Below, piece after piece: positions 1 to 64,000 of a stretch of DNA of 64,000 nucleotides (within the stretch, counting starts at the first letter, position 1; each line of letters opens with the position of its first letter). The stretch is from a phage. A program made the translations under genes and the position numbers. The stretch lies in sequence record PZ452610.1; one strand, given 5' to 3'. The notes under the pieces are model-generated. The model saw only the letters and a program-made list of their open reading frames with translations. It did not search any database and was not told the origin of the DNA.

Positions 1-1273
1 AATACTCATTTTCTTCTTTCTTAGCTTTAGCTTCTTCTGCTAGTTTACGTGCTTCATCGGAAGTGATATGGAAGATGTTAAGACCTACCAGTTTATCGAC
101 ATGTTCTTTATACATTTCGATTTGTGCTAGCTCTTCAGTCAAAGCTTTACGAGTCTTGCCCTGAATCACGATTTCACCGTTGATAACTTTTTTGATGAAG
201 TGTGCCTTAGCAAAAGCCAGTTTAAATGCTTTTTCAGATTCAAGGATTTTGTTGTCAATACGTTTCTGAACGTAAGTCTTACGGACTTCAACAAAATCTT
301 TGATTAAGTCCACTACGTTATCGTAGACTGCTAATTTACCCTTTTCATTAATCACTGTGATGTTTTGTGAACGACGTTCGATGAGACTAAAATCTTTCAT
401 GATTTTTTCATGACGTAGCTCTTCATCATCAGGAAGCGAGTACTCTTTACGGAACTTCACCTTAAACCCAAAGCCGTGTTCACCACAATCATCTTCCCAT
501 GAGATTAGACCTTTGTCTTCCAACGGGTCAAGAACCTTACTCACATACGTTTCACGGTCGAATTTATATGGGATTTCAGTTATCTGCATTTGAGTGCGAG
601 ATGTGAACTTATATGTTCCGTGAATCTCATAACGCCCATCAACTTCATGTACTTCACCATGGAATTCCGGGAATTCAACTTTTGGCTTAGTGACATTTTT
701 ACCTTGAAGAGCTTGTAATACAGCCTTTTTTACCGATTTAAAACTATGAGGCAGAATATTTGTTGCGTAACCGGTTGCAATACCAGATACACCATTCAAA
801 AGAACTGTCGGAATAATAGGAAGATAGAATTTTGGTGGAACGTGTTCTTTATCTTCATGAGCTGGAGCATATTCAGTATCTTTATATACGTTATAGAAAT
901 TTTTACTTACACGAGCAAAAATATAACGAGATGCTGCAGCTTTTTGGACTGTTCTAGAACCAAAGTTGCCTTGGCCATCTAACAGTGGATAGTTGTTGTT
1001 CCATGTGTTAGCCATCAATGCACCTGCATCTTGTGCAGAAGATTCACCATGGTGATAACCTAAATCTGCAACACCGCCTGCAATTGACGCAAGTTTATGA
1101 AATTTTTCTTTATTACCACGAGCCAAATCTAACGCACGATGGACCACAAAACGTTGAACCGGCTTAAATCCATCAATCATGTTTGGGATTGCACGGTTTT
1201 CAACGGTGTACATCGCATATGCTAAGGCTTCGTTATCAATAATACTTTTTAGATTACGAGAATTCAATTGCAT
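1..1273 (-). CDS. 52: DNA topoisomerase II medium subunit (GyrA-like), partial; C-terminus lies beyond window start
   Basis: Minus-strand ORF runs off position 1 (not in ORF track); ATG at 1271-1273; translation MQLNSRNLKS...AAASRYIFARVS carries GyrA-type active-site Tyr motif. Confidence 0.85.
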   Translation of the reverse strand, partial: MQLNSRNLKSIIDNEALAYAMYTVENRAIPNMIDGFKPVQRFVVHRALDLARGNKEKFHKLASIAGGVADLGYHHGESSAQDAGALMANTWNNNYPLLDGQGNFGSRTVQKAAASRYIFARVSKNFYNVYKDTEYAPAHEDKEHVPPKFYLPIIPTVLLNGVSGIATGYATNILPHSFKSVKKAVLQALQGKNVTKPKVEFPEFHGEVHEVDGRYEIHGTYKFTSRTQMQITEIPYKFDRETYVSKVLDPLEDKGLISWEDDCGEHGFGFKVKFRKEYSLPDDEELRHEKIMKDFSLIERRSQNITVINEKGKLAVYDNVVDLIKDFVEVRKTYVQKRIDNKILESEKAFKLAFAKAHFIKKVINGEIVIQGKTRKALTEELAQIEMYKEHVDKLVGLNIFHITSDEARKLAEEAKAKKEENEY

Positions 1274-1277
1274 ATTT

Positions 1278-1418
1278 TCACCATATTAATGAACGAATAT
1301 CCATTATAACATCTGAAATGAAAAGCACTACTTGGATTAGTCCAAACATCACACCGTAGTACAGAACCGTAAGCAACAACAAGAGCCCGAAGGCTCCTGC
1401 TAAGATTTTCTTAATCAT
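1278..1418 (-). CDS. small hydrophobic protein (46 aa)
   Basis: Sub-threshold ORF MIKKILAGAFGLLLLLTVLYYGVMF...; TAATG overlap with upstream ORF, stop overlaps gene 52 start region. Confidence 0.3.
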   Translation of the reverse strand: MIKKILAGAFGLLLLLTVLYYGVMFGLIQVVLFISDVIMDIRSLIW

Positions 1419-1564
1419 TACTCGCCTTTTAACACGTTAATAAGAGCTAAGACCGCTAAGGTACCTTGTGATACGGCCTGTTGAAATACTGTTGTTTCGC
1501 CTGTAACTAAAGTGTTAACGAATAAAAACGACCAACACAGCAATGCAATAATCCATGCTACCAT
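1418..1564 (-). CDS. small hydrophobic protein (48 aa)
   Basis: Sub-threshold ORF MVAWIIALLCWSFLFVNTLV...; translationally coupled to next small ORF. Confidence 0.3.
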   Translation of the reverse strand: MVAWIIALLCWSFLFVNTLVTGETTVFQQAVSQGTLAVLALINVLKGE

Positions 1565-1617
1565 TTTAATTACCTCAAAAATAAATTAAAGGCCTAACTT
1601 AATAGGGCCTGTATAAA

Positions 1618-2064
1618 TTAGTAACTCTGCAGAATGAATTTGAAATTATCAGCCAGAAGACGGTTCATTTCAGTGAGTGTTTGATATTCTGATGTATGGT
1701 TGCGAGTGAATGCCAGAGCCAATTGACCTTTACCATAACCGGTGGTCAGTGGTTTCATGTTCTTAGCTGCAACAAAGATTACATCATATTCAATATTATT
1801 AGTGCCCATGGTACGGGCTAGTTGCGAACGGCCTTGACGAATGTGAGAAAGAATTGCATCCAACCCTTGTTTAGAACGTTGACGTCCTACAAAGAATCGT
1901 GCTGCTACTTGTCGCCAATCAGATGAACCTTTAACAAAGAAGTAAAAACCTTCACGAGAACGAAACTCTTTAGAAACTTCAGAACCGTATTCGCCATTAC
2001 GAACTACTGCAACAACTTCACCGCCAACTGCCAGAAGGTCTTTACGAGTTAAATATTTGGACAT
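1618..2064 (-). CDS. ndd: nucleoid disruption protein Ndd-like
   Basis: 148 aa; position between rIIB cluster and gene 52 as in T4; C-terminal FTRNH.SEYQTL.EMNR.LADNFKF.LQ.Y resembles T4 Ndd from memory. Confidence 0.5.
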
Positions 2065-2108
2065 GCTAATTTCCTCAATTGATTAATGTTTTTGTAATCC
2101 ATGAGAGC

Positions 2109-2138
2109 ATTATACTCTGCTCTCAAGAGTTTGTACAA
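2109..2138 (-). promoter_or_regulatory. early-type sigma70 promoter cassette
   Basis: Minus strand TTGTACA -35-like and TATAAT -10 with 17-18 bp spacer; -10 in loop of GAGAGC/GCTCTC stem; near-identical copy at 47115-47144. Confidence 0.5.
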
Positions 2139-2140
2139 TT

Positions 2141-2341
2141 TTATTCGGTCATATCAGAACGTTCAAAAAGCTCTTCAACAGTTAAACATTCAGTGTCATC
2201 TTCAATAAAAAATCGAGTCCAACACGTTGGGGCGATACAGTTATGAGTTTGTCCGGCGATAGAAGCTACACGAATAAGCTGCTGACCATTATTCAGAACA
2301 AATTTTTCACCAATTTCAACATCTTTAAAAAGCTTAGCCAT
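2141..2341 (-). CDS. hypothetical protein (66 aa)
   Basis: ORF track; sits between two early-promoter cassettes. Confidence 0.45.
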   Translation of the reverse strand: MAKLFKDVEIGEKFVLNNGQQLIRVASIAGQTHNCIAPTCWTRFFIEDDTECLTVEELFERSDMTE

Positions 2342-2369
2342 TTTGTGTTCCTCATGTTTCAGTAGGACT

Positions 2370-2399
2370 ACTATACCATAATCCTACCTTGTTGTAAAC
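2370..2399 (-). promoter_or_regulatory. early-type promoter
   Basis: Minus strand GTTTAC, 18 bp, TATAGT. Confidence 0.5.
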
Positions 2400-2401
2400 A
2401 A

Positions 2402-2512
2402 TTAAATTACATTAAAATATGTTAAAGCCAACCATGTTCCAGTGAACGAACATGCAATGTAAAAACCCGTATCACAAATTGATCTTAGTACAATAAGAAG
2501 TGCATTTTTCAT
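2402..2512 (-). CDS. small ORF (36 aa)
   Basis: Sub-threshold ORF MKNALLIVLRSICDTGFYIA...; GAGGT RBS; ATGA overlap with upstream small ORF. Confidence 0.25.
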   Translation of the reverse strand: MKNALLIVLRSICDTGFYIACSFTGTWLALTYFNVI

Positions 2513-2595
2513 AAGTACCTCAACACAATTGAAAATATTATACAAATCATTGGGATACTAAGCAACCATATTCCGATCCACATTTTAGAGCTCAT
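2509..2595 (-). CDS. small membrane ORF (28 aa)
   Basis: MSSKMWIGIWLLSIPMICIIFSIVLRYL; ATGA overlaps with both neighbours. Confidence 0.25.
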   Translation of the reverse strand: MSSKMWIGIWLLSIPMICIIFSIVLRYL

Positions 2596-2855
2596 ATCTC
2601 AACTTCCGCGAGTTCCATATATCCTTTGTTGATAACCTCTTTAAGGTCTTTAGAAAGGATAACACTAAAATGGTCGTTCATATGTCCATTAACTAAACGA
2701 GTTATTTCGGCTTCAGATGACATATAAGGCACGTCTGAGTCCCAATGAGATAGACCCAAATGGGTATAAATCATCCCTTCGTCATCTGCAGTGTTGTACA
2801 TTGAAACAAATTCGCCTGTTACTTTATGTTTTGCGTAGAAAAATTTAAATTTCAT
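2592..2855 (-). CDS. hypothetical protein (87 aa)
   Basis: ORF track; downstream of early promoter at 2882-2911. Confidence 0.5.
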   Translation of the reverse strand: MKFKFFYAKHKVTGEFVSMYNTADDEGMIYTHLGLSHWDSDVPYMSSEAEITRLVNGHMNDHFSVILSKDLKEVINKGYMELAEVEI

Positions 2856-2881
2856 GATGTTATCCTCTTTTAGATAGGACT

Positions 2882-2911
2882 ACTATATCATAGTCCTACT
2901 TAGTTGTAAAC
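2882..2911 (-). promoter_or_regulatory. early-type promoter with stem-loop
   Basis: Minus strand GTTTAC, 18 bp, TATAGT; -10 flanked by TAGGACTA/TAGTCCTA inverted repeat. Confidence 0.5.
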
Positions 2912-2923
2912 ACTTTTATGAAA

Positions 2924-3400
2924 TTAAAGATGAAGATACCACCCGTTGTAGTTGCTCTTGCGGACGATTTTCTTTAGGTCTTCATGGTCTCCCACGAACT
3001 TTATAGAATAAGAGAAGACGTCAGGTGAGGTTTCTTTGACATCTAATATAATAATGCAATCTGCGACTCGATGGTTCAAGAAGGGCCCTATGTTGATTCC
3101 GTTGCCACCTGGATAATCACCACCGTATCCTGTGGTAACCGAAATCCATTTCGAATCCATCTGATGGGTCTTTACTTCTACGCGTAGACCACAGTACTTA
3201 GGATGAGCTAAAACGTCCCATGCATACGTGTACGGGTCTTCTACGTCTTCATTACCTTTATTAACATATCCGTCTAGCCAATTTGCTACTACATACTCTG
3301 CAAAGACTGCAACCTTACAACGTCGAACAACGTCTTCTTTTATTTGACCTGGATCTTGTTTCAACGAGTACCGAGCAGTATCAGCGATCTTAACCTTCAT
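2924..3400 (-). CDS. hypothetical protein (158 aa); positional candidate for denB but no motif support
   Basis: ORF track 2924..3544 trimmed to in-frame ATG at 3398-3400 to avoid 128-nt overlap with upstream ORF. Confidence 0.45.
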   Translation of the reverse strand: MKVKIADTARYSLKQDPGQIKEDVVRRCKVAVFAEYVVANWLDGYVNKGNEDVEDPYTYAWDVLAHPKYCGLRVEVKTHQMDSKWISVTTGYGGDYPGGNGINIGPFLNHRVADCIIILDVKETSPDVFSYSIKFVGDHEDLKKIVRKSNYNGWYLHL

Positions 3401-3416
3401 TTCGCTAGTCAAAAAC

Positions 3417-3704
3417 TCATTCGACAGGATAAATGTCGGAAGACTCTTCAGCCTCAACAGTCCCAAGTTCGTCTTTACCATAGATACCTCTAATGTGTAG
3501 TTCGCCAAAATAAATGCGGTCACCTTCTTCAAGATATTCTGCATCTACCGGTGGGATTTCAATAACAACTTCGTCACATTCTAACCAGCCATAGTGTGCA
3601 TCGCCAGGATGTTTTACCAATTTAGCACAATAAACTGATTTACACTTATGATGACCACGAAGATTAGCAATTTTGGATTCTGATACGTCAAATGGATGAA
3701 TCAT
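3417..3704 (-). CDS. Cys/His-rich small protein (95 aa)
   Basis: ORF track trimmed to MIHPFD start with AGGGGT RBS just after the rIIB terminator; HHKCKSVYCAKLVKHPGDAH cluster. Confidence 0.5.
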   Translation of the reverse strand: MIHPFDVSESKIANLRGHHKCKSVYCAKLVKHPGDAHYGWLECDEVVIEIPPVDAEYLEEGDRIYFGELHIRGIYGKDELGTVEAEESSDIYPVE

Positions 3705-3711
3705 AATTACC

Positions 3712-3742
3712 CCTAAAGAAAAAAAAGGGGACCGAAGTCCCC
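3712..3742 (-). terminator. intrinsic terminator after rIIB
   Basis: Minus strand GGGGAC-UUCG-GUCCCC hairpin followed by 8 U. Confidence 0.7.
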
Positions 3743-3747
3743 AATTA

Positions 3748-4695
3748 TTATTCTGCAAATAATTCAGTAACGTCTGAAATTACTTCATAACGACAAGTAC
3801 GCATCTTAGCATCACCATAGTCAACTGGGATGGATACAACATCACGTGGATGAACTTTAACCTTCACAACTTTATCTGAGCTTGAACCAAAGTGGCGAAT
3901 ATAAGATTTAGCACAAACGTGGAGACCGCGAGAACAGGTTTGAGTATCATCGTCGTTAACTCGAGTACGAGGCATTGAAACAACTTTACCTGGGGAGTTA
4001 TCAAATGTACCACTATAGCAGTCTAAATAGTCCTTACGAACTACTTTCCATGCATAGAAATACCCATCTTCAGTGATTTCAATATCGTTTGCAACCAAGA
4101 AGTCGAATAAACGTTGTACAGCTTTTTCGCTTGGGTTTTCTAACAGGTTTTCAAGGAATGGCAGATAGAATTTAAAGTCTTCACCTTTTTCCATGGAATC
4201 AATAATACGGTTAACCAGCCCTGAACGAATCTCTATACCTTGATAAAATAAACTACCACCTTCAATAGTAACATTACCATCAACAAACTTAGTAATAGCT
4301 TTCTTGATGTTAATAAGTTCGACAGCTTTACTAAGGTTTCCTGCGACCAGATTAGCTTTAATTTCTTCAAAATTTGCATGACTTGATGGGGTCGCATTGT
4401 ATGCTACGCGTCCTTCAATAATTGAAATAAATTTAGATGACGCGTTCCATACGATTTCAGGACGATGTCCGCCGATAATAGGTTCATCATTTTCTGGAAC
4501 TTCTTCGATTACATAAGAGGCATCGTTTGCTTCAGGGACAACGCCTTCTGCTTTAAAATTCTTAACAATCTTACGAAGAGTATCTGTTGAAATGTCGAAG
4601 TAATCGGCAATTTCTTTACGAGTCCATTTGCCTGATTCAACCAGGCCGTAAGCTTCTAACTGTTCTTCTTGGGACAAGCATTTGATATTGTACAT
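3748..4695 (-). CDS. rIIB: rIIB protein
   Basis: 315 aa, N-terminus MYNIKCL... and length match T4 rIIB; directly downstream of rIIA. Confidence 0.85.
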   Translation of the reverse strand: MYNIKCLSQEEQLEAYGLVESGKWTRKEIADYFDISTDTLRKIVKNFKAEGVVPEANDASYVIEEVPENDEPIIGGHRPEIVWNASSKFISIIEGRVAYNATPSSHANFEEIKANLVAGNLSKAVELINIKKAITKFVDGNVTIEGGSLFYQGIEIRSGLVNRIIDSMEKGEDFKFYLPFLENLLENPSEKAVQRLFDFLVANDIEITEDGYFYAWKVVRKDYLDCYSGTFDNSPGKVVSMPRTRVNDDDTQTCSRGLHVCAKSYIRHFGSSSDKVVKVKVHPRDVVSIPVDYGDAKMRTCRYEVISDVTELFAE

Positions 4696-4704
4696 AATGT
4701 TTCC

Positions 4705-6918
4705 TTATTTGGCTGCTTCCACAGCCTTCATGAATTTAACGATTTGAGTGACCTGTTCTTTGGAAAGAGTACCACGTCGTCCCATGTATTCTGACACAAT
4801 ATGATAATTGGTTTCAAATTCAATAACCATTTTATCATCATAATCGTAAGCATTATCTTTAAGCTTATCGAAAATTTTAGCACACAATTCTAACTTCCTG
4901 TTCAGGTCTCTGTTATCAGCACCTGCGAATCGATTCCATCCCCAACGATTATTTACTGTTGAAAGTTTTGCAAAATCTTTACTGATTTCTTTGTTCTTAG
5001 AGCTAAAATACTTACTAAGGAAGTTAAGCTCTTCATTACGAGTAATATGATTCAAATAAGGCTGTGCTCTACGACTTGGTGATACATACTCATCATAATC
5101 CACTTTATCAATTAGCGTAATATAGTCATTAATTGATTTTTCGAACAAGCATTCTACTTCACCAAGTTTACGAACTTTCTTAGCAATCTGTGGGCGAACT
5201 ACAGTGAACTCTTTAATACCTGACAAATCGGCAATACGAGTCAAGAAATTAGAATCATAATTCAACCAACCTTTATCTGCGTCAAGACATTCAGCATTAG
5301 AACGATTACGAACTATAGCATAACCTTGGATTTCATCTGCTTCACTTGCCGGAATAAAGAGATCTTCTGATACCCAAACATCATTTTCATTCTTAAAGAA
5401 CCGATGAGCACTTGGGGATTTAGGACGAGGCTCATTAGTTCGTTTCCTGACTTCAATCCATGGCTTAACGATTTGTAAAAGCTCTGAAGTCTTGTACATG
5501 TTAATGTTGTCGCCATCAAAGATAACTTTAAGGCGTTCCAGAAGTTTCATTGCATCTTCGTCTGTAGGGTCAACGAATAGTACGCTTTTACCAAAACCAC
5601 GTGGAACTTTACCAGTTAATTTAACCTCGTCTTTAGACATTTCAATTGAATTAAGAGCTCGCATTAATGGAACGCGTCCCTTAACGTCGTCAATAACAAT
5701 TTCAACGTTTTTAATGTTAATGCCAATCAGGCTGTTAATTGAAATGGTTGATGATGAGCTACCACTTTCACGAATACGACGAAGACGAGGGGATTCAACG
5801 ATATCGTATACGACGCCAAGATTACACCACTCAGGCCCCATTTTAAAACGTTTGTACAACTCAGAATAAGTTAGTTGTTCTTTAGAGTATTTCAGTGATT
5901 CAATATTAGACCCGGCCTTTTCCATGTATTTACGAGCGGTATAGCCAAGAGAATCAATTTCACGGAACACATGACGTGGGTATTTACAATCAATCCATTT
6001 CTTAGAATCTTCAGCAAACAATTTAGCATCGATTTCTGCAACGCGTTTATGGATATTTGCTACTGTACGTTTATCAAATGACAATGCTTCACGAGACGGG
6101 GCTACATCTAGTTCACCCATAGGGAATTTAATATAAGCTGTAGTGCATCGCGTCATCATCCATGTTTGTTCTTTAATAACACTTCCGATTGGATATACAA
6201 TACCGCCATAAACAGCCATGATATTACCACGTTCACCCCATGGAGCTTCCTTGGCTAAATAAACATCATCGAATTCCGGGAAGTATTTGATATCTTTAAC
6301 ACCACGAACTTCTGCAATATCGCCGAGAGGACGCATAACATAAGCAATTTCGGATGCGAACTTTTCAAAATCTTCCGGGTTAACCGGTACAACTACTTCT
6401 ACACCCGTACGGTCATCAGGACCCATCTTATCTACAAAGGTCGGCTTAATTTGTGGACCTGTGTCATCTTGGTAGATTACGTAACCACGAACTTCACCGT
6501 TGTGATAAGACGTAAGGTTAAACGTATCAGTATATGCTAATGGAGCTTTAGAACCGAGTCCGAATCCACCAATGAAATCGTTACTCGATGTTTTAGTTGA
6601 AGCAAAATATGAGTTATAAATTCCTGGCTCTTCGTCATTACCTCGAATGGTGAAATCGCTCATACCAGGTCCAAAATCACGAACTACAAAACGTGGGTCT
6701 AAACGACCTGGAGCCTGAACAATAAACTTATCAGTGCAACCGTTAAGAATTTGTCCATCGATACAGTTTGTAATTAATTCACGTACACAAGCCAATTCTT
6801 TGTTTGTATAAAGGTCATTAGACAAAATCTTATAAACTTTGCTATTGCCTTGAATAGTGAATGCTGTGCTCTTACCGCCTGAACCAATAATCGTTTCTTT
6901 AGCCGTTTCAATAATCAT
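4705..6918 (-). CDS. rIIA: rIIA protein (GHKL-type ATPase domain)
   Basis: 737 aa; MIIETAKETI... N-terminus and ELITNCIDG N-box-like motif as in T4 rIIA. Confidence 0.85.
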   Translation of the reverse strand: MIIETAKETIIGSGGKSTAFTIQGNSKVYKILSNDLYTNKELACVRELITNCIDGQILNGCTDKFIVQAPGRLDPRFVVRDFGPGMSDFTIRGNDEEPGIYNSYFASTKTSSNDFIGGFGLGSKAPLAYTDTFNLTSYHNGEVRGYVIYQDDTGPQIKPTFVDKMGPDDRTGVEVVVPVNPEDFEKFASEIAYVMRPLGDIAEVRGVKDIKYFPEFDDVYLAKEAPWGERGNIMAVYGGIVYPIGSVIKEQTWMMTRCTTAYIKFPMGELDVAPSREALSFDKRTVANIHKRVAEIDAKLFAEDSKKWIDCKYPRHVFREIDSLGYTARKYMEKAGSNIESLKYSKEQLTYSELYKRFKMGPEWCNLGVVYDIVESPRLRRIRESGSSSSTISINSLIGINIKNVEIVIDDVKGRVPLMRALNSIEMSKDEVKLTGKVPRGFGKSVLFVDPTDEDAMKLLERLKVIFDGDNINMYKTSELLQIVKPWIEVRKRTNEPRPKSPSAHRFFKNENDVWVSEDLFIPASEADEIQGYAIVRNRSNAECLDADKGWLNYDSNFLTRIADLSGIKEFTVVRPQIAKKVRKLGEVECLFEKSINDYITLIDKVDYDEYVSPSRRAQPYLNHITRNEELNFLSKYFSSKNKEISKDFAKLSTVNNRWGWNRFAGADNRDLNRKLELCAKIFDKLKDNAYDYDDKMVIEFETNYHIVSEYMGRRGTLSKEQVTQIVKFMKAVEAAK

Positions 6919-6930
6919 ATTTTTCTCTCA

Positions 6931-7131
6931 TCACAAGTTACGTTTAAAAATTTCTGCTACTTCAAGAAGTTCTTCTTTAGTAGCTGTATCGGTTTGTATT
7001 TTATATCGAATTTCTTTAAAGCGTTCTTTAAAGGACTCTGCTGACTCGATATCAAAAAATCTTTGGATAAGCCGGAATTCCCGGAGCACTGCTTTATCAA
7101 AAAGTTCCAAGTCCACGTTATATGTTCTCAT
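6931..7131 (-). CDS. hypothetical protein (66 aa), rIIA.1 position
   Basis: ORF track; immediately upstream of rIIA. Confidence 0.5.
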   Translation of the reverse strand: MRTYNVDLELFDKAVLREFRLIQRFFDIESAESFKERFKEIRYKIQTDTATKEELLEVAEIFKRNL

Positions 7132-7154
7132 AATATTCTCTTCAGTAGATTCCT

Positions 7155-7206
7155 AGGGCACTATTACTAAAGACCATATAATCTATCATCTTATGTGTAA
7201 TAGTGC
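7155..7206. repeat. inverted repeat (11-bp arms, 29-nt spacer) between GT gene and rIIA.1
   Basis: GGGCACTATTAC ... GTAATAGTGCC; spacer contains TATAAT-like text. Confidence 0.4.
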
Positions 7207-7223
7207 CTCAGGCGATTCAGGAT

Positions 7224-8324
7224 TTACGCTGTGAAGATTTTATCCCACATCGCAACAACTGCATCTCGGTTATACTTCTTCCATACTGCTTCAGCACGTT
7301 TAACTCGAGCTTCGTATGTGTCAGTGAATTCTAATACAGCTTTTGTGTAAAGCGCAACTACTTCTTTCTTAGGAGTAGAGGAATCAATTTCTACACGCAC
7401 AGTATCTGGGTCGTATTCGAATGTCGCATGAGGATAATCCTTAAAAACTAACTGGATTACAGGGACACCTTTAGAGATGGCTTCAATAGAACTATTCTCT
7501 ACCGTACCTGTGTCAGGACACGTATTAATAAGTGCTTTAGCTGTTTTAAGACGTTCCATAATTTCACTGTGTGGAGCATCAATAATAACAGGATATTTAG
7601 CTGGTGGTGCCCATTTACTAGGACAGTATCCTGCACCATTTTCGCCTAGTGCTTTAATCGCTTCAAGAGCAACATCAGTACGACGCATTTTAGTGTCATA
7701 ACGTTGTGCACTAATAATCAGATCAGTCGCCGGAAGAACTTCAGGTTTCTCATTCAAACAAATAACCGGATAATCTTCGGCTTCAAACAACGGATTTGCT
7801 CGCCAATAATCATAATCAATTTTGTCAGTCAGACCTGAAGTCATATAACAATATTTACGTTCAAATTCACGGAAGGCTTTAGTAGGAGCATAACTCTTAC
7901 CACCATTCTTATGAATTTGAATAGTCTGGTCCCAAATTTGAACAATGCCACGAGATACCGGTTCAAACGGTGTTGCCATAAAATTCTTATGAACTTTAGA
8001 GAGACCTGCGTCTTTAATTGCCTGAACGGTTAGTTTAGTCGGTTCCATAGTAACAACGAAATCGTATTCATGGATGCCGGCTAGTTCAACAATCTTACGA
8101 GCCATAGTATAACTCATACCTAGACTGAATTTAGTCAGATGACCAACAGGATGATGATTAACCTTCCAATCACCAAATGTGTCATTATCAAAACCAATAT
8201 AATCAATATCGGCACCGATAGAAACTAAATATTTCAACACATTTAAATGTACTGCTTCAAGACCACCTTGTACACGGTCAGGATTAAATGGGACTGCACG
8301 AGATGGGATAAACATAACTTTCAT
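7224..8324 (-). CDS. putative GT-B fold glycosyltransferase (candidate DNA glycosyltransferase)
   Basis: 366 aa; C-terminal TGTVENSSIEAISKGVPVI resembles the GT4/GT-B donor-binding motif; sits where T4 has gene 60/mobA. Confidence 0.5.
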   Translation of the reverse strand: MKVMFIPSRAVPFNPDRVQGGLEAVHLNVLKYLVSIGADIDYIGFDNDTFGDWKVNHHPVGHLTKFSLGMSYTMARKIVELAGIHEYDFVVTMEPTKLTVQAIKDAGLSKVHKNFMATPFEPVSRGIVQIWDQTIQIHKNGGKSYAPTKAFREFERKYCYMTSGLTDKIDYDYWRANPLFEAEDYPVICLNEKPEVLPATDLIISAQRYDTKMRRTDVALEAIKALGENGAGYCPSKWAPPAKYPVIIDAPHSEIMERLKTAKALINTCPDTGTVENSSIEAISKGVPVIQLVFKDYPHATFEYDPDTVRVEIDSSTPKKEVVALYTKAVLEFTDTYEARVKRAEAVWKKYNRDAVVAMWDKIFTA

Positions 8325-8337
8325 AATTAAGCCTTAT

Positions 8338-8368
8338 TAAAATTAAAATGAAGCTCCCAAAGGAGCTT
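8338..8368 (-). terminator. hairpin plus U-rich tract after gene 39
   Basis: AAGCTCC/GGAGCTT 7-bp stem overlapping gene 39 stop, then cauuuuaauuuu. Confidence 0.4.
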
Positions 8369-10184
8369 AGGACATCCATTCTTTACGAAGTTCTGAATCA
8401 TCACCCAACAACATTTCAAAGAGTTCTTTCCAATTTTCAGGAAGTTTAACTACGTCGTACACAGGGTTCTGAATCATTTCACGATATTCTGACTTTTCAA
8501 GGGAGCCTAATCCCTTGATGTATCGAATACTATGCTTAGGCAGTGTATCTTTAACTTCTTCATACTCAGCTACAGTATAAAACCATTTTTGAGCTTTGCC
8601 AATTTGTGCAATAATTACAGGCGTTTTAACAAAGCGAATACGTCCTTGTTCAAACAATTCAGGCCAATTACTAAAGAAAGCAAGCAAAGCCGGATAGATA
8701 CTTCCAAGACCGTCGTGATCTGCATCAGTCATAATTGCAATATTACGATAGTTCGTATTCTCTGCCTTTTCACCAAGAATAAGACCTGTGATAGCACAGA
8801 TATCAAAGAGCTCTTTGTTCTTCATCATATCAGCATATGACATACCCCAGCTATTCATCACCTTACCACGTAATGGGAATCCGCCGTGTAGTTCACGGTC
8901 ACGAACATCAATGAGATAACCAATTGCAGAATCACCTTCTGTTAAGAACAATGTCGTATCTGCATCTTTACCACATTGGTTAGCTTTAATATGCTTATGA
9001 ACCTTAGCTTTAGTTGCCTTTTTAGCTGCTTTAGTTTCTGCAGCCTTTTCTGCTGCCAATTTACGAGCTAATGCTGCTTCAACAATAGGCATAATCAAGG
9101 CTTCGTTTTTAAGAAGTGCCTGAGCAATTTTCTTAGCATCTAATTGGATATGATTACGAATATCACCATACGTTGACGTTAAACGTTCTTTAGTCTGAGA
9201 ATCAAAACGCATGTTGCTCATGTCTCTAATAAACATCAACATTGTGAGGCATTCTTTAACACGAGCTTTAGTGACTTCAATACCCTTATATTTCTTTTTA
9301 ATACCCGGCAAAAGATGTTCGCAGATATCGTCCATTACACATTCAACATGATGACCACCATTTTTAGTATGGATGTTATTCACATAAGTTAAATGACGGA
9401 AGCCATCTGGTGATGTTGTGAATGCTATAGAGACTTTATCATTTTCTTGAATGATGTTATCTTCACCAAATTGTTTAGCAAATCGTTTAAAATTACCATC
9501 AACCTTTTTACCATTAAATGTGAACTTGATATCAGGATAAACGACTGCCAATGTTTGAAGTCGGTCTAAAGTAATATCTAAATAAATTTGAGATAAATTA
9601 TGCTCTTCAAATGAAGAGAAATCAGGAGTGAAGATTACTTTAGTGCCTTTACCTTTAGATTTCTTAGAAGACCATGATTTGTTTTCCATTCCGTTTGAAC
9701 AGTTAACAGTGATTTCATTTTCGCCATCTGACGTGATGCCTGTAAACAACGTAGAGAAGATATTAGTTAAACTACTCCCGACGCCGTTCATACCACCAGT
9801 CTTGCGTTCAGAATCATCGCCAAAGTTACCACCAGCTTTTGGAATAGTCCAGGCTGCTACAGGCCCAGGAATTTGTTCACCTGTTTGGTCGGTAACTAAA
9901 CCTTGAGGAATACCACGTCCGTTATCTTCCACCGAAACTTGATTATTTTTAATTTGCACATCAATTTTATTTGCAAACTTAAATGATGTACGAATAGCTT
10001 CATCAACCGAGTTGTCAATAATCTCATCGATTAATTTAACCAGACCAGGAACATATTCAACTTGTTGATATTTACCAAACAAAAAACGCTCGTGGGCTTC
10101 TTTGGCCGAAGAACCAATATACATGCCACTACGTTTCTTAATATGTTCTACATCTGACAGTACCTTAATTTCATTTTTAATCAT
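8367..10184 (-). CDS. 39: DNA topoisomerase II large subunit (GyrB-like), single 39+60 fused form
   Basis: 605 aa; MIKNEIKVLSDVEHIKKRSGMYIGS and IDNSVDEA GHKL motifs; length equals T4 gp39 plus gp60. Confidence 0.9.
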   Translation of the reverse strand: MIKNEIKVLSDVEHIKKRSGMYIGSSAKEAHERFLFGKYQQVEYVPGLVKLIDEIIDNSVDEAIRTSFKFANKIDVQIKNNQVSVEDNGRGIPQGLVTDQTGEQIPGPVAAWTIPKAGGNFGDDSERKTGGMNGVGSSLTNIFSTLFTGITSDGENEITVNCSNGMENKSWSSKKSKGKGTKVIFTPDFSSFEEHNLSQIYLDITLDRLQTLAVVYPDIKFTFNGKKVDGNFKRFAKQFGEDNIIQENDKVSIAFTTSPDGFRHLTYVNNIHTKNGGHHVECVMDDICEHLLPGIKKKYKGIEVTKARVKECLTMLMFIRDMSNMRFDSQTKERLTSTYGDIRNHIQLDAKKIAQALLKNEALIMPIVEAALARKLAAEKAAETKAAKKATKAKVHKHIKANQCGKDADTTLFLTEGDSAIGYLIDVRDRELHGGFPLRGKVMNSWGMSYADMMKNKELFDICAITGLILGEKAENTNYRNIAIMTDADHDGLGSIYPALLAFFSNWPELFEQGRIRFVKTPVIIAQIGKAQKWFYTVAEYEEVKDTLPKHSIRYIKGLGSLEKSEYREMIQNPVYDVVKLPENWKELFEMLLGDDSELRKEWMS

Positions 10185-10206
10185 GTTGTCTCCTCGTTAT
10201 GAAGGT

Positions 10207-10231
10207 ATTCTATCATCCGAAATCTAAAGCA
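10207..10231 (-). promoter_or_regulatory. MotA-box middle promoter upstream of gene 39
   Basis: Minus strand TGCTTTA (exact MotA box), 12 bp, TAGAAT; AGGAG RBS follows. Confidence 0.5.
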
Positions 10232-10249
10232 AAAAGGGCCGAAGCCCTT
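10228..10249 (-). terminator. UUCG-tetraloop terminator
   Basis: Minus strand AAGGGC-UUCG-GCCCUU followed by UUU; overlaps stop of 10248..10670. Confidence 0.55.
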
Positions 10250-10670
10250 ATTTAAATTTAATTTTCTGAAGTGCATCAATTGCAGCCAAACGCCCTTGTT
10301 CACTTTTAACTGTAATGACCACATCACCTGATACGATCACCGAACCATCAACAAATTCTATAGAGCCTTTTTTGAAATCGACAGCTGTATCTGGTTCCGG
10401 AACTTCTTCAAAGAATTTAAATTCTGCACCATAAATCAGAATATCACCTTGCATACTAATGATTGTACGTCCAGGTCCATCGGTTTCAGCGGCAATCATT
10501 GAAACACCGTAGCCAATCATCTCTTCTACAATAAAATCTCTTGATAATAAAACCGTATGCAGAGTAGTGTTAAGACGTTTACCAGTCGTATTAAGAATTC
10601 TCAAGAAATTATCTTCCTGTCCTTTGATAATACGATATTTCTTACCAACTTCAAAACCTTTAAAAGCCAT
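10248..10670 (-). CDS. hypothetical protein (140 aa)
   Basis: ORF track; followed by UUCG hairpin terminator. Confidence 0.55.
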   Translation of the reverse strand: MAFKGFEVGKKYRIIKGQEDNFLRILNTTGKRLNTTLHTVLLSRDFIVEEMIGYGVSMIAAETDGPGRTIISMQGDILIYGAEFKFFEEVPEPDTAVDFKKGSIEFVDGSVIVSGDVVITVKSEQGRLAAIDALQKIKFK

Positions 10671-10672
10671 AA

Positions 10673-10852
10673 TTAACCCTTCTTAAGTAAGTCGTAAAAA
10701 CCACCGTTCACATGTTTAGGAGCAGAAACCCGACGAGTAGACAGACGATGACATTCAGGGCAAACATCGTTTTCTCGTTCAGAAATCCTTTTAATTTTTT
10801 CATATTCATGACCACAATCTTCAGATTGACATTTATAATCGTATAACGGCAT
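10673..10852 (-). CDS. zinc-ribbon protein (59 aa)
   Basis: Sub-threshold ORF MPLYDYKCQSEDCGHEYE...CPECHRL with two CxxC pairs; AGGA RBS. Confidence 0.4.
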   Translation of the reverse strand: MPLYDYKCQSEDCGHEYEKIKRISERENDVCPECHRLSTRRVSAPKHVNGGFYDLLKKG

Positions 10853-10854
10853 TA

Positions 10855-11265
10855 TTATTCCTTAAAATGTGCTTTCAACATTTGATACAAAGACCATGCC
10901 TGGTCATTATTTTTGATAGTAATCGTCATCACAGGAAATTCAGACAATTCATCAAGTTCACCAGAATCTTGCTCTTCGGACGCTTGATATGGATTTCCAA
11001 CTTCGTCAAAGAACTCTGCTTCATTAGTGGAGAGCCAAATAAAGTTTTCATCAAGAATATCACCGCCTGTTGCGTATCCAACTGTGCCAGTAGATGTCAC
11101 AATTTTAGTAGGACGACCAAGATGGTCAACATCTAATACTTTAAATGGTTCCATGCCAAGACGTCGTGCATAAATCCCATTATCAGTGTGGTCTTTAATA
11201 AACTCTTCTTGGGCACGTTTATCTTTAAATTGGTACCATGAGTTAACGCGGAATTTATTAGCCAT
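10855..11265 (-). CDS. hypothetical protein (136 aa)
   Basis: ORF track trimmed to MANKFRV start adjoining upstream stop. Confidence 0.5.
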
Positions 11266-11492
11266 TAGTAAGTTTCCTTCCAATAAGTTGTACCGTTTTC
11301 AGTGATTTCACGGAAGATACCATAGATGGGCATTTCATCGCCAAGTTTTTCGTAAACGTAAACCACTTCGGTGTAGCATAAAAATTCGGTCCAGTTTTTC
11401 TGTACAACAACTAAATCAGGATTAAACAGAACATCTTCAAACTCATCGATGTTTGAATCGGTAGTTACGTTTTTAATGATTTGACGTTTCAT
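11265..11492 (-). CDS. hypothetical protein (75 aa)
   Basis: ORF track trimmed to MKRQII start (AGGAG RBS) downstream of early promoter 11521-11550. Confidence 0.5.
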
Positions 11493-11520
11493 AATATTCT
11501 CCTCTTGTTTTGATAGGTCT

Positions 11521-11550
11521 ATAGTATCATAGACCATAGTTGTTGTACAT
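11521..11550 (-). promoter_or_regulatory. early-type promoter with stem-loop
   Basis: Minus strand TGTACA, 18 bp, TACTAT; GGTCTAT/ATAGACC stem around -10. Confidence 0.45.
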
Positions 11551-12074
11551 CATTTTAGCAAAATAAAATCAACTTGTTCTGCCAATGAACGTCTAAACAT
11601 TAATTGACAACTTCCGAGTATGAAATCAGGTGCTTCATAGACCGCGATGTAGTATCCTTTAGCTTTCAAGAGTTCAACATCCACTTGGTCATCAAACCAT
11701 GCATAAACCGCGTCAACACTTTCAAATCCAAAATAGAACCCTTGAGCCCAATCTTCACTCAATTCAAATGTGTACTCAATTCTATGGTATCTTAAGATAT
11801 TTTGTTCAAGGAGTTTGTCTTCATTTACTGTAGGACGATTAGGGACATTATAGTTGTCGCCGTGATGGTAGAAGTTACCTGAGAGTATTCCATGCTTATC
11901 AAGGAATTCCCATGTTTCTTCAGAGTTGTCGGTGCCTGACCAACCGTACGGCGAGCGAGGTTCTTTATTCCAAGAGGTTTCCCAAATTCTGACGGCTTTA
12001 CCGTCTTCGATAGCAATTCCTGGTAATGATTCACGTTGAGTACAAAAACTACGTTCTACGCGGTAAACTAACAT
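11550..12074 (-). CDS. hypothetical protein (174 aa)
   Basis: ORF track; AGGAG RBS; early promoter upstream. Confidence 0.55.
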   Translation of the reverse strand: MLVYRVERSFCTQRESLPGIAIEDGKAVRIWETSWNKEPRSPYGWSGTDNSEETWEFLDKHGILSGNFYHHGDNYNVPNRPTVNEDKLLEQNILRYHRIEYTFELSEDWAQGFYFGFESVDAVYAWFDDQVDVELLKAKGYYIAVYEAPDFILGSCQLMFRRSLAEQVDFILLK

Positions 12075-12099
12075 ATTATTCTCCTCTGGTTGATATGGT

Positions 12100-12129
12100 T
12101 ATAATATCAAATCCAGAGGAGAAGTAAAC
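12100..12129 (-). promoter_or_regulatory. early-type promoter with stem-loop
   Basis: Minus strand GTTTAC, 17 bp, TATTAT; CCTCTGG/CCAGAGG inverted repeat spans the -10. Confidence 0.5.
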
Positions 12130-12133
12130 AACT

Positions 12134-12553
12134 TTATGCGAAAGCAGCTGGGCTATATTTTTTAATTTGGAATTCAGGAACTACCATGAACTGTCCAGCG
12201 AAAACAATGTTATAAAGCTTAACACCATCTTCTACCCAACGGTCGCTAATAAATCCGGCGATTTGCTTAGTTTTCCACGGTGTTCCATCAGTTGCCGCAG
12301 CAATAGTGAATTCATGGTCTTTTTCAACAGAAACTGATCTGCATAATCCCCATTTGAACGCTTTTTCTTCCGGTTCAATGAATTGGCTTTTAACGTAACC
12401 AATGTTACCATCAGCGTCACGAACTTTAACTTCGTTACGTCCAAAAACAGGATCACTCACAGAAAGAACTTCAACCAACTTCCCGGCAACTTTAGAGCGA
12501 GAAGCAACAGATACATATACGTAATCACCTGTAGAGAGATTTACAATATTCAT
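12134..12553 (-). CDS. hypothetical protein, tandem paralog 1 (139 aa)
   Basis: Shares GFISD.WVEDG.KLYNIVF.G.F.VV motif with next two ORFs. Confidence 0.55.
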   Translation of the reverse strand: MNIVNLSTGDYVYVSVASRSKVAGKLVEVLSVSDPVFGRNEVKVRDADGNIGYVKSQFIEPEEKAFKWGLCRSVSVEKDHEFTIAAATDGTPWKTKQIAGFISDRWVEDGVKLYNIVFAGQFMVVPEFQIKKYSPAAFA

Positions 12554-12562
12554 AATAATTCC

Positions 12563-13018
12563 TTAAGCTTTACGAGGAGACACATAGCGAGTGATTTCAG
12601 ATTCTTTAACAACTCGGAAGTCACCTAAGAATACGATATTGTATAACTTTTCACCATCTTCAACCCATTGGTCACTAATGAAGCCACACATGGTATCAGT
12701 TGTGCTTGGATAGCCGTATTCATCGATGAAGTCAAATTCTTTATCAGTCTGGAATTCAACACCTTTACACAAGGCCCATTTGAACTGTGCATTAGGTTCA
12801 GTAGAAGCAAAATGAGCGCTCACATGAGTTTCCAAGAATTTAGGACTTACGTAAGCATATTGAGTATCCTGACGTCCAAAACTAGGAATGATTCGAACTT
12901 TAACTTCTTTAATACGTCCCATGCCATTTGTGCGAAGTCCGACAACTTCAACCAGACGACCTGCGGCTTTAGAACGGGATGCAGTTGATACACGCTTAAT
13001 TTCACCAATAGTAATCAT
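12563..13018 (-). CDS. hypothetical protein, tandem paralog 2 (151 aa)
   Basis: Paralog of 12134..12553 (STASRSKAAGRLVEV and C-terminal WVEDG motif). Confidence 0.55.
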   Translation of the reverse strand: MITIGEIKRVSTASRSKAAGRLVEVVGLRTNGMGRIKEVKVRIIPSFGRQDTQYAYVSPKFLETHVSAHFASTEPNAQFKWALCKGVEFQTDKEFDFIDEYGYPSTTDTMCGFISDQWVEDGEKLYNIVFLGDFRVVKESEITRYVSPRKA

Positions 13019-13046
13019 AATTTCTCTCTTTGTTTAAATTGAATTC

Positions 13047-13076
13047 ACTATACTCCATCCATCCTTGGATGTACAA
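13047..13076 (-). promoter_or_regulatory. early-type promoter
   Basis: Minus strand TTGTAC, 18 bp, TATAGT; ctccatccatccttggatgtac variant of the repeated cassette. Confidence 0.45.
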
Positions 13077-13078
13077 CA

Positions 13079-13573
13079 TTAATTTAGAATATTAACCACA
13101 GCACTACGTGGAACTACACTAAAATCACCTGCATGAACAACGTTCAGAAGTTCAACACCGTCTTCAATCCACTGGTCAGTTACCCAGCCACTTACCGGTC
13201 CAGCGAATGGTCGACGAATTGAAACTGCTTTACACAACAAGTCTGTAGGCTCGATAGGTTTAACTAAAGTACCGTACATAGAAGCGATGTCCATATCAAA
13301 GTGGAGACCATCTTTAACAGGTGCTTCTCCAATCAACAGTTCAAAGTCGGTGCTTGGAAGGGCGGTAGTAGAAATTGTACCATATGAATTTTTAATTTCT
13401 AAGAATAACCAAGGGCCTTCAGCTTGTTTGATGAAGTTAACAATAGTGAAACTATTACCTTGAGTGGCACCTAAAATTTCACAAAACTTTTCATAAGCTC
13501 GCACTGAAGCACCGTACCAGTTGATTTGTTTTTCGTCTTTCAGGATGTAAGTGGCCGTAGTATTGATATTCAT
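13079..13573 (-). CDS. hypothetical protein, tandem paralog 3 (about 164 aa)
   Basis: C-terminal GWVTDQWIEDGVELLNVVHAGDF related to the two upstream ORFs; start moved to MNINTT because the track start overlaps the promoter. Confidence 0.5.
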   Translation of the reverse strand: MNINTTATYILKDEKQINWYGASVRAYEKFCEILGATQGNSFTIVNFIKQAEGPWLFLEIKNSYGTISTTALPSTDFELLIGEAPVKDGLHFDMDIASMYGTLVKPIEPTDLLCKAVSIRRPFAGPVSGWVTDQWIEDGVELLNVVHAGDFSVVPRSAVVNILN

Positions 13574-13603
13574 AATGGTTTCCAGTTTGGTTAAGATAGA
13601 AAG

Positions 13604-13633
13604 ATTATACTCCAACCATCCTTGGTTGTAAAC
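13604..13633 (-). promoter_or_regulatory. early-type promoter (repeated cassette copy)
   Basis: Minus strand GTTTAC-aaccaaggatggttggag-TATAAT; same cassette at 55614 and 56634. Confidence 0.5.
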
Positions 13634-13638
13634 TGTTT

Positions 13639-14316
13639 TTATCGCTGTTTTACACTTAACGGGTCAGGATTCTCAGGGACATCTTCAAGGCCAAGCGCAT
13701 AACGCTGAGCATATTTTAACATCAAAATATCTTTAGCACAATCATGAATACTATCATGGGCAACGAATCCTTTTAGCGTACCCATCGGTAATGGACACAT
13801 ACTTAATCCTCGTGTCAACGAGTAAGCTTCGATTGCTGTACGAATATCACGTTGAGCCCAGAATTTAACCGGTTCTAATTTATCAGTATCAATATCTGGT
13901 TCAAGAACACCTTCATCACGATAGAGGTCACGAATCAAATCGACCAAGATCGGGAAGTCAAAGCTCATACCACGGCACCACATCTGTGATTTCCATTGGT
14001 CAACTTTATTAGCTCGACAATAATCTAAAAAGATTTTAATGCCTTCAAGCGTAGTGACATCGTCTTCAGACGGAGCCAAGTTTTTACGTGCTTCAGCCGA
14101 TTGTTCTTTCCACCATTTCATAGTGGATTTAGCGAAAACTCGCTTCCCTTTCTGAGAAGCTAAATTAAATTTAATTCGCTTACCTCGTTGAACAAGTTCT
14201 TCAAATGATTCAACAACTTCAGGGTCGGAATTATATGCAATAACCGCAAGGTCAATAACAGCCGCTTTTGATGTATTGCCGAATGTTTCAAAGTCTATAA
14301 TAACATCAGTGCTCAT
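13639..14316 (-). CDS. dexA: exonuclease A (DEDDh 3'-5' exonuclease)
   Basis: 225 aa; N-terminal IIDFETFG Exo I motif; position between motB-like region and dda as in T4. Confidence 0.8.
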   Translation of the reverse strand: MSTDVIIDFETFGNTSKAAVIDLAVIAYNSDPEVVESFEELVQRGKRIKFNLASQKGKRVFAKSTMKWWKEQSAEARKNLAPSEDDVTTLEGIKIFLDYCRANKVDQWKSQMWCRGMSFDFPILVDLIRDLYRDEGVLEPDIDTDKLEPVKFWAQRDIRTAIEAYSLTRGLSMCPLPMGTLKGFVAHDSIHDCAKDILMLKYAQRYALGLEDVPENPDPLSVKQR

Positions 14317-14325
14317 AATTTTCTC

Positions 14326-15639
14326 TCAAATAAAATGGACGTCAAAACGACCACGAGTCGTGCCGACATACAATAACTGTTTAGCTAATTCTGAATCGGC
14401 ATAATGGATACACGGTGTATAAACAAAGGCCGTGTCAACAGACATACCCTGGGCCTTATGGAAGGTTGATACAGGTAGTGCCTTCACCTTAGTGAACATA
14501 CGTTTAGCATCCCAGAATTCGCTCCATGGAGCTTTACCGCCTTTATTCCAGAATTTATATGTTTCTGCGGTCTTAGCCAAAAACAAATTGAATTTATAAA
14601 GCTCTTCTTCAGAAGAAATAACCTTTATATCTTCACGGATGTATTCTTCATCATCACTATATGTTTCTACTGTAAGATTCCAGTATCGTATCATATATTC
14701 GCCTGAAACACCGCGTGCTTTAACGAATGTAGACGTTTCTACAGCATCTCGAATACGAACGAATTGCCCGTTATTGAAAAGCATTTCGGTCATATTTTTG
14801 CCATCTAGCTTATATGTCTTAGTAAATGGCTCTTGTAGAACAATGACTTCGTCTTTAATAAATGGCTTTTCTGTTTCGAGAAGTTTTCGGCGAATAATTG
14901 AATTTAACTTGTCCACCGACTTATTTGTGAATGCCATCATTCGATTTTCGAAAAGGTCTTCAGGAGTTTTAACGACGTTAAAATAGTTCATCATATACGA
15001 TTTAAGGTCTGTATATCCATGAACACCGTGCCCATCAACTACTTTATCGTAAATCCATTTGCCATTACGAATATCAGTCGCAACATCAATAATTGGCGCA
15101 TTGCTACGTTTAACTTCTGTAAGGTTGCATTGCACGAAGTCTTTGTGAGTGAAGAAAGGACTTAGATACGCAGTTGATTCGCCTGGGTCTACCGGACGAA
15201 TCTGGCATCGGTCGCCGATTCCAATTACTGTGCACCATTTAGGGATACTAGCTAACATTATTTTAAACAGAGGACGGTCGCACATTGACGCTTCATCAAA
15301 TAACAGTACACGACACAAGGCTAAGTCGGGAACCTTTTTCTGTTCAAACAATACGTTTTCTTCGTATGTAGTTGGGTTGATTTTAAGAATGCTATGAATA
15401 GTCGATGCTTCTTGACCCGCAAGTTTGCTTAGAACCTTTTTAGCAGCATGTGTAGGGGCTGCTAAAATAATACCTGATTCTCCGGCAGAAATAAGAGCTT
15501 CAACGATGAATCTAGTAAGGGTTGTTTTACCTGTACCAGCAGGCCCATTAATAGTTACGTGATGTTTCTTTTCTTTAATAGCGTTCATAACAACGTTGAA
15601 GGCGTTTTTCTGGCCTTCAGTCAAATCATCAAATGTCAT
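14326..15639 (-). CDS. dda: Dda DNA helicase (SF1)
   Basis: 437 aa; Walker A GPAGTGKTT; matches T4 Dda length and order. Confidence 0.9.
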   Translation of the reverse strand: MTFDDLTEGQKNAFNVVMNAIKEKKHHVTINGPAGTGKTTLTRFIVEALISAGESGIILAAPTHAAKKVLSKLAGQEASTIHSILKINPTTYEENVLFEQKKVPDLALCRVLLFDEASMCDRPLFKIMLASIPKWCTVIGIGDRCQIRPVDPGESTAYLSPFFTHKDFVQCNLTEVKRSNAPIIDVATDIRNGKWIYDKVVDGHGVHGYTDLKSYMMNYFNVVKTPEDLFENRMMAFTNKSVDKLNSIIRRKLLETEKPFIKDEVIVLQEPFTKTYKLDGKNMTEMLFNNGQFVRIRDAVETSTFVKARGVSGEYMIRYWNLTVETYSDDEEYIREDIKVISSEEELYKFNLFLAKTAETYKFWNKGGKAPWSEFWDAKRMFTKVKALPVSTFHKAQGMSVDTAFVYTPCIHYADSELAKQLLYVGTTRGRFDVHFI

Positions 15640-15947
15640 CGTAAAGTCCCTGCAATTGGAATACTAACAATACGGCCTGTGTCCAGGATTCGTTGATACA
15701 ATCTTTGCGTCTCCGCATCTAGTTTAACGTGTTTCATTTCAAGCTTATTAAACCAGAACTTACGCGGAGTTTCGACCATTCTTAGAACTCCCATTTTTAA
15801 ATCTGTTTTATACTGTGTTTTCAAAGTATCGAAAACTTTATCTGCAATATCCTTTCTAAAAAATACTGCAGGACGATGCTCATCAAGTGGAACCGGGACA
15901 GTAAATCCTTCCATATCTCGATAAACTATTGCATATACATAAACCAT
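15636..15947 (-). CDS. hypothetical protein (103 aa), dda.1 position
   Basis: ORF track. Confidence 0.5.
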   Translation of the reverse strand: MVYVYAIVYRDMEGFTVPVPLDEHRPAVFFRKDIADKVFDTLKTQYKTDLKMGVLRMVETPRKFWFNKLEMKHVKLDAETQRLYQRILDTGRIVSIPIAGTLR

Positions 15948-15949
15948 AA

Positions 15950-16696
15950 TTAACCTTTAATCAGTTGGAATAATGATGCGCTAAGTGGTAAGCCACGTTT
16001 CAATTTTAATTTACCAATGAAACCAATCTTTTCAAAACGTTGCAGACCTTGGATAACTTTATCATATGTATCGAAAAGCGATTCAGCGTCAGTTAATTTA
16101 GTTTTAGTTTTCCAGTCAGAGCCTTTAAGAAGAACGTTGAGTTTAGTAAGTTCATGGCCTTCTGCTTGATGTGAGCCATTAATGCGTGCTTTCAAAGCAA
16201 CAATTCTAAGTTTAGATTCGTTAGATAAAGGTTGATTTTTCATCATGTTCGCCATATGCTTAACACGATTTTCACGTTTTGCTCGGATTTTTAAAATAGT
16301 ACCATAAACCTTTTTGATTTGGGCCCATTTCTTCTCGTCGAGATTAAGTTTCTCTACTTTACGGGCCGAAGGATTGGCGATACGTCTTGCAATGGCATCG
16401 CGTTTCCCAATAAGCTCTTCTAATGTTAAATCAGAACGAGCGGTGTTATATTTTTTCTTAACCGGGATAACATTACCTTTAATGTAGCCTATATCATTAT
16501 TAAAACGTTCTAAGGATAATTTCTCACCTTCAACAGAGTTATTAAAAGATTCACCTGAGTAAGCGCAGACCTTTTGATCAAGAATGTTTTTAAGGTAATT
16601 AAAGTCTAAGTTAAAATCCTTAGAGCGTCTCTTCGCAGAAGCTCTGGTGTGGTCAAGACGACGATTGATTTTGTTAATTTTATTATTTGATAACAT
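15950..16696 (-). CDS. hypothetical basic protein (248 aa); positional candidate for Srd
   Basis: ORF track; lies between dda.1 and modA as srd does in T4; no recognised motif. Confidence 0.45.
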   Translation of the reverse strand: MLSNNKINKINRRLDHTRASAKRRSKDFNLDFNYLKNILDQKVCAYSGESFNNSVEGEKLSLERFNNDIGYIKGNVIPVKKKYNTARSDLTLEELIGKRDAIARRIANPSARKVEKLNLDEKKWAQIKKVYGTILKIRAKRENRVKHMANMMKNQPLSNESKLRIVALKARINGSHQAEGHELTKLNVLLKGSDWKTKTKLTDAESLFDTYDKVIQGLQRFEKIGFIGKLKLKRGLPLSASLFQLIKG

Positions 16697-16746
16697 AATA
16701 TTTTCCTCTGTCTTACGGACGTTAAGGTCATTTAGCTGATAAGCTT

Positions 16747-16775
16747 ATAATATCATGCCCTCAGGTAGTGTACAC
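16747..16775 (-). promoter_or_regulatory. early-type promoter upstream of srd-position gene
   Basis: Minus strand GTGTAC-like -35 and TATTAT -10. Confidence 0.4.
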
Positions 16776-16849
16776 TCTTTTTTCGTAAAATGCTTTAATT
16801 TTTTATGTGTTATAATGGTTCTGAGTTCCATCCGGTTATTCCAATTCAG

Positions 16850-17458
16850 TCAGTAACTGACAATAGACAGATTCCAGATTGTATAACGTCCATCTTGAAT
16901 AATAGAATCTACACGCAGTGTAGTCCCTATAGGGAGCATAAATTCACATTCGTCAGATATAAGTCTAGCATTAGACCGTCTTGTCGCTTCAGGGAAAGCT
17001 CCATTGAACTCACAAGATGGCGCAGCCAGAATCATGTTAAGCATATGTTCACGGAAGTTGAAAGCAAATGGTGCATCTTTGATGCAGAACATATTAAATG
17101 TTCCGTAAAAATTATACGAAGCAAAGTTACGTGCTACACCGAACACTGGACTGAAGCTCATTACTCTGTCAAATTTAATAATACTACCAATGCCTTTATC
17201 ATCAAGTGTAGCCATAGTTTTCTTAGAGATTCCACGATACATTGTCTCAGGAACAGAAGACGACCAATTTCTACGAACAATTGCACTTAAATCTTTTTGG
17301 ATGCTATCAGGCTTGTTTTCCATACACTGCCATAGTACACTTTGTTCAATGTCACTGAATTGCTCATCGATTTTGTACTGAAGCATATCTTGATAATCCG
17401 GGCATTGAGCACGACGAACCATTTCTTCAATTTCACACTCGTTATACGGCATAAACAT
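16850..17458 (-). CDS. modA: ADP-ribosyltransferase (ModA-like)
   Basis: 202 aa; R (ETMYRG), S-x-S (SFSP) and E-x-E (SDECEF) ART motifs; T4 order dda-srd-modA-modB. Confidence 0.55.
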   Translation of the reverse strand: MFMPYNECEIEEMVRRAQCPDYQDMLQYKIDEQFSDIEQSVLWQCMENKPDSIQKDLSAIVRRNWSSSVPETMYRGISKKTMATLDDKGIGSIIKFDRVMSFSPVFGVARNFASYNFYGTFNMFCIKDAPFAFNFREHMLNMILAAPSCEFNGAFPEATRRSNARLISDECEFMLPIGTTLRVDSIIQDGRYTIWNLSIVSY

Positions 17459-17486
17459 TTAGGTTTCTCCTGTGGTTGATAAAGGT

Positions 17487-17516
17487 ATAGTATCATCATC
17501 GGAAGAGTTTGTACAC
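17487..17516 (-). promoter_or_regulatory. early-type promoter upstream of modA
   Basis: Minus strand GTGTAC, 18 bp, TACTAT; AGGAG RBS follows. Confidence 0.45.
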
Positions 17517-18097
17517 TAAAAATTCAACATTTTCAAATGAATGATTTTGTATAATCGAGATAAAGGGTCATATTCTAAGTCTTCAATTTCCACAATCTCA
17601 AATCTAGAGATACCTGAGACCATGTACTCTTGTTCAGATTCAATCATATCTAGGACGTCAACACGCGTTTCTTCCATAACATGCTTAGGGTTCTTTCCGG
17701 CGAGTACAATGTTAATCATGTTTTGGTAGTAATCAAAAATGAATGGAGCATTCCTGAGACTAAGAATAGTGTACGTCTGATACTCCCAACTCCCAGAGAA
17801 TTGACGAGCTGTACTGAAATCAGTTGTGAACGATGTTACTCGTCCAGGAGACCAATGGCATCCAACAGAAAGAAGGGAAAGACGTTCTACTTCTTCTGGA
17901 GTTACACCACGGTAGAGTTCTACTGGTACTGTAGAAGACATATGCTTACGAACAAGATGGTCTAATTCATAGTGGAAATCCGGGTCTTCCTTAGAATCGG
18001 TGCAAGCCCAGAGAATGTTTTGTTCTTGGCGGGTGAATTTGCTATCAATCAGATTTGTTAGGTATTCGCGTTCTTGAAGTTCAGATTGACATGTCAT
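17516..18097 (-). CDS. modB: ADP-ribosyltransferase (ModB-like)
   Basis: 193 aa paralog of upstream ORF; ELYRG, TSFTT and acidic Q/E-x-E motifs. Confidence 0.55.
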   Translation of the reverse strand: MTCQSELQEREYLTNLIDSKFTRQEQNILWACTDSKEDPDFHYELDHLVRKHMSSTVPVELYRGVTPEEVERLSLLSVGCHWSPGRVTSFTTDFSTARQFSGSWEYQTYTILSLRNAPFIFDYYQNMINIVLAGKNPKHVMEETRVDVLDMIESEQEYMVSGISRFEIVEIEDLEYDPLSRLYKIIHLKMLNF

Positions 18098-18124
18098 GAT
18101 AGACCTCCATTTAAAGATAAGCCT

Positions 18125-18153
18125 ATCATAACACGAGAGGAGGGAATGTAAAC
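18125..18153 (-). promoter_or_regulatory. early-type promoter upstream of modB
   Basis: Minus strand GTTTAC, 17 bp, TATGAT. Confidence 0.45.
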
Positions 18154-18313
18154 TACTTTTTAAGCTTTCCTACTAAAGGTCCATCAGGACCAGGTTGTTC
18201 TAACATGAATAACGATGCTTTAAAAAGCAATGCCAACCCTTTCACCATTCGATACCATGTCTCAAAGTCTTTTTCCTTGATTTCTAGTAAGAATTTCTCT
18301 TTCAATTTCTCTT

Positions 18314-18502
18314 TCATTTCCAAGGACTCCATGGCGGAGGGTCGTCATAATAAGAGGCAAGGTCTTTCAGGGCTTCAACAGGTAAACTAAAGCCGTGTCG
18401 TTGTATAATACTATCTAGTTCATCGACAAGTTCACTACGATGAACTTTAGGAGCCTCAACTTCAGGCTCATCAAACATACTCATCAAGTCCATATTATTC
18501 AC
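18314..18502 (-). CDS. hypothetical protein (62 aa)
   Basis: ORF track. Confidence 0.4.
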   Translation of the reverse strand: MNNMDLMSMFDEPEVEAPKVHRSELVDELDSIIQRHGFSLPVEALKDLASYYDDPPPWSPWK

Positions 18503-18959
18503 CGAGATAAAAACTAGCCGGTTCAGAAAATGTTTCTAGTGCTACACCTTTTGTCTTAAAAAATTTCCAAATAGCTCGTTGCAAATGGATTAAATCTGCT
18601 AATGACGTAATAAAGTATTTTTTGGCAAAATACTTATGGTCTCGCTTTTCAAACAAGTCTAAACGCTTTTCAGGATTCACATAAACGGCATTTTCCGTAG
18701 ATTCATAACCTAAGTCCTTTATGCCTTCTTCAAGACTAAACGGAGAATTTTTAGAATGAGTAATAGCTCCAACTCGCTCTACACGAATTTTGTAACCTTT
18801 AGGAATCTGCAATTTGCAGAATTCTTCTACGATATATTGCGGATTATTTAGACTTTTGTTAATGAGAATAGCTATTTCTAGTGGAGTCTTATCTTCCACT
18901 GGTATATGTTTAAATGACTTGGCTTCAAGCAAATACATTTTAAATAGCATAGCATCCAT
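18495..18959 (-). CDS. hypothetical protein (154 aa)
   Basis: ORF track. Confidence 0.5.
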   Translation of the reverse strand: MDAMLFKMYLLEAKSFKHIPVEDKTPLEIAILINKSLNNPQYIVEEFCKLQIPKGYKIRVERVGAITHSKNSPFSLEEGIKDLGYESTENAVYVNPEKRLDLFEKRDHKYFAKKYFITSLADLIHLQRAIWKFFKTKGVALETFSEPASFYLGE

Positions 18960-19165
18960 TATAATTTCCTCGATGGTTCACCCATATAAAGTTTTACAAT
19001 ACGTTCGCCTTCATCTTCGACGAGCTTTTCTTCATGTTTCTGGAATTCTTTAGCCATATTCTCTTCAAGAACATCCAGCCAATCTTCTGGACCGACACCA
19101 TCGTCCCAGCTTTTAAACCATTTAACTATCTTGTTCATTCGCAGCTCCCTGAGCTTGAACCACAA
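18959..19165 (-). CDS. hypothetical protein (68 aa)
   Basis: ORF track. Confidence 0.45.
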   Translation of the reverse strand: MWFKLRELRMNKIVKWFKSWDDGVGPEDWLDVLEENMAKEFQKHEEKLVEDEGERIVKLYMGEPSRKL

Positions 19166-19335
19166 TCAGAATAACTTGACCCGGAATCACCAGGCCAAGA
19201 CGATACGTATGAATGATTATAACTTGAAGAGCTTGAAGCATTAACCTGTTTTGTTTTTTGACGAACAACTTCTTCCATCATGCCGTCACCGATATATTCC
19301 CAACTTTTTTCGTGTGTATCAGGAATAGGCATCAT
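19135..19335 (-). CDS. Ser-rich small protein (66 aa)
   Basis: ORF track trimmed to MMPIPDTHEK start just after upstream stop; GAAGGT RBS. Confidence 0.35.
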   Translation of the reverse strand: MMPIPDTHEKSWEYIGDGMMEEVVRQKTKQVNASSSSSYNHSYVSSWPGDSGSSYSDCGSSSGSCE

Positions 19336-19348
19336 ACCTTCGCCTGGT

Positions 19349-19576
19349 TTAACAGCAAACAACTTCTTCAGTATCGTAAGCATTAATTGTTCCTCGAACA
19401 AAACGAACACCACCGTCATCCCAGCGGATTTCAGCATTAAATTTGACGTCTTCACCATCCATCATGAATGAGTGTACGACTACATCATCGTAATATCCAA
19501 GACCGTATTTCAACGAAACTTCTTGAGCAATCAAAGCACCTAATGTGTTATTAGGTTTAATCCAACGATTTAACAT
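19349..19576 (-). CDS. hypothetical protein (75 aa)
   Basis: ORF track trimmed to MLNRWIK start with AGGAG RBS. Confidence 0.45.
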   Translation of the reverse strand: MLNRWIKPNNTLGALIAQEVSLKYGLGYYDDVVVHSFMMDGEDVKFNAEIRWDDGGVRFVRGTINAYDTEEVVCC

Positions 19577-19604
19577 ATTGTTCTCCTCTTGAGTAAGTAA
19601 GAAT

Positions 19605-19634
19605 ATCTTAACACAGTTTTTAGTGGTTGTAAAC
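19605..19634 (-). promoter_or_regulatory. early-type promoter immediately after soc terminator
   Basis: Minus strand GTTTAC, 18 bp, TAAGAT; AGGAG RBS of 19349..19576 follows. Confidence 0.4.
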
Positions 19635-19642
19635 TGTAGAAA

Positions 19643-19670
19643 CAAAAAAAAAGGAATCCCGAAGGATTCC
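19643..19670 (-). terminator. intrinsic terminator after soc
   Basis: Minus strand GGAAUCC-UUCG-GGAUUCC followed by 10 U. Confidence 0.75.
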
Positions 19671-19679
19671 TTAAATTAT

Positions 19680-19916
19680 TTAACCACTTACTGGTGTAGG
19701 GGTAAACATTGCAGCGTTCTTAGTTTTCCAAGTTGCTGCATCAGAAACGACATCAGAATAAGCTGCCTTTTCTGACGGAAAGATTTGGTAATGAGAATCA
19801 GCAATCCGATGTTCGTTTGAATAAATCTCAAACGGAACAGAAACTTCCATACCTTTAACTTCTTTGCCTTCACCAGCAGGATGCGTAAAGGTTTTTATGT
19901 TTACATAACCACCCAT
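19680..19916 (-). CDS. soc: small outer capsid protein Soc
   Basis: 78 aa; GYVNIKTF and HYQIFPSEKAAYS match T4 Soc; TATAAATA late promoter upstream; strong terminator downstream. Confidence 0.85.
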   Translation of the reverse strand: MGGYVNIKTFTHPAGEGKEVKGMEVSVPFEIYSNEHRIADSHYQIFPSEKAAYSDVVSDAATWKTKNAAMFTPTPVSG

Positions 19917-19918
19917 AA

Positions 19919-20143
19919 TTAACTCCTTTGTTGTTTAATTACAGGTGTATTTATAATGAATTCCTGTGGAACAGTAAAATATCCGAATTTAGCTAATACA
20001 ACAACATCACCATTAATGATTACTGGAGAATAATCATCTGAGTTATTAAATTTCCAATGAAGCCTGTCATCATATCCATCAGAACCAAATGCTCGAGTAG
20101 CCGGTCTCCCGGCTTTTTGCCATGCATAAAAATCAAGTTTCAT
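19919..20143 (-). CDS. hypothetical protein (74 aa)
   Basis: ORF track trimmed to MKLDFYAWQ start. Confidence 0.4.
   Translation of the reverse strand: MKLDFYAWQKAGRPATRAFGSDGYDDRLHWKFNNSDDYSPVIINGDVVVLAKFGYFTVPQEFIINTPVIKQQRS
19949..19956 (-). promoter_or_regulatory. late promoter (TATAAATA) for soc
   Basis: Minus strand TATAAATA about 35 nt upstream of soc ATG with AAAGGAG RBS. Confidence 0.55.
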
Positions 20144-20306
20144 TTGCAACCCAATCAACCATATGTAGATGGTCTGATAATTGACTAACATGCTGAAGCT
20201 GATTAGACAGGAGCTTACAAATAAGCTCACTGTTATCATTTTTAAATAGTTGGTCAATACGTTTCTTATGAGCTTTCTTAAGCTGACGTTTATTTAAACG
20301 AGCCAT
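20133..20306 (-). CDS. small basic protein (57 aa)
   Basis: Sub-threshold ORF MARLNKRQLKKAHKKRIDQLF...; TAATG overlap with gene 56 stop. Confidence 0.35.
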   Translation of the reverse strand: MARLNKRQLKKAHKKRIDQLFKNDNSELICKLLSNQLQHVSQLSDHLHMVDWVANET

Positions 20307-20827
20307 TAATAACCTCGGTCTTGACGAGCAAAGTTTTCAGCATTCTTCAGATAATACAGTTTAAAGATTTCTTCAGCAGAAAGACCCAGACCTTGGAACA
20401 TGTTCAGAACGAAGTGCAGAATATCAATCATTTCGAATTTAATTTCGAGCTGGTCTTCGGGAGACAGTTCATCAATACGACGATTACGATATTCAGCATG
20501 TTGTGCTTTCCATGGCTTCCACACAGAGCTGGCAGCTTTTTCACCGTTGGACATACCACCAAGTGAAGTCAGCAGTTCACGGAATTCATCATCAATATAA
20601 TCTTTCTGATTACGCAGCCAATCAACAACATCGCCAGCAGTAGCCAATTCATCAGGATGTTTGTTATGTTCAGGCTTGTCATTTGCCAGACGAACCTGTA
20701 AAGATTTCTGCATATCAAGCATTACCTGCAGTGGGTCTTTATCTTCGTGAATCAGAGCATTAAAATAAGCTTCTTCTGCTTTATCAACACCAGAAATAAG
20801 TTGTGAACATTCGTTAAAGTGTGCCAT
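20306..20827 (-). CDS. 56: dCTP pyrophosphatase (MazG-like)
   Basis: 173 aa from MAHFNE start (AAAGGA RBS); position between soc and primase 61 as in T4. Confidence 0.8.
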   Translation of the reverse strand: MAHFNECSQLISGVDKAEEAYFNALIHEDKDPLQVMLDMQKSLQVRLANDKPEHNKHPDELATAGDVVDWLRNQKDYIDDEFRELLTSLGGMSNGEKAASSVWKPWKAQHAEYRNRRIDELSPEDQLEIKFEMIDILHFVLNMFQGLGLSAEEIFKLYYLKNAENFARQDRGY

Positions 20828-20915
20828 TATTTTTCCTTTCAATTCAGTATAAGAGAATTAATTCTAACATTAATTTTATAAAGCGTAATAAATAATAGGT
20901 AACTAAGGAGATATT

Positions 20916-21113
20916 ATGTTTAAACTTCCATCGTTAATCAACGCTATTAAAGGCAATAAAAAGAAAACTGCTATCGCTGCAATAGTTGTAGGTGGCATTA
21001 TTTCATGGAACTTCGGGATTGCACCATTGTTAGTTGCCCATGGTATTATAGTTCCTTCTGTTCCATTGGATACTGTAGTTGATTTGGCCTTTGCTATTAT
21101 AGGGCTTGTTTAA
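20916..21113 (+). CDS. small membrane protein (65 aa); only convincing plus-strand gene
   Basis: Strong TAAGGAG RBS 6 nt upstream; two hydrophobic segments; convergent with gene 61. Confidence 0.45.
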   Translation: MFKLPSLINAIKGNKKKTAIAAIVVGGIISWNFGIAPLLVAHGIIVPSVPLDTVVDLAFAIIGLV

Positions 21114-22132
21114 ATCTTCGAATAACGAGATAATCTCATTTTAGCATGCAACCCACTTGAAATATTCTGTTTCATATATTCTAAAATTTCTTGTGGTGTT
21201 GCATTTTCTTTCATTACCATATCATTCACATCCTTTGATCTCCATGGAGCTCGATCCCAGAACATGACACGTTCGCCTGCATCAACTAATCGCTTCATGC
21301 GAGCTATAGTATCTGGATGCCTAGGTTCATTATCCATTACCCATACCCGACGTTCTTTAAATGGTACCACATCTAAATCTATTGAGCCGCCTGTAATAGC
21401 GATTGCATTGGGTATGAATAAACTATCAATAGGGCCTTCCATTACCCAGACGTCTCCTTCCTTAACACGTTCAACACCATAAATTTTTGTTGCAGACTCA
21501 AACGCTTTAATAGTGATATATTTCTGAGGAGCATCTTTGCGAAGTGCACGTCCTTGAAATGACTCAGCCTTCCCGTCTTTATTAAAAATAGGAATCACTA
21601 AACGTGGTTCGGGAATCTCTTTCTTATACGTACCAGGTTGAATCTTGTTGACCAATTTAGGCCATTCTAATGTGAACCATAATCTGTTCCACGATTCTTT
21701 AGGAATACACCGAGACTTAACATATTTCACAATAGGATGCTCTTCAGGCAGCTTGTCCAGACGAGAACAAGACGGCAAAGAATTTATAGTCTTTTTCTCC
21801 GGTTCTGGTTTATGTTCAGGAACCTTTTCAATCTTTGGTTCCATTCTAGCTTTTTCTTTACGAACTTCCATTAGATATTCGCGATAAAGCTCTTCATCAT
21901 ACTCTTTTAAGTATCCAGAAATTGTATTGTGGTATTGACAGTTATAGCAATGCACATTACCTGGAGTACCACCGTAATACCATCCGCGAGCTTTCATTGC
22001 ATCTGTCTGGGAGTCGCCACAAACTGGACAACGAAACGTTAATTTAAATGTGCTTGAATTATTGATTTGTCTAAAACGAGGGAGGTGAGAAAACGCACGA
22101 TAAGCAAATTCATTATCTATCCATTCAGCCAT
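21110..22132 (-). CDS. 61: DNA primase
   Basis: 340 aa; N-terminal zinc-binding CPVCGD...CYNC motif; matches T4 gp61 length and position. Confidence 0.85.
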   Translation of the reverse strand: MAEWIDNEFAYRAFSHLPRFRQINNSSTFKLTFRCPVCGDSQTDAMKARGWYYGGTPGNVHCYNCQYHNTISGYLKEYDEELYREYLMEVRKEKARMEPKIEKVPEHKPEPEKKTINSLPSCSRLDKLPEEHPIVKYVKSRCIPKESWNRLWFTLEWPKLVNKIQPGTYKKEIPEPRLVIPIFNKDGKAESFQGRALRKDAPQKYITIKAFESATKIYGVERVKEGDVWVMEGPIDSLFIPNAIAITGGSIDLDVVPFKERRVWVMDNEPRHPDTIARMKRLVDAGERVMFWDRAPWRSKDVNDMVMKENATPQEILEYMKQNISSGLHAKMRLSRYSKI

Positions 22133-22145
22133 AGTATTCTCCAGA

Positions 22146-22166
22146 GGCCTTAAATTAATAAGGCCA
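22146..22166. repeat. intergenic hairpin between 61.1-position gene and gene 61
   Basis: GGCCTTA-aattaa-TAAGGCC 7-bp stem in a 39-nt spacer. Confidence 0.35.
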
Positions 22167-22171
22167 TCATA

Positions 22172-22666
22172 TCACAACTTATTAATATTTACTTTAATTC
22201 GCTTTCTTTTCTTGGAAGGAATTTGTTCTGGACCTTTATTTACGACTGCACCTGTAGTTGTTCCTGATGCAATAGCTTGAGGGCTGCCACCTGAATCACC
22301 AGCCACCATATCCTCAAATAAAGGGAGTTCTTTAAATATTTCTTTCTGTTGTTCTTCTGTAATGTTATAGCGGGATGCTACGGCACTCCAGGCAGACATC
22401 ATTGAGGCCATTCCATTAAGACCTGGAACAGTGCTCATCATTCGCTTCATTGAACGAACTGAAGCATGAAAAGGTGTATAAGCCGCTTTCTCTTCAGGAG
22501 TGGAAGGACGTTTAAGAACACTTCCACGTTCATCGATGATTTTGGCTTCGTATGCTTTCCATTCGGTAAAAGGTTTTTGCATTAGTCGAATAAACTTATA
22601 TGCATAAACAGAATCTATTGCAGTGTTAATAATACCCATAGGTACCTCCTGAGTATATTTAATCAA
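22172..22666 (-). CDS. hypothetical protein (164 aa)
   Basis: ORF track; 61.1 position. Confidence 0.55.
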   Translation of the reverse strand: MIKYTQEVPMGIINTAIDSVYAYKFIRLMQKPFTEWKAYEAKIIDERGSVLKRPSTPEEKAAYTPFHASVRSMKRMMSTVPGLNGMASMMSAWSAVASRYNITEEQQKEIFKELPLFEDMVAGDSGGSPQAIASGTTTGAVVNKGPEQIPSKKRKRIKVNINKL

Positions 22667-22856
22667 TTACAAAGATTGCTTTGTCACCATTTATATCTGT
22701 GACTTCATATGTAGTGCCTTCATACTGTGGAATATTCCAAATTACACCGTCATTAGCTTTTACGCTAATATGGCATTGGTGTTTTGAAACAACTTCATAA
22801 TCTTCAAAACTTGTAAAAACACTAATTTTAGAACCAGTGCAAATTGCAGTAGTCAT
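22659..22856 (-). CDS. hypothetical protein (65 aa)
   Basis: ORF track. Confidence 0.45.
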   Translation of the reverse strand: MTTAICTGSKISVFTSFEDYEVVSKHQCHISVKANDGVIWNIPQYEGTTYEVTDINGDKAIFVID

Positions 22857-22857
22857 T

Positions 22858-23517
22858 TTAACCTCGATTCATAAATGCATTAAATATTTGGTCATCAACA
22901 GAAATTTCTAATTCGACTTCAATTGCTTCGGCCTTTTCTTCAGGTGGTAATTCGTATCCACACACTACAATTTTTTCATCGATATCAAAATATACAGAAG
23001 CAATACGATTAATGTTATTTTCAGTTAAGTCCAAATCAACATCAACATCTTTTTGGCCTACACTTAGAGGATAACTAATACGGGTTATTTTATTATCTTT
23101 AACAAAGAGTCCACCAACATACTCTGTACTACGTTTGAAGTTTACACGTTTCCGAATTGAAAGATATGATACATCTTTACCGTGAGCTCGGCTCATAGGA
23201 CATAATGAATAGCTAGAATAAGAGATGTCAAATCCTACACCTTCAATATGAGCCAACGCGTCATGATTAAACCAATTATAATCATATGCCAAATCCATTA
23301 TATTGTAATATGTGAAAGGCACAGGATTAACATCATATGTTGTACCTTTAAAATCTGCCCAGGCAACGATTTCGTTATCTTTAACAATTACAAAAATTAC
23401 ACCAATATGGTATCCTTTATTATTTTCATTCGGCGTTATATTATAACATTGTGCATTAGGAAATTTACCATATTTAAATGGTGCGTTTTTGTGCATATAA
23501 TAAATCATATTATTCAC
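22858..23517 (-). CDS. hypothetical protein (219 aa)
   Basis: ORF track. Confidence 0.55.
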   Translation of the reverse strand: MNNMIYYMHKNAPFKYGKFPNAQCYNITPNENNKGYHIGVIFVIVKDNEIVAWADFKGTTYDVNPVPFTYYNIMDLAYDYNWFNHDALAHIEGVGFDISYSSYSLCPMSRAHGKDVSYLSIRKRVNFKRSTEYVGGLFVKDNKITRISYPLSVGQKDVDVDLDLTENNINRIASVYFDIDEKIVVCGYELPPEEKAEAIEVELEISVDDQIFNAFMNRG

Positions 23518-23803
23518 CTGTGATTTCGGTTACGATATCTTTGTTATCGAAATTAGGGTCACAATACAAAACATAGTTGTACTGCATGATACCGCCAGAC
23601 TTAAGTTGTTCAACAACTTTATTAACCATATTAGGACGGTCTCGTTTAGTGATGTTCATGATATCAGAGAAGATTTGTTGTTCAACATCTTCTTGATTTG
23701 CAGTCATTGACCACTCACAGAGGTCTTTATCATAACCTGCCGTAACTGGAGCCGGTGCACATGATACTGCAAGTAAGATTGCTGCCAATGATAACTTTTT
23801 CAT
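23510..23803 (-). CDS. sp: periplasmic protein with signal peptide; spackle (Sp) candidate
   Basis: 97 aa (same as T4 Sp); N-terminal MKKLSLAAILLAVSCAPA signal peptide; lies between 61 and 41 as sp does. Confidence 0.45.
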   Translation of the reverse strand: MKKLSLAAILLAVSCAPAPVTAGYDKDLCEWSMTANQEDVEQQIFSDIMNITKRDRPNMVNKVVEQLKSGGIMQYNYVLYCDPNFDNKDIVTEITGE

Positions 23804-23832
23804 TTTAACTCCTTAGTTGATTTGATAGGACT

Positions 23833-23862
23833 ACTATACTATAGTCCATCTATAATGTAAAC
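23833..23862 (-). promoter_or_regulatory. early-type promoter with stem-loop
   Basis: Minus strand GTTTAC, 18 bp, TATAGT; GGACTA/TAGTCC palindrome around -10. Confidence 0.5.
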
Positions 23863-23866
23863 AAGT

Positions 23867-24115
23867 TTATTCTTTTTCGCGAATAATAATTACTTGTTGA
23901 GGCTGCTGAGCCGATTTCTTTTCGGCAACGATAGACCAAATTAAAGTTCCAATCCAACCAATCATCGTCCAGTTAAAGAGTAAAGATACAAAGAAGATTG
24001 CTGTTGTGCTTTTTGTGCCACGAATAAGTGCGATTACCCAAGGCAACATGTAAATGATGATTGAACCAATACCTGCGATTAAAACTGCTACTGAACTAGC
24101 TACGAATAATTCCAT
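23867..24115 (-). CDS. Imm-type superinfection immunity membrane protein
   Basis: 82 aa, two TM segments; YMLPWVIALIRG...LLFNWTMIGWIGTLIWSI matches the Imm_superinfect family signature. Confidence 0.6.
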   Translation of the reverse strand: MELFVASSVAVLIAGIGSIIIYMLPWVIALIRGTKSTTAIFFVSLLFNWTMIGWIGTLIWSIVAEKKSAQQPQQVIIIREKE

Positions 24116-24142
24116 GTTAATTTCCTCTTGATTTGTTATGTT

Positions 24143-24172
24143 TATAATATCTTGTTTTAACTTTGGCGTAAA
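24143..24172 (-). promoter_or_regulatory. early-type promoter upstream of Imm-like gene
   Basis: Minus strand GTTTAC, 18 bp, TATTAT. Confidence 0.5.
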
Positions 24173-24176
24173 CCAA

Positions 24177-24545
24177 TTAATTAAATTTGTTTAAACGTTC
24201 AATACACTGGACGTAGTTATTCGCGATTTGTTTCTGGGTAGGCTCTTTACCAGTTGTTTCAACATAACGAATGAATGCGATTTCAGTAGCCTGTAGACAA
24301 TGTTCTTTAACGCGTTGTTCTTTTGACAATGCTACAGTATCAGAGTCACGATAACGTTGAGCATGGGCATCAGCTTGAATCATTCGATTACCTACAGTAA
24401 CCGGGTCTTCCACTTCAACTTTAGGTTGGTCGTACTGTTTAACATTCGGATTGTAAATCAATTGGCCAACGTTATTAGGGATAAAGCCATGGGCACCACA
24501 TCCGGTTAATCCAAATACCATTGCTAAAGCGATTAATTTTTTCAT
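24177..24545 (-). CDS. putative lipoprotein (122 aa)
   Basis: Signal peptide with lipobox LTGC; early promoter upstream. Confidence 0.55.
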   Translation of the reverse strand: MKKLIALAMVFGLTGCGAHGFIPNNVGQLIYNPNVKQYDQPKVEVEDPVTVGNRMIQADAHAQRYRDSDTVALSKEQRVKEHCLQATEIAFIRYVETTGKEPTQKQIANNYVQCIERLNKFN

Positions 24546-24573
24546 TTCAATTTCCTCTGTAGTTGATAGAAAG

Positions 24574-24603
24574 ATAGTAACACAGTATGTGGGGCTTGTA
24601 AAC
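24574..24603 (-). promoter_or_regulatory. early-type promoter upstream of lipoprotein gene
   Basis: Minus strand GTTTAC, 18 bp, TACTAT. Confidence 0.5.
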
Positions 24604-24616
24604 AGTTATTTTAAAA

Positions 24617-24826
24617 TTATCGAAAATCTGCTTCGAAAACTTTCTCGTCATTAACAAATGCTTTAACTAATGCTTTGTTCACTTCAGCAAGTTGTACCGT
24701 AACCCACTCGATTTCTTCGCGATCACCTGATAACATGATATCTTTAGTGAACATCTCACCGCTTTTAAACCAACCGATAAAAGTAACTTTAGTTAATTTG
24801 CTCATATTTCCTCGCAAAATGCCCAT
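24617..24826 (-). CDS. hypothetical protein (69 aa)
   Basis: ORF track. Confidence 0.45.
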   Translation of the reverse strand: MGILRGNMSKLTKVTFIGWFKSGEMFTKDIMLSGDREEIEWVTVQLAEVNKALVKAFVNDEKVFEADFR

Positions 24827-25119
24827 TCAGCGTGATAAACTGTAGCGCCTTTAGTATCATTCATTTGAACTACATCTACCGGAGAAATTACTCGATAGAG
24901 ACGTGGTTCACCTCCATAAGAGCGTGCTGCTCGTCCTGCATAAATCTTTGCTAAACCGATATCTTCAGTAAAGAATACACGATCCAAGTTTTTCTTACGT
25001 CCAGTTTCAGACAGAACTCCTGTTTCTTCAGGAGGACAAAGCATGTTTTCGATGTTAGCTGAACTACTTGAACCGTGATAAAAAATCTTAAATTCTGCTT
25101 TACAATCAATGGTTTTCAT
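24802..25119 (-). CDS. hypothetical protein (105 aa) with YHGS motif
   Basis: ORF track; FYHGSSSS and downstream acidic residues faintly recall H-Y-E class ADP-ribosyltransferases. Confidence 0.5.
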   Translation of the reverse strand: MKTIDCKAEFKIFYHGSSSSANIENMLCPPEETGVLSETGRKKNLDRVFFTEDIGLAKIYAGRAARSYGGEPRLYRVISPVDVVQMNDTKGATVYHAEWAFCEEI

Positions 25120-25145
25120 TTTGTTCTCCGGTAGTTGATAGGTCT

Positions 25146-25174
25146 ATAATAACACAACTACCGGAGAAGTAAAC
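25146..25174 (-). promoter_or_regulatory. early-type promoter with stem-loop (repeated cassette)
   Basis: Minus strand GTTTAC, 17 bp, TATTAT; CCGGTAGTTG/CAACTACCGG 10-bp stem encloses -10; near-copy at 58247-58304. Confidence 0.5.
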
Positions 25175-25549
25175 TTAAAAACGTAATTTAGATATATCTG
25201 CGTTGATTTCGTTTTGGTTTGCGTCGTATGCAATTAAACGAACCGCTTTAGATGGGTCATTCAATGCATAGAAATGATGGAACATTGCTCGAACGATATC
25301 ACCATTTACGAGTTCTACCTGGATAGGAGAACCTTTTTCGAGTTGGAAATGTTCATAAGCTTTGATGGTTCGCAGATAATCAAGTTTTTGATTTCCAGCT
25401 CCAACAATTTGTACGATACGTTTGCCCATGTTTTCCATACGAGATACAATAGTTTTAGGAGCAAGAATAACGTAGGTTGCCAGTGGAGAAACTACTTCAA
25501 CAGTTGTGTTTTCGGTGATTGCAGTAAAAATTGCTTGAGACATATTCAT
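25175..25549 (-). CDS. hypothetical protein (124 aa)
   Basis: ORF track; AGGA RBS; promoter at 25579-25608. Confidence 0.5.
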   Translation of the reverse strand: MNMSQAIFTAITENTTVEVVSPLATYVILAPKTIVSRMENMGKRIVQIVGAGNQKLDYLRTIKAYEHFQLEKGSPIQVELVNGDIVRAMFHHFYALNDPSKAVRLIAYDANQNEINADISKLRF

Positions 25550-25578
25550 AATGTTTTCCTCTTGGTTGGTGTAAGTAC

Positions 25579-25608
25579 ATCATATCATGCCTAGAGGAAG
25601 ATGTAAAC
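25579..25608 (-). promoter_or_regulatory. early-type promoter directly after gene 41 hairpin
   Basis: Minus strand GTTTAC, 18 bp, TATGAT. Confidence 0.4.
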
Positions 25609-25615
25609 CCAGAAA

Positions 25616-25631
25616 GGAGACCGAAGTCTCC
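25616..25631 (-). terminator. UUCG-tetraloop hairpin after gene 41 (weak U-run)
   Basis: Minus strand GGAGAC-UUCG-GUCUCC 6 nt after gene 41 stop; only UUU follows. Confidence 0.4.
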
Positions 25632-25637
25632 TTTTTA

Positions 25638-27080
25638 TTAAAATTTTAACTCATTGGCTAAGCTATCTAGGTCAGCACGTGTTGCTTTGGCTTTACCTAC
25701 GCGTTCCGTACGATTCACCTCTGCCTGACGCATCTGAGCACCTGCGTTTTCATTTACTGTGTTAGGTGTGTTCATGCCTTCTTGCTCAATCTCAATCCAT
25801 TTCTGGTTGCCTTTACGTACACCCATCAGGAATTTATTCCACTTATTCTTATCGCCGTATCGTGATTTGATTTGTTTGATAAGTTGTTGTTCAGCTTGTG
25901 CAAGTTCTTCGGTTTCAATTACAGCCAACATGAAATCCGCCGTTGCTGGTAAACCTGCTGATTCTGCAATATCACTCATGTTCATGTCTGAAGCATCCCA
26001 TGCTGCACGTCCTACTTGAGCTGCAGTCCATAGAACTGTTTCAGATTCTACTGCTAATGCACGAAGTTCTTCTGCGATAGCTTTAACTAATGTGTAGCTA
26101 TTTTCAGTGTAAACTCTGATACGACAAGACCCACAAATACCTAAGTAATCAACCATGATTACAGATGGTACAAAGTTCTTCTTAAGTTTTAACTCATTAA
26201 GCAATGCACGAAATGTATTAGCATTAGCTCCACCAGTAGGATACTGTTTAACTACTAAACGTCCTAATGTTGTTTTTGAACGCCATTTTTCCATCTTGGC
26301 TTTATATTCAGCATAAGATACGTTACCATCATCAATATCATCAAGTGATACGTCAAGCATGTTTGCATCTATACGCTTAGCACAAACTTCTTCAGCCATT
26401 TCCATAGAAATATAAAGAACGTTATGACCTGTTTGAAGATAATCTGCAGCAAGTGAACAAAGGCCTAAAGATTTACCAACGTTAACACCGGCCATTAAAA
26501 CGTTCAGTGTACCTGTTTCTGCACCACCTTTGGTGATTTTATTCAGAATGTTTAATTTGAACGGGACCTTACGTGCTTTATTTAGATAAGAAAGCCAGCG
26601 TGCTTCATAATCTTCCATCCAGTCATGGCCAACATAACTATCAAACGAAATTGAAAGTGCTTGACGCATAATATCAGGAATAGCTCCTACGTCAGGCATT
26701 TTCTTGTTACGTTGTTCTGGAGGTAGTTCAGCATTAGACTGAATCTCAATGATTTTGGATGTAGCATTATACATCGCTTTTTGCTGGACATATTTCTCAG
26801 TTTCTTTAACCAACCATTCATGGTCTTCAGGAGTATCAGCCAATTTTTCAATTAGGTCTGAAGTTCCTTTATATTCGGCTTCAGTTAAAGAACTGTTATC
26901 TAAAGCCACCTTTAACGCATTGATAGATGGCATTGCATTATATTCGTTAACGTGGCTCTTTATAATTTTAAAGACATTTTTTGCCGGTCCACGCTCAAAA
27001 TACTCAGAATCCATATAAGGCCAGACCTTAGAAAAATAAGCCTGGTCATATACGAGATGAGACAAAATAATTTCTACCAC
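25638..27080 (-). CDS. 41: replicative DNA helicase (DnaB-like)
   Basis: 480 aa; Walker A GVNVGKS; order 41-40-uvsX as in T4. Confidence 0.9.
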   Translation of the reverse strand: MVEIILSHLVYDQAYFSKVWPYMDSEYFERGPAKNVFKIIKSHVNEYNAMPSINALKVALDNSSLTEAEYKGTSDLIEKLADTPEDHEWLVKETEKYVQQKAMYNATSKIIEIQSNAELPPEQRNKKMPDVGAIPDIMRQALSISFDSYVGHDWMEDYEARWLSYLNKARKVPFKLNILNKITKGGAETGTLNVLMAGVNVGKSLGLCSLAADYLQTGHNVLYISMEMAEEVCAKRIDANMLDVSLDDIDDGNVSYAEYKAKMEKWRSKTTLGRLVVKQYPTGGANANTFRALLNELKLKKNFVPSVIMVDYLGICGSCRIRVYTENSYTLVKAIAEELRALAVESETVLWTAAQVGRAAWDASDMNMSDIAESAGLPATADFMLAVIETEELAQAEQQLIKQIKSRYGDKNKWNKFLMGVRKGNQKWIEIEQEGMNTPNTVNENAGAQMRQAEVNRTERVGKAKATRADLDSLANELKF

Positions 27081-27089
27081 GATAACTCC

Positions 27090-27431
27090 TTAAAAGAATT
27101 TAAATTTTTTCTTGGTTCGTTCATTAAAAGCTTGTTGTACTTGCATTGTAACACATTTTTCAACATGTGGTGCAAGTTCTGCTTTTCTGTCCTGGTCAAG
27201 AACTGCAAAGTCCATTACGATTTTACCATCAACCCAGTCTAGTTTTGTAATATAGACTATATGATGAGAACCATCTTCAAGTGTAATCAGAATCTCTTGA
27301 ATGACATTTTCCATTGCTGAACGGATAATTTTAAGAGATTCATTAAACACTCGTTCTTTGCGAATGTCTTCCCCTTCCGAAGAAGGGGATTCATCAACGA
27401 TTTCTAGATTTAAATCATCGAGATTATTCAT
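27090..27431 (-). CDS. hypothetical protein at the gene 40 position (113 aa)
   Basis: ORF track trimmed to MNNLDD start to avoid overlap with uvsX. Confidence 0.45.
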   Translation of the reverse strand: MNNLDDLNLEIVDESPSSEGEDIRKERVFNESLKIIRSAMENVIQEILITLEDGSHHIVYITKLDWVDGKIVMDFAVLDQDRKAELAPHVEKCVTMQVQQAFNERTKKKFKFF

Positions 27432-28596
27432 CGAAATCTTCCATTTCGTCAAGGTCGTTTTCTATATCTGCTGCAGACGGAGCATCAGAAGTTTTAACCG
27501 GAACTTTAGTTGTTGCTTTGCAATTAATAAGGTCGTTAACAGCGTCATCAACTTCTTTAATAGAAGAGATAGCACCTAGTTTATATTTAGTTTCAATTGC
27601 ATCTCGGAAAGGTTTGTGTTTAAACAAAGGTCCCCAGAATTCTACACAATCGGTAGCTTTAGCACGCCATGATTTCTCTTCACGAATCATTTCGCCTGTT
27701 TCTTCGTCAAGGAATTCGCGAGCATACCACCCGGCTTTAGGCTTAACAACAAATCCAATTTCAGTTGCCATTTCTAACAAGCCACTGAATGGGTCAATAC
27801 CGCCATCAAAATTAACCGTGATCGGGAAAGTAGATTTCTCTTTAACTGTACGAGATTTTTCCGCTTTCAACGTAAAGTCATAACCGGTCAATTCTGTACC
27901 TTCTTTAACCTGACGTTTAGAGATAAAAAATACCGTGTTGGCAGAATAAAGAATACCTGTACCACCGCCCATAATCTCTTTAGGATACAATCCGCCGATT
28001 TCCATTGCTGTATGGTTGATTGCAACACATGGAATATCTTTAATAGTCAGATAAGGAGTCACAATGCGGAACAGAGATTTAAGTGCCTTAGCACGAGACA
28101 TATCACCTACAACTTTCTCGTTCAATGCATCTTCGGTTTCTTTCTTAGATGCAGTATTACCAATCGAGTCAATAAAGATAATAACTTTATCACCGCGTTC
28201 AATAGCGTCAAGCTGATTAGTCATATCAACTTTAAGTTGTTCGACAGATTGAATCGGAGTATGAACTACACGGTCTAAATCAACACCCATTGAACGAAAA
28301 TAAGATTCCGAAGCACCGAATTCTGAGTCATAAAACAAACAGATTGCATCTTTATATTTCTTCATATACGCTGCAACCATAGTTAGTCCAAACAACGTTT
28401 TAAAGTGTTTAGAAGGAGCAGCAAAAATAGTTAAGCCTGATTGCAACCCGGCATTCAGTGCACCACCTAATGCAATATTCAACATCGGAATACGAGTAGG
28501 GACTTCATCGCGATTATTAAACAGCTTAGACTTAGTCAAGTCTGCAGTCATTTTAGAAGTAGAAGCTTTAATCAGACGAGATTTTAAATCAGACAT
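27424..28596 (-). CDS. uvsX: UvsX recombinase (RecA-like)
   Basis: 390 aa; RecA-fold core with TGILYSANTVFFISKRQ region; T4 position; MotA-box middle promoter upstream. Confidence 0.9.
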   Translation of the reverse strand: MSDLKSRLIKASTSKMTADLTKSKLFNNRDEVPTRIPMLNIALGGALNAGLQSGLTIFAAPSKHFKTLFGLTMVAAYMKKYKDAICLFYDSEFGASESYFRSMGVDLDRVVHTPIQSVEQLKVDMTNQLDAIERGDKVIIFIDSIGNTASKKETEDALNEKVVGDMSRAKALKSLFRIVTPYLTIKDIPCVAINHTAMEIGGLYPKEIMGGGTGILYSANTVFFISKRQVKEGTELTGYDFTLKAEKSRTVKEKSTFPITVNFDGGIDPFSGLLEMATEIGFVVKPKAGWYAREFLDEETGEMIREEKSWRAKATDCVEFWGPLFKHKPFRDAIETKYKLGAISSIKEVDDAVNDLINCKATTKVPVKTSDAPSAADIENDLDEMEDFDE

Positions 28597-28649
28597 TGTA
28601 TTTTTCCATAGGCATCATTATATTTTACTCATGTTTAAAAGATAAGATG

Positions 28650-28674
28650 ATTATATACTAAGGGTTATACAGCA
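28650..28674 (-). promoter_or_regulatory. MotA-box middle promoter upstream of uvsX
   Basis: Minus strand TGCTGTA (1 mismatch to MotA box), 12 bp, TATAAT. Confidence 0.4.
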
Positions 28675-28694
28675 TTTAAAACTTTAAATGACTC

Positions 28695-29243
28695 TTAACG
28701 AGCCCATTTGATGATTTCTGTAATCAAATCATTACGTTCGCTTGCATTAAATCCTATAACTTTGTTAGCACCATCATGATTAAGTAATTGATACGTTTGG
28801 ATTTTGTTATGAATTGCAAACTCTTCAAAATGTGAAATGACTGTATTAAAACCGAATGAAGACAAAGTGATAAGGTCGTCTTCAAAACTTTCAGTCATTT
28901 CGTTACGTGTTAAAATAATTGTGAACACATCATGGTTTTGGCAAAGACGAACATAATCCTGTTCATAAACGTCAAGAACCGAGTCCGCATCTTGTCGAAT
29001 ACGTCCATAAACCCAGTTACTAATATATCCACGGTCTAACAGATAAATCTTAGTAGGGTCTAAATAATTCAACATCGTTTCGAAACAGCCAACTTCATTT
29101 CGAGACTTAACATCGAAACGTCCATCAACTGTTCGTTTAGGGAAATCAATCTTTACATATCTTTCACTAATTTCCATTATGTCATTAATGAAAGTTGTTT
29201 TACCAGCATTATCCGGGCCATCTACTAAAATAATTTTAGCCAT
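28695..29243 (-). CDS. P-loop nucleotide kinase (thymidylate-kinase-like)
   Basis: 182 aa; Walker A VDGPDNAGKTT typical of Tmk/dNK-type kinases; occupies the T4 beta-gt neighbourhood. Confidence 0.5.
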   Translation of the reverse strand: MAKIILVDGPDNAGKTTFINDIMEISERYVKIDFPKRTVDGRFDVKSRNEVGCFETMLNYLDPTKIYLLDRGYISNWVYGRIRQDADSVLDVYEQDYVRLCQNHDVFTIILTRNEMTESFEDDLITLSSFGFNTVISHFEEFAIHNKIQTYQLLNHDGANKVIGFNASERNDLITEIIKWAR

Positions 29244-29244
29244 T

Positions 29245-30144
29245 TTATTCCTCGATTACGACATCTTCATATTTAGGTATATTATACGGTGAAGAAATTA
29301 AAGCATTAAAGTAGATGAACTCACCAAGACCTGGATGAAATACTTCTTCAGGATTTTCGAAATATTGAATCTTCGGACGTCCTTTAAGAATTTGATAGTA
29401 CTCAGTTTTAGTTGGTTTAAAAATTCGAATCAACGCTTCTTCAGGATACTTATTTCTGTCGAAGCTATTATTTGGATCGGTTATATAAAGCGGTTGACCT
29501 AATTGAATTGCGCATTCAACAACTTGTTCAAAACGATAGCATGGGTCACTAATTCGAAATGGATGAAAAATACCATCTAGATGAATAGGAGCCAAATCAC
29601 CTACAAGACGCTGCATGATGGAAGGACGTATAACTTTCTGCGTTACGATAATCTTATTACCATCTGCACCTGCGTTAACCAGCACTTCTTTTTGACGTTC
29701 ATTCAACACAGTAGTTTGAAGTGAACGATTAACCGACAACATATCAGTTTTTAAGAATTCGTCAATATAAAAACGTGGTTTATTAGGGTCTGCAGTGATA
29801 TTGAAATTGAATTCCACATCAAAAGCGCCGTCATATCCAGTGATATCTGTGATTAAAAAATCACAATCATAATAAGCAATTAATGAATCAACAACAAATT
29901 CATTTTCAGACCAGAAATATTTACGAGTGTTATACGCGTTATCTTTATACCATAATGGAACAAACTTAAATTCTGGAAAAAGACGTTCGCATTCTTTAAT
30001 ATCAGATGCATTACGTGGATATGTAATCACATCACCCGGATTAGCACGGTGCAAATGAAGTTGGAAGTTGCCATCCTTAAGGATAGCATACTGTCCAGTT
30101 TCATAAGACCGCATACTCAAGATTGGTACGCGGAAAATAGCCAT
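29245..30144 (-). CDS. hypothetical protein (299 aa); positional replacement of beta-gt, possible GT-A-like DxD motif
   Basis: ORF track; LIAYYDCDFLITD resembles hydrophobic strand + DxD; not similar to T4 beta-gt. Confidence 0.5.
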   Translation of the reverse strand: MAIFRVPILSMRSYETGQYAILKDGNFQLHLHRANPGDVITYPRNASDIKECERLFPEFKFVPLWYKDNAYNTRKYFWSENEFVVDSLIAYYDCDFLITDITGYDGAFDVEFNFNITADPNKPRFYIDEFLKTDMLSVNRSLQTTVLNERQKEVLVNAGADGNKIIVTQKVIRPSIMQRLVGDLAPIHLDGIFHPFRISDPCYRFEQVVECAIQLGQPLYITDPNNSFDRNKYPEEALIRIFKPTKTEYYQILKGRPKIQYFENPEEVFHPGLGEFIYFNALISSPYNIPKYEDVVIEE

Positions 30145-30860
30145 TAGTCAAGGAATCCTTTAACATAATCAAAATCACGTTCAAACACATGGGCACTTAC
30201 CATGGTATGAGTATAATCACCAACTTCTACCCCACATTCGTTAGCGATATAATGAAGTAATTTTCCTTGGAGATAAAAATCCAACTGCATAACAACAGCA
30301 CAGTTCTGAGAACGCATATGACAGTGGGTATAAAGCTTACCATCACGAATATAATAAGTCACTGAGTCAGTACATGGATATTCAAGCGTTTCGTCCGAAT
30401 CAAGCAAAGCCTGATCAGAACTTTCTAGAATTTGGAACACAACTCTTCGAGAGTTAGGCTTCTCTTTAAGTTCTTTTAGAAGAGCTGGTAATTGGGCCGC
30501 AATGCGAGGACCATAGAAAGTGTTGAAGTTCGCCGGCAAAACATCTGATTTTGGTTTAGAAATAAATTTAGCGACATTAGGATATGCCTTAAACGCTTCT
30601 TCTGCGTTGGTACCACCAGAAATCATAAACTTCCAGAAGTCTTCGGCATATTCATAAGAGATGCGGTTAATACGTGGGTCGGTCATTTTGAATGATGATG
30701 GAGTGTCAACAACTACTGTCATAGACCCAATTTCATTACAACGTCCAATACGAGAATCAGTTACGAATTCCGGGTTTTCTAAAATTTCACGATTGACTGC
30801 TTTAAATGCGGTTTGAAAATCTGCGGCTTTGATATATTTCATTGTGTTATGTTTTCCCAT
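30144..30860 (-). CDS. 42: dCMP hydroxymethylase (thymidylate synthase family)
   Basis: 238 aa; catalytic Cys in EYPCTDS; T4 position. Confidence 0.85.
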   Translation of the reverse strand: MGKHNTMKYIKAADFQTAFKAVNREILENPEFVTDSRIGRCNEIGSMTVVVDTPSSFKMTDPRINRISYEYAEDFWKFMISGGTNAEEAFKAYPNVAKFISKPKSDVLPANFNTFYGPRIAAQLPALLKELKEKPNSRRVVFQILESSDQALLDSDETLEYPCTDSVTYYIRDGKLYTHCHMRSQNCAVVMQLDFYLQGKLLHYIANECGVEVGDYTHTMVSAHVFERDFDYVKGFLD

Positions 30861-30879
30861 GTTTACCTCAATACAATTT

Positions 30880-30903
30880 ATTATATACTCAATTCGTAAA
30901 GCT
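30880..30903 (-). promoter_or_regulatory. MotA-box-like middle promoter upstream of gene 42
   Basis: Minus strand AGCTTTA, 11 bp, TATAAT. Confidence 0.35.
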
Positions 30904-31142
30904 TATTTGAATTTCTTGACAATGTTGATATAACGTAAAGCTTCAGCATCGATACTTCCAAGAACACTATGAAGAAATGCATCAGCGTAGTATTCCAATT
31001 GAACAGGTTCTTTAATCACTTTAGCCGCTTTAGTTTCAAACAGGCCCATCAGGGCCTTTTTAAGAATTTGTTCGTTGCTGTTAATTTTCATAGTCAAAAT
31101 CTCTTCATTAAGTTGGTGGTTAAAAGTTTTTCTAGAAATCAT
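30903..31142 (-). CDS. hypothetical protein (79 aa)
   Basis: ORF track; ATGA-coupled to upstream 386-aa ORF. Confidence 0.45.
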   Translation of the reverse strand: MISRKTFNHQLNEEILTMKINSNEQILKKALMGLFETKAAKVIKEPVQLEYYADAFLHSVLGSIDAEALRYINIVKKFK

Positions 31143-32299
31143 TCCGGGTACCTCAAAGCGTCATCAGAGTTAGTTATATCAATAATAGATATAGAGTTTT
31201 CTGCTAACCCGTTTTTAGATAATTGACGTTTATAATATCTTTCACAATATGTACACGTCGTCCCGCAGATTTCATTAGCACAATCGAAATCTGGATGTCT
31301 GAACCACCTTTTTTCTAAAAAGCCATCTAACAAAGAGGTTTCAATATTTACTGTATGTGAAAACTCAGTTTCGTTTTCAAGAGTGAAAATAGTCTCTAAA
31401 GGCTTCCACAGTTCTAACAAATTACCTTCAAACTTTTCAGAAGCGTATGCTTCAAGAACTTTCAAAATGTAGTCTGTGCTACCTGTACGTCCTGAAACTT
31501 TGAATTGAGTGATACCAATATCATTATAAAGTTTCAAATCTTGAGGACGAACAAAACGAGTTCTCAACCAGTTAAATGGGTCTGTATCACGAGCTTTAAT
31601 ACAGTGCTGCATAGGATATCCGTTTAAGGATTTAGCATCATCAGCTGTAACATCAGTACTATGGAAAATATAGCAAGAGTCACGATAGCTACAATGTGTT
31701 GTATACCCTTTACCAGCATTAGAACAGAACTCATTTACAAGAACTTCAAATATTATATTGTTCTTATTGCAAAACTCTGCTGCACGCTTCAGGAAAGAAA
31801 CTGAACGGTTCTTATGAATTCCACAGCAGACCTTTTTGATATTATACTGGTCATGCAAGTATTTGATTTGAGTTACAGCATCGACATGTAGAATTGTTGA
31901 AACTTCAATCTCAATGTCTTTATTGACTTCACGAACAATTTCCATAACAACAGGGTTAGCGATAGTAATACGCCATACGCCTATTGACCAAAGATACTGA
32001 ACATAATCCTGAATAGCTTTCTTCTTCCACCCAACTAGTTCTCTTTTTGAACCAGGATTTATCGTGTTGAGTGTATAGTTAAAGCAAATACCTAATTCGT
32101 TACAACGTTTAACGTAATCTTCTAACATCTTTTTGTCAACGTCAGGAAGCCTAAAATCAGGTCTGGCTGCTACAAAAGCCATTTCTCTTGTAGAGCCGTA
32201 TACTTCGTTTATCAAGCTATTAGGATAAGTTTTATTGAGCTCTACGATTTTATCAAGAAGAGCTAAATCAAAATTCGTTCCAATTTTAAAAGTATTCAT
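31139..32299 (-). CDS. hypothetical protein (386 aa) with C-terminal Cys cluster, part of sugar cassette
   Basis: Track start is GTG; first in-frame ATG at 32297-32299; C-terminal CANEICGTTCTYC plus internal EFCSNAGKGYTTHCSYRDSC. Confidence 0.55.
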   Translation of the reverse strand: MNTFKIGTNFDLALLDKIVELNKTYPNSLINEVYGSTREMAFVAARPDFRLPDVDKKMLEDYVKRCNELGICFNYTLNTINPGSKRELVGWKKKAIQDYVQYLWSIGVWRITIANPVVMEIVREVNKDIEIEVSTILHVDAVTQIKYLHDQYNIKKVCCGIHKNRSVSFLKRAAEFCNKNNIIFEVLVNEFCSNAGKGYTTHCSYRDSCYIFHSTDVTADDAKSLNGYPMQHCIKARDTDPFNWLRTRFVRPQDLKLYNDIGITQFKVSGRTGSTDYILKVLEAYASEKFEGNLLELWKPLETIFTLENETEFSHTVNIETSLLDGFLEKRWFRHPDFDCANEICGTTCTYCERYYKRQLSKNGLAENSISIIDITNSDDALRYPE

Positions 32300-32355
32300 T
32301 TTTTTGCATCTCACGTTAATTGATGCGATGGTTTTTGCAGGTCTTACTTAAATTA

Positions 32356-32742
32356 TTATAGATTCGGTTTATATGATTTAAATGTTTCGAATTCGCCTTT
32401 ATTCATAAGAGCTTTGAATTCGTCAGGACGCATAGCTTTGTCGTCGATAATCCAATCATATACTGGTTTATGTGTTAGCAAATTATGGTACTTCAAACCA
32501 ATGTTTTCCAAGTTCTGAATCAGACTTGGGAGAATGTCAATTGCTATACGACCAGGACCTACTGACTTCATACCGCGAGCAGTGTAAAGCGTTATGGTAT
32601 GCCCTGCATCATACAGGGCATTAATAGCAGTCACCATTTCGACGTCTGGTTTGAAGTTCACGTAATCACGATTGTTATTCCACTCTGTTATACAATCATC
32701 GACATCAAAACAAAGATTAAGCATGTTTTCTACACGGTGCAT
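32356..32742 (-). CDS. HAD-superfamily phosphatase (small)
   Basis: FDVDDCITEW is HAD motif I (DxD); TAATG overlap with upstream gene stop. Confidence 0.55.
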   Translation of the reverse strand: MHRVENMLNLCFDVDDCITEWNNNRDYVNFKPDVEMVTAINALYDAGHTITLYTARGMKSVGPGRIAIDILPSLIQNLENIGLKYHNLLTHKPVYDWIIDDKAMRPDEFKALMNKGEFETFKSYKPNL

Positions 32743-34427
32743 TAGATTCGTTCCCATTGATGAGTGATATCGCCACCGATTGGACGATAAGAAACACCAG
32801 TTTCTTTATCAGTTAGTACCCATTTACCAGGATTTTTTGTAATCAGAGTAGCCGTTACAGGTTCTGCTACGTCATAACTAATAGAGCCGTCCTGAAGTAC
32901 ACGGCCCATGTTACGTAATTGCTTAGTCAGAAGTTCCATACCTTTATAATATGCGGCTACCGCTTTAAGTGGATTATTCTTGAAATAACCACCTAATGCA
33001 ATCCAGATAATTGCTACAGCCAAATGATGATACTCGTTAAACGAACTCATCTTTCCATATTTGTAAACTAATGGATTGATGTTAATAGTCACATTACAAG
33101 TTGTTTCGTCAATAGTAAACTGTCCCCAGGTCGGATTAGCGTTGAATTCATCATAACCTGAAACAGCATAAAGCACTTTAGCTTCATCATACAATTTTGG
33201 CCCGTAAATCTTGGTTTCGCCAAAATATCCACGAGGGTCGATAAACTTGACTTCGCCGTTATCAGTAATCATAGTATTACTGAAGTTCGGGTCACCGTGA
33301 ATAACAGAGTACTGTCCCTGAGAACGGGTATGATAACGAATAAGATGTTCTAAAGCTTGCTTCAGCATTGGCTTCAGACGTCCAATCTTAGTGTAGTTCA
33401 CGTGTGTGATTTTACCAAATGAATCAATCAATGGCTGAATGCTTTCACAACGATCAATAACTTTCGTATAGAACTCTTTAGTGAAATCACGGCGAACAGT
33501 TTCAGGACTTACAAAATAAGTGTCTGTGCTGAATTTCAGTGCATCTAAAATTGCATCAACAATTTGTGGACGAGCAAGACTTGATTTGGATTTAATATAT
33601 TCAAATGCTGGCTTACCTTTAATACGTTCCATTTCAAAATTATTTTCATTTACCGAAACTAACTGAGGAACTGAATCTGATTTCACTTTCAAATACCATG
33701 AAATCTCATCTTTTTGAAGAGCTCGACCTTGTTCGGTTAACGCGAATTTAGTTACAGTTTCTTCGCCAATTTCAACTGCATTAAAACTACGATTAAGTTC
33801 ACGAACTTCATGAGCTTTTTCAAGTTTAGGCATATCACCTAAATCAATTAGATTCATAAGCTCTGATTTATTGAATGCACTGCCGTAAAGGAATTCTACG
33901 AAATCACGTCCTTTGCAGTATTCATGAATTTCCTCATCAGTAGAACCCATGTAGAATTCCCAGTCTTTGAACTGATAAATTCCTACAACATTACCGCCTG
34001 TTGAACCTACGTTAGTGATATTTTCACCATCGAAATTATATCGACATTCATCACCCTTAACATAGATTGCGTTAACATTCCAAGACCATGAACCAAAATC
34101 AGGAATAATATCACACCAGTTAACAATTACGTTATGGCCATCTAAATCTTTGTATAATTTAGCAAGAGCATAAGCAGAACCATACGCTTCATCAACTGTA
34201 CGAATAGTCACATTGAACCCTTCTTGCTCGCAATAAGCTCGAACAGTTTCAGCAAATTTTGAATGAACTACTACAATAATTTCATCTGCGCCAAGGTCAG
34301 AATAAATTGTATACAAATTGCTCAGAATAGTGTCTTGTTTATAGTTAACAAGAACTTTTGGAATATGATGCGTTATTGGATACAAACGAGTTGCCAGTCC
34401 AGCACCAAGAATAACAGCTTTTTTCAT
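32742..34427 (-). CDS. bifunctional sugar-1-phosphate nucleotidylyltransferase / APH-like sugar kinase
   Basis: 561 aa; N-terminal VILGAGLATRLYPITHHIPKVLV (RmlA/GalU/MurU-type NTase); C-terminal HGDPNFSNTMI...KFIDPRG (APH/choline-kinase-like catalytic loop). Confidence 0.7.
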   Translation of the reverse strand: MKKAVILGAGLATRLYPITHHIPKVLVNYKQDTILSNLYTIYSDLGADEIIVVVHSKFAETVRAYCEQEGFNVTIRTVDEAYGSAYALAKLYKDLDGHNVIVNWCDIIPDFGSWSWNVNAIYVKGDECRYNFDGENITNVGSTGGNVVGIYQFKDWEFYMGSTDEEIHEYCKGRDFVEFLYGSAFNKSELMNLIDLGDMPKLEKAHEVRELNRSFNAVEIGEETVTKFALTEQGRALQKDEISWYLKVKSDSVPQLVSVNENNFEMERIKGKPAFEYIKSKSSLARPQIVDAILDALKFSTDTYFVSPETVRRDFTKEFYTKVIDRCESIQPLIDSFGKITHVNYTKIGRLKPMLKQALEHLIRYHTRSQGQYSVIHGDPNFSNTMITDNGEVKFIDPRGYFGETKIYGPKLYDEAKVLYAVSGYDEFNANPTWGQFTIDETTCNVTININPLVYKYGKMSSFNEYHHLAVAIIWIALGGYFKNNPLKAVAAYYKGMELLTKQLRNMGRVLQDGSISYDVAEPVTATLITKNPGKWVLTDKETGVSYRPIGGDITHQWERI

Positions 34428-34468
34428 GTTGTGGTCCTCATTGGTAAGTAGGTGTATTGTACACTATT

Positions 34469-34612
34469 CTAGTTAAAGCATTCATACTTTGCTTGTAGTC
34501 CAATCATAATCCATCCAATTACAAGTGTTGGAATCATTACTGGAGCCGTTAAGCTCCAGTAGATAGTCATGACAAGCATCAATAGTAAAAGTCCTATTGT
34601 TATTGCTTTCAT
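34469..34612 (-). CDS. small membrane protein (47 aa)
   Basis: Sub-threshold ORF MKAITIGLLLLMLVMTIYWSL...; ATGA overlap with SIS gene stop. Confidence 0.35.
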   Translation of the reverse strand: MKAITIGLLLLMLVMTIYWSLTAPVMIPTLVIGWIMIGLQAKYECFN

Positions 34613-35244
34613 TGTTCGCCTCGTAACATGGCACCTAGTGCACCGCCTGGATGGAACTTAAGAAAGTCATTAGAGGTAAATCCACGTTCAGACGAAAGGT
34701 TGATAGCAAACGTATCGATAAGCGCTAACAACAATGTAGTGGACATAGTCGGAGCCAGAGAATTCTCATCAACCTCTACCGCGATGCCTGTACAGAAAGA
34801 GTAATCAAAAAGGGCTTCATTTTCTTGCGGAATGTCTGGGTTACAATGCAACAGAATCTGTTTGACATTTGGACGAATCATTTTAAGATGCTTAGCCACG
34901 CCTATCATTTCTTCAGTCTTACCAGAACGACTAATATGAATCAACACATCATTAGGCGCAATGAATCCTGCATCACCGTGAGAATAATGCCCAGTGTTCA
35001 AGTACATACTCGGGATACCGAGTGAAGCAAATGTCTCAGAAGCTTTAGTTGCAATATTAGCATTCTTACCAACACCTGTAATAATTACTCGGCTTTCATA
35101 ATTACTAAGTCCAGGGCGTCGAAGAGTTTCTAGAATAGCATTATAACGAGCAGGGTTTTGACTAATTACTTTGGCCATAGCGGCCAAAGAAGAAGCTTGT
35201 TTTATGATTGCGTCAATAGCGATAGTAATAGGAGTAGTTTTCAT
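34609..35244 (-). CDS. SIS-domain sugar-phosphate isomerase (KdsD/GutQ-like arabinose-5-phosphate isomerase, no CBS domains)
   Basis: 211 aa; GVGKNANIATK...HGDAGFI...LIHISRSGKTEE...FHPGGALG parallels the KdsD SIS domain. Confidence 0.7.
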   Translation of the reverse strand: MKTTPITIAIDAIIKQASSLAAMAKVISQNPARYNAILETLRRPGLSNYESRVIITGVGKNANIATKASETFASLGIPSMYLNTGHYSHGDAGFIAPNDVLIHISRSGKTEEMIGVAKHLKMIRPNVKQILLHCNPDIPQENEALFDYSFCTGIAVEVDENSLAPTMSTTLLLALIDTFAINLSSERGFTSNDFLKFHPGGALGAMLRGEQ

Positions 35245-35284
35245 ATTTCTCTCATTTAATTAGTTTACCGTCCATGACATTATA

Positions 35285-37996
35285 TCAAAAATCGAACATA
35301 TCGAACAGAGATGCTTTCTTCTCGTAATCGAGTTTCGCTGCTGATGTGAATCCTTCAAGTGGTTTAATAAATGTCTTCTCAAGGAGAACAGTGTAGTCCA
35401 TCCAATGAAGTACGTCATCTTTAATTAAATCTGTGATTTCAGTACCAGAAGGCCATGCGATACATTTATCACCGAACGGGTTTCCTTCACGTAAAGGCAG
35501 AACATATACTTTTTCACCTTCTACAACTTGTGGAGCATCAATATTACCTTTGATAGCTCTGTTATATGTCAGAATTCCACGAATATGGAACGGACATTTA
35601 GGACCAGGGAATCCACCTACATCATATTTAGCAATGTTATTCGCAGAAGATACCGACGCGATGCTAATATAATTCAATTGACGGAATTCTTTTTCAAACT
35701 CTTTAAAATATTCTTGTAATGATTCTTCACCTTCTTGAAGCATACGACGAATACATTCTTTAAGAGCTTTCTGTACTGCTTTAGGGGTCGAAGATTTCTG
35801 AGTCTCTAGACCCATGATTTTGAGTTTAGGCTCAGCGTAACGAGTACCTTCCATATCCCACACGTTTAATGCGTAACGTTTCTTACCAGTCCAGAATCCA
35901 CCAATACCTTTAGAACCGAGCGGAGGACCAGCGATAGCTTCTCGGTCCATGAACATTAAGTGTTGTTTATTGTTCATGTATTCACACATTTCACGGAAAC
36001 CTCTATCAATAGCAGGTTCCATACGTTCACGAGCGAACTTATCTAAGAAGTCTACCCAATGGTTGGTATCACGGAATTTAGATTCACCAACCTTATCGAT
36101 AATTTTATCAGCAGATACGTAAATAGAGTCTGTATCACCATAAAGAACGAAAGCTTCACCTTCTGTACCACAAACTTCGTTCAGATATTCATTAACTTTA
36201 CGTTCAATCCACTGTAAAGCCATTTGACCAAATGTTGTGATTGCAGTAGCATTACGCAAATCGTAATAACGGAACCAAACGTTGCCAAGTGCACCATAAA
36301 GTGAGTTGATAAGCAATTTACGGTTAATTTGTGCAGTCATACCTGCAACTTCAGTACGTTGAGCTCTAAACAACATTTCATTAAGAGATTTAGCAGACAA
36401 CTTTTTAATCTTTTCTTTAATCTCGTCAGTGAAGTCGAAACGATAATCAACATCTAATGGTTCGTCAACAGAAAGATTAGGATTATGCAACGCCTCTTTA
36501 ATTATTTCACCATTACGTTGAGCCGCAAGCATATAACCTTTATGTTCTTTACGTTGATTAAAGACCTTAGTGATTTCAGTTGGAACTACACCATCACGGT
36601 CTTTATAATACATCATGCCATTAGGAGAACAACTGTACACATCTGAAGGACGTTCAGCGATTGCGTTAATATAATCATGCAGTGGAGCTACTTTAAACGT
36701 TCCTGCTATTGTTTCCGGGCTAATATTCACTTGGCGAATAATACTTGGATACAGAGATGTAAGGTCGAAACTCATTACATATTTGTATCGATTTGGAATA
36801 GGTTCCTTAACAAAAGCGCCAGGATAAGGTTGAACCGGGTGAGAACGACCTTGTGGAATCACCTTGTTCTGCTCTTTAAGGCTATTAAAAATAATAGCAT
36901 CCCATGTTTTAATTGGGCTAAACACAGATTGAATCTGTATCTTAGCATAATAACCCATGTCCAAACTCAAGTTGATGAACTGACGCTTAGCATCAATTTG
37001 CAATACACGATACACGTCGATAATGTTATAAGAAATATATCGTTGGTGATTGCTTTCACGAAGCTTAGAAATAGGGCCGTCATATTTCAGTTTACCAACG
37101 TTCAATTCAAATTCTGAAATGTAATCTAGAGAATACGACGGTTGATTGGTAAAAGAGAATTTTTTGTAAAGGTCGATATAATCAAGAACAGAGATACCGA
37201 ACAATGTAATGATTTCACGAGAACCATACATGTTTTCGATAACTTTAACACGAGTTTTACGATGCGGTGATAAACGTTTCGCAGTAGATTCGCCAAAAAT
37301 ATTCTTGATTCGGTTATACACATATGGAATATCAAATGACTCAACGTTCCATCCAGTCAAAATGACAGGAGTTTTCTGTTGCCAGAAGTTGAGATATTCC
37401 ATCAACAATTCTTTTTCGTTATCGAACGGCATATAAATGATTTTATCGATAATTTCAGATGGAACTTCATCACCGCCTTGTTCTTGAAGCTTAGCAGCGA
37501 TTTCAATAGACCATTCTTCTACATTACCATATGGAGAATTCAATAGATCAAATACGTAGAACCTGTCGTCAATTGAGTCATAATGGGTGATAGCATCAAT
37601 CGGATGTTTTGCTTGTGATGGCTCAGGGAACCCATCCGGAGATGTTACTTCGATGTCGAAGTTAGCCACACGAATTTTTGTATGGTCGTATTTGATTTCA
37701 TAGTTATAAGTGTCAGACAAATACGCCAATTTGAAATCGTCCATGCCAAGTGCTTCAAGTCCGATATCTTCCATGCGTTTAATCCATTGGGAGGCATCAC
37801 GCATATTAGCGAACAACTTACGAGTACACGGCTTACCGTAGATATCGAAATATTTCGTAGCCTGACTTTCCGGACAATGAGCAAACAGTGATGGTTTATA
37901 TTCTACTTCACGAGTACGTTCACGGCCATTAGAATCGATGTAACGTTCAAAAATTGAATCACCAATCTGTTCAACCGTTAAGTAAAATTCTTTCAT
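35285..37996 (-). CDS. 43: DNA polymerase (family B) with 3'-5' exonuclease
   Basis: 903 aa; near-colinear with T4 gp43 (MKEFY..., FDIE, YGDTDS motifs). Confidence 0.95.
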   Translation of the reverse strand: MKEFYLTVEQIGDSIFERYIDSNGRERTREVEYKPSLFAHCPESQATKYFDIYGKPCTRKLFANMRDASQWIKRMEDIGLEALGMDDFKLAYLSDTYNYEIKYDHTKIRVANFDIEVTSPDGFPEPSQAKHPIDAITHYDSIDDRFYVFDLLNSPYGNVEEWSIEIAAKLQEQGGDEVPSEIIDKIIYMPFDNEKELLMEYLNFWQQKTPVILTGWNVESFDIPYVYNRIKNIFGESTAKRLSPHRKTRVKVIENMYGSREIITLFGISVLDYIDLYKKFSFTNQPSYSLDYISEFELNVGKLKYDGPISKLRESNHQRYISYNIIDVYRVLQIDAKRQFINLSLDMGYYAKIQIQSVFSPIKTWDAIIFNSLKEQNKVIPQGRSHPVQPYPGAFVKEPIPNRYKYVMSFDLTSLYPSIIRQVNISPETIAGTFKVAPLHDYINAIAERPSDVYSCSPNGMMYYKDRDGVVPTEITKVFNQRKEHKGYMLAAQRNGEIIKEALHNPNLSVDEPLDVDYRFDFTDEIKEKIKKLSAKSLNEMLFRAQRTEVAGMTAQINRKLLINSLYGALGNVWFRYYDLRNATAITTFGQMALQWIERKVNEYLNEVCGTEGEAFVLYGDTDSIYVSADKIIDKVGESKFRDTNHWVDFLDKFARERMEPAIDRGFREMCEYMNNKQHLMFMDREAIAGPPLGSKGIGGFWTGKKRYALNVWDMEGTRYAEPKLKIMGLETQKSSTPKAVQKALKECIRRMLQEGEESLQEYFKEFEKEFRQLNYISIASVSSANNIAKYDVGGFPGPKCPFHIRGILTYNRAIKGNIDAPQVVEGEKVYVLPLREGNPFGDKCIAWPSGTEITDLIKDDVLHWMDYTVLLEKTFIKPLEGFTSAAKLDYEKKASLFDMFDF

Positions 37997-38056
37997 TTAA
38001 TTTCCTTTAGACGAGTTATTGTCTTTTGTTTGTTGATGAACTTATTATACTCCAAA

Positions 38057-38072
38057 TGGGACCGAAGTCCCA
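38057..38072 (-). terminator. UUCG-tetraloop hairpin after regA (weak U-run)
   Basis: Minus strand UGGGAC-UUCG-GUCCCA then UUUGGAG and a TATAAT element. Confidence 0.4.
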
Positions 38073-38077
38073 TTGCT

Positions 38078-38446
38078 TTAATTACCAATTGTATATTTTG
38101 CTTTCAAAGTCCAGTCATCTTTCTGTTTAAAAGAGATAACACGGAAGTTATTAGTCAGGCCAAACAGATCTTCACGAGCAGAGTCTTCAATAACAATCAA
38201 TCCCCAGTCTTCAAGCAACTGAGCAATCGAATCACGTCGCTGATAGTCTTCACCATCAATATCAACCTGACGTCCGTCCATACGCAGCATTTCTTTAAAG
38301 TGGACGATGTAATATTTACCTTGCTTTTGGAGGATATGACAAGACTGGTAAAGGACTTTATCCTTGTTATTAGCGATGCCCATACGGGTTAGAGTCTCTT
38401 TGACTTTCAGAAAATCTTCAGGGTTCTTCAATTTAATTTCAATCAT
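38078..38446 (-). CDS. regA: translational repressor RegA
   Basis: Almost identical to T4 RegA (MIEI.LK.PEDFLKVKETLTRMGIANNKDKVLYQSCHILQK...NNFRVISFKQK); start set to the T4-equivalent ATG. Confidence 0.9.
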   Translation of the reverse strand: MIEIKLKNPEDFLKVKETLTRMGIANNKDKVLYQSCHILQKQGKYYIVHFKEMLRMDGRQVDIDGEDYQRRDSIAQLLEDWGLIVIEDSAREDLFGLTNNFRVISFKQKDDWTLKAKYTIGN

Positions 38447-38448
38447 TT

Positions 38449-39012
38449 TTACCATTCCAATGCTAATTTTTTAAATTGTTTTTGTTCTTTTACGTTTTTA
38501 GTAACTTCTTTGAGAAATTCATCAGTGACCATGGCCTTCAGTTCTTTAAGGACTATTGGCAGCTTGTTATTTTTTTCAAGGAGCCGCTTATACTCGGTAG
38601 CATCATTCATGTTGATTGTGTAATGTTTCATCAACAGTTTGATAACTAGTAACTCTGAAGTGTCTTCGACTAGTTTAGCCCATTTAGAGAATCGACGACC
38701 ACGCGGAATTGCCGCCATCATATAGTTGAAGTGCGCTTCATCACTTAATTCAGAACCGACTAAGTTCATCATGTAAACGGCTGGCATACATTCTGGAAAC
38801 TGGGATAACGAGTTCTCAACCATAAATTTTGAGTAGTCGACCTGAGCAATTGACATAGATTTCTTTTCATTAATAGCATTAATGATTTTAAAGAATTCAT
38901 TCTCAGGTTTTTCTTTAAACATATCAGCACATTTTTGAATCGCATCAGCGTCATTAGACTTCCATGCAATTTGGTGCTCGTTAAGCTGGACGTCATCATC
39001 GAATAAGTTCAT
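38449..39012 (-). CDS. 62: clamp loader small subunit
   Basis: 187 aa, same length and position as T4 gp62. Confidence 0.8.
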
Positions 39013-39013
39013 A

Positions 39014-39976
39014 TTATTTCCAAGTCAGTTCACAGGTCAGTTGAAGAAGCATATACATAACATGTAATTCAATATTACTTGCTAGTCCATGAAACTTATT
39101 ATTTTCGCCTGCAATTTCGTAAAGCGAAATAATACTTTTACCAGGTGCAACTTGGTCATAACATTCTGAAACTAATTTATCTATGAACCATGAATAATCT
39201 GCAGCATATTTTGGAGCTAATGCACGAAGTTGTTTGATATCTTTGTTCTTCATTGCTTCGATAACATCAGAGACTGTGCCACGGTCATTAGTTACGATAG
39301 ACAGAATACCTGCATCAAGAACACCTTTAGACGAGTACTGGTCTAATTGGCCAATTGTACGACGAAAGTCTGGGAAGTTCTTTTTAACCAGAGCTGCAAC
39401 AACTTTCATATCAGCGATTTCGATATTTTCGTTCTTACAGATTTCAACCATACGATGAATCATTTTCTTCATCATCGAGATTTTATCTTCTTCAGTCGGA
39501 CGACCGAATTCTATAACTCGACAACGGCTACGTAATGGTTCAATAATTCCATCAATGTTGTTGGCAGTAATAATAATAGAACAGTTACTAGAGAATTCTT
39601 CCATAAACGTACGAAGGTGACGTTGTGATTCGGCGAGGCCACTACGGTCAAATTCATCAATAACAATAACTTTAGGCTTGCCTTCCATTGAGACTGAACG
39701 AGCGAATGCAGTTAACGGACCACGCACAAAATCAATCTTACAATCAGAACCGTTGACGAACATCATTTCGGCATTGATATCATTACATAATGCTTTTGCT
39801 ACGGTTGTTTTACCTGTACCAGGAGAAGGAGAGTGCAAAATAATATGAGGAAGTTTTCCTTTAGATACTAAAGACTTGAATGTTTCATGGTCATACGCAG
39901 GCAGAATACATTCGTCAATGGAAGAAGGACGATATTTCTGTTCTAGAATGTGTTCTTTGGAATTGATAGTAATCAT
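39014..39976 (-). CDS. 44: clamp loader large subunit (AAA+ ATPase)
   Basis: 320 aa; Walker [11 protein letters not shown], Walker B VIVIDEFD. Confidence 0.9.
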
Positions 39977-40001
39977 GTAATTTTCCTCATTATCATTAAA
40001 C

Positions 40002-40019
40002 TGGAGGATTTCTCCTCCA
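40002..40019 (-). promoter_or_regulatory. RNA hairpin between genes 45 and 44
   Basis: TGGAGGA-tttc-TCCTCCA 7-bp stem about 25 nt upstream of gene 44 RBS. Confidence 0.35.
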
Positions 40020-40051
40020 TAATCGTATCACATTAAACGTAAATCTTTGTC

Positions 40052-40738
40052 TTAGAAGTCGTGAGTAGAATCGGCTTCCATTGCAATAACATAACTTACT
40101 TGAGAGCTTTCAAACTTGGCTGCAACTTTATCACCAGCTCCCCACAACATTACTTTATAGTTACCTGGCTGGATTTTCATATTAGCCATATTGATTACAA
40201 AGTTAAAGTTATTAGAACCATCATAATCGGTAAGAGTCAAAGAATACTTAGGACGAGTTAGTCCGGAATCTTCAACTTTATTGTAACCGTTGATAACAAT
40301 TTTACCATCTTTATTTGTAATAGCAATTGTATCAATCTGGAGACCACGTGAAACTCGAAGCAATTGTTGAAGGTCTTCAGCTTTAATTTCAGTAATCACA
40401 GAAGCCACCGGGAATTGAATTGGCTTATTAGGAAAAACAATGGTGCTCTTGTCGGCAGCAGGCCAATAAACTGTGGAACGTGTATCTGCAATTTTAATAT
40501 TGCCATCGGTGTGCATTGAAATTTCAGCATCATCAGACACTAGACTCAAAATGCTTAAGAAGCTATTCAAATCATAAAGTGCTACGTCAAAATCAATTTC
40601 ATCGGAGATATTTGCTTCTGCATAAGTGGTGCCATTAACTGCACGGGTCATAATAAATTTACCTTGACTCAGCAGAATGCCGGAGTTAATAGAGGCAAAG
40701 TTTTTCAGAATAGCGATAGTATCTTTAGACAGTTTCAT
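40052..40738 (-). CDS. 45: sliding clamp
   Basis: 228 aa from MKLSKDTIAILKNF start (AAAGGA RBS; the track start is TTG); T4 gp45 length. Confidence 0.85.
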   Translation of the reverse strand: MKLSKDTIAILKNFASINSGILLSQGKFIMTRAVNGTTYAEANISDEIDFDVALYDLNSFLSILSLVSDDAEISMHTDGNIKIADTRSTVYWPAADKSTIVFPNKPIQFPVASVITEIKAEDLQQLLRVSRGLQIDTIAITNKDGKIVINGYNKVEDSGLTRPKYSLTLTDYDGSNNFNFVINMANMKIQPGNYKVMLWGAGDKVAAKFESSQVSYVIAMEADSTHDF

Positions 40739-40780
40739 TTTATTTCCTTTCAAGACAATTCAAAGTTTATAACAAATTTA

Positions 40781-41197
40781 TTATGCAGCAACCATCTGCT
40801 TTTTAATAGCTTCAGGCAGTGATTCAATATATTCTGGAATTTTAGAAGCAACAATTTCGCCAGCTGCAATTAATTGTTCATCGGCATCAACACAGTAGAA
40901 ATCTTCCAGACGCTCAGAACCATCTTTATCAAGAACGATTTTTCCACCTGCTTCAATAGAATCTTTATAGTGCTTACGCATCAGATGAATCCACATATCA
41001 GATACATCGTTATCAATAAAACCATAAATCATAAAACGAGTTTCTTGTGGCAAAGATTGAAGCTTTTTAGCACTTGCGTCATCACAATGCAGGACCCATG
41101 CTTTACGAACACGATTATGGTTATGCGGGTTAGCGTCAGTACGGATAGAAGTAACTTTCAGATCAGCAGCAGTGAAACCTTTAGCAGTAGTAAACAT
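40781..41197 (-). CDS. hypothetical protein at the rpbA position (138 aa)
   Basis: ORF track; between gene 45 and gene 46 as rpbA is in T4. Confidence 0.45.
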   Translation of the reverse strand: MFTTAKGFTAADLKVTSIRTDANPHNHNRVRKAWVLHCDDASAKKLQSLPQETRFMIYGFIDNDVSDMWIHLMRKHYKDSIEAGGKIVLDKDGSERLEDFYCVDADEQLIAAGEIVASKIPEYIESLPEAIKKQMVAA

Positions 41198-41209
41198 ATT
41201 ATTTCTCTC

Positions 41210-41398
41210 TTATTCGTAGAAGTCAGTAACTGTCCATGCGGAATTGCGATTAGACATTATTTTATTATACTCATCTTTAAAAGCAGATTTGAGCATTTGT
41301 TCAGTAACAATATGTTCTTCACCTGAAAACGTATTGGTCAAAACATATTTTTTAATTTCAGGGACAACAAGAAGATGTTGTCCGGTTGAATACTCCAT
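41210..41398 (-). CDS. hypothetical protein (62 aa)
   Basis: ORF track trimmed to second ATG, which has a GGAG RBS. Confidence 0.45.
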   Translation of the reverse strand: MEYSTGQHLLVVPEIKKYVLTNTFSGEEHIVTEQMLKSAFKDEYNKIMSNRNSAWTVTDFYE

Positions 41399-41426
41399 GT
41401 TGTTCTCCATTTAATTTGATGTGGTC

Positions 41427-41451
41427 ATTATAACCACATCGTGTTAAAGCG
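41427..41451 (-). promoter_or_regulatory. MotA-box-like promoter inside stem-loop upstream of 45.2/rpbA-position genes
   Basis: Minus strand CGCTTTA, 12 bp, TATAAT; -10 lies in loop of GATGTGGT/ACCACATC 8-bp stem. Confidence 0.4.
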
Positions 41452-41452
41452 T

Positions 41453-43141
41453 TTATGAAACAGTCATTACAGTAAATCGTCCAACTTTGCTCATTTGAAG
41501 ATGTTGTCCATAACGTTGAGGGTCATGGTCTCTATGAGAAATAATGAACACGTTAGTATTTTGTAAACTTCCAAGAATGGTATCTATAGCCTTAACAGCC
41601 TCAGAATCTACAGCGCCGTCAAAAACTTCGTCAAGAATAAGAGTGTTGATTTTAACACCAGAGACCTTTTCAGCAATATCTCGCCATGTAAACAACAATG
41701 CGATATCGATACGTGCCTTTTCACCTTGACTAAATGAAGCATAACTAAAATCTTCACGACCACGTGATTTTATAGATTCATTGAATTCTTCATCAATAGA
41801 AAACACGTAATCGGCTTCCATGATTTTAAGATAATGGTTAATCTGCTTGTTGAACAGAGGCACATATTTTTTAATGATAGCACCTTTAATACCAGAATCT
41901 TTTAACATATCTGTGATAATACCACGATGGTATTTTTCAAGAACGATATCCGATTTTGTTTTAATGATTTTATCAAGTTCTTTTTGAAGCAAAGCTATCT
42001 CATCGGCATGGTCGATAAATTCCGCCGAGGCTTGTTCTATTGCAGCTTTAACTTTCTTAGCTTTATCAATAGTGGCAATCATTGCTTGTTTCTTGGTACG
42101 AATATCAGATGCAAGGTCCTGCTTAGTCTTAACATTAGCTCTATATTCGTCCACTAGGACACTCAGATTATCTCTGTGGCAGGTAAGTTGCTCGAATGAG
42201 TGATTACATTCATGAAGCTTATCGGTAATCTTAGAGACAATAGGGTCACCCTGGTGCAACTGTGATGCGCAAGTAGGACATGTACCGCCATCATGATACA
42301 TCTTAATAACTTTGTTATATGAGTCAATTTTAGATTTAATCAAGAATGCTTCTTGTCCTATCTTGTTGAATGCCTCAGTAGGGTCTTCGTCAAGAACGAT
42401 ATTAAGTAGACGCTCGTTAGCTTCTTCGATTTCTGCTTTTAATGACCGAGCTTCTTTGGCTAGGTCGTCGTACATATTCTGTAGACGCGCTACATTATCA
42501 CCAGATAATTTCTTTTGACGTTCGATGTTCTCATTATAAATCTTAATTTGTTGGATAATACCATCTTTCTTGGCATCGAGAACTTGTCCCTGGGAATTAA
42601 GTTCTCGAACTTGAGACTTATTGATTTTATCCATTTCAGCGAGTGTGCCAACTTCTAATAAGTCTTCAACAAGCTTTCTGCGAGCAGGGGTGCTAAGAGC
42701 CATGAAAGGGGTATACCCTGCCGTCCCAAGCACAACGATTTGTTTAAAAGACGCGTATGACATTCCGATGCTACGTTCAAATTCTTCTTGGAAGTCACGA
42801 CTGCTGGCAGATTCATCAAGACGAACACCGTCAACGGAGATTTCGAAAATATTGGGCTTTTGGCCACGTTTAATGAAGTATTTTTTACCATCGAATTCCA
42901 TCCAAAGCTCAACTAAGAGCTCTTTCTTGTTCGTGCTATTAATGATTTGTCCTTTCTTAACATCACGAAATGGTTTACCGAAAAGTCCGAAAGTGATGGC
43001 TTCTAACATCGTAGATTTACCACCGCCGTTTTTACCAGTGATTAATGTCTTTTGGACTTTATCTAATTGGATATCAATAGGATTCCCACCTACCGACATG
43101 ATGTTTTGATAACGAACACGATTTAATTTAAATGATTTCAT
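41453..43141 (-). CDS. 46: recombination endonuclease subunit (SbcC/Rad50-like ATPase)
   Basis: 562 aa; Walker A GKNGGGKST, coiled-coil middle with CPTC zinc hook, signature/Walker B at C-terminus. Confidence 0.9.
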   Translation of the reverse strand: MKSFKLNRVRYQNIMSVGGNPIDIQLDKVQKTLITGKNGGGKSTMLEAITFGLFGKPFRDVKKGQIINSTNKKELLVELWMEFDGKKYFIKRGQKPNIFEISVDGVRLDESASSRDFQEEFERSIGMSYASFKQIVVLGTAGYTPFMALSTPARRKLVEDLLEVGTLAEMDKINKSQVRELNSQGQVLDAKKDGIIQQIKIYNENIERQKKLSGDNVARLQNMYDDLAKEARSLKAEIEEANERLLNIVLDEDPTEAFNKIGQEAFLIKSKIDSYNKVIKMYHDGGTCPTCASQLHQGDPIVSKITDKLHECNHSFEQLTCHRDNLSVLVDEYRANVKTKQDLASDIRTKKQAMIATIDKAKKVKAAIEQASAEFIDHADEIALLQKELDKIIKTKSDIVLEKYHRGIITDMLKDSGIKGAIIKKYVPLFNKQINHYLKIMEADYVFSIDEEFNESIKSRGREDFSYASFSQGEKARIDIALLFTWRDIAEKVSGVKINTLILDEVFDGAVDSEAVKAIDTILGSLQNTNVFIISHRDHDPQRYGQHLQMSKVGRFTVMTVS

Positions 43142-43386
43142 ATGTATTCTCTTCGAATGAAGTCCTCTACATATTTTAACATGTCATCTCTATCAGCAAA
43201 ATACTCATCTAGTTCTGCATACATAACAACACCCGGTGCGTACTCACAGGTAACATACATTGTTCCAAAGAAACGAGGAGTTGTCTCCTCATAATTCTCA
43301 GTCCATTCAACGATACCAATATAACCGTCACCAATACTAAATTCGTGACGATGGATTTCATAGTCAGTCTTCGTCATTATACGCAT
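43138..43386 (-). CDS. hypothetical protein (82 aa)
   Basis: ORF track; 46.1 position. Confidence 0.5.
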   Translation of the reverse strand: MRIMTKTDYEIHRHEFSIGDGYIGIVEWTENYEETTPRFFGTMYVTCEYAPGVVMYAELDEYFADRDDMLKYVEDFIRREYI

Positions 43387-43621
43387 CCTCGATACATGCT
43401 TCAGCCATTTTAAGAATAGAGCCAGGAGTATCGTTGTCCATTATATTAAAGCTAAATTCAATAGCCCAGTCGGTACAGACATGAACGGCTTTAACTTCAT
43501 TGCCTTCAACGCGTAATGGCTCAATCCAATACTTGATAGTGTTCTCGAATCCATCATCATCTTTAACGTCTATTTCAACTTCAAGCCCAAGCCCGGCATT
43601 GTTAAATTCATCTAAAGTCAT
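43364..43621 (-). CDS. hypothetical protein (85 aa)
   Basis: ORF track; 46.2 position. Confidence 0.5.
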   Translation of the reverse strand: MTLDEFNNAGLGLEVEIDVKDDDGFENTIKYWIEPLRVEGNEVKAVHVCTDWAIEFSFNIMDNDTPGSILKMAEACIEDAYNDED

Positions 43622-44637
43622 TGTGTTGCCTCAATATAAAGTTCGTTAGAATATTTGACCAGCGCTTCTCTGTCTTCGTCTGAGATATCTGGAATCGCGT
43701 CAATATATTCTTTAATGATATCTTGAAGTGATTTAATCTCGATTTCCTGGTCGTCATCAGATTCAACACTGTTATCAACTTTAGAAACCATACGAAGAGA
43801 GTGAACTACTTTTTCAAGTTCAGATTCAAACTTAGTCAACTCTGAATCAATTTCTGATACTATAACACGTACGGCTAGATTAGTATAATCAGAATAATTG
43901 ATTTTGCCTTTAAACGGATAAGTGATTCTTCGATGCCATGTTGTTTCATTAGGAATAAATTCCATACGTTCAACATCAGTGTCAAATACCCAGAATCCAC
44001 GCGGGTCGTTCTCATCACCTGCAGTAAGGGTCCACGGTGTTCCAATATATTTGACGTTAGCAGCTTCAGAGATTGTGTGGAAGTGGCCTGACCAGACTTG
44101 TTTATAAGTCTTTAAGAAATCAGGTTCAAGCCCATGAGACTTCATCCCTTTATAGAAATAAAAGCCGTTCAGTTCCCAGTGCCCAACACAATACGCAGCA
44201 GAAGAAGTCTTGATGTGCTCTAAGATTTCACCTGTATTTTCTTCACACATCCATGGAACGATATCAATCAGACATCCGTCAAAATCTACAGTAGTCGGAT
44301 GCTCATAAATAGTAAAGTTTTCAAATTGAGTTAACAATTCAGAAACAGTGTTAGGTGTTATTGTATTCTTAAACGCCATGTCATGGTTTCCTATCGTGAC
44401 ATGAACGTGAATGCCTGCTTTAGAAATCATATCAACGATTTCACGATTGAATTCCATTGTACGATGTGTTATTGCTTTACGGACGTCAAACCAATCACCG
44501 TACTGAATCCAAGTTTTAATCCCGTGTTTCTTAGAGTATTCAATTGCTTGTCGAATACCATCACGTTGAATATCTTGAACCCATGGGTCGTCTTGTTTGA
44601 CTCCGATATGGAAGTCGCCTAAGTGCAAAATTTTCAT
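43618..44637 (-). CDS. 47: recombination endonuclease subunit (SbcD/Mre11-like phosphoesterase)
   Basis: 339 aa; MKILHLGDFHIG and GNHD phosphoesterase motifs; same length as T4 gp47. Confidence 0.9.
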   Translation of the reverse strand: MKILHLGDFHIGVKQDDPWVQDIQRDGIRQAIEYSKKHGIKTWIQYGDWFDVRKAITHRTMEFNREIVDMISKAGIHVHVTIGNHDMAFKNTITPNTVSELLTQFENFTIYEHPTTVDFDGCLIDIVPWMCEENTGEILEHIKTSSAAYCVGHWELNGFYFYKGMKSHGLEPDFLKTYKQVWSGHFHTISEAANVKYIGTPWTLTAGDENDPRGFWVFDTDVERMEFIPNETTWHRRITYPFKGKINYSDYTNLAVRVIVSEIDSELTKFESELEKVVHSLRMVSKVDNSVESDDDQEIEIKSLQDIIKEYIDAIPDISDEDREALVKYSNELYIEATQ

Positions 44638-44682
44638 ATTATTTCCTCATTAGTTAATTCATTTTATCATCCGTTTATAAAG

Positions 44683-44708
44683 CAAAAAAGGAACTCCGAA
44701 GAGTTCCT
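44683..44708 (-). terminator. intrinsic terminator upstream of gene 47
   Basis: Minus strand AGGAACUC-UUCG-GAGUUCCU followed by 6 U. Confidence 0.65.
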
Positions 44709-44880
44709 ATCCACATAGTACACCGTACAGAGGCTCATTTGAACTTTTAAATCGAATTGGCTTGTACGTAATAGTTCCTTCGGCTTTAGCTTTATCATAA
44801 GACTCTTTAAAACGTCTCATTCTTTCTGCTTTGCCTTTACGGATTTTATCGAAATTTTCAGAAGTCGGGATGTTCGTCAT
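44707..44880 (-). CDS. small basic protein (57 aa)
   Basis: Sub-threshold ORF MTNIPTSENFDKIRKGKAERMRRF...; GAGGTG RBS; stop overlaps terminator hairpin. Confidence 0.35.
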   Translation of the reverse strand: MTNIPTSENFDKIRKGKAERMRRFKESYDKAKAEGTITYKPIRFKSSNEPLYGVLCG

Positions 44881-44919
44881 GCATAAGCACCTCTCAGAAA
44901 ATGCCTAAATCAATTTCTC

Positions 44920-45141
44920 TCATCGTTTCCACCATTTCTTAACTTGAAATGAATCGGCCCACACGAGTTGTTTTGGGTCTGCCTTTACAATAGGCGGACA
45001 AATTTCTGTAATAGAACCGTCGTGATATTCCTTTTCAGAAATTTTAACACAAAGAGGACCTCCCAATTTAAGGGTGAACCCTGCGTTCAGCTTCAGACGT
45101 TTAAACTTTGTTTGAACTAGCGCCATTAATGATGTCCTCAA
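44920..45141 (-). CDS. hypothetical protein (73 aa)
   Basis: ORF track. Confidence 0.45.
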   Translation of the reverse strand: MRTSLMALVQTKFKRLKLNAGFTLKLGGPLCVKISEKEYHDGSITEICPPIVKADPKQLVWADSFQVKKWWKR

Positions 45142-45424
45142 TAGCCTGACGAGTAGTAACCCACTGGATTTTAATTAACTTGTCATTGTATGGTTGTCGT
45201 AGAATATCCCGAGATTTCTTAATAGCATATTCGTAAGCTTCGAAGTTGTTTTGAATTGCTGCTTCTTGAGCATGAGCATAAAGACGGTTTAGTTCAAAAC
45301 GATTCTTTTTAAGAATCTTTTCGGATTTTTTACGTGCTTCAGCTTCATTTTTCTTTTGGATTTCTTGTAGCATTTTAGCTACTGCATCTTCTGCTTCTTT
45401 ATTTTCAATAATCTCGGTAGTCAT
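45101..45424 (-). CDS. hypothetical protein (107 aa)
   Basis: ORF track. Confidence 0.5.
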   Translation of the reverse strand: MTTEIIENKEAEDAVAKMLQEIQKKNEAEARKKSEKILKKNRFELNRLYAHAQEAAIQNNFEAYEYAIKKSRDILRQPYNDKLIKIQWVTTRQAIEDIINGASSNKV

Positions 45425-45425
45425 A

Positions 45426-45641
45426 TTATCTCATTAAATTAAAATAAAAACGTCCATCCTCTTCAATACAGAACTCATACTCAACTGGAGTCCCATTTAT
45501 CGAAAATGACACGTCATGTGGGTTCAAAGGGTCGATGTCAAAATTAATTTTAAATTCACGACCCAACAGTTTTACCAAATAAGGGATTGCTTCGTCAAAA
45601 GGTTCTTCTAAGTAGTTAGAGATGTCAATTGTCATCCTCAT
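45426..45641 (-). CDS. hypothetical protein (about 71 aa), start uncertain
   Basis: ORF track trimmed; track N-terminus overlaps gene 55 coding in another frame. Confidence 0.35.
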
Positions 45642-46182
45642 ATAAAAAATCCAAACTAGGCGAATCGCTAACAACTTCCTTCTTTTCAGCCCCAGGAGCT
45701 TTATAAGCGGATTCTTCATAATGCGTCATTTTATCGTAGATGTCTTGAATAAACGTTTCATCTACTAACGCTACCATATCATCGTCATGACTGTCGTAGA
45801 CATTATGAACGAAGTAACTATATTTCTTTGCAACTTCCTTACGTTCTTTTTTGATACGTTGGACAAAAGCATTAAAACAAGCTCGAGTTATGTATGCATG
45901 TGGGTTATTGTACTTAGTTTCGTCGAAATTATGAAGTCCCTTAATAGAGGCTTCAATCCCATCTGCAATCATCTCCTGCTTCCAAGACTGGGTATATCCT
46001 GAAAAGTTGAAACGTTTGGACAGGCCTTCGGCGATAAGCATAATTGCTAAACCGATGGTATCATTCTGACGAATAATTTTGTTTGGGTCTTTATTATTTA
46101 AGAGCTCCTTTTTCCACTCGATTATAGCGGCGAGAAGCTCTTTATTATTCACATAGTTATTTTTAGGTTTTTGTTCAGTCAT
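45625..46182 (-). CDS. 55: late-transcription sigma factor gp55
   Basis: 185 aa from ATG at 46180-46182; near-identical to T4 gp55 ([11 protein letters not shown]...[52 protein letters not shown]). Confidence 0.9.
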
Positions 46183-46203
46183 AAGTACCTCTTGGCTCAA
46201 TTC

Positions 46204-46247
46204 ATAGGTCTATTATATCATAATATTTAGAGACCTATCTTAAAGCA
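46204..46247 (-). promoter_or_regulatory. promoter region upstream of gene 55 with MotA box and stem-loop
   Basis: Minus strand exact TGCTTTA box; ATAGGTCT/AGACCTAT 8-bp inverted repeat encloses TATGATATAAT. Confidence 0.4.
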
Positions 46248-46254
46248 CGAGATA

Positions 46255-46524
46255 CTATCGGAGCAAACAATAAGCCTGAAACACTTTTTCCATTAAACGT
46301 TTGAACTCATGGATATCGATATAAAGCTCAGTAAGACCTGCATTATAAAGAAAATCTAAAAAGTTCTCATGTGTTTCGTTATAGTCGCCTTCGTTTAATT
46401 GAGATACATGAGTTTCCCAAAAACCAACACCTTTAACGAATGGAAAATACGTGACTTTCATGTATTCGTCAACATAAAATTCGCCCAGCTTTTCTTCAGT
46501 TATACTGATTCGAGTTAATTTCAT
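46255..46524 (-). CDS. hypothetical protein (89 aa)
   Basis: ORF track. Confidence 0.5.
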   Translation of the reverse strand: MKLTRISITEEKLGEFYVDEYMKVTYFPFVKGVGFWETHVSQLNEGDYNETHENFLDFLYNAGLTELYIDIHEFKRLMEKVFQAYCLLR

Positions 46525-46748
46525 TCTAGTTCCTTTGCTGCTTCAAGAGCAGCATCCAGCGAATCAAATTGGTCAACGAAATCAATATTCAACGCATCGT
46601 CAACCGTAGCATATAACCACCATTGTTTGAATTCGTATTCAAGAATAAATCCAGGACCTTCAATCTGAGGAAGACCTAGGCTATTTGTACCAACTTCGTA
46701 ACCAGCTAGACGCAGGTCATTAATCAAAGTTTCTGTTAATACGCTCAT
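46521..46748 (-). CDS. hypothetical protein (75 aa)
   Basis: ORF track. Confidence 0.5.
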   Translation of the reverse strand: MSVLTETLINDLRLAGYEVGTNSLGLPQIEGPGFILEYEFKQWWLYATVDDALNIDFVDQFDSLDAALEAAKELE

Positions 46749-47077
46749 TTTGCCGCCTTAACAATTTTCAGGTCAACGAATTTTTTCTTACGTTGATTTT
46801 TCATACGACGGATAGTCTTTTCAGAGATTTCATGTTTCTGATAAGCTTTAGATTCAACACCAAATGCAGCAACGTCAAATTCAGAAAGAATATATTGTAC
46901 TAGAATTTCACGAATAGAATTACGTCCAATTTTCTGGTCGTGTTTTTGCATGATTTCATAAAGACGGAATTCCCACGCATCAAGAACTTGAGGAGTAACA
47001 ATATTGCCAGATTCCAGAAGAGCAACAACTTTATCGAAAGCGAAAGAATTAACTACGTTTTTGATTTTAGTAGACAT
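46745..47077 (-). CDS. hypothetical protein (110 aa)
   Basis: ORF track trimmed to MSTKIKN start with AGGA RBS. Confidence 0.5.
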   Translation of the reverse strand: MSTKIKNVVNSFAFDKVVALLESGNIVTPQVLDAWEFRLYEIMQKHDQKIGRNSIREILVQYILSEFDVAAFGVESKAYQKHEISEKTIRRMKNQRKKKFVDLKIVKAAK

Positions 47078-47114
47078 ATTATTTTCCTCGGTTATTTTAT
47101 TATCCAACGAGGGC

Positions 47115-47144
47115 ATTATACTCTGCTCTCAAGAGTCTGTACAC
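47115..47144 (-). promoter_or_regulatory. early-type promoter cassette (copy of 2109-2138)
   Basis: Minus strand GTGTACAG, 18 bp, TATAAT; sequence gcattatactctgctctcaagag shared with 2105-2130. Confidence 0.5.
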
Positions 47145-47383
47145 TATTTTTTAAGCATGAAAAGCAAGTAATTTGTATCGCGTGGGCTGATATCGACACC
47201 CATATCAAAGATACCTTTATATATTGGGTATTTGTTTTCGGTTGTATCGAAGCTGAAACTATTTCCATCACAACTAACAGTAATAGCATCTGTTAAAATG
47301 TCATACTCAATCCTAACAATTGAATCCCCAATTTTAACGTCGAGGTGTTTTTTGAATTTGATAAAATCTAATTCTTGGGCCAT
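47144..47383 (-). CDS. hypothetical protein (79 aa)
   Basis: ORF track; AGGA RBS. Confidence 0.5.
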   Translation of the reverse strand: MAQELDFIKFKKHLDVKIGDSIVRIEYDILTDAITVSCDGNSFSFDTTENKYPIYKGIFDMGVDISPRDTNYLLFMLKK

Positions 47384-47403
47384 GATATTTTCCTCATTTT
47401 AAG

Positions 47404-47437
47404 ACGATAGGAAGTCATGTTATTATCTTCCTATCGT
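47404..47437. repeat. inverted repeat (11-bp arms)
   Basis: ACGATAGGAAG-12 nt-CTTCCTATCGT just downstream of 47447..47647 stop. Confidence 0.4.
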
Positions 47438-47446
47438 TGTATATTA

Positions 47447-47647
47447 TTAACCGAACTTTTTAGCGCCTTTCCAGCCTTCGTACATAACTGCGCAAGTCAA
47501 TAGCACGGCATGTTGGCATTCTTTGTATTTGTAAATCCAGAACCAGCGTAAAAAGTCTTCATCCTCAACACCGTTGAGTTTCATATTGGCAAAGAATTCG
47601 GCACGTTCTTCACGAAGTTGCCATGACACAATATTTTCAGGATTCAT
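47447..47647 (-). CDS. hypothetical protein (66 aa)
   Basis: ORF track (GTG start) trimmed to ATG at 47645-47647, ATGA-coupled. Confidence 0.45.
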   Translation of the reverse strand: MNPENIVSWQLREERAEFFANMKLNGVEDEDFLRWFWIYKYKECQHAVLLTCAVMYEGWKGAKKFG

Positions 47648-47778
47648 TTTGTGTTCCACGCCCCATTTTCATCGATGAACTTAATCCAGTCATTTACAGA
47701 CCATTTAGTTGTATCACCCTTTGGATTAACATTTAAAGTATATAATCCCTGCTTAAAAAGCATTCGTTTGATATTCAT
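47644..47778 (-). CDS. small protein (44 aa)
   Basis: ORF track trimmed to MNIKRML start with GAGGA RBS. Confidence 0.3.
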   Translation of the reverse strand: MNIKRMLFKQGLYTLNVNPKGDTTKWSVNDWIKFIDENGAWNTK

Positions 47779-47785
47779 AATTTCC

Positions 47786-48079
47786 TCAACTGTAACGATA
47801 ACATTCGTTAGCTTTACGTTTGGCTTCAGTATGAGAAGTATTATAATCATACTCTTCTTTACTGTAAACATCTTTTTTCAACTTACGAACTTCTTTGCGG
47901 AGTTGTCGATTCATTTCGTTCTTGACTTCAGAATCAACGCCTTTCATACGCTTCCATTTATCAGAGCGGAATATGTTTTCAACCATGTCTTTGTGGCTAA
48001 CACCGTCAGGAGCTTTACGTTTACCAAAATAGTCATAATCGCGAACTTTCAAATCTTTACGACGATACGTTTTACCCAT
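47786..48079 (-). CDS. hypothetical basic protein (97 aa)
   Basis: ORF track trimmed to MGKTYRRKD start with GAGGT RBS. Confidence 0.5.
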   Translation of the reverse strand: MGKTYRRKDLKVRDYDYFGKRKAPDGVSHKDMVENIFRSDKWKRMKGVDSEVKNEMNRQLRKEVRKLKKDVYSKEEYDYNTSHTEAKRKANECYRYS

Positions 48080-48086
48080 AAGTACC

Positions 48087-48335
48087 TCAGAGGTTGATTG
48101 ATACAACGCGTTTGATAAAATTCACTTCACTTACTGAAAGGTCTTTAAGACCGATTGATTCTAAACGCTGAGTAAGCGTCAACATCGGGATATAATCCCA
48201 ATGAGTTTTATTTGCTTGATAAGTACGAACGCCATTAGCAATTTCAACATGCAAATCGGAAATGGTAACGAATACCGGACGTTCGTCATTAACTTTAAGG
48301 GTTAGAACAACTTTCTTTGAATCTAAACTAATCAT
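48087..48335 (-). CDS. hypothetical protein (82 aa)
   Basis: ORF track. Confidence 0.5.
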   Translation of the reverse strand: MISLDSKKVVLTLKVNDERPVFVTISDLHVEIANGVRTYQANKTHWDYIPMLTLTQRLESIGLKDLSVSEVNFIKRVVSINL

Positions 48336-48514
48336 GACTTAATTTCCTTCGCAATTGAACAGAAGATACCACGGTCACAAAGCATTTCACCAATTTCTGG
48401 ATATTTGATTGAACGGTACCAAACATCCAGGCTTGAAACTCTGGTTATCTGTACTGCATTACCGTTGACAGAATAGTACTGGTCAACCTTAATTTCTTTA
48501 TCTTCAATTGTCAT
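48332..48514 (-). CDS. hypothetical protein (60 aa)
   Basis: ORF track trimmed to MTIEDKEI start with AGGA RBS; early promoter upstream. Confidence 0.45.
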   Translation of the reverse strand: MTIEDKEIKVDQYYSVNGNAVQITRVSSLDVWYRSIKYPEIGEMLCDRGIFCSIAKEIKS

Positions 48515-48543
48515 TTTATTTTCCTCTGTGGTAGATGGTGTTA

Positions 48544-48572
48544 ATCTTAACATATCTATCGAGGATGTAAAC
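48544..48572 (-). promoter_or_regulatory. early-type promoter
   Basis: Minus strand GTTTAC, 17 bp, TAAGAT; AGGA RBS of 48332..48514 follows. Confidence 0.4.
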
Positions 48573-48681
48573 TGGTTTTATGAAAATATTTTTGATTTGA
48601 GAGGGGCACAAGGAGATAGTGAAGTGAAGATTCCAATGGATTATATTAGAAATGAGATAAAGAAGACCAGGCGGCACCTGG

Positions 48682-49005
48682 TCAATCTTCTATGATATCA
48701 GAGTCGTATCCTAATGAAATCAAGGACTTTTTAAACTCTGCAATATTCTTTTGTTTCTTATCATTTAAAAATATGACAGGATAACGAATATTAAGTGAAG
48801 TGAATCCTGCACGTTTAGCAAGAGATACGATTAAAGGTCGGTCATATTCAATCTTACCATTATTAGTGAGGACTTTATAAAATGTATAAGGAGCATTGAG
48901 CTCCTTTAAAAGTTTTGTAACAGTATAACATCCTGGACAACGTCCTACTTCTTCAGGGATGCCATAAATTTCAATCTTGTTCTTTAAGTTCGAGTTTTGT
49001 TCCAC
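48682..49005 (-). CDS. nrdH: glutaredoxin-like protein (NrdH-like), start codon uncertain
   Basis: KIEIYGIPEEVGRCPGCYTVTKLL has a CPGC redox motif; no in-frame ATG before the domain, GTG at 49003-49005 proposed; immediately upstream of nrdG as in T4. Confidence 0.5.
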   Translation of the reverse strand: MEQNSNLKNKIEIYGIPEEVGRCPGCYTVTKLLKELNAPYTFYKVLTNNGKIEYDRPLIVSLAKRAGFTSLNIRYPVIFLNDKKQKNIAEFKKSLISLGYDSDIIED

Positions 49006-49288
49006 GAGAAATAATTCCTTGGTAAGCCCAATAAGGAGGATTAACAGAATCCTCGCCAGAGTTTTCTTCAGGAAAATAAACCTGGATAACAAATCCAGAT
49101 GCATCAAAGGTAAAATAAACCGTAGGCAGTTCACCTAACAATTCGGCACGAGCATTAATTTCTTCGAGATCTCGTTCACGTCCAGCCCAAAAACTAGGAT
49201 TTAGATTACATTCGTAAAAATAATAGTCATTACCGAACATATCAAACCCCTTCCAACTCTCTACCACATACCGCTCAAAACTAATCAT
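48971..49288 (-). CDS. hypothetical protein (105 aa)
   Basis: ORF track; 3' end overlaps start region of glutaredoxin ORF. Confidence 0.5.
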   Translation of the reverse strand: MISFERYVVESWKGFDMFGNDYYFYECNLNPSFWAGRERDLEEINARAELLGELPTVYFTFDASGFVIQVYFPEENSGEDSVNPPYWAYQGIISRGTKLELKEQD

Positions 49289-49290
49289 AA

Positions 49291-49506
49291 TTAAGCCTTT
49301 TTATCAAGAACAGAATTCAGTTTATTAGTAATTTTGTCCAAACGTTCATTGAATTCGCTGGAGGATAAACCCTTTTCCGGAGAAATTAAACTAATCACGA
49401 AAAATACACCAGTAAAAGGAATAAGAAAAATAGCTCCAACTGCCATAAACAAAAAGAACGTTACAGTTGTAAGAAAATCAGCTAAACCTTTACGAAATTT
49501 ATACAT
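49291..49506 (-). CDS. small membrane protein (71 aa)
   Basis: ORF track; one strongly hydrophobic segment. Confidence 0.5.
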   Translation of the reverse strand: MYKFRKGLADFLTTVTFFLFMAVGAIFLIPFTGVFFVISLISPEKGLSSSEFNERLDKITNKLNSVLDKKA

Positions 49507-49617
49507 ATTTACCCTTAATTAATTAACCAAGCATTGATAAGCAAACCATATTGCGAATAAAATTCTGGACCAAAATGAAAAATCATATCATTTATAGTAT
49601 CCATAATGTAGTTCAAT

Positions 49618-50088
49618 TTAATCATGTTTCCACACCCCATTGGTATTCGACCAAAGTCGCTGATTATCTGATCCTCGCCACAGTTTTTTGGTCGGAAGAT
49701 TTTTCTCATACTTCCCATCAATAATAACATCAACATATTTAAGCATTTCTAGTTGTTTAATATCTTCAAACTTATATCCTGTCCACAACCAAATGCTTTT
49801 ATTGGGATAAATATTTTTTACTGTTTGAACAATGCAATGAACAACATCTCTATTATCAGGATAGAGAGGGTCGCCTCCGGTTATAGTCAATCCTTCTATA
49901 TAATCATTATTCAAACATTCAATTAATTGTTCTAGTGTCTCTCCAGTGAATGGAGCACCATTTCTAGCGTTCCATGTTGATTTATTATAACACCCTTCAC
50001 ATTTATGCAAACAACCTGTAACGAAAAGAACGACCCTGCAACCAGGGCCATTCACAAAATCGCAAGGATAAAATCTATCATAATTCAT
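49618..50088 (-). CDS. nrdG: anaerobic ribonucleotide reductase activating protein (radical SAM)
   Basis: 156 aa; CLHKCEGC radical-SAM cysteine motif; downstream of nrdD. Confidence 0.9.
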   Translation of the reverse strand: MNYDRFYPCDFVNGPGCRVVLFVTGCLHKCEGCYNKSTWNARNGAPFTGETLEQLIECLNNDYIEGLTITGGDPLYPDNRDVVHCIVQTVKNIYPNKSIWLWTGYKFEDIKQLEMLKYVDVIIDGKYEKNLPTKKLWRGSDNQRLWSNTNGVWKHD

Positions 50089-51902
50089 TGGTGTTTAACC
50101 CTATGCATGATTTCTTTATTTTTACCGAGATTAAATCCGCGTTCGTTCGGATTTCCCAAATAACCGCATGTTCTTCTTATGGTGTTCATCTTTTTAGGAT
50201 CAGTTTCTCCGCAAACTGAACAAACAAATCCGTTTTCAGTAGGAGTCATTTCATGGGTACTTCCACATGTAAAACATTTATCTACTGGCATATTAACACC
50301 AAAATAATCTAAATGTTGTGCAGCATAATCCCAGACAGCCTCAAGTCCCTTTAAATTGTTTTTCATATCTGGAAGTTCAACATAAGAAATGTGACCACCT
50401 GTCGCAATGAAATGATATGGCGCTTCACGAGAAATCTTTTCAAACGGAGTAATATTTTCTTCTACTGAAACATGGAAACTATTAGTGTACCAGCCTTTAT
50501 CTGTAACATCTTTTACACTTCCATATTTTTCTGTGTCTAGTTTACAGAAACGATAACAAAGGTTTTCAGCAGGTGTAGAATACAAGCTAAAAGCAAACCC
50601 AGTTCTTTCAGTCCATTGTTTAAGAAGAGCATTCATTTTAGTTAAAATTTCTTGTCCAATATCACGTCCGACAAGAATATTCAATTCGTGGATACCAATG
50701 TATCCTAAAGACACTGAACTTCTACCGTTTTTAAATAACTCAATTATGTCGTCATCAGGTTTAAGACGAACCCCGAATGCACCTTCTTGGTAAAGAATAG
50801 GAGCAACAGTCGCTTTAACTCCTTTTAAGGAACTAATTCTACACATCAAGGCTTCAAAACACAGATCCATACGTTCATTGAATAATTCAACAAATTTCTG
50901 TTCATTGAACTGTGTTCCAATATAAGAATCTAATGCGATACGAGGAAGATTCAGTGTTACAACACCGAGATTATTACGTCCATCAAGAATTTCATTACCA
51001 GTCGAATCTTTCCATACGCTCAAGAAACTACGGCAACCCATTGGAGAAACTGGAACTGAAGAACCAGTAATAGCTTTATTATTCTTAGCTGAAATAATAT
51101 CAGGATACATTCTTTTGCTTGCGCACTCTAGAGCAAGCTGCTTAATATCATAGTTCGGATCGTCTTTATAAAGATTAACACCTTCTTCAACGAACATAAC
51201 AAGCTTAGGGAAAATAGGAGTTATTCCATCACGACCAAGACCTTTAATGCGGTTTTTAAGAATTGCCTTCTGAATCATTCGTTCAGTCCAATCGGCCCCC
51301 GTACCAAATGTAATTGTTACAAAAGGTGTTTGTCCGTTTGAACTAAAGAGAGTATTTACTTCATATTCATAAGCTTGGAACGCGTCATAGACATCTTTTT
51401 CTGTTTTGGATTGAGCATAATTCAACGCATCAGCGATTTGCCATTTTTCCGCATCTTCAACATGTTTAGCGTATGTGCGTTTAACATAAGGAGAAAGAAC
51501 TTTATCGACATTTGCAAATGTAGTTCCGCCATACTGATGTGAAGCAACTTGTGCAGTAATTTGTGCCATAATTGCAGTAGCAACACCAATCGATTTAGGC
51601 GTTTCAATTTGAGCATTGCCTAATTTAAATCCGTTCTCAAGCATCCCCTTTAAATCGACTAAACAACAATTAGTAAACGGAAGAGCAGGAGAATAATCAA
51701 TATCATGCATGTGGATAATTCCACTTTCATGCGCATTCATAATAAAAGACGGGACCATATTTTTGGCAATGTGCTTAGACACAATACCAGCCATAAGGTC
51801 CCGTTGAGTTGGAAAAACACGAGAATCTTTATTAGCATTCTCGTTTAAAAGGTCTTTATTAGTTTTATGAATTAATCCTTCAATTTCTTTTTCAATTTTC
51901 AT
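50085..51902 (-). CDS. nrdD: anaerobic ribonucleoside-triphosphate reductase (glycyl radical enzyme)
   Basis: 605 aa; C-terminal RRTCGYLG glycyl-radical motif and CxxC zinc site; T4 NrdD length. Confidence 0.95.
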   Translation of the reverse strand: MKIEKEIEGLIHKTNKDLLNENANKDSRVFPTQRDLMAGIVSKHIAKNMVPSFIMNAHESGIIHMHDIDYSPALPFTNCCLVDLKGMLENGFKLGNAQIETPKSIGVATAIMAQITAQVASHQYGGTTFANVDKVLSPYVKRTYAKHVEDAEKWQIADALNYAQSKTEKDVYDAFQAYEYEVNTLFSSNGQTPFVTITFGTGADWTERMIQKAILKNRIKGLGRDGITPIFPKLVMFVEEGVNLYKDDPNYDIKQLALECASKRMYPDIISAKNNKAITGSSVPVSPMGCRSFLSVWKDSTGNEILDGRNNLGVVTLNLPRIALDSYIGTQFNEQKFVELFNERMDLCFEALMCRISSLKGVKATVAPILYQEGAFGVRLKPDDDIIELFKNGRSSVSLGYIGIHELNILVGRDIGQEILTKMNALLKQWTERTGFAFSLYSTPAENLCYRFCKLDTEKYGSVKDVTDKGWYTNSFHVSVEENITPFEKISREAPYHFIATGGHISYVELPDMKNNLKGLEAVWDYAAQHLDYFGVNMPVDKCFTCGSTHEMTPTENGFVCSVCGETDPKKMNTIRRTCGYLGNPNERGFNLGKNKEIMHRVKHQ

Positions 51903-52372
51903 TTTAAACTCTTTCTAAGCTGCTTTTTGAATGAAGCTATTAATTGTGTTTTAGTATCAGATTCATTATATTCAAATCCTCTTTGAAGCATCTCAGTCAT
52001 CATTTCCTCTTTACCTAGTCTTGAGAACTCTTTAGTTTTGTCTGGAACAAAATTAGGATGGATATTATTATCAGAATAATCTTGTTTCAAATAAGCAAGA
52101 AGAGCTTCAAGCCATTCGAGGTAATCAACGTTTTGACCTTTAAGACCAGAACGGTTGAACTTATGCTTCATTTGACCTTCTGCTGCATTGCACAGGTTAC
52201 ATAGTAAACCACGAACCTTACCAGCTTTTGGCCCGTTTAATTCATGGTCGTGGTCAAGATGGTTACCTTGAACATCAGGGTCTAATTCACGGTGGCAAAT
52301 AGGACACTTACCATTCTGTGCATCATAAAATTTTTGTTTTTCTTCTTTATATTTTGCGCCTGATAATAACAT
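51899..52372 (-). CDS. 49: endonuclease VII (Holliday junction resolvase)
   Basis: 157 aa, near-identical to T4 endo VII (MLL.GKLYKEEKQKFYDAQNGKC.IC.REL...HLDHDHELNGPKAGKVRGLLCNLCNAAEG). Confidence 0.9.
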   Translation of the reverse strand: MLLSGAKYKEEKQKFYDAQNGKCPICHRELDPDVQGNHLDHDHELNGPKAGKVRGLLCNLCNAAEGQMKHKFNRSGLKGQNVDYLEWLEALLAYLKQDYSDNNIHPNFVPDKTKEFSRLGKEEMMTEMLQRGFEYNESDTKTQLIASFKKQLRKSLK

Positions 52373-52399
52373 GATAAACCCTTACCTTAAATAGATAAG

Positions 52400-52570
52400 G
52401 GTATTTATAATTTAGTAAACGTTATAAAAGTCTCGATGGAAACGCTTATACTGACGAATCATTCTTTTAGTAGGACGAGTTTCTGAAATAATTGAAGTCC
52501 TCATATTTGGATTGTTTGGGGCCCAATCATAATAAATTTCCAGGATTTTTGCCCATTTTTTCTTTCGCCA
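52400..52570 (-). pseudogene. frameshifted copy of the small basic gene at 53015..53185
   Basis: Nucleotide similarity to 53015-53200 (shared ataaaagt..cgatg..tttagtaggacga..ttgcc(c)atttttt); reading frame broken into 14-30-aa fragments. Confidence 0.3.
52402..52409 (-). promoter_or_regulatory. late promoter (TATAAATA) for gene 49
   Basis: Minus strand TATAAATA about 30 nt upstream of endo VII ATG; T4 gene 49 is known to have a late promoter. Confidence 0.5.
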
Positions 52571-52599
52571 TAAAATAGTTCAGTTTTCATAATAAGCCC

Positions 52600-53013
52600 T
52601 TAACTTAAACGTCTTTCTAAATATTCAATGTATTCCGCGGCGGCTTGCATCAGATTACCTTCATAACCGTCATTATTTTCTTGACCGGCTAATTTAGCTA
52701 AAGCATAAGAAATACGTTCACCTTCGAATTCGCCAAGACCACCATCACAAACTACTTGGTCAATTTCTTCGAGTTCATCTATTGAATGGGATTCCCAGAA
52801 GCACCAAAGAGAAGTATCACGGTCATAGATGCAAAGTTTCTCACCTGTGTTCAACATCACTTCGATAATGCCATGGTCGCCATAACCATCTTCGGTAGTA
52901 GTACCAATTACCTTGATGATTGTTCCTTTCTTTAATTCAGGAAACTTGACTTGTAGTTCTTCATCTTCTTTAACAATCTTGAACCATTTACCGCGAGTTT
53001 CAGAAATATTCAT
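52600..53013 (-). CDS. hypothetical protein (137 aa)
   Basis: ORF track trimmed to MNISETRGKW start; the track N-terminus overlaps the upstream small gene. Confidence 0.45.
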   Translation of the reverse strand: MNISETRGKWFKIVKEDEELQVKFPELKKGTIIKVIGTTTEDGYGDHGIIEVMLNTGEKLCIYDRDTSLWCFWESHSIDELEEIDQVVCDGGLGEFEGERISYALAKLAGQENNDGYEGNLMQAAAEYIEYLERRLS

Positions 53014-53014
53014 A

Positions 53015-53185
53015 TCAATATTCTCTATAAAAGTTACGATGAGAACGTTTAGCTTTGCGAAGCTGACGTTTAGTAGGACGAACTGTAAATGGTTGTCCAG
53101 AGAAAAAATTCGGATCGGTTTTAATAAGCAAATACCAATCATGTTTGCCATTTTTTAATAAACGGTACAATAATTTAACTTGCAT
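53015..53185 (-). CDS. small basic protein (56 aa)
   Basis: ORF track trimmed to MQVKLLYRLLKNGKHDWYLL start; C-terminal RPTKRQLRKAKRSHRNFYREY; early promoter at 53225-53254. Confidence 0.4.
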   Translation of the reverse strand: MQVKLLYRLLKNGKHDWYLLIKTDPNFFSGQPFTVRPTKRQLRKAKRSHRNFYREY

Positions 53186-53200
53186 AATAATCTCTTCCCA
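53015..53200. repeat. duplicated small-gene segment (copy A; copy B at 52400-52570)
   Basis: Shared nucleotide blocks between the two regions; copy A has an intact 56-aa ORF. Confidence 0.4.
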
Positions 53201-53224
53201 TTTCCATATCAATTAATTCATTTA

Positions 53225-53254
53225 TTGAAGGTTCATCATAACACGTTTCTTCGT
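53225..53254 (-). promoter_or_regulatory. early-type promoter
   Basis: Minus strand GTTTAC, 18 bp, TATGAT upstream of small basic gene. Confidence 0.45.
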
Positions 53255-53313
53255 CGTTGTAAACTGTTTCGACGTCTGGCTCGACCGTCTCCCATCGAGC
53301 CGAATACCACGGT

Positions 53314-53670
53314 TTAACCGCGGAGTTTATTGATCTCTTCATAATCAACCCAGGATTCTAGCCCAGATGGCAAATCAGATTCAATTTCCCAAAGAAGCTC
53401 TTCAATGGCTTGCAGGCGATTATATTCTTCAACGGTAATGGTAACCATTGGTGCAACCGGTTCTGCCTTTTTAACAATCATATCGTTCATCAGGATGTAA
53501 AGGTCATCACGAACGACAGTGTCGTTCCAACCCCATGATTTGGCTTCATAAGCTAATGATGAAGGGAGCACATTTAAAACTTCAATAATAGTTGGAGCAT
53601 CAGGACCAAGTTCATTGGCACAAACTTCGTATACATCTTGGAAATCTTTAAGATTTAATGAATATGTCAT
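53314..53670 (-). CDS. hypothetical acidic protein (118 aa)
   Basis: ORF track. Confidence 0.5.
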   Translation of the reverse strand: MTYSLNLKDFQDVYEVCANELGPDAPTIIEVLNVLPSSLAYEAKSWGWNDTVVRDDLYILMNDMIVKKAEPVAPMVTITVEEYNRLQAIEELLWEIESDLPSGLESWVDYEEINKLRG

Positions 53671-53930
53671 TTAAAATATTCTCGTAGTTGGTCAAAGCCA
53701 CCGATCGAAGTTCCATCAGGAGCAAACACTTGAGGCATAGTCAATCCAACTTGTGATTCACGTCCAAGCTTAACCAGAAGCTCAGCAATTTTCTCATCAT
53801 CAAAAACACCTTTTTCTGGCATAACGTTAATGAATTCGAATGGTTGTTTCTTAACAGTCAGCAATCGTTTCGCATTATCACAATAAATGCATTTATGAAT
53901 AGTAGAGTCATACCCGTACACTTTAAACAT
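53667..53930 (-). CDS. nrdC: thioredoxin/glutaredoxin NrdC
   Basis: 87 aa from MFKVYG start; near-identical to T4 NrdC (MFKVYGYDS.IHKC.YCDNAKRLLTVKKQPFEFIN). Confidence 0.9.
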   Translation of the reverse strand: MFKVYGYDSTIHKCIYCDNAKRLLTVKKQPFEFINVMPEKGVFDDEKIAELLVKLGRESQVGLTMPQVFAPDGTSIGGFDQLREYFK

Positions 53931-54336
53931 TATTTTTCCTTTCATCGATTAAATATGCAACGCCAAATACAATACATGTAATAAAACCTGTGATACAGAT
54001 AGAAACCAACAACACTGTACCAAAGAACCAAATCAGGTTATCTTTAGTAGTTTGTTTTATATCCATCTCACGAATTTCTATAGCTATAGTATCACCTTTA
54101 TTCAGAAGCGTATAAAACGACGGTGATACATGCCTGTCAAAAACTCGTCCTTGCTCATCTTTATAGACTGCAATAAATTCTAATTTAGAATATTTTCCTG
54201 TAGATTGACCTGAGATTAATTCCACTACCTCCACAGGAATTACTTTAGTTTCCATGTAAGTATTCTGACTGTTCCAAATGAATGGAATAATAGCAAAAAC
54301 TAAAGCTGCGATAAAACAACGAAGGCTATATCTCAT
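53923..54336 (-). CDS. membrane protein (137 aa)
   Basis: ORF track; N- and C-terminal TM segments. Confidence 0.5.
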   Translation of the reverse strand: MRYSLRCFIAALVFAIIPFIWNSQNTYMETKVIPVEVVELISGQSTGKYSKLEFIAVYKDEQGRVFDRHVSPSFYTLLNKGDTIAIEIREMDIKQTTKDNLIWFFGTVLLVSICITGFITCIVFGVAYLIDERKNNV

Positions 54337-54641
54337 TATAATGTTCTCTCAAATTTGTGGAAGCATTTACGGCATTTCAATTTCAAGTTATCACTGGTCC
54401 AGTTAACCAGTTGGACTTGGATAGTTCCACATTCCGGACATGGATGTTTTGCTGCCGATTTGGCAGCATTTTCACGTCGTTCAACCATTTTCATGATTTC
54501 GTTCCATGCTGGAGGAACGAACTCTTCTTCACCGTGGATTTTATCTCGCTGAACAAATTCAATCTTTGAACTATCGTCAATAAACTTAACCAAGCGGTGA
54601 TTAGTGTTCATATCAATATCCTCTAAAAGACGTAGTTTCAT
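54336..54641 (-). CDS. zinc-finger protein (101 aa)
   Basis: CPECG...CRKC motif pair. Confidence 0.5.
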   Translation of the reverse strand: MKLRLLEDIDMNTNHRLVKFIDDSSKIEFVQRDKIHGEEEFVPPAWNEIMKMVERRENAAKSAAKHPCPECGTIQVQLVNWTSDNLKLKCRKCFHKFERTL

Positions 54642-55585
54642 TATAACACCTCAATGGCATTTCGTAAACCATCCGCTTTCGCATTCAGAGCTTTTAACGA
54701 TTTAGTCTGTTCTTTAATCTGGGCTTCGACTTCTTTCAGACGAGATTTGAGATATTCGCGTTCTTCGGCCATGATATCGACCTTTTCTGCTTTAGGTTCT
54801 TTAATAGGCTTAAACACATTAGGGTTCTTCAGTTTAATTTTAATTCGAGAACTGAATAACATTGAACCGTTATCTTCGGTTTCGTCGAACATTTCAACAA
54901 CATCCATAGTCTGTAACATCATGCGAAGTTTATAAGACAGAGAACGAATGGTTTTGTTGCGCTTATTAATTTCTTCGGCTTTCATGGTACCGAGATTACG
55001 TGAGTAATAATAAGGAACCTGGATATCAATTGATAACGATGCGTTACCATTACCAGTTGGTTTGAATACTGCAGTAACCCAATCTTTAACATGAACTTTA
55101 TTTGTACGACCATCGCCGCCTGTGAATAATTTACGTGAATGTTTAAAAAGCATATTCACTTGGTTATTGAATTCACAAGCAAATTTATCAGCAAATTTAG
55201 TTTCAGGAATGGTGGAGAACCAATCAGCTAAATGAGTCTTTTTAACATCATTAACAATAGTGAATTCAACCAAATCGGTTTTAGATGTCACAGATTTAAT
55301 AAAGCTCGGTTTCATAAAGTTTTTAATGTTATCACGAGCCACAGTAGAAGATAATAAACGAGAACGTTTGAACCATTGAAGCAACGTCCCTAATGAATGA
55401 GAATATGCATTTTGAGTATCTTTACAGATATGATTTTCTTGGCCTGTGTATGTACCAAAATCGCGAAGAATACCACTTACTACATCTCGGTGTGGAACAT
55501 CAAATCCTAATGAACCAGAAGCACGTTGGGCATGAACGTTAGCGATAAGACCTGCAAAGTATTCAATGTAATGTGAACGTGTCAT
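54641..55585 (-). CDS. hypothetical protein (314 aa) with C-terminal coiled-coil-like tail
   Basis: ORF track; preceded by conserved promoter cassette. Confidence 0.55.
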   Translation of the reverse strand: MTRSHYIEYFAGLIANVHAQRASGSLGFDVPHRDVVSGILRDFGTYTGQENHICKDTQNAYSHSLGTLLQWFKRSRLLSSTVARDNIKNFMKPSFIKSVTSKTDLVEFTIVNDVKKTHLADWFSTIPETKFADKFACEFNNQVNMLFKHSRKLFTGGDGRTNKVHVKDWVTAVFKPTGNGNASLSIDIQVPYYYSRNLGTMKAEEINKRNKTIRSLSYKLRMMLQTMDVVEMFDETEDNGSMLFSSRIKIKLKNPNVFKPIKEPKAEKVDIMAEEREYLKSRLKEVEAQIKEQTKSLKALNAKADGLRNAIEVL

Positions 55586-55613
55586 AATATTTTCCTCTCG
55601 TTAAGATAGATTC

Positions 55614-55643
55614 ATTATACTCCAACCATCCTTGGTTGTAAAC
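55614..55643 (-). promoter_or_regulatory. early-type promoter (repeated cassette copy)
   Basis: Minus strand GTTTAC-aaccaaggatggttggag-TATAAT, identical core to 13604-13633. Confidence 0.5.
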
Positions 55644-55647
55644 TATT

Positions 55648-56607
55648 TTATGATTTTAACGCATTCATTGCGTTAAAAAGTTTAGAATACTGCAACTGGA
55701 GATTCGTTACAACACTTTGAGCATCACGAAGCTTAGCTTGTGCTTTGTCAAGTTCAACAGACAGTTGGTCCATAGTGGCCTTGATTTGATTGTAATGGTA
55801 ATCTTCGGCCGGAAGAAGGTCATTAGAAACATTTAGTTTTACTGCAGACAGTTTGCACACATTTGGCAAACCTTTAAACATTGATTTACCCGAAGTAGAA
55901 TAAGCACTTAGGACTTCGGCCTGTTCAATTGGGGTCCCAGTAAGCGATGCTTCAAACAATGCATTTTCCTTTTTAAGATTTTGATAATATTCGGAGTCTT
56001 TGTGCCACCATGGCGCAGGAACCTTTTTACCAATAGATACACGAGCCTGGATAGCGATATGGCCCTTATTCTTGATAAGGTCGATAATATTAAGCTCACG
56101 AGAATAAATCGCTTTAATCTGGTGGATATTATCACCTAAAACTTCCAACGCTTGGTGGAATACACGAGCGACATTATCATTCTTAGGTTTATACGTAAGA
56201 GTGAACTCATTCTCACTGATAACCATGATTTCCAACTTATCGTAAGTATATTTCAAATGTTTCATGTTAATTGCTTGAGGACGAATACGAGAAGCAATGG
56301 CCATCAGATTGTTAAGGTTATTCCGGAACTGCTTAGCGAAATATTGTCCTTCACCGCCAATACAAAAATTACGAAGTTTCTGTTTGGCCAATAAACGGCT
56401 GAACTCACCATTTTTAATGAACTCTTTAACGGGTGTGTTAGTAACGCATTCAAATTGAGTAAACTTACGAGAAGTAATCCCATAATATGAACAGATTTCC
56501 TCAATCTCTTCAGGAGTCTTTACAGGCATACGGATAGGATTAGGTCCTGGAGTATATGCGTTCGAGGTAAATTCTTTGATAAGTTCTCTACGTGTAATAA
56601 AAGCCAT
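55648..56607 (-). CDS. hypothetical protein (319 aa) with C-terminal coiled-coil-like tail
   Basis: ORF track; preceded by conserved promoter cassette. Confidence 0.55.
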   Translation of the reverse strand: MAFITRRELIKEFTSNAYTPGPNPIRMPVKTPEEIEEICSYYGITSRKFTQFECVTNTPVKEFIKNGEFSRLLAKQKLRNFCIGGEGQYFAKQFRNNLNNLMAIASRIRPQAINMKHLKYTYDKLEIMVISENEFTLTYKPKNDNVARVFHQALEVLGDNIHQIKAIYSRELNIIDLIKNKGHIAIQARVSIGKKVPAPWWHKDSEYYQNLKKENALFEASLTGTPIEQAEVLSAYSTSGKSMFKGLPNVCKLSAVKLNVSNDLLPAEDYHYNQIKATMDQLSVELDKAQAKLRDAQSVVTNLQLQYSKLFNAMNALKS

Positions 56608-56633
56608 TTTATATTCCTCATGTTGAAAAATTT

Positions 56634-56662
56634 ATTATACTCCAACCATCCTTGGTTGTACA
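56634..56662 (-). promoter_or_regulatory. early-type promoter (repeated cassette copy)
   Basis: Minus strand TGTACAACCAAGGATGGTTGGAGTATAAT. Confidence 0.5.
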
Positions 56663-57658
56663 TCATTCCTTAAGAAGTTTTACTACCTGAATAAGATTAG
56701 CTCGTTCTGTTTTATTTTTACCGTTTAAGCCTGCTAATCGTGAGATTTCATCGTCAGTCTGTTGAATAGTTACATTAAGTTCGTTAATCAAAGCTTCAAA
56801 GTATTTGATTTGCTCAGCATGTTTTGATTCAAATTTCTGAACCGGAATAACGTCTTGGTTCAGTTCATCAATAAGGTCTTTAAGAGCATCTTCTTGGTTG
56901 ATATCATATTCAACTTCTTTTATTTCTTCAACGAGCTCGTCTTTATATCTAACGTCTTTTAGTCCTGGAGCTGGTCCTGAAATCTCTTCTTTAAGAGTAC
57001 AAACATACCCAATACGGTATCCAACGCCGTCTCGCTTGATATCAACTTCGTCGATAAATCCACAATGTTTAAGTCCAGAGCCGATTATGTCAAAATATCC
57101 TTGACGTCGTCCTTCAAACGTTACACGAACTACTAAGACGGTTTTGCCACCGACCTTTTGAAGCTCACATTTATAAAAGTTTGTTGAACCTGAATAACAT
57201 GGATGAGTTTTAAAGTTCATCTGACGATCTAGGCCCATTTGTAAACGTGCTGTTACGGCCATAAAACGTGTTTGGTTCTCGTTAAGATGAGCAACAATCC
57301 ATTTCAAAGGCATTTTACCCTGTTCACGGCCGAACAAATCAGTACGTCCTAGATTACGCAGGATGTTGTTAGAGTTAATCATCGACAGAACGTTAAGTTT
57401 ATTCAGCGCGCTGAAGATTCCATCAGCCATTGATTTTCCATAACCTTTACACGCTTTAATAAGTGCTCGCGGCAGATTAGTATAGATTTCAGACGGCATA
57501 TGAAAATCAAATTTACTAGTCAGTAATTGATGAACTTGGATAGCAATTTGCTCATAATTAAGTGCTCTGCGATCGTTATGGTCTTTAAACCATACTTTAA
57601 TCTGTGAAGCACATAAACCGTTAATTTCATGTTTTACCGCATCAGATGTAATGCTCAT
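56663..57658 (-). CDS. hypothetical protein (331 aa) with C-terminal coiled-coil-like tail
   Basis: ORF track; preceded by a degenerate copy of the promoter cassette. Confidence 0.55.
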   Translation of the reverse strand: MSITSDAVKHEINGLCASQIKVWFKDHNDRRALNYEQIAIQVHQLLTSKFDFHMPSEIYTNLPRALIKACKGYGKSMADGIFSALNKLNVLSMINSNNILRNLGRTDLFGREQGKMPLKWIVAHLNENQTRFMAVTARLQMGLDRQMNFKTHPCYSGSTNFYKCELQKVGGKTVLVVRVTFEGRRQGYFDIIGSGLKHCGFIDEVDIKRDGVGYRIGYVCTLKEEISGPAPGLKDVRYKDELVEEIKEVEYDINQEDALKDLIDELNQDVIPVQKFESKHAEQIKYFEALINELNVTIQQTDDEISRLAGLNGKNKTERANLIQVVKLLKE

Positions 57659-57693
57659 AACTATTTCCTCGGATTGAATTGGAACTCAAAACC

Positions 57694-57717
57694 ATTATAA
57701 CCCGTCCTTGGGTAAAG
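57694..57717 (-). promoter_or_regulatory. degenerate copy of promoter cassette (spacer 12 bp)
   Basis: Minus strand CTTTAC-cccaaggacggg-TTATAAT; about 6 bp shorter than functional-looking copies. Confidence 0.25.
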
Positions 57718-57720
57718 CGT

Positions 57721-58248
57721 TTATGCGTGAACCGACTTTAAACGTTCTTCAAATTTCCGAAGAGTACTAATACGTTCTGCTTTCTGTTTTGTATAGTTTG
57801 CAATACGTTCTGAAGTGAGAGCGTATCGTTCGTTTACTGTTTCTTTCATGAAGTCAGGGATTTCACGAGAAGCTTTAATTTCATCAAACTTATCGAGTAC
57901 TGCCTGGTCTTCAGCAATTAAATTTTCGTACATCTCGATATCTTTCTTGATGAAGTCGATATCTTCCTGGGTTACTTTGGATAAACGAGATGCTTTATCC
58001 TTTTTGTACTGCTCGTTAGTTTCACGAGACCAGAATAATGTACGTTTTTTGTTAGTGTTTTTGTAGACTTCCACAATTCCAACTGAATCGATGATAACAA
58101 TCCAATTCCAGCGAGATTTGAAAATCTGACCTCCGTCCACGGTAATCTCGTTACCATAAGCAATGTCATTAAAGAACTTACTTTGTGCTTCGGATTTAAA
58201 TTTACCGTCGTTATAATTTACCAGGTTGAAAATATCTTTAGCGTTCAT
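57721..58248 (-). CDS. hypothetical protein (175 aa) with C-terminal coiled-coil-like half
   Basis: ORF track; GAGGT RBS; early promoter at 58276-58304. Confidence 0.55.
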   Translation of the reverse strand: MNAKDIFNLVNYNDGKFKSEAQSKFFNDIAYGNEITVDGGQIFKSRWNWIVIIDSVGIVEVYKNTNKKRTLFWSRETNEQYKKDKASRLSKVTQEDIDFIKKDIEMYENLIAEDQAVLDKFDEIKASREIPDFMKETVNERYALTSERIANYTKQKAERISTLRKFEERLKSVHA

Positions 58249-58275
58249 GTTTTACCTCCAGTAGTTGATAGGTCT

Positions 58276-58304
58276 ATAATAACATAACCATAGACCTTGT
58301 AAAC
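58276..58304 (-). promoter_or_regulatory. early-type promoter with stem-loop (repeated cassette)
   Basis: Minus strand GTTTAC, 17 bp, TATTAT; GGTCTAT/ATAGACC stem; copy of 25125-25174. Confidence 0.5.
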
Positions 58305-58306
58305 AA

Positions 58307-58594
58307 CTAAAAGAAACTTTTTTCGGTATTTTTTCCACTGAACCAAACAGACTTCGGGATTTTTTGTAATTTTTCAGATTTAAGTTTCTCTTCCTGTTCT
58401 TTCTTATATACACCCTTGTCGTACTGGAGCATCTCTATGACATTCTTTTGCAAACGATCTAAGGTAATTAAGGCTTTAGTTTTTCCTTTCAAGGAAGAGT
58501 CCTGGCGAACCTCCTCGCTATATTGCATTGTAGAACTAACCATACGATGAGCATAGAGTTCGACTGCGGCTTTAATTTTTTGCATAAAATCCAT
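58307..58594 (-). CDS. hypothetical protein (95 aa)
   Basis: ORF track; AGAGGA RBS. Confidence 0.45.
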   Translation of the reverse strand: MDFMQKIKAAVELYAHRMVSSTMQYSEEVRQDSSLKGKTKALITLDRLQKNVIEMLQYDKGVYKKEQEEKLKSEKLQKIPKSVWFSGKNTEKSFF

Positions 58595-58732
58595 AACATA
58601 TCCTCTTTGATTTGTACATCATTATTTTTAAATATTTCTATGCCCTCAGTAGGTTCCTGGTGTCCTTCTTTGAGGTAAGCCATATGATTATTCATCTTTA
58701 TGGCTTTTGTTACCTCAGAACTTCCTATAAGC

Positions 58733-59734
58733 TTATTTCAGTAAAGTAACTTCCGAGATTTCTTCCCAACCATCTTTATCAGTTGAAATAAAATCTGCTA
58801 CATAAAGAGCCGTACGTAATGATACATTGCGAAGACGAGATACGTTAGCCTTCATCCAGGACAATGCTTTATACGTTTCTGCATCCGTCAGACCACGTTT
58901 CTGCATCATGTCAGTAGATAATATTACATCTTCAACTCGAACCATAATCTCTTCATTAGAGTGTACTCCAAGGTCGAGATACACTGAACGAGATACTAAA
59001 GCTTGAAGGTGTGGAGCAAGTTTCGAACCCCGTTCTAACTCTTTATCGATATCAACGTTTGTAATGAAAACGATAGTACCTTCAAACTCAAATTCTTTAT
59101 CAATACCCTTATCCTCGAGATAAGATGACGCAGTGCTCCAACAAACTTTGCGTTTATCTCCGGTATCTAATGCTGCTTTAAGAAGGTTCAGGATGTCCAT
59201 ATCTGAGAATACGTCAACGTCATCGATTAAGAGAACGCTGTCTTCATCACGGTTGAGCCAAAGTTGTTCGTAAAGGCCAATACCAGAGATTTTACCATTA
59301 ATGCTTTTGTATTTGATGAAACCATTATCATTAGCATTATTAAGTGCTTTATCCAGAGAATACGTCTTACCAATACCAGCTGCACCTGAAATAATGAGTG
59401 AACGAATTTTGCCATCGATAATGCCATTCGTCATCATGTTCATTACTTTAAAGCGTTTGTTGATACGGGTTTTCATATCTTCAGTGCTTTCAACAACTGC
59501 AACTGGTGATGTCTCAACTCCTTCCATTACGATGTCTGATTTGAAGACCCATACTCCACGTTCAGAACCATCAATCATAACGAAAATTTTACCATCACCT
59601 AAGTGGGAACATTCAGGATTAAGCTTTGCCGGGAACCAGGTCTTTGTGGCAACATAAGAACCAGAGATTTCGTTATTACGATAGATACCTTTTTTGATTT
59701 GAACGTTGAACATTTTATTCTCCAATTTACTCAT
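58733..59734 (-). CDS. P-loop NTPase (AAA-like ATPase) of unknown function
   Basis: 333 aa; Walker A SGAAGIGKTYS, Walker B VLLIDDVD; about 100-aa N-terminal extra domain. Confidence 0.6.
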   Translation of the reverse strand: MSKLENKMFNVQIKKGIYRNNEISGSYVATKTWFPAKLNPECSHLGDGKIFVMIDGSERGVWVFKSDIVMEGVETSPVAVVESTEDMKTRINKRFKVMNMMTNGIIDGKIRSLIISGAAGIGKTYSLDKALNNANDNGFIKYKSINGKISGIGLYEQLWLNRDEDSVLLIDDVDVFSDMDILNLLKAALDTGDKRKVCWSTASSYLEDKGIDKEFEFEGTIVFITNVDIDKELERGSKLAPHLQALVSRSVYLDLGVHSNEEIMVRVEDVILSTDMMQKRGLTDAETYKALSWMKANVSRLRNVSLRTALYVADFISTDKDGWEEISEVTLLK

Positions 59735-59751
59735 TTCGTTTCGATAGGTCT

Positions 59752-59780
59752 ATAGTATCATATCCTAAAAGCATGTACAC
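59752..59780 (-). promoter_or_regulatory. early-type promoter upstream of P-loop ATPase gene
   Basis: Minus strand GTGTAC, 17 bp, TACTAT. Confidence 0.45.
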
Positions 59781-59807
59781 TACTTTTTAAAAATATTTTA
59801 ACCCCCT

Positions 59808-59827
59808 AAAGGGACCCGAAGGTCCCC
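59808..59827 (-). terminator. UUCG-tetraloop hairpin after secreted-protein gene
   Basis: Minus strand GGGACC-UUCG-GGUCCC then UUUAGGGGG. Confidence 0.45.
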
Positions 59828-59831
59828 ACAT

Positions 59832-60098
59832 TTACTTATCACACTTAGCAACATAATTAGGCATATCACAGAATACAGAGCGAGTAACTACTCGACCCTT
59901 TGACCATGCTTCAGTTGCTTGTCCGGCCGTGCTATTAATATAGCTTGATTTAATGTTCTCAATACCCTGAGAATGTGATGCATTTACCGAACCGTTAGAA
60001 GGCCCAGAAGACTGGTTACCACCAGCTCCTGCGCCCGTGGTAGCACCAACAGAGAATGCCATCATTACTGCGAATAAACCAATTACTAATTTTTTCAT
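59832..60098 (-). CDS. small secreted protein (88 aa)
   Basis: N-terminal signal peptide MKKLVIGLFAVMMAFSVGA; Gly/Ser-rich linker; TATAAATA late promoter upstream, UUCG hairpin downstream. Confidence 0.55.
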   Translation of the reverse strand: MKKLVIGLFAVMMAFSVGATTGAGAGGNQSSGPSNGSVNASHSQGIENIKSSYINSTAGQATEAWSKGRVVTRSVFCDMPNYVAKCDK

Positions 60099-60129
60099 AT
60101 TTACCTCAAGTTAATGGTTATTTATCTAT

Positions 60130-61119
60130 TTATTTATAGTAAGAATTATGATTTTCGAGATAGACTTGCTCAAGGAAGTCATCCCAGAAACTCATATCTA
60201 CTTTTTGTTGCATACCGTTCTTAGCGGCTTGTTCTGACGCATGTTCAACTTGGTCAACGATATCTTCTAGGAATTCTTGCACAGTTTTAAACGTATGTTT
60301 ACCAAGCTTAACATCGAGAATAAATGGAGCATCCTGAAGTGGGTAAACCAGGTCGCCGGTTTTGTAAATTTCCAATAATTGAAGTCCACCACGACATGCA
60401 TGACTCAATGCTTTCCAGTCAATACCTTCGTTAGCTTCTGCCTTACGAGCACGTTCGCCATAGTTCTCTTCCAGTTTAACCAGGATGGCATTGAACTCTT
60501 TATTGGTTAACGTATCTTGGAATTTACGGTCTAACAGATTATAGAATGTTTGCTTACCTGTTTTCTCGTTTTCGGTTTCAACCCATGAAGCAAATTCACC
60601 TACAGGCAGAACATTCTTCATATGTGATAAACGAATTACTGCACCATTATCAAAGTATTGTCCCCATTCATTAGAACGTTTAAGGGCTTGACGAAGAACA
60701 GCCAGTCGAGAACCCTTGACACCGTATTTAGAAGCTTGCTTACGGACATACCCTAAATAAGATTTCATGTTAGTGGTATAGAAACGAGACCTGTTATCTT
60801 GAATATACTTCCATACATCAGGCAAATCAGATTTAACTACTAGACTTTGTGGAGTGTGAAGCATATCTAATGCGACGGTTTCACCATCTGCAGCTAGTTT
60901 AAAGAAATATTTGAGACTATATAACTCATGGTCCACGTCGTCTTTTGTGTTCTTAGAAGATGTGTTATTCGTGTTCTTGCTCATGTGTTCTTTAACGTTA
61001 CCGGTCAAGATATCACGAGCATGAGGGACATAAATTTCTTTAAAATCGACGTCAGATTCAGGAGTAGACGTTCCATAAAGGTGGCTACCAAAGTAGCCTT
61101 TCATAATTGTTTTCATCAT
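60130..61119 (-). CDS. Pol-beta-superfamily nucleotidyltransferase domain protein
   Basis: 329 aa; N-terminal GSHLYGTSTPESDVDF (GS...D.D) plus downstream VALDM third acidic residue. Confidence 0.55.
   Translation of the reverse strand: MMKTIMKGYFGSHLYGTSTPESDVDFKEIYVPHARDILTGNVKEHMSKNTNNTSSKNTKDDVDHELYSLKYFFKLAADGETVALDMLHTPQSLVVKSDLPDVWKYIQDNRSRFYTTNMKSYLGYVRKQASKYGVKGSRLAVLRQALKRSNEWGQYFDNGAVIRLSHMKNVLPVGEFASWVETENEKTGKQTFYNLLDRKFQDTLTNKEFNAILVKLEENYGERARKAEANEGIDWKALSHACRGGLQLLEIYKTGDLVYPLQDAPFILDVKLGKHTFKTVQEFLEDIVDQVEHASEQAAKNGMQQKVDMSFWDDFLEQVYLENHNSYYK
60131..60138 (-). promoter_or_regulatory. late-promoter-like TATAAATA upstream of secreted 88-aa protein gene
   Basis: Minus strand TATAAATA about 33 nt upstream of ATG at 60096-60098. 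Confidence 0.4.
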
Positions 61120-61589
61120 TTAGCCTTATATTCAAGAGTAGGACAGACTTTTTCTTTACGAGCTTTAAGGTATTCGCCTATTAATGATTTCTTACGTTCA
61201 ATAGGCTCAAGTCCATTTTTAATTCGTTCTTGGTTTTGCGCAATGAGCTCAATTTCTTTATAATATTTTCTGTCGTTATATTTGTCTAACAACCAAGACG
61301 GACCAATTACCAACCCGGTAGCAATAAAAGCCATGACTGCTACAATTAAAATGCCTACACCAATTGAGGCTGGAACTAATGTCCATAGACTGCTAAAAAC
61401 AAAGAATTTAGTTAAAATTTCCTGGCCAATGATTGTGACTGCTGCTAAAATCGCAAATCCAATAATTGAAACAGCCAATACCGGGATTAACGTTTTCCAA
61501 AAATAAGCACACAACGTTTTCGGACGATTCCATGTACTATTGAACGCGGCATAAATTTTAAAGTGCCAAGAGTTTTCATTGATAATCAT
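61116..61589 (-). CDS. membrane protein (157 aa)
   Basis: ORF track; several hydrophobic helices; stop overlaps NTase start. Confidence 0.55.
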   Translation of the reverse strand: MIINENSWHFKIYAAFNSTWNRPKTLCAYFWKTLIPVLAVSIIGFAILAAVTIIGQEILTKFFVFSSLWTLVPASIGVGILIVAVMAFIATGLVIGPSWLLDKYNDRKYYKEIELIAQNQERIKNGLEPIERKKSLIGEYLKARKEKVCPTLEYKAK

Positions 61590-61598
61590 AATAATTCC

Positions 61599-62129
61599 TT
61601 ATTTCAAAGTTGGGATAATAGAATCGAGATAAGCTTTAAGAGCAACTGCTTCATCTTTGTCTAATGTAACGATATGTTGACGAAGGTCATCAATTTGACG
61701 AATAACTACAACATCGCCATCTTCATAAGAAGGATTAACGCCTAGGACCGTTGTATAGTCAGGGCGGTCCTGATTTGTAATAAAAGCATTACGGCATTTA
61801 GCCCATTGAAGTTTGGCCTTTTTGGCTATTTCAGATTCCATTAATTCTTTCACCTTAGTGACGAATGTTTTCCAATTATTGATAGAAAGGCATTCATCTT
61901 CTGTTTCGATATTAACCCCACTATAAAGACCGTGATAAAAACGAACTTGAAGGTCTTCATCGATGTTAATTACAGATGCATGGCCTGGCGGATTGAGTTT
62001 CAAAATCTTGTCCAGTTCCATAGGAAGAATAGTAACAGAATCATCTTCTTGTGTCAGAACGTAAGCATAACCACGTTTTTCGATACATAAATCACCAAAC
62101 AACTCGGTTGTTTCAATTACAATTTTCAT
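61599..62129 (-). CDS. hypothetical protein (176 aa)
   Basis: ORF track trimmed to MKIVIE start with GGTGA RBS. Confidence 0.5.
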   Translation of the reverse strand: MKIVIETTELFGDLCIEKRGYAYVLTQEDDSVTILPMELDKILKLNPPGHASVINIDEDLQVRFYHGLYSGVNIETEDECLSINNWKTFVTKVKELMESEIAKKAKLQWAKCRNAFITNQDRPDYTTVLGVNPSYEDGDVVVIRQIDDLRQHIVTLDKDEAVALKAYLDSIIPTLK

Positions 62130-62130
62130 A

Positions 62131-62310
62131 TTATTCACCAATTAAAGTTTCAACAAAATTCACCAAAGCATTCTGGCACGCATCAACCTGATTTTCATAA
62201 AAGTCTCCGTTATCATTTACCGCGTGATAAGCTACATCATTCAAATCTGAATCGGCTTCACGTAGGTCACGGATAAGGTCCATCAATTTATTAGCTTGTT
62301 CACGGGTCAT
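62131..62310 (-). CDS. small acidic protein (59 aa)
   Basis: Sub-threshold ORF MTREQANKLMDLIRDLREADSDLNDVAYHAV... Confidence 0.35.
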   Translation of the reverse strand: MTREQANKLMDLIRDLREADSDLNDVAYHAVNDNGDFYENQVDACQNALVNFVETLIGE

Positions 62311-62445
62311 TTTACCATACTCGTTTCAATAAGATTCACTATGCCGTTTACCATGTTATAAGTAAACATCGGATAATTGTATTGTACTACAACATAAGCG
62401 ATAAGCAAAAGTTTCATTTTGTTCTCCGTTTGTTTTGGTAGGACT

Positions 62446-62475
62446 ACTATAACATAGTCCTACCAAGATGTAAAC
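62446..62475 (-). promoter_or_regulatory. early-type promoter with stem-loop
   Basis: Minus strand GTTTAC, 18 bp, TATAGT; GTAGGACTA/TAGTCCTAC 9-bp inverted repeat around -10. Confidence 0.5.
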
Positions 62476-62681
62476 TACCGATTGTGTTTTAAATGTTGAT
62501 AAAGTTCTTCAACTTGTTTTGGGTCTAAAACAATTAGGTCATTTTCTTGGCGAAGATAAATCCATCCCTTATCCCCAGGACCATTTTTACAAAACATTGC
62601 CACCATATCATCATCTTCAGCGCTTTCAGGTAAAAGTTCAAGCACACCGTCTTCAGATTTTCTAGTATAATCGTAAAGCAT
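62475..62681 (-). CDS. hypothetical protein (68 aa)
   Basis: ORF track trimmed to MLYDYTRK start with GAGGA RBS. Confidence 0.45.
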   Translation of the reverse strand: MLYDYTRKSEDGVLELLPESAEDDDMVAMFCKNGPGDKGWIYLRQENDLIVLDPKQVEELYQHLKHNR

Positions 62682-62688
62682 AATATCC

Positions 62689-62868
62689 TCACATAATCTC
62701 GTTAACATACATTTGCAATTCAGTGTGGGCGTCGGCCATCTTTTTCATAGCTCTGTTAATGTCGATGTCTCCATCTTCGCACCCATGAGCATTTTCCCAA
62801 TCAGATACCGCATTAGCATACTCTTCAATCAAAAACATCAACTTAGAAATCTTTTCTTTACGTGTCAT
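62689..62868 (-). CDS. small protein (59 aa)
   Basis: Sub-threshold ORF MTRKEKISKLMFLIEEYANAV...; AGGAG RBS downstream of promoter 62896-62924. Confidence 0.35.
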   Translation of the reverse strand: MTRKEKISKLMFLIEEYANAVSDWENAHGCEDGDIDINRAMKKMADAHTELQMYVNEIM

Positions 62869-62895
62869 AGCGTTCTCCTATAGTAAGTAAGGACT

Positions 62896-62924
62896 ACTAT
62901 AACACAACCTGAGGAGAAGTAAAC
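62896..62924 (-). promoter_or_regulatory. early-type promoter following terminator
   Basis: Minus strand GTTTAC, 17 bp, TATAGT, then AGGAG RBS and ATG at 62866-62868. Confidence 0.5.
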
Positions 62925-62933
62925 TGATAGATG

Positions 62934-62962
62934 CCAAAAAGCCCCAACCATAAGGAAGGGGC
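62934..62962 (-). terminator. intrinsic terminator
   Basis: Minus strand GCCCC-12 nt loop-GGGGC followed by UUUUU. Confidence 0.5.
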
Positions 62963-62969
62963 TAGTAAA

Positions 62970-63272
62970 TTAGATAGATGTAGGCTCTAATTTTATTTTC
63001 ATGAACTCGGCAAATTGTCTGGCAGTTTTTATGCCTTGTTCATGACATTCAAATGCATCATCACAGGGACTATTTTTGTAATGCTTTGCCATATACTTAT
63101 AGAATTTTTCAGAATTCTCGACATTTTGAATTTCAAACAAAGTATATACGTTTTTAATCCCTGATTCCATAAAGTTATCAAAATATGGGTCGATATATGC
63201 AGTACCAACGATAGGAGTTGTTGCTGCAAAAAACCCCAGCATCGCCATGACAGCTATCGCTCTTAAGGCCAT
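62970..63272 (-). CDS. secreted or membrane-anchored protein (100 aa)
   Basis: Hydrophobic N-terminus MALRAIAVMAMLGFFAATTPIVG; terminator hairpin downstream. Confidence 0.5.
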   Translation of the reverse strand: MALRAIAVMAMLGFFAATTPIVGTAYIDPYFDNFMESGIKNVYTLFEIQNVENSEKFYKYMAKHYKNSPCDDAFECHEQGIKTARQFAEFMKIKLEPTSI

Positions 63273-63284
63273 ATAGGCCTCCTG

Positions 63285-63497
63285 TTAATTTTGGCCAGTA
63301 TTTATTTTTCGCCTTTGGACGGCCTTAACATCTGTGAGGTATTTTTCCAGCTTGCGCTTGCGTGTATAATCAGCTTTAGAACCAGTTTGACGGATATCCT
63401 CGTTTAAATGAGAAATAGAATGTCCTAATTCTCTTCGGATTTCATCCAATTGGGTTACAGTAAGATTACGAAGTTGTCTTTCGTTTAATTGCTGCAT
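63285..63497 (-). CDS. hypothetical protein (70 aa)
   Basis: ORF track; AAGAGGT RBS; TATAAATA late-promoter-like element upstream. Confidence 0.5.
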
Positions 63498-63521
63498 ATA
63501 TACCTCTTGGTTAGATATTAG

Positions 63522-63529
63522 TATTTATA
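63522..63529 (-). promoter_or_regulatory. late-promoter-like TATAAATA
   Basis: Minus strand TATAAATA about 25 nt upstream of ATG at 63495-63497. Confidence 0.4.
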
Positions 63530-64000
63530 ACAACCCTGTCAAATCATTCCAATGCTTCCGGCATAATGACACGTATCTATCGGTATCACCAATTTCAATT
63601 TGACTGCCATCTGTAATTGGAAGTCCGTCTTCCGTGACTCTAGCTACCATTGTGGCCTTTTTACCGCAATGACAGACACCTTTAAGTTCAACAAGCTTAT
63701 CGGCAATAGCCATTAATGCTTGAGAACCTTCAAATAGATTACCTTTAAAATCTGTTCGTAGTCCATATGCCATTACTGGCACATTGTATACGTCAACAAT
63801 ACGACTAAGTTGATACACCTTTTCAGTAGTTAAGAACTGAGCTTCGTCAACAAATACACAGTGAATATCCTTTTGTGCTGCAGCCCATTTATAGAATTCA
63901 AAGATATCCATGTCTTTTGTAATTATATTGGCATCCTGACGAATACCAATACGAGAGACTATTTCACCTTTTGAATCACGAGTATCAATAGCCGGTTTAA
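63525..64000 (-). CDS. tk: thymidine kinase, partial (N-terminus beyond window end)
   Basis: ORF is open to the window end; HCVFVDEAQFLT, AYGLRTDFKG and CHCGKKATM...RYVSLCRKH align with E. coli Tdk / T4 Tk. Confidence 0.9.
   Translation of the reverse strand, partial: KPAIDTRDSKGEIVSRIGIRQDANIITKDMDIFEFYKWAAAQKDIHCVFVDEAQFLTTEKVYQLSRIVDVYNVPVMAYGLRTDFKGNLFEGSQALMAIADKLVELKGVCHCGKKATMVARVTEDGLPITDGSQIEIGDTDRYVSLCRKHWNDLTGLL

Follow-up and report, generated by a model that had tools for sequence, protein, structure and literature searches.

The repeated minus-strand promoter cassettes described here very probably serve an RB69-like T-even phage as its early promoters, packaged as expression modules of the promoter early stem-loop (PeSL) type that recombine between copies. 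The window, i.e., the whole 64,000-base stretch of DNA analyzed, shows 3 mismatches over its length to E. coli O157 typing phage 6 (Mosigvirus), which is itself ~96-97% identical to RB69. It covers the early genes of a coliphage of the RB69 type.

Early-promoter cassettes in the window

A cassette matrix made of two blocks (a -35 block and a -10 block separated by a gap of 16-19 nt) was trained iteratively and applied with a cut-off of 12 bits. This weight-matrix search, suggested together with the original prediction, returned 31 sites on the minus strand of the 64-kb window and 0 on the plus strand, against 0.52 on average and never more than 2 in 50 dinucleotide shuffles. The sites at 58619, 54669, 50012, and 19360 were dropped as cassettes, as they fall within coding sequence or overlap it and have no start codon at a suitable distance. 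The 27 credible cassettes are each found 32-67 nt upstream of an annotated ATG; 20 of them have the first base of the -10 at 32-36 nt from the ATG, and the remaining 7 have it at 39-67 nt. About 25 minus-strand copies spanning 2100-62930 had been predicted, in good agreement with these 27, which cover 2109-62924. The cassette-free stretch at 25,608-47,115 corresponds to the core replication genes 41 to 55. A scan of the window with a generic sigma-70 consensus gave no excess over shuffles (63 vs 63.6; 71 vs 70.3); the enrichment belongs only to the phage-specific motif and not to the generic consensus.

The -35 element is GTTTAC in 18 cassettes, GTGTAC in 4, ATGTAC and TTGTAC in 2 each, and AAGTAA in 1, while the -10 element is TATAGT or TATAAT (6 each), TATTAT (5), TACTAT or TATGAT (4 each), or TAAGAT (2). 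The predicted 17-18 bp spacing holds in all 27, with a gap after GTTTAC of 18 nt in 18/27 and of 17 nt in 9/27. TGn is present in 18/27 cassettes, and the upstream sequence is 75% A+T vs 63% for the window. Base-for-base and one-to-one, 24 cassettes coincide with the RB69 early promoters predicted in 2006 (Nolan et al.), which supports their reading as T4-type early promoters. The weak cassette before gene 61 (22130..22208; -10 22166-22171), which has a poor -35 (AAGTAA) and a hairpin (GGCCTTA/TAAGGCC) downstream of the -10, is absent from the 2006 predictions. The cassette before srd (16694..16789; -35 16770-16775, -10 16747-16752) lies at a long distance, 56 nt, from its ATG. The sites carry every sequence feature of T4-type early promoters, from which their start sites and early timing may be inferred.

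A module opens with an A/T-rich UP-like tract and the -35 (GTTTAC). Its spacer, 17-18 bp long and in most cases with TGn at its end, leads to the -10 (TAnnnT), behind which come a start region of conserved sequence (a-n-a-C-c-T-A-t-c-a-a), ~15 nt of leader, a GAGG/GGAG Shine-Dalgarno, and the ATG. By analogy with T4, unmodified host sigma-70 RNA polymerase would fire the cassettes immediately after infection. The genes behind them had been described as small accessory genes; they are accessory, but their products are not shorter than those of the remaining genes (medians of 122 and 107 aa, respectively; p = 0.95).

Hairpins in the cassettes

Folding of 20 cassettes against shuffles gave z <= -2.3 in 10, -1.7 to -1.9 in 3, and nothing in 7. 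In ~10 cassettes (13 with the borderline ones), the spacer pairs either with bases immediately past the -10 or with the Shine-Dalgarno, which places the -10 in the loop. The claim that many -10 elements sit in hairpins is therefore correct for ~10-13 of the 27 cassettes, but at least 14 have no significant hairpin; only ~40-50% of the copies carry a significant one.

Hairpins around the -10 are found before ndd (cassette 2138, 2062..2152; -35 2133-2138, -10 2109-2114; GAGAGC/GCTCTC, z -2.3), ndd.1 (cassette 2399, 2339..2413; -35 2394-2399, -10 2370-2375; GGTAGGATTAT/ATAGTAGTCCTAC with one G.U pair, z -3.4), the RB69ORF270c homologue (cassette 2911, 2853..2925; -35 2906-2911, -10 2882-2887; TAGGACTAT/ATAGTCCTA, z -2.8), cef (cassette 11550, 11490..11564; -35 11545-11550, -10 11521-11526; GGTCTATG/CTATAGACC, z -2.3), and sp (cassette 23862, 23801..23876; -35 23857-23862, -10 23833-23838; GGACTAT/ATAGTCC, z -2.5). 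The same arrangement is seen before nrdC.8 (cassette 58304, 58246..58318; -35 58299-58304, -10 58276-58281; GGTCTATGG/TTATAGACC, z -2.3), before a 36-aa ORF upstream of tk.1 (cassette 62475, 62415..62489; -35 62470-62475, -10 62446-62451; a 13-bp stem TTGGTAGGACTAT/ATAGTCCTACCAA, -20.6 kcal/mol, z -6.4), and in the cassette serving 55.4, inside the end of the upstream gene (47776..47883; -35 47864-47869, -10 47840-47845; AGAGTAT/ATACTTCT). The inverted repeats first quoted all exist, namely TAGGACTA/TAGTCCTA at 2911, 23862, and 62475 (with the variant TAGGATTA at 2399), CCGGTAGTTG/CAACTACCGG at 25174, and GGTCTAT/ATAGACC at 58304 and 11550.

The Shine-Dalgarno takes part in the pairing before the RB69ORF040c homologue (cassette 25174, 25117..25188; -35 25169-25174, -10 25146-25151), where a 12-14 bp stem CTCCGGTAGTTG/CAACTACCGGAG sequesters it (-22.4 kcal/mol, z -7.2), and before motB.2 (12072..12143; -35 12124-12129, -10 12101-12106), where CTCCTCTGG in the spacer is paired to CCAGAGGAG, the Shine-Dalgarno (-22.9 kcal/mol, z -6.9). 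Before 55.6 (48512..48586; -35 48567-48572, -10 48544-48549), spacer CCTC pairs with Shine-Dalgarno GAGG, plus an inner stem (z -4.5). Borderline values were obtained before the RB69ORF041c homologue (25547..25631; -35 25603-25608, -10 25579-25584; TTCCTCT with AGAGGAA, z -1.9), modA (17456..17530; -35 17511-17516, -10 17487-17492; weak pairing, z -1.9), and modB (18095..18167; -35 18148-18153, -10 18125-18130; CCCTCCTC in the spacer, opposite GGAGG, z -1.7). The motB cassette (13016..13090; -35 13071-13076, -10 13047-13052) has a small hairpin within its spacer (ATCCAAGGATGGAT), and no hairpin was obtained on folding those of imm (24113..24187; -35 24168-24173, -10 24144-24149) and imm.1 (24543..24617; -35 24598-24603, -10 24574-24579).

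It is very unlikely that these hairpins are functionless by-products of cassette duplication and of a -10 region that is in part a palindrome, with the promoter alone mattering. About half of the cassettes lack a significant hairpin, as such an origin would allow. Within the genus, substitutions are no rarer in MFE-paired columns (64 per 900) than in the unpaired ones (54 per 929), and some of them break strong stems, e.g., in phage SF in cassette 62475 and RB69 A42C in cassette 25174. However, pairing between upstream and downstream halves is stronger in cognate combinations (-5.9 kcal/mol) than in chimeras (-3.5 kcal/mol; z = -5.0, p < 5e-5). This was replicated (z = -5.9) in the T-even phage HP3, which has ~82% identity over the matching parts of the nrdC region and different arm sequences. 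The stem of cassette 25174 has one pair that is G-C in the window, A-U in RB69 and phiEC1, and U-A in T4, a compensatory pattern that argues against a by-product. So does the pairing of one downstream half by two different spacer solutions: nrdC.8 of other T-evens has CTCCAGTAG/CTACTGGAG in place of GGTCTATGG/TTATAGACC. In IMG/VR, a complementary 5' arm is present in the spacer of 16/18 distinct sequences with the 3' half CCTATCAACTACNGGAG, and the free stem position is paired in 16/16 (U-A, A-U, or G.U); one variant has two G.U pairs in the stem. Several G-C to G-U changes also separate orthologous cassettes.

These G.U pairs, which are mismatches in duplex DNA, also bear on a highly improbable reading of the repeats as palindromic operators, in which a dimeric phage or host DNA-binding protein, for example the factor behind the still unexplained early-promoter shut-off, would sit on the -10. 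Cassettes 2399, 2911, 23862, and 62475 do share nearly the same palindrome at the same spacing (TAGGACTAT-N4-6-ATAGTCCTA), and the T4 shut-off mechanism is "not completely understood" (PMC3014915). Yet the arm sequences are wholly different between cassette families and phages while pairing is kept. In addition, the arm spacing varies from 4 to >20 nt and the 3' arm is the Shine-Dalgarno in several cassettes, which indicates an RNA-level constraint.

We propose that RNA hairpins would insulate the ~10-13 modules whose spacer is complementary to the start region or the Shine-Dalgarno. A module's own transcript, predicted to start ~7 nt after the -10, would lack the 5' arm and stay unfolded and translatable. 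Read-through from the upstream gene would carry both arms and fold, and the hairpin may then attenuate or block upstream-derived expression by pausing, termination, or burial of the Shine-Dalgarno where this is the 3' arm. It should be noted that the -10-enclosing hairpins have no U run and that none was called as an intrinsic terminator in a scan of the window, so "terminator" is a putative label for them.

Repeated copies and recombination among relatives

The largest direct-repeat families of the window are cassettes, and an independent direct-repeat search returns them as families D1-D5, D7, D9, and D14. The near-identities reported earlier (2105-2138 vs 47111-47144; 25125-25160 vs 58247-58282; 13600-13633 vs 55610-55643 vs 56630-56662) were all verified. 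The 55.2 cassette (47144, 47075..47158; -35 47139-47144, -10 47115-47120) is almost identical to the ndd cassette from the -35 to just past the -10. Cassettes 58304 and 25174 have identical 3' halves, and the 3' half CCTATCAACTACNGGAG is found before six different genes. A 27-nt identical core, TACAACCAAGGATGGTTGGAGTATAAT, is common to the cassettes before motB.1 (13633, 13571..13647; -35 13628-13633, -10 13604-13609), nrdC.3 (55643, 55583..55657; -35 55638-55643, -10 55614-55619), and nrdC.5 (56663, 56605..56677; -35 ATGTAC 56658-56663, -10 56634-56639).

As the modules have 25-45 nt of near-identical sequence in common, homologous recombination of the phage crosses over between them, and intervening genes are deleted, inserted, or exchanged. 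Three junction sequences show this step; each marks a gene deletion or replacement, found in a comparison with seven relatives, whose crossover lies within a pair of cassettes. Phage F2 lacks 55641-56633, a deletion of nrdC.5 whose partners are cassettes 55643 and 56663 and whose junction lies inside the 27-nt core. In phage EP02SG, 25130-25544 is missing, and the junction falls within the Shine-Dalgarno regions of the two cassettes. The hybrid cassette before nrdC.10 (59780, 59711..59827; -35 59775-59780, -10 59752-59757) is made up of two RB69 cassettes that flank ORF102c: its upstream half is that of the ORF102c cassette, and its downstream half that of the nrdC.10 cassette. In phage SF, which lacks 53032-53202, the deletion ends in the cassette before the small ORF 53015-53185 (53183..53278; -35 53259-53264, -10 53235-53240). 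RB69 has an extra gene, 61.4 (203 nt), inserted ~15-20 nt upstream of the -35 of the imm.1 cassette.

Canonical terminators lie directly upstream of the -35 of the mrh.2 cassette (19574..19672; -35 19629-19634, -10 19605-19610; GC stem and T run at 19651-19672), directly upstream of the RB69ORF041c-homologue cassette (GGAGAC-TTCG-GTCTCC and T run, 25616-25631), and upstream of nrdC.10 (59811-59827). The mobD.2a cassette (62866..62963; -35 62919-62924, -10 62896-62901) also has an upstream terminator (AGCCCC...GGGGCT and T run, 62935-62963), and phage LF82-2 carries a 594-nt insertion between two copies of it.

The predicted shuffling of accessory genes at cassettes thus stands as far as these junctions go, but without a significant enrichment of breakpoints. 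Among ~17 structural differences in the seven relatives, a cassette is touched in only ~6-9, and a rough hand tally with a binomial estimate on this small sample gave ~9/15 events at cassettes vs ~41% expected (p ~0.1), not significantly above other gene junctions. Site-specific shuffling, with cruciforms or single-strand hairpins read by a structure-specific nuclease or recombinase, was raised by the PeSL authors for the conserved GGGG...CCCC stems of RB49, and the window encodes endonuclease VII and the gp46/47 nuclease, but it is barely credible here, as the three junctions fall where sequence is shared, be it the 27-nt core, the -10/start region, or the Shine-Dalgarno, and at no fixed stem position, another event made use of a duplicated terminator and not of a promoter hairpin, and the G.U pairs favor RNA.

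Comparison with known systems

The -35/-10/stem-loop architecture of the window falls inside the PeSL family, in line with the proposed resemblance; the family is known from RB49/phi1, T4/PST, and KVP40/nt-1 in the papers that defined the composite and its gene-shuffling role (Arbiol et al. 2010, PMC2839356; Comeau et al. 2014, PMC4122927). The RB49/phi1 elements were reported there to act as promoters and to show terminator-like activity. Both sets combine an A/T-rich tract, a strong sigma-70-type promoter, a stem-loop (often between the -35 and -10 or overlapping the -10), a Shine-Dalgarno, and an ATG, and are repeated in variable early regions, where crossovers between elements, from the -10 to the ATG, delete or exchange intervening ORFs. 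In contrast to those elements, the cassettes belong to a Mosigvirus lineage, mentioned in neither paper; their -35 is GTTTAC as in T4 rather than TTGACA as in RB49, their stems are A/T-rich and phage-specific rather than GGGG/CCCC, and in a subset the Shine-Dalgarno itself is the 3' arm.

The catalogued T4 and RB69 early promoters (Nolan et al. 2006, PMC1524935; Hinton 2010, PMC2988021) share the UP-like tract, GTTTAC at -36 to -31, TGn, the -10, and a C-rich -3 to -1, and the 24 matching sites are orthologues of the RB69 "Pe" predictions. These catalogues treat the promoter only, whereas complementarity between spacer and downstream sequence and recombination between promoters go unmentioned.

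The 1986 GenBank entry X04567 (T4 58.3-65.5 kb early region) records inverted repeats A/A', B/B', C/C', and D/D' at ipIII, ipII, denV, and orf61.9, annotated by the depositors as potential terminators of the upstream gene. As in the window, the 5' arm lies in the promoter spacer with the -10 in the loop, and at denV and orf61.9 the 3' arm holds the RBS. Over 63 nt, the denV cassette matches 25116-25175 (cassette 25174) at 84% identity, although it precedes denV in T4 and unrelated ORFs in the window.

RBS-sequestering hairpins with a nested promoter are known for T4 genes e, soc, 49, and I-TevI (PMC3014915). Long transcripts fold there and hide the Shine-Dalgarno, and those begun within the hairpin, being without its 5' strand, are translated. 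The nested promoter is late in those genes (TATAAATA) and gives temporal control, whereas it is early in the window, so the same logic would separate a module's own transcript from read-through within the early period. Nothing here is new in kind, being preceded by the X04567 hairpins (1986), the 2006 RB69 predictions, and the PeSL papers (2010, 2014): the motif set is a known T4-family module used by recombination to swap accessory genes, real but ordinary.

Promoter motif and copy number

Starting from a regular-expression seed, a two-block weight matrix was trained by iteration and used to scan the window. It detected 31 minus-strand sites and no plus-strand site above 12 bits, compared with 0.52 sites on average and at most 2 in 50 dinucleotide-preserving shuffles. 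The scores were sharply bimodal (33 sites above 8 bits, 31 above 14 bits). A strikingly fixed distance separates 27 of the 31 sites from an annotated start codon, and in 20 of these 27 cassettes the first base of the -10 and the ATG are 32-36 nt apart. The 4 other sites fall within coding sequence and have no ATG at the proper spacing; they probably represent internal promoters or matches by chance. The original prediction had described recurrent minus-strand -35/-10 cassettes and had called for such a matrix search against shuffled sequence; on both counts it was borne out, and the observation of early-promoter cassettes is real and its first interpretation correct. It should be noted that a generic TTGACA/TATAAT sigma-70 scan of the window gave no excess over shuffles and is therefore useless for this motif, which requires a phage-specific matrix.

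The cassettes, designated here by the upper coordinate of their -35 element, carry GTTTAC as the -35 in 18/27 cases and G/A/T-TGTAC in 8/27, while all 27 -10 boxes read TAnnAT or TAnnGT. The gap after GTTTAC is 17 or 18 nt, in keeping with the 17 +/- 1 bp spacer (counted from TTTACA) of T4-type early promoters, and an extended -10 (TGn) is present in 18/27. The 20 nt upstream of the -35 form an UP-like tract, with an A+T content of 75% vs 63% window-wide. The motif order is thus an A-rich tract, GTTTAC, TGn, TAnnnT, and a conserved start region (a-n-a-C-c-T-A-t-c-a-a). An independent repeat search recovered the cassettes as the largest direct-repeat families of the window (D1-D5, D7, D9, and D14), and the three groups of near-identical copies were confirmed as first described.

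All cassettes lie on the coding strand, directly upstream of orthologs of T4 early genes, including ndd, cef, motB, srd, modA, modB, sp, imm, and nrdC.x genes. The 27 copies fall into six clusters, with none between 25,608 and 47,115 (genes 41 to 55). Of the 41 intergenic gaps with a length of 45 nt or more, 25 hold a cassette. Twenty-four coincide exactly with coordinates of early promoters (Pe) predicted for RB69, 58 in all (Nolan et al. 2006, PMC1524935). Cassette 59780 lies in a rearranged segment without RB69 mapping; each half corresponds to one of the two RB69 cassettes on either side of ORF102c, at which Nolan 2006 (PMC1524935) predicts two further promoters, Pe:55018 and Pe:55296. The description of the genes served as small did not hold, as their sizes do not differ from those of the remaining genes. 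The presence of paralogous genes behind near-identical cassettes was also rejected: BLASTP of the downstream proteins gave only two matches, modA/modB (whose cassettes differ) and a weak, 38-aa match of motB vs motB.1.

Annotation and RB69 gene names delineate a classical T-even early region, with 52, ndd, denB, rIIB/rIIA, 39, motB, dexA, dda, srd, modA/modB, mrh, soc, 56, 61, sp, imm, dmd, 41, uvsX, the arabinosyl-hmC sugar cluster, 43, regA, 62, 44, 45, 46, 47, 55, nrdH/G/D, 49, pin, nrdC.x, and rI to tk. Every annotated gene except one is on the minus strand; the sole plus-strand gene is a homolog of RB69ORF029w (65 aa, 20916-21113), convergent with gene 61. In a megablast search with 20000-32000, E. 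coli O157 typing phages 3, 6, and 13 were 100% identical, and many other Mosigvirus genomes matched at 97-98.5%. The whole window differs from the RefSeq genome of O157 typing phage 6 (NC_041864.1, 12549-76548) by 3 bases, at 2482, 12789, and 51327, and RB69 is 96-97.7% identical to it in pairwise blastn. An Rfam search of the whole window returned no family at gathering thresholds.

Hairpins around the -10 and conservation of pairing

The stretch from the spacer to the ATG was folded, and z was calculated against shuffles. The predicted placement of the -10 within a stem-loop in many copies stood for 10 cassettes at z <= -2.3, in which the hairpin encloses or overlaps the -10: 25174 (-7.2), 12129 (-6.9), 62475 (-6.4), 48572 (-4.5), 2399 (-3.4), 2911 (-2.8), 23862 (-2.5), and 58304, 11550, and 2138 (-2.3 each). 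It was borderline in 3 further cassettes (-1.7 to -1.9) and failed in 7, which gave no hairpin signal against shuffles. Two main geometries were observed. The first is a short stem with its 5' arm in the spacer and its 3' arm at about -7 to +3, which puts the -10 in the loop or at the loop edge (TAGGACTAT/ATAGTCCTA and GGTCTAT/ATAGACC are examples). The second is a long-range stem joining a CTCC-type spacer with the GGAG/GAGG Shine-Dalgarno (SD) sequence, as in cassettes 25174, 12129, 25608, and 48572. A third geometry, in cassettes 13076, 13633, 55643, and 56663, is a small hairpin entirely within the spacer, and about 8 cassettes have no stem-loop. In folds of the long transcript, the SD or AUG is predicted to lie in a stable helix in 25174 (-22.4 kcal/mol), 12129 (-22.9), and 48572 (-11.5); predicted SD sequestration is weak in 25608 and 17516.

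The -10-enclosing stems have no U run, and none was called as an intrinsic terminator in scans of the window; they are therefore not ordinary terminators, and this candidate explanation was dismissed. Canonical terminators, with a G+C-rich stem and a U run, are separate elements found directly upstream of cassettes 19634, 25608, 59780, and 62924. None of these 4 cassettes has a significant hairpin vs 10 of the 23 others (hand-computed hypergeometric p ~0.14), so that mutual exclusion of upstream terminator and embedded hairpin is only a trend.

When upstream and downstream halves were exchanged among the 27 cassettes, the cross-pairing gain was -5.9 kcal/mol for native halves vs -3.5 for random partners (z = -5.0, p < 5e-5). 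The same swap test gave z = -5.9 in HP3, a T-even phage with ~82% identity over those parts of the nrdC region that match. In HP3, the matrix found 26 sites on one strand and 0 on the other and the hairpin arm sequences differ from those of the window. The complementarity of spacer and downstream sequence is selected.

In cassette 25174, one position of the stem is G-C in the window; RB69 and phiEC1 have A-U there, and the T4 denV cassette has U-A. A scan of IMG/VR with the stem flanks alone fixed returned 17 instances, the free pair being complementary in 17/17 (10 U-A, 7 A-U). With only the 3' half (CCTATCAACTACNGGAG) fixed, 18 distinct sequences with six different downstream genes were found. 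A complementary 5' arm is present in the spacer of 16 of them, one variant having two G.U pairs; of the two others, one carries an alternative GGTCTATGG/TTATAGACC hairpin, as does window cassette 58304, and one has no hairpin. Several G-C to G-U changes occur in the stems of Mosigvirus orthologs, and the G.U pairs, together with the strand asymmetry, favor an RNA-level constraint on the sense strand. Against such a constraint, MFE-paired and unpaired columns have similar substitution rates within the genus, a comparison left uninformative by noise from the MFE structures of weak cassettes, and a few relatives have stem-breaking changes; selection is thus not strict at every copy. Judged by covariation, the -10-enclosing hairpins appear to be selected for pairing.

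Three minus-strand intergenic gaps without an early cassette (41399-41452, 46183-46254, and 57659-57720) contain a MotA-box-like AAACGCTTTA or GTGCTTTAA at middle-promoter distance from a -10. In two of them, this -10 is again looped out by a hairpin (GATGTGGT-TATAATG-ACCACATC and TAGGTCT...AGACCTA). The three gaps are reminiscent of the 'PmSL' middle-promoter stem-loops of phage nt-1. At 47384-47446 (minus strand), just upstream of an SD and ATG, CGATAGGAAG ... CTTCCTATCG form an inverted repeat of 10 bp without mismatch around a loop of 12 nt (ATAATAACATGA). The matrix scan called no promoter at this position, about which RB69 Pe:42816 (Nolan 2006), matched by no cassette, falls by coordinate offset only. 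An 11-bp inverted repeat at 7132-7223 of the minus strand (GGCACTATTAC ... GTAATAGTGCC, arms ~37 nt apart) lies in the cassette-free gap between rIIA.1 and the RB69ORF003c homolog.

Recombination junctions among relatives

The window was compared over its full length with RB69, EP02SG, and phiEC1, and over 52300-64000 only with SF, F2, LF82-2, and WFbE185. Of ~17 distinct structural differences among these seven relatives, 3 are clean cassette-by-cassette insertions, deletions, or replacements. Phage F2 lacks 55641-56633 (nrdC.5), with its junction within a 27-nt identical core common to cassettes 56663 and 55643. EP02SG lacks 25130-25544 (ORF041c homolog), with its junction in the SD regions of cassettes 25608 and 25174. 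Finally, ORF102c lies between two cassettes in RB69 and WFbE185, and the window has the single hybrid cassette 59780, with a crossover at the -10/TATAGACCTATC region. The proposal that the cassettes are sites of accessory-gene shuffling is upheld by these three junctions, each lying inside two cassettes, and recombination within shared sequence is directly observed, as are the motif, its strand bias, and its geometry.

Other events touch cassettes less cleanly: in RB69, an inserted gene, 61.4, lies ~15-20 nt upstream of the cassette 24603 -35 element, a deletion in SF terminates in cassette 53264, and LF82-2 has an insertion between two copies of the terminator preceding cassette 62924. This 594-nt insertion (LF82-2 10790-11383 vs window 62934-62964) contains a 558-nt gene preceded by a late-promoter-like TATAAATA and has a copy of the 29-nt terminator AGCCCCTTCC..GGGGCTTTTT at each end, which indicates that terminators, besides promoter cassettes, act as recombination linkers. 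By our rough tally over the seven genomes, ~6-9 of the ~17 events touch cassettes and ~9-10 are unrelated to them. A rough estimate of breakpoint enrichment relative to gene junctions (~41% expected for whole-gene events, p ~0.1) was not significant. The junction sequences thus show the recombination mechanism in operation.

Among the remaining differences, a 191-nt segment with two tiny ORFs (52409-52599) is absent from F2, LF82-2, and phiEC1 and has no cassette at either end; 52423-52478 forms a 73% direct repeat (family D11) with 53026-53081, in the small ORF 53015-53185. EP02SG has two internal deletions, 17551-18053 (503 nt), which removes most of modB, and 19005-19199 (195 nt), which removes parts of two small mrh-region ORFs. 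Their junctions are intragenic with just 5-9 nt of overlap, and both are illegitimate or microhomology events unrelated to cassettes.

Possible role of the hairpins and relation to known modules

T4-type early promoters are served by the unmodified host RNA polymerase in the first minute after infection, and chloramphenicol does not affect this. By analogy with T4, the cassettes would be immediate-early promoters used by the host sigma-70 polymerase, with a transcription start at the A of CCTATC, ~7 nt downstream of the -10. With such a start, a module's own transcript would lack the 5' arm, and read-through RNA would have both arms and fold. The hairpin may insulate each module against upstream transcription, by SD occlusion where the 3' arm is the SD, as in T4 e/soc/49/I-TevI, and elsewhere perhaps by pausing, attenuation, or 3'-end stabilization. 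Three other explanations are disfavored, namely that the palindromes are DNA-level recombination signals, an operator for a DNA-binding protein, or functionless by-products. Arm sequences are diverse while pairing is conserved, stems contain G.U pairs and compensatory changes, and junctions fall in shared sequence with no fixed stem position, all of which argue against the three jointly.

We consider it possible, though short of probable, that the hairpins are transcript-origin filters, by which translation of an accessory gene would be confined to RNA made from its own early promoter. RNA reading through from early or middle promoters further upstream would fold and hide the GGAG/GAGG SD from ribosomes and RegB. 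If true, the late-gene logic known from T4 e, soc, 49, and I-TevI would hold for the early class as well, and such filtering would explain the free recombination of cassettes, every gene having its own complete on/off context. GGAG, the target motif of the RegB endoribonuclease, serves as SD in 12/27 cassettes (for example, at 62868, 62417, 25119, 12074, and 11492), and regB of RB69 lies just outside the window. Because RegB is inhibited by secondary structure (PMC3014915), GGAG in SD-sequestering hairpins would be protected on read-through RNA.

Current understanding of T-even biology is unaltered by these results; what is new is limited to the documentation in Mosigvirus, the three explicit recombination junctions, and the covariation support for -10-enclosing hairpins. 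Mosigvirus (RB69-like) phages join the lineages whose promoter cassettes also act as recombination linkers, which is of use in annotating early transcription units and in predicting sites of accessory-gene gain or loss in therapeutic T4-like phages.

Related elements were already noted in T4 record X04567 (1986), which lists inverted repeats A/A', B/B', C/C', and D/D' whose loops hold the -10 and, at denV and orf61.9, the ribosome-binding site in the 3' arm; its depositors took the stem-loops to be possible terminators of the gene upstream. Over 63 nt, the T4 denV cassette and window 25116-25175 share 84% identity, and the downstream genes are unrelated. The T4 e/soc/49/I-TevI hairpins contain a nested late promoter (TATAAATA), translation being off early and on late, whereas the nested promoters here are early-class (-35 GTTTAC); the window elements would thus work like this family without being members.

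The cassettes are T4-type early promoters organized as promoter-early stem-loop (PeSL) modules, an already described class defined by an A/T-rich tract, a strong early promoter, a stem-loop, an SD, and an ATG (Arbiol et al. 2010, PMC2839356). In that study, the stem-loop is mostly between the -35 and -10 or overlaps the -10, reporters showed promoter plus terminator-like activity, and crossovers lie between the -10 and ATG; the published evidence for attenuation/termination is a lacZ assay of one RB49 element. Mini-circles that arise when neighboring elements recombine are a further trait of the class. PeSLs also occur in T4/PST and KVP40/nt-1 and were predicted for all T4-like phages (Comeau et al. 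2014, PMC4122927); RB69-like phages are unmentioned in both papers (PMC2839356, PMC4122927). The ~8 cassettes without a stem-loop resemble the 'degraded' PeSLs of Comeau et al. 2014 (PMC4122927), and the definition allows five stem-loop positions relative to the promoter. The likeness to PeSL modules first proposed extends to composite, distribution, and junctions: the window cassettes combine an A/T-rich tract, early promoter, stem-loop, SD, and start codon, and, as for PeSLs, their many copies lie in hyperplastic regions, not core gene blocks.

Follow-up and report, generated by a model that had tools for sequence, protein, structure and literature searches.

The 366-aa open reading frame (ORF) at positions 7224..8324 (minus strand, ATG start) of the 64,000-nucleotide stretch of phage DNA analysed here (record PZ452610.1, hereafter the window) most probably encodes a UDP-sugar-dependent GT-B transferase of the RB69 gp3 family, which would add a second arabinofuranose (Araf) to arabinosylated 5-hydroxycytosine (5hoC) in phage DNA. 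We place this reading at a probability of roughly 0.78. The product is the orthologue of RB69 ORF003c/gp3 and of the HY126 glycosyltransferase (PDB 9iqz/9ir0), and may be described as a putative second (beta-1,3) DNA arabinofuranosyltransferase. The transferase is already known, having been predicted in 2018, deposited as a structure in 2025 and proposed for its pathway role in 2025-2026; the present work holds no new biology, and its interest lies in the fact that a function known already was re-derived correctly from sequence alone.

The Gene and Its Genomic Position

The ORF has exactly the coordinates, strand and ATG codon given in the initial annotation. A Shine-Dalgarno-like AAGG can be read from the sequence 7 nt before that codon (8332..8335, minus strand), and the G+C content of the region is 0.37-0.41, with the ORF the same as its neighbours. 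These neighbours, all on the minus strand, are a 66-aa rIIA.1-like ORF (6931-7131), followed by rIIA (737 aa, 4705-6918), and, on the other side, gene 39 for the large subunit of topoisomerase II (605 aa, 8367-10184). The ORF is a real gene rather than a chance reading frame, because it has a full-length match to PHROG 8302, occurs in 212 phage records and corresponds to a 99%-identical protein that has been crystallised.

The initial annotation had placed the gene in the slot held in T4 by gene 60 and mobA, correctly so, since the corresponding interval of T4 contains rIIA.1, 60, 60.1, mobA and 39. In T4 an insertion carrying a translational-bypass element divides the large subunit between genes 39 and 60, whereas in the window it is encoded by a single, unsplit ORF of 605 codons (8367-10184). 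The synteny check proposed for RB69-like genomes returned the same neighbours in Bas46 and HY126: The order of rIIA.1, transferase and topoisomerase large subunit is common to the window and both phages, and the same order has been described for Mosigvirus elsewhere (PMC13390438). Bases 6900-8400 of the window are 100% identical to Escherichia coli O157 typing phages 3, 6, and 13, and show 95-99% identity with approximately 150 other Mosigvirus (RB69-like) genomes. In the record of Bas46 (ChristianSchoenbein), the gene bas46_0103 is called 'putative hmC-arabinosyltransferase'.

Sequence Relatives of the Transferase

PHROG 8302, annotated as 'unknown function', matches residues 1-366 of 366 with an E value of 5.9e-223, and the product is 98-100% identical to the proteins of JS09, HY126, and the Bas46 region; by sequence, it belongs to the RB69 ORF003c/gp3 - HY126 glycosyltransferase family. 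A sequence search of the PDB retrieved at 99% identity the entries 9iqz, entitled 'phage HY126 glycosyltransferase', and 9ir0, 'phage HY126 glycosyltransferase with UDP', both released on 2025-07-16 according to Foldseek. The five differences from the crystallised protein (N56T, Y160H, G164A, A231V, and S315F) are conservative or peripheral. These entries and those of a ThyA-like enzyme, 9iqc/9ir2/9iqu, appear to form one deposit series, which we infer to be that of He et al. 2026 on HY126.

The protein has no Pfam family match even at E<=10 and no NCBIfam model; no significant profile match was obtained to CAZy GT4 or to Pfam Glycos_transf_1 (PF00534), Glyco_trans_1_4, and Glyco_transf_4, and distant family members gave weak, sub-threshold GT4 matches (GT4-conflict 0.0028, Glyco_trans_1_4 0.013). 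The family HMMER profiles A1 and A2, run against PDB sequences, reached only 9iqz and no GT4 structure. [quoted passage not shown] The ORF product is also without sequence similarity to a 299-aa protein of the window that is discussed below.

Searched with a profile, 1.84 billion representative proteins yielded 11 representatives, and the family is therefore small and phage-restricted; a word-indexed database of 5.8 billion sequences held 5-6 clusters of it, and a scan of IMG/VR found nothing beyond the known Mosigvirus and Acinetobacter lineages. Metagenomic sequences P0007-P0012 represent at least five further lineages, mutually 35-41% identical and seen in metagenomes only, with nothing closely related in 50,697 records of sequenced phages; likewise, nothing close to the uncultured P0008 and P0009 was found among cultured phages. 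The most distant member found, P0015, with approximately 20% identity, lies on a phage-like contig (L012 10001-11110, Logan contig SRR24908209_33372) and is surrounded by HMUDK_hel (5-hmdU DNA kinase), ADDT, and AdoMet_dc domains, all characteristic of clusters for thymidine hypermodification. Because of these neighbours, relatives of the transferase may serve other DNA hypermodifications.

A separate observation concerns Shigella phage JK45, which is classified under Tequatrovirus despite carrying the Mosigvirus gene. It has a full gene and, directly downstream, a 411-bp partial 3' copy (L013 1694-2104; MK962757.1 2520-2930), to be explained by a partial duplication in tandem or else by an error of assembly.

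Fold and Donor Binding

The AlphaFold model considered here was built on an alignment of 14 sequences and replaced a poor run with five (pLDDT 66, N-terminal domain below 50). It has two Rossmann-like beta/alpha/beta domains and a C-terminal helix that returns to the N-terminal one, as in GT-B enzymes, and it superimposes on the HY126 structure with a TM score of 0.97, so the fold recognition suggested in the initial annotation does return a GT-B glycosyltransferase. Binding of UDP is documented by 9ir0, the complex of the 99%-identical HY126 protein. The best fold matches are GT4 enzymes acting on lipids, lipopolysaccharide (LPS), and small molecules.

Residues G20, R208, R214, E276, and E281 are invariant, or nearly so, across the family. 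The C-terminal segment singled out earlier as typical of donor-binding domains is indeed present, as E276-N-S-S-I-E281-A-I-S-K-G-V-P-V-I290, with E276 nearly invariant and E281 invariant; their spacing is E276-x4-E281, the canonical GT4 motif being E-x7-E. In the alignment of Thomas et al., G20, R207/208, and E281 fall on residues of T4 alpha-GT that bind phosphate and ribose, E281 corresponding to the conserved ribose-binding glutamate (PMC6024577). In the C-terminal domain R208, R214, and E281, and in the N-terminal domain the G20-G21 loop, sit where donor-binding residues are expected, and would contact the nucleotide sugar there.

The Arabinosyl-5-Hydroxycytosine Cluster

The genome that carries the 366-aa ORF also encodes a 5-hydroxy-dCMP synthase and the genes for UDP-Araf synthesis. 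They form, on the minus strand at 28695-35244, a complete cluster for the biosynthesis of arabinosyl-5hoC, which adjoins the DNA polymerase gene and lies approximately 21 kb away from the transferase gene in Mosigvirus; in Acinetobacter phage DLP3, both family members, gp76 and gp77, are inside the cluster. The thymidylate-synthase homologue (30144..30860; Pfam Thymidylat_synt, near-identical to PDB 9iqc/9ir2/9iqu, E 8e-161) is the 5-hydroxy-dCMP synthase that supplies the 5-OH attachment point, an activity shown for its RB69 orthologue (PMC13326640). The roles of the following proteins are taken from the same work (PMC13326640), including its Table 1 for the first: a 182-aa nucleotide-kinase-like protein of the RB69 gp45 / DLP3 gp78 type (28695..29243, 46% identical to DLP3 gp78); a 133-aa HAD-like phosphatase of UDP-Araf synthesis, of the RB69 gp51 / HY126 AfhF type (32356..32757, 60% identical to DLP3 gp81); a 561-aa bifunctional nucleotidyltransferase and kinase of the RB69 gp52:53 / HY126 AfhE type, which makes the donor UDP-arabinofuranose (32742..34427; Pfam NTP_transferase and a weak kinase match); and a SIS-domain arabinose-5-phosphate isomerase of the RB69 gp55 type (34609..35244, Pfam SIS). 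A U32-family protein is encoded within the same cluster and strand.

The remaining member is the 299-aa protein (29245..30144, minus strand), the orthologue of RB69 gp46:47 and 99.3% identical to ORF046c/047c, which has been proposed as the first (base-proximal, alpha) arabinosyltransferase (PMC13326640). It bears no Pfam or NCBIfam signature. Its homologue in DLP3 had no arabinosylation activity alone in vitro (PMC13326640), and that of Thanatos, TH1_063, 47.5% identical, was reported to make UDP-xylose from UTP and xylose-1-P in vitro, that is, to behave as a UDP-xylose pyrophosphorylase (PMC12838424). Because of this latter activity the identity of the first transferase is not secure; in view of both results, the function of the 299-aa protein is less settled than annotations suggest.

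Published Chemistry of the Modified DNA

Thomas et al. 2018 reported arabinose in RB69 DNA and predicted that ORF003c, of 366 aa, is an arabinosyltransferase with a GT-B fold (PMC6024577). Lee et al. 2026 (NAR) then established that the modified base of RB69 is 5-hydroxycytosine, not hydroxymethylcytosine (hmC), and that the DNA contains mono-arabinosyl and beta-D-Araf-(1->3)-alpha-D-Araf forms, whereas the DNA of DLP3 has a third Araf, beta-1,5-linked (PMC13326640). The same paper gives RB69p003 (gp3) the putative label 'beta-arabinosyltransferase 2' and names gp46:47 as the first transferase; in its in vitro assays with UDP-Araf, RB69 DNA received a third Araf from DLP3 gp76 and gp77 together, each alone being inactive (PMC13326640). 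In phage NP, mono- and di-arabinosylated dC occur in a ratio of 1:4 (PMC13390438).

This chemistry revises one part of the initial annotation, in which the ORF was a candidate transferase for a non-glucose sugar acting on hmC-containing DNA: The GT-B enzyme and the non-glucose sugar stand, with an arabinose pathway now supported, but the acceptor needs to be corrected from hmC to arabinosyl-5hoC.

Bas46 and Bas47 are doubly arabinosylated, as reported. Bas46 deleted of 'the arabinosyltransferase Aat' is reportedly sensitised to a plasmid-borne defence. In the usage of Mahler et al., 'Aat' is said to denote the transferases whose added arabinose gives the double and triple forms; if so, the Bas46 deletion would be a direct test of the present gene. 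No activity assay of the Mosigvirus protein itself was found in the literature covered; He et al. 2026 and Mahler et al. 2025 may report one.

Which Sugar Does the Transferase Add?

The main argument that the 366-aa enzyme extends the sugar chain rather than starting it is that the number of family copies in a phage equals the number of its extra sugars. Thanatos, with no copy, has mono-arabinosylated DNA; RB69, NP, and Bas46/47, with one, have mono- and di-arabinosylated forms; DLP3, with two, has the tri-arabinosylated form. By tblastn, the ORF003c family is present in 212 phage records, essentially of Mosigvirus and Acinetobacter T4-like phages, with one copy in the former (>=95% identity) and two in the latter (~42% identity). 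The same search found the 299-aa protein in 349 phage records, which encompass Mosigvirus, Dhakavirus, and phages of Klebsiella, Enterobacter, Edwardsiella, Yersinia, Pectobacterium, Serratia, Proteus, Providencia, Shewanella, and Acinetobacter.

Over its full length, the ORF product is 43% identical to DLP3 gp77 and 41% to gp76. Orthology to gp77 was considered as an argument for the second step and rejected: In a neighbour-joining tree, gp76 and gp77 arise by a duplication within the Acinetobacter lineage and the Mosigvirus protein falls outside it, with 88% bootstrap support, so that orthology cannot assign step 2 rather than step 3.

The 366-aa protein might instead place the first arabinose on the modified cytosine, as in the 2018 proposal of 'the' ara-hmC transferase. 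ORF003c was the only GT-like protein that Thomas et al. 2018 could detect in RB69, and the alternative enzyme, the 299-aa protein, is weakened by its missing domain signature, the inactivity of the DLP3 homologue on its own and the pyrophosphorylase activity of the Thanatos homologue. Yet approximately 137 phage records have the ThyA-like/299-aa cluster and lack the family altogether, among them the arabinosylated Thanatos (Serratia phage LC53 likewise has no member); the family copy number follows the extra sugars and not the presence of the modification, and the DNA on which the DLP3 homologues act already carries arabinose. We consider such a primary role quite unlikely. It is very improbable, besides, that the target is other than DNA, namely a glycolipid of the host envelope, LPS, or a protein. 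The closest structural relatives, PimA, WaaG, and BshA, would fit such targets, being lipid, LPS, and small-molecule GT4 enzymes, as would the detachment of the Mosigvirus gene from the modification cluster; however, the family is found only in phages with the arabinosyl-5hoC cluster, lies inside it in Acinetobacter phages, has homologues (gp76 and gp77 together) that modify DNA in vitro, and even its most distant relative found, P0015, belongs to a DNA-hypermodification cluster.

Another explanation retains the pathway and modifies the mode of action: The protein would be a DNA arabinosyltransferase that is not self-sufficient at the second step, because it requires a complex (for instance, one formed with the 299-aa protein) or functions as an obligate oligomer, or else has a different regiochemistry or step. 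That DLP3 gp76 and gp77 are active only together, with the Mosigvirus protein as outgroup to both paralogues, speaks in its favour, as does the succession of an alpha and a beta linkage from one donor by enzymes that are both GT4-like. Against it, Mosigviruses have a single family member and nonetheless carry the di-arabinosyl product on ~80% of their cytosines, and crystals with UDP were obtained from the protein alone. This explanation appears unlikely; since the DLP3 proteins work only as a pair, the lone 366-aa enzyme may, by analogy, be insufficient or need a partner.

Proposed Mechanism and Stereochemistry

In the preferred reading, that of a second-step arabinosyltransferase, dC would be replaced by 5-hydroxy-dC, which the ThyA-like enzyme (30144-30860) would produce at the mononucleotide level, while the cluster genes at 32.3-35.2 kb would provide UDP-D-arabinofuranose. 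The first transferase (29245-30144) would place an alpha-Araf on the 5-OH. The soluble 366-aa enzyme would then bind UDP-Araf in its interdomain cleft, flanked by the two Rossmann-like domains, and, acting on DNA rather than on nucleotides, attach another Araf at O3 of the sugar already present, giving beta-D-Araf-(1->3)-alpha-D-Araf-O5-dC at most cytosines. The longer glycan would be a better shield of the DNA from host nucleases and other DNA-targeting defences.

In mechanistic terms, this scheme creates a puzzle. With a single UDP-Araf donor, a first linkage that is alpha and a second that is beta, one of the two transferases must invert, and the fold neighbours of the 366-aa protein are retaining enzymes. 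Either the protein inverts, although its scaffold is of the retaining type, or inversion falls to the base-proximal transferase, with UDP-beta-D-Araf as the donor; either case would provide the first structurally defined furanose elongator of a DNA glycan, a proposition that we regard as doubtful.

Expression Signals

The initial annotation had remarked that no clear early promoter precedes the ORF, and the scan agrees: The 42-bp gap between gene 39 and the transferase gene contains a 7-bp hairpin alone and no promoter. Sigma-70-like matches are not enriched in the region, with 10 found versus 13.4 expected in shuffled sequence, and consequently no dedicated promoter is claimed for the gene. 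The hairpin, AAGCTCC-TTTG-GGAGCTT (8351..8368, minus strand), a terminator-like match of the scan, overlaps the stop codon of gene 39 and is followed by CATTTTAATTTT, an interrupted T run. Its RNA folding energy of -13.4 kcal/mol (z = -0.87) is unexceptional, and it could at best be a weak terminator-like or mRNA-end element.

The nearest convincing promoter for the transferase gene lies upstream of gene 39, at 10233-10207 (minus strand), where a pattern search found the MotA box TTTGCTTTA, a 12-nt spacer, and TAGAAT preceded by TGA; from its consensus, we take it to be a middle promoter of the T4 type. The simplest model is that the 366-aa gene is probably transcribed at early or middle times by read-through from gene 39, as the initial annotation suggested, starting at this promoter.

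Two further elements were noticed nearby. A GC-rich hairpin at 10249-10234 (minus strand) stands directly before the middle promoter, and the T tail of this terminator is the start of the MotA box TTTGCTTTA. Between the stop codon of the transferase gene and rIIA.1, an 11-bp inverted repeat, GGCACTATTAC ... GTAATAGTGCC (7157-7207, minus strand, 29-nt loop), has inside it an extended -10-like TGATAGATT at ~7188. This repeat might act in termination or as a processing hairpin, might hold a promoter of rIIA.1, or might do both.

Significance and Comparison with Known Systems

Arabinosylated 5hoC is a recently characterised hypermodification of phage DNA. Many restriction enzymes are blocked by it, as are, according to published work, some CRISPR-Cas systems; how many arabinoses the DNA carries appears to tune the set of defences that the phage escapes or triggers. 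The transferase gene probably encodes the accessory enzyme that sets di-arabinosylating Mosigvirus apart from its mono-arabinosylating relatives, and therefore it matters for host range in phage therapy, for the sequencing and cloning of these genomes, and as a possible tool enzyme.

Among known systems, RB69 ORF003c/gp3 (NP_861693.1), the HY126 protein, and Bas46 bas46_0103 are the same 366-aa gene in the same slot, 98-100% identical, and the HY126/RB69 gp3 protein has the same fold with no functional distinction. DLP3 gp76 and gp77, designated beta-arabinosyltransferases 2/3, belong to the same arabinosyl-5-hydroxycytosine pathway and have in common with the 366-aa protein the invariant G20, R208, R214, and E281. 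In DLP3, however, they constitute a lineage-specific duplicated pair inside the cluster, both needed for the third sugar, whereas Mosigvirus has a single gene, at a distance from its cluster, and two sugars at the maximum. The bacterial GT4-type retaining GT-B enzymes, such as sucrose-phosphate synthase (6kih), BshA (6n1x/3mbo), PimA (2gej), WaaG, and tetrahydrobiopterin glucosyltransferase, are only 10-14% identical to the protein and differ from it in having E-x7-E where it has E276-x4-E281, as well as in its proposed acceptor, a DNA-bound sugar. T4 alpha-GT (GT72, 1y6f/1xv5) and beta-GT (GT63, 1c3j) rank below approximately 35 bacterial GT4/GT5/GT20 enzymes in fold similarity and, unlike the 366-aa protein in its proposed role, transfer glucose onto the hydroxyl of hmC itself. 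A parallel in logic is the beta-glucosyl-HMC-alpha-glucosyltransferase of T2/T6, which makes gentiobiosyl-hmC and is likewise a second transferase extending a sugar on a modified DNA cytosine; its product, too, is a disaccharide in which the first sugar is alpha-linked and the second is joined to it in beta, as summarised in PMC6024577. The two systems diverge in their substrates, T2/T6 using glucose from host UDP-Glc on hmC, and the proposed Mosigvirus enzyme a phage-made UDP-Araf on 5hoC.

Follow-up and report, generated by a model that had tools for sequence, protein, structure and literature searches.

The window analysed here, a stretch of 64,000 nucleotides from the phage record PZ452610.1, carries on its minus strand (8367..10184) gene 39, which encodes the large (GyrB/ParE-like) subunit of topoisomerase II. 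Exactly one ORF was found at these positions in the ORF list of the window, an uninterrupted frame of 605 codons starting with ATG, and the original prediction of a single 605-aa ORF at 8367-10184 is exact in its coordinates. Given the G+C content of the window of ~37%, the computed stop-codon frequency is ~0.068 per random codon and the probability of 605 open codons is ~3e-19, which rules out a chance ORF. A Shine-Dalgarno sequence, GAGGAG, was read directly at 10190..10195 on the same strand, 5 nt 5' of the ATG at 10184. A consensus scan placed a terminator-like GC hairpin with a T-run at 10234..10249, in the interval that separates gene 39 from the ORF upstream of it, and a second terminator-like hairpin at 8351..8368, overlapping the gene 39 stop codon; both lie on the minus strand and are pattern matches only. 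In this region, six such hairpins were observed and 1.6 were expected. Sigma-70-like promoters were not above background (11 sites, with 12.8 expected from shuffled sequence), and tRNA and Rfam scans of the entire 64-kb window returned no RNA genes.

The gene for the partner subunit is also present. Gene 52, encoding the topoisomerase II medium (GyrA-like, DNA-cleaving) subunit, occupies 1..1273 on the minus strand, where its first 424 codons are present and the remainder lies beyond the left boundary of the window; the full gene encodes 441 aa in KP869101 (positions 154912-156237 of that record). Residues 1-424 match the T4/T6 chains named “DNA topoisomerase medium subunit” (8yo3_A and 8ylu_A) with 848 bits, and the fragment contains the “...AASRY...” segment, as looked for in an A-type subunit with a catalytic tyrosine. 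Gene 39 itself lies in the conserved T-even block 39 - rIIA.1 - rIIA - rIIB ... 52. As in T4 and T2, it is found upstream of rIIA.1, rIIA and rIIB on one strand, here with one gene interposed. This interposed gene is a 366-aa ORF at 7224..8324 on the minus strand, a homolog of RB69 ORF003c (RB69p003), in a slot that is taken by gene 60 in T4 and by nothing in T2. RB69 ORF003c was proposed to be an arabinosyltransferase (PMC6024577) and was later listed as a putative beta-arabinosyltransferase 2 of the arabinosyl-5-hydroxycytosine pathway (PMC13326640). On the other side, MotB-like and goF-like paralogs stand in tandem upstream of gene 39.

The gene 39 protein (gp39) of the window is 100% identical in amino acids, over all 605 residues, to that of the E. 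coli O157 typing phage 3 (KP869101 / NC_041863), an RB69-like phage of the genus Mosigvirus. In a tblastn search of 50,697 phage records, a homolog was found in about 2200, and 147 of the records, KP869101 included, contain a protein that is at least 95% identical to it. Among the PHROGs families, phrog_543, “DNA topoisomerase II large subunit”, matches residues 1-605 with an E-value of 1e-286, and phrog_7229 matches residues 452-605 (E=1e-68). The best match in the PDB is T6 gp39 (8ylu_C and five more entries, 8yo1 and 8yod among those matched), aligned from 1-605 to 1-604 with 1160 bits, followed by an engineered T4 gp39-gp60 fusion (8yo3_C) with 1117 bits. Human and yeast Topo II scored 213-177 bits and bacterial ParE and GyrB 167-133 bits.

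All the elements expected in the B-type subunit of a type IIA topoisomerase were found in order along the protein. The GHKL ATPase core (residues 47-189; 9618..10046, minus strand) was detected by Pfam HATPase_c with E=3.5e-11 and 43.9 bits (cutoff 26.4), and this domain contains the N-box EIIDNSVDE at residues 54-62, the G1 box DNGRGIP at 87-93 and the G2 box GGMNGVG at 130-136. The transducer domain (residues 249-385; 9030..9440, minus strand), which was detected by Pfam DNA_gyraseB with E=2.8e-14 and 53.4 bits (cutoff 27), carries the QTK loop and its lysine at residues 330-332. The Toprim domain (residues 411-519; 8628..8954, minus strand) gave 17.5 Pfam bits, under the cutoff of 23.1, and the C-terminal Toprim-associated region (residues 520-604; 8373..8627, minus strand) gave 28.1 bits with TOPRIM_C, just under the cutoff of 29. 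Nevertheless, the Toprim motifs are there: EGDSA at residues 416-420 with the metal-binding E416, PLRGK at 437-441, and DADHDG at 487-492 with the metal-binding D487 and D489, which together form the E...DxD signature. These three acidic residues align to E415, D486 and D488 of T6, described as the metal pocket in the T6 structural paper (PMC11461880). We give the residues of these motifs, and the alignment over the full length to the solved T6 and T4 structures, more weight than the two sub-cutoff Pfam scores. The Toprim domain, which is whole in the window protein, is the one divided by the split in T4.

In T4, the same enzyme, with a common ancestor, was split by a MobA element and became a three-subunit topoisomerase II whose synthesis includes a 50-nt translational bypass. 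For the comparison with T4 (reference NC_000866), gene 39 was translated (516 aa) and the 160-aa gp60 was assembled from the coding segments on either side of the annotated 50-nt bypass. By BLASTP, residues 1-474 of the window protein align to residues 1-473 of T4 gp39 with 79% identity and a single 1-aa gap, and residues 473-605 align to residues 27-159 of gp60 with 86% identity and no gaps (E=2e-87). The proposal that one ORF covers the equivalents of both T4 proteins is thus borne out; the frame is, moreover, collinear with the unsplit gp39 of T2 and of T6, and the C-terminus, far from being unrelated to gp60, is homologous to it over some 130 aa. Two segments of T4 have no counterpart in the window protein, namely residues 474-516 of gp39 (FEEKEDGEW...RKNL) and roughly the first 30 residues of gp60. 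The original prediction needs correction in two details. It located the junction near residue 515, while the junction maps to residues ~474-477 (window positions 8754..8765); the figure of 515 corresponds to the length of T4 gp39 (515-516 aa) when the 43-aa tail derived from the insert is counted in. The gp60-like part, given there as 90 aa, actually extends from residue ~473/477 to 605, that is, ~130 aa.

Codon-by-codon comparison with T4 delimits an empty MobA-element site at 8709..8765 on the minus strand. The window matches T4 gene 39 closely up to and including codon 474 (GCA), where homology to that gene ends, and the identity collapses from codon 475 onwards. Identity with T4 gene 60 starts at codons 477-478 (ACG AAC in the window, ATG AAC in T4) and then continues, in agreement with blastn, in which DNA homology to gene 60 resumes at window position 8754. 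Two or three codons of the window (E-N-T) stand where T4 has ~1 kb of DNA, roughly its positions 2899-3909. In T4, this inserted DNA follows codon 473 and comprises the 43-aa C-terminal extension of gp39, a decayed mobA, 60.1, and the 30-aa N-terminal extension of gp60, all of which are absent from the window. Codons 475-492 (ENTNYRNIAIMTDADHDG) constitute an 18-aa parental stretch, in place of which T4 has the ~1-kb insert and its own homologous copy.

The position of the bypass can be traced with the same precision. T4 reads ...CAC GAT GGA, followed by the 50 nt TAGCCTTCGGGCTA...TTGGA and then by TTA GGT TCT, so that an untranslated gap follows Gly46 of gp60. The window gene has no such gap and reads CAC GAC GGT CTT GGA AGT without interruption in codons 490-495; the 50 nt of T4 would fall between G492 (GGT, 8709..8711) and L493 (CTT, 8706..8708). 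A coding gap of the T4 type, with its GGA take-off codon, stop codon and hairpin, was not found at this position, where GGT(492) and CTT(493) are adjacent and there is no stop. Similarly, there is no in-frame extension of ~44 aa closing a first ORF near residues 466-473, since the ORF reads through.

Remnants of the insert were sought in the full 64-kb window in two ways: by tblastn with the C-terminal extension of T4 gp39, the annotated mobA, gp60.1 and residues 1-30 of gp60, and by blastn (word size 7), for which the complete T4 insert of 1.1 kb served as query. Besides the expected coding homology at 8710..8754, only chance-level matches (E >= 0.2) were obtained; for the two extensions, mobA and 60.1, the best E-values were about 0.8-1. 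In addition, phrog_19082, a 45-position family that appears to have been built from the pre-bypass fragment of gene 60, aligns to the window protein only through profile positions 29-45 (residues 476-492), and the insert-specific N-terminal part is therefore absent. No HNH endonuclease MobA or remnant of one was found beside gene 39, the downstream ORF being a glycosyltransferase-family protein. The claim that the genome lacks a separate gene 60 and a mobA-like insert holds across the whole window, in which we found neither a second gp60-like ORF nor mobA-like sequence, and the continuity of codons at both the junction and the bypass site, together with the lack of insert remnants, confirms the unsplit arrangement. 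The window gene shows none of the defining features of the T4-type split that we tested and all of the testable features of the unsplit type.

The same arrangement is found in the closest relatives. The differences between the window gene and gene 39 of RB69 and KP869101 are essentially none, and the window appears to come from the typing phage or from an isolate that is nearly identical to it. RB69, a phage of the same genus, has this gene (NC_004928.1) in the same neighbourhood, with 98.3% nucleotide identity across the junction region. A 301-nt probe taken from window positions 8600-8900, which spans both the insertion and the bypass sites, matched 155 phage records at 95% identity or more, and each of the sampled rows was one contiguous piece with 100% coverage, including that of RB69 NC_004928.1, annotated as “gene 39: DNA topoisomerase II large subunit”. 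T2 and T6 belong to Tequatrovirus, while the window phage belongs to Mosigvirus, and their proteins have diverged by ~18% in amino acids. T2 gp39 (AP018813) is likewise a single 605-aa ORF, located directly upstream of rIIA.1; it is 82% identical to the window protein and collinear with it from end to end, with no gap near the junction. Compared with it, the window protein has one extra residue (G301) and lacks the final residue of T2. Across codons 466-503, 88 of 114 nt are identical between the window and T2, again with no gap. The gp39 proteins of T2 and T6 have the same order of domains as the window protein and alike catalytic residues, offset by +1, have no insert in Toprim, and pair with gp52. 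Structures of T6 gp39 are available under 8YLU, 8YO1, 8YO5, 8YO7, 8YOD, 8YON and 9IMJ. The T2 and T6 topoisomerases II have been described as two-subunit enzymes, with structures and relaxation activity reported for T6, and the Toprim insertion of ~70 aa in T4 as lying external to the domain and hardly affecting activity (PMC11461880).

Regarding the frequency of the split, the 43-aa insert-derived extension of T4 was detected by tblastn in 62 phage records, compared with the ~2200 that have a homolog of the gene; 62 is a lower bound, as Shewanella phages are missing from the extension tally although the gene of one of them, Thanatos-1, shows a visible split into two pieces that span 2.85 kb. 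Forty-three of these records are T4-like, with an identity of at least 95%, and the other 19 are Proteus, Acinetobacter or Aeromonas phages with less than 60%. Among 60 sampled rows of the tblastn search, homologs in several pieces occurred in two, vB_EcoM_CE1 and Thanatos-1. A preprint of 2022 (10.1101/2022.08.31.505936) concluded that the ancestral gene for the large subunit was single and was split by a MobA element of 1097-1106 nt inserting at aa 466-473. According to that study, the element adds a C-terminal extension of ~44 aa to ORF1 and, to ORF2, the bypass cassette and an N-terminal extension of 44-45 aa (about 46 aa in phage HY01) in which 16 insert-encoded aa duplicate the host stretch that was deleted; for all six affected clades, there are near-identical relatives that lack the element. 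This description agrees with the junction placed here at codon 474 and with a parental stretch of 18 aa (475-492).

Taken together, we conclude that the ORF is almost certainly gene 39 of an RB69-like (Mosigvirus) T-even phage, that it encodes a complete B-type subunit of a type IIA topoisomerase, and that it represents the parental allele, never occupied by the element. The gene would then be uninterrupted because it was never entered by the MobA homing-endonuclease element of ~1.1 kb, which, in T4 and a minority of relatives, splits Toprim into gp39 and gp60 and brings in the 50-nt bypass cassette. A single ORF could also be the product of a secondary re-fusion (“hit and run”), if a MobA element had once split the gene and was later excised. 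There is a precedent for this: eight Aeromonas phages have a full-length ORF that keeps extension-like sequences at the usual site (10.1101/2022.08.31.505936), and these phages are also among our tblastn matches to the T4 gp39 extension. The window, however, contains no extension-derived sequence detectable by tblastn or blastn, its protein has the length of T2 gp39 and is gapless against it across residues 466-503, phrog_19082 matches through its homologous tail only, and the junction is contiguous in all the sampled Mosigvirus relatives. A re-fusion would have to be a perfectly scarless excision, for which there is no support, and we regard this history as highly improbable.

Two further readings concern the nature of the gene rather than its history. 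It could be a host-derived subunit of bacterial topoisomerase IV (ParE) or gyrase (GyrB), as might be read from the GenBank annotation of KP869101, where the identical gene is labelled “parE: DNA topoisomerase 4 subunit B” and gene 52 gyrA, and from the Pfam domains, which are common to all GyrB/ParE proteins. Against this, the phage topoisomerases II of T6 and T4 far outscore bacterial ParE and GyrB in the PDB ranking, and the gene occupies its place in the conserved T-even block; a host origin is accordingly given next to no probability. By the same ranking, the “parE”/topoisomerase IV label is a misnomer of automated annotation, and the gene is T-even gene 39. A decayed or non-functional copy that is still open would be equally hard to defend. 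We found no point in its favour, and the ATPase, QTK and Toprim catalytic motifs are all intact, the protein is at least 95% identical in the 147 records mentioned above, and a strong Shine-Dalgarno sequence and the gene of the partner subunit are present, which leaves this option with a negligible likelihood.

The protein can be assigned a role by analogy with its relatives. Two copies of gp39 and two of gp52, the GyrA-like subunit with the catalytic tyrosine, whose gene starts ~7 kb downstream on the same strand, would assemble as a heterotetramer. By analogy with T6, the gate duplex would be bound and cleaved through the E...DxD metal site of Toprim and the tyrosine of gp52, and a second duplex would be captured through the ATP-driven dimerisation of the ATPase domains. 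The captured duplex would then be passed through the break and the break resealed, relaxing supercoils during phage replication. Both the activity and the stoichiometry are expected from the protein of T2 (82% identical) and from that of T6, which is similarly close and for which structures and relaxation activity are published. Eukaryotic Topo II and bacterial GyrB/ParE share with the window protein the GHKL ATPase, the transducer, Toprim and two-gate strand passage, but are far more distant from it (133-213 bits, compared with the 1160 of T6 gp39). In our PDB search, the window sequence is nearer to eukaryotic Topo II than to the bacterial enzymes, which agrees with the relationship reported from structures for the T-even enzyme (PMC11461880).

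The unsplit gene 39 is the documented ancestral and majority state, and the split of T4 with its bypass is rare and derived. Nothing in the locus is new, as the identical gene is in GenBank, that of RB69 is correctly annotated and the arrangement was already known. The observation carries little weight as a discovery and amounts to the correct annotation of a core replication gene. Its practical value is that it mends a misleading “parE / topo IV” label and gives exact positions for the vacant MobA site of a Mosigvirus (codons 474-492), so that the window gene may serve as a reference for the parental allele or provide a substrate in studies of homing and bypass.

It is tempting to ask whether the window junction is a competent but unoccupied homing target of MobA, an idea that we hold tentatively and think rather unlikely. 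In T2, the reported nick position is surrounded by the core AATATTGCnATTATGACTGATGC, and the window phage has nearly the same core; among the ~155 Mosigvirus-type records matched by the junction probe, all the sampled rows are contiguous. If MobA can cut this site, the absence of the element from Mosigvirus would suggest that a barrier keeps it from spreading, for which two candidates may be named: the arabinosylated cytosine of RB69-like DNA, which could block MobA, and the failure of RB69 to recombine with T4-type phages, which has been documented. Both the cleavability of the empty site and the barrier in Mosigvirus are speculative. By tblastn, the only phages found to have the extension brought by the MobA element were those of the Tequatrovirus type and those of Proteus, Acinetobacter and Aeromonas, the count of 62 being a lower bound.

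The space between gene 39 and rIIA.1, which holds gene 60 in T4 and is free of genes in T2, is occupied here by a 366-aa ORF on the minus strand (7224..8324). A Pfam search with this ORF gave no match. For its homolog in RB69, ORF003c/RB69p003, one paper proposes the role of a GT-B-fold DNA arabinosyltransferase (PMC6024577), and another enters that protein as putative beta-arabinosyltransferase 2 (PMC13326640). The ORF is present at 95% identity or more in about 156 Mosigvirus-type records, and it is also found at about 43% identity in some 55 Acinetobacter phage records, often in two copies.

Both gene 39 and the 366-aa ORF, the genes compared, are 100% identical to their counterparts in KP869101 (E. 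coli O157 typing phage 3). In that record, gene 39 (146001-147818) is named "parE: DNA topoisomerase 4 subunit B", gene 52 (154912-156237) is named "gyrA: DNA gyrase subunit A", and rIIA, rIIB and the ORF003c homolog are all given as "hypothetical protein"; these names and labels are misnomers or omissions of automated annotation. In the window, gene 52, which encodes the topoisomerase II medium subunit and is the partner of gene 39, lies on the minus strand at 1..1273; its start is at 1273 and 424 of its 441 codons are inside the window, the rest falling beyond the left edge, and it is absent from the ORF listing of the window because this edge cuts the gene.

The split (MobA-element) arrangement is found in other clades, as in MT457552.1 (Shewanella phage Thanatos-1) and ON229909.1 (vB_EcoM_CE1), in which the gene 39 homolog is in two to three pieces over about 2.85 kb with "hypothetical proteins" interposed between them. 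The 62 records that carry the T4 gp39 extension, the 43-aa insert-derived C-terminal tail, are to be taken as a lower bound, because the by-organism tally of that search includes no Shewanella phage although the gene of Thanatos-1 is split. In the T4 reference (NC_000866), mobA (3352..3777, minus strand) is annotated only as a 37-aa HNH fragment, and six-frame translation of the region gives a short open stretch that ends in a stop and is followed by many others, consistent with the pseudogenised MobA reported for laboratory T4 (10.1101/2022.08.31.505936).

Gene 39 is flanked on the minus strand by GC-rich hairpins with a T-run, one directly upstream (10234..10249) and one directly downstream (8351..8368). 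Since six terminator-like sites were observed within 7100..10700 and 1.6 were expected from shuffles, the enrichment of these putative sites around the gene looks real.

Further upstream, also on the minus strand, two paralogs matching phrog_622 in PHROGs (10248..10670 and 10855..11283), with weaker matches to goF mRNA-metabolism-modulator families, enclose a 59-aa FmdB-like zinc-ribbon gene (10673..10852), the equivalent of T4 39.2. Three tandem minus-strand paralogs of 139, 151 and 178 aa (12134..12553, 12563..13018 and 13079..13615) share the C-terminal motif FISDxWVEDGxKLYNIVF.G.F.VV and match phrog_1671, "MotB-like transcriptional regulator", and phrog_2333; the equivalent position in T4 is that of motB, motB.1 and motB.2.

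Over the whole 64-kb window (1..64000), ARAGORN found no tRNA genes and no Rfam family reached its gathering threshold. GC skew is negative along the entire window, consistent with the location of most genes on the minus strand.
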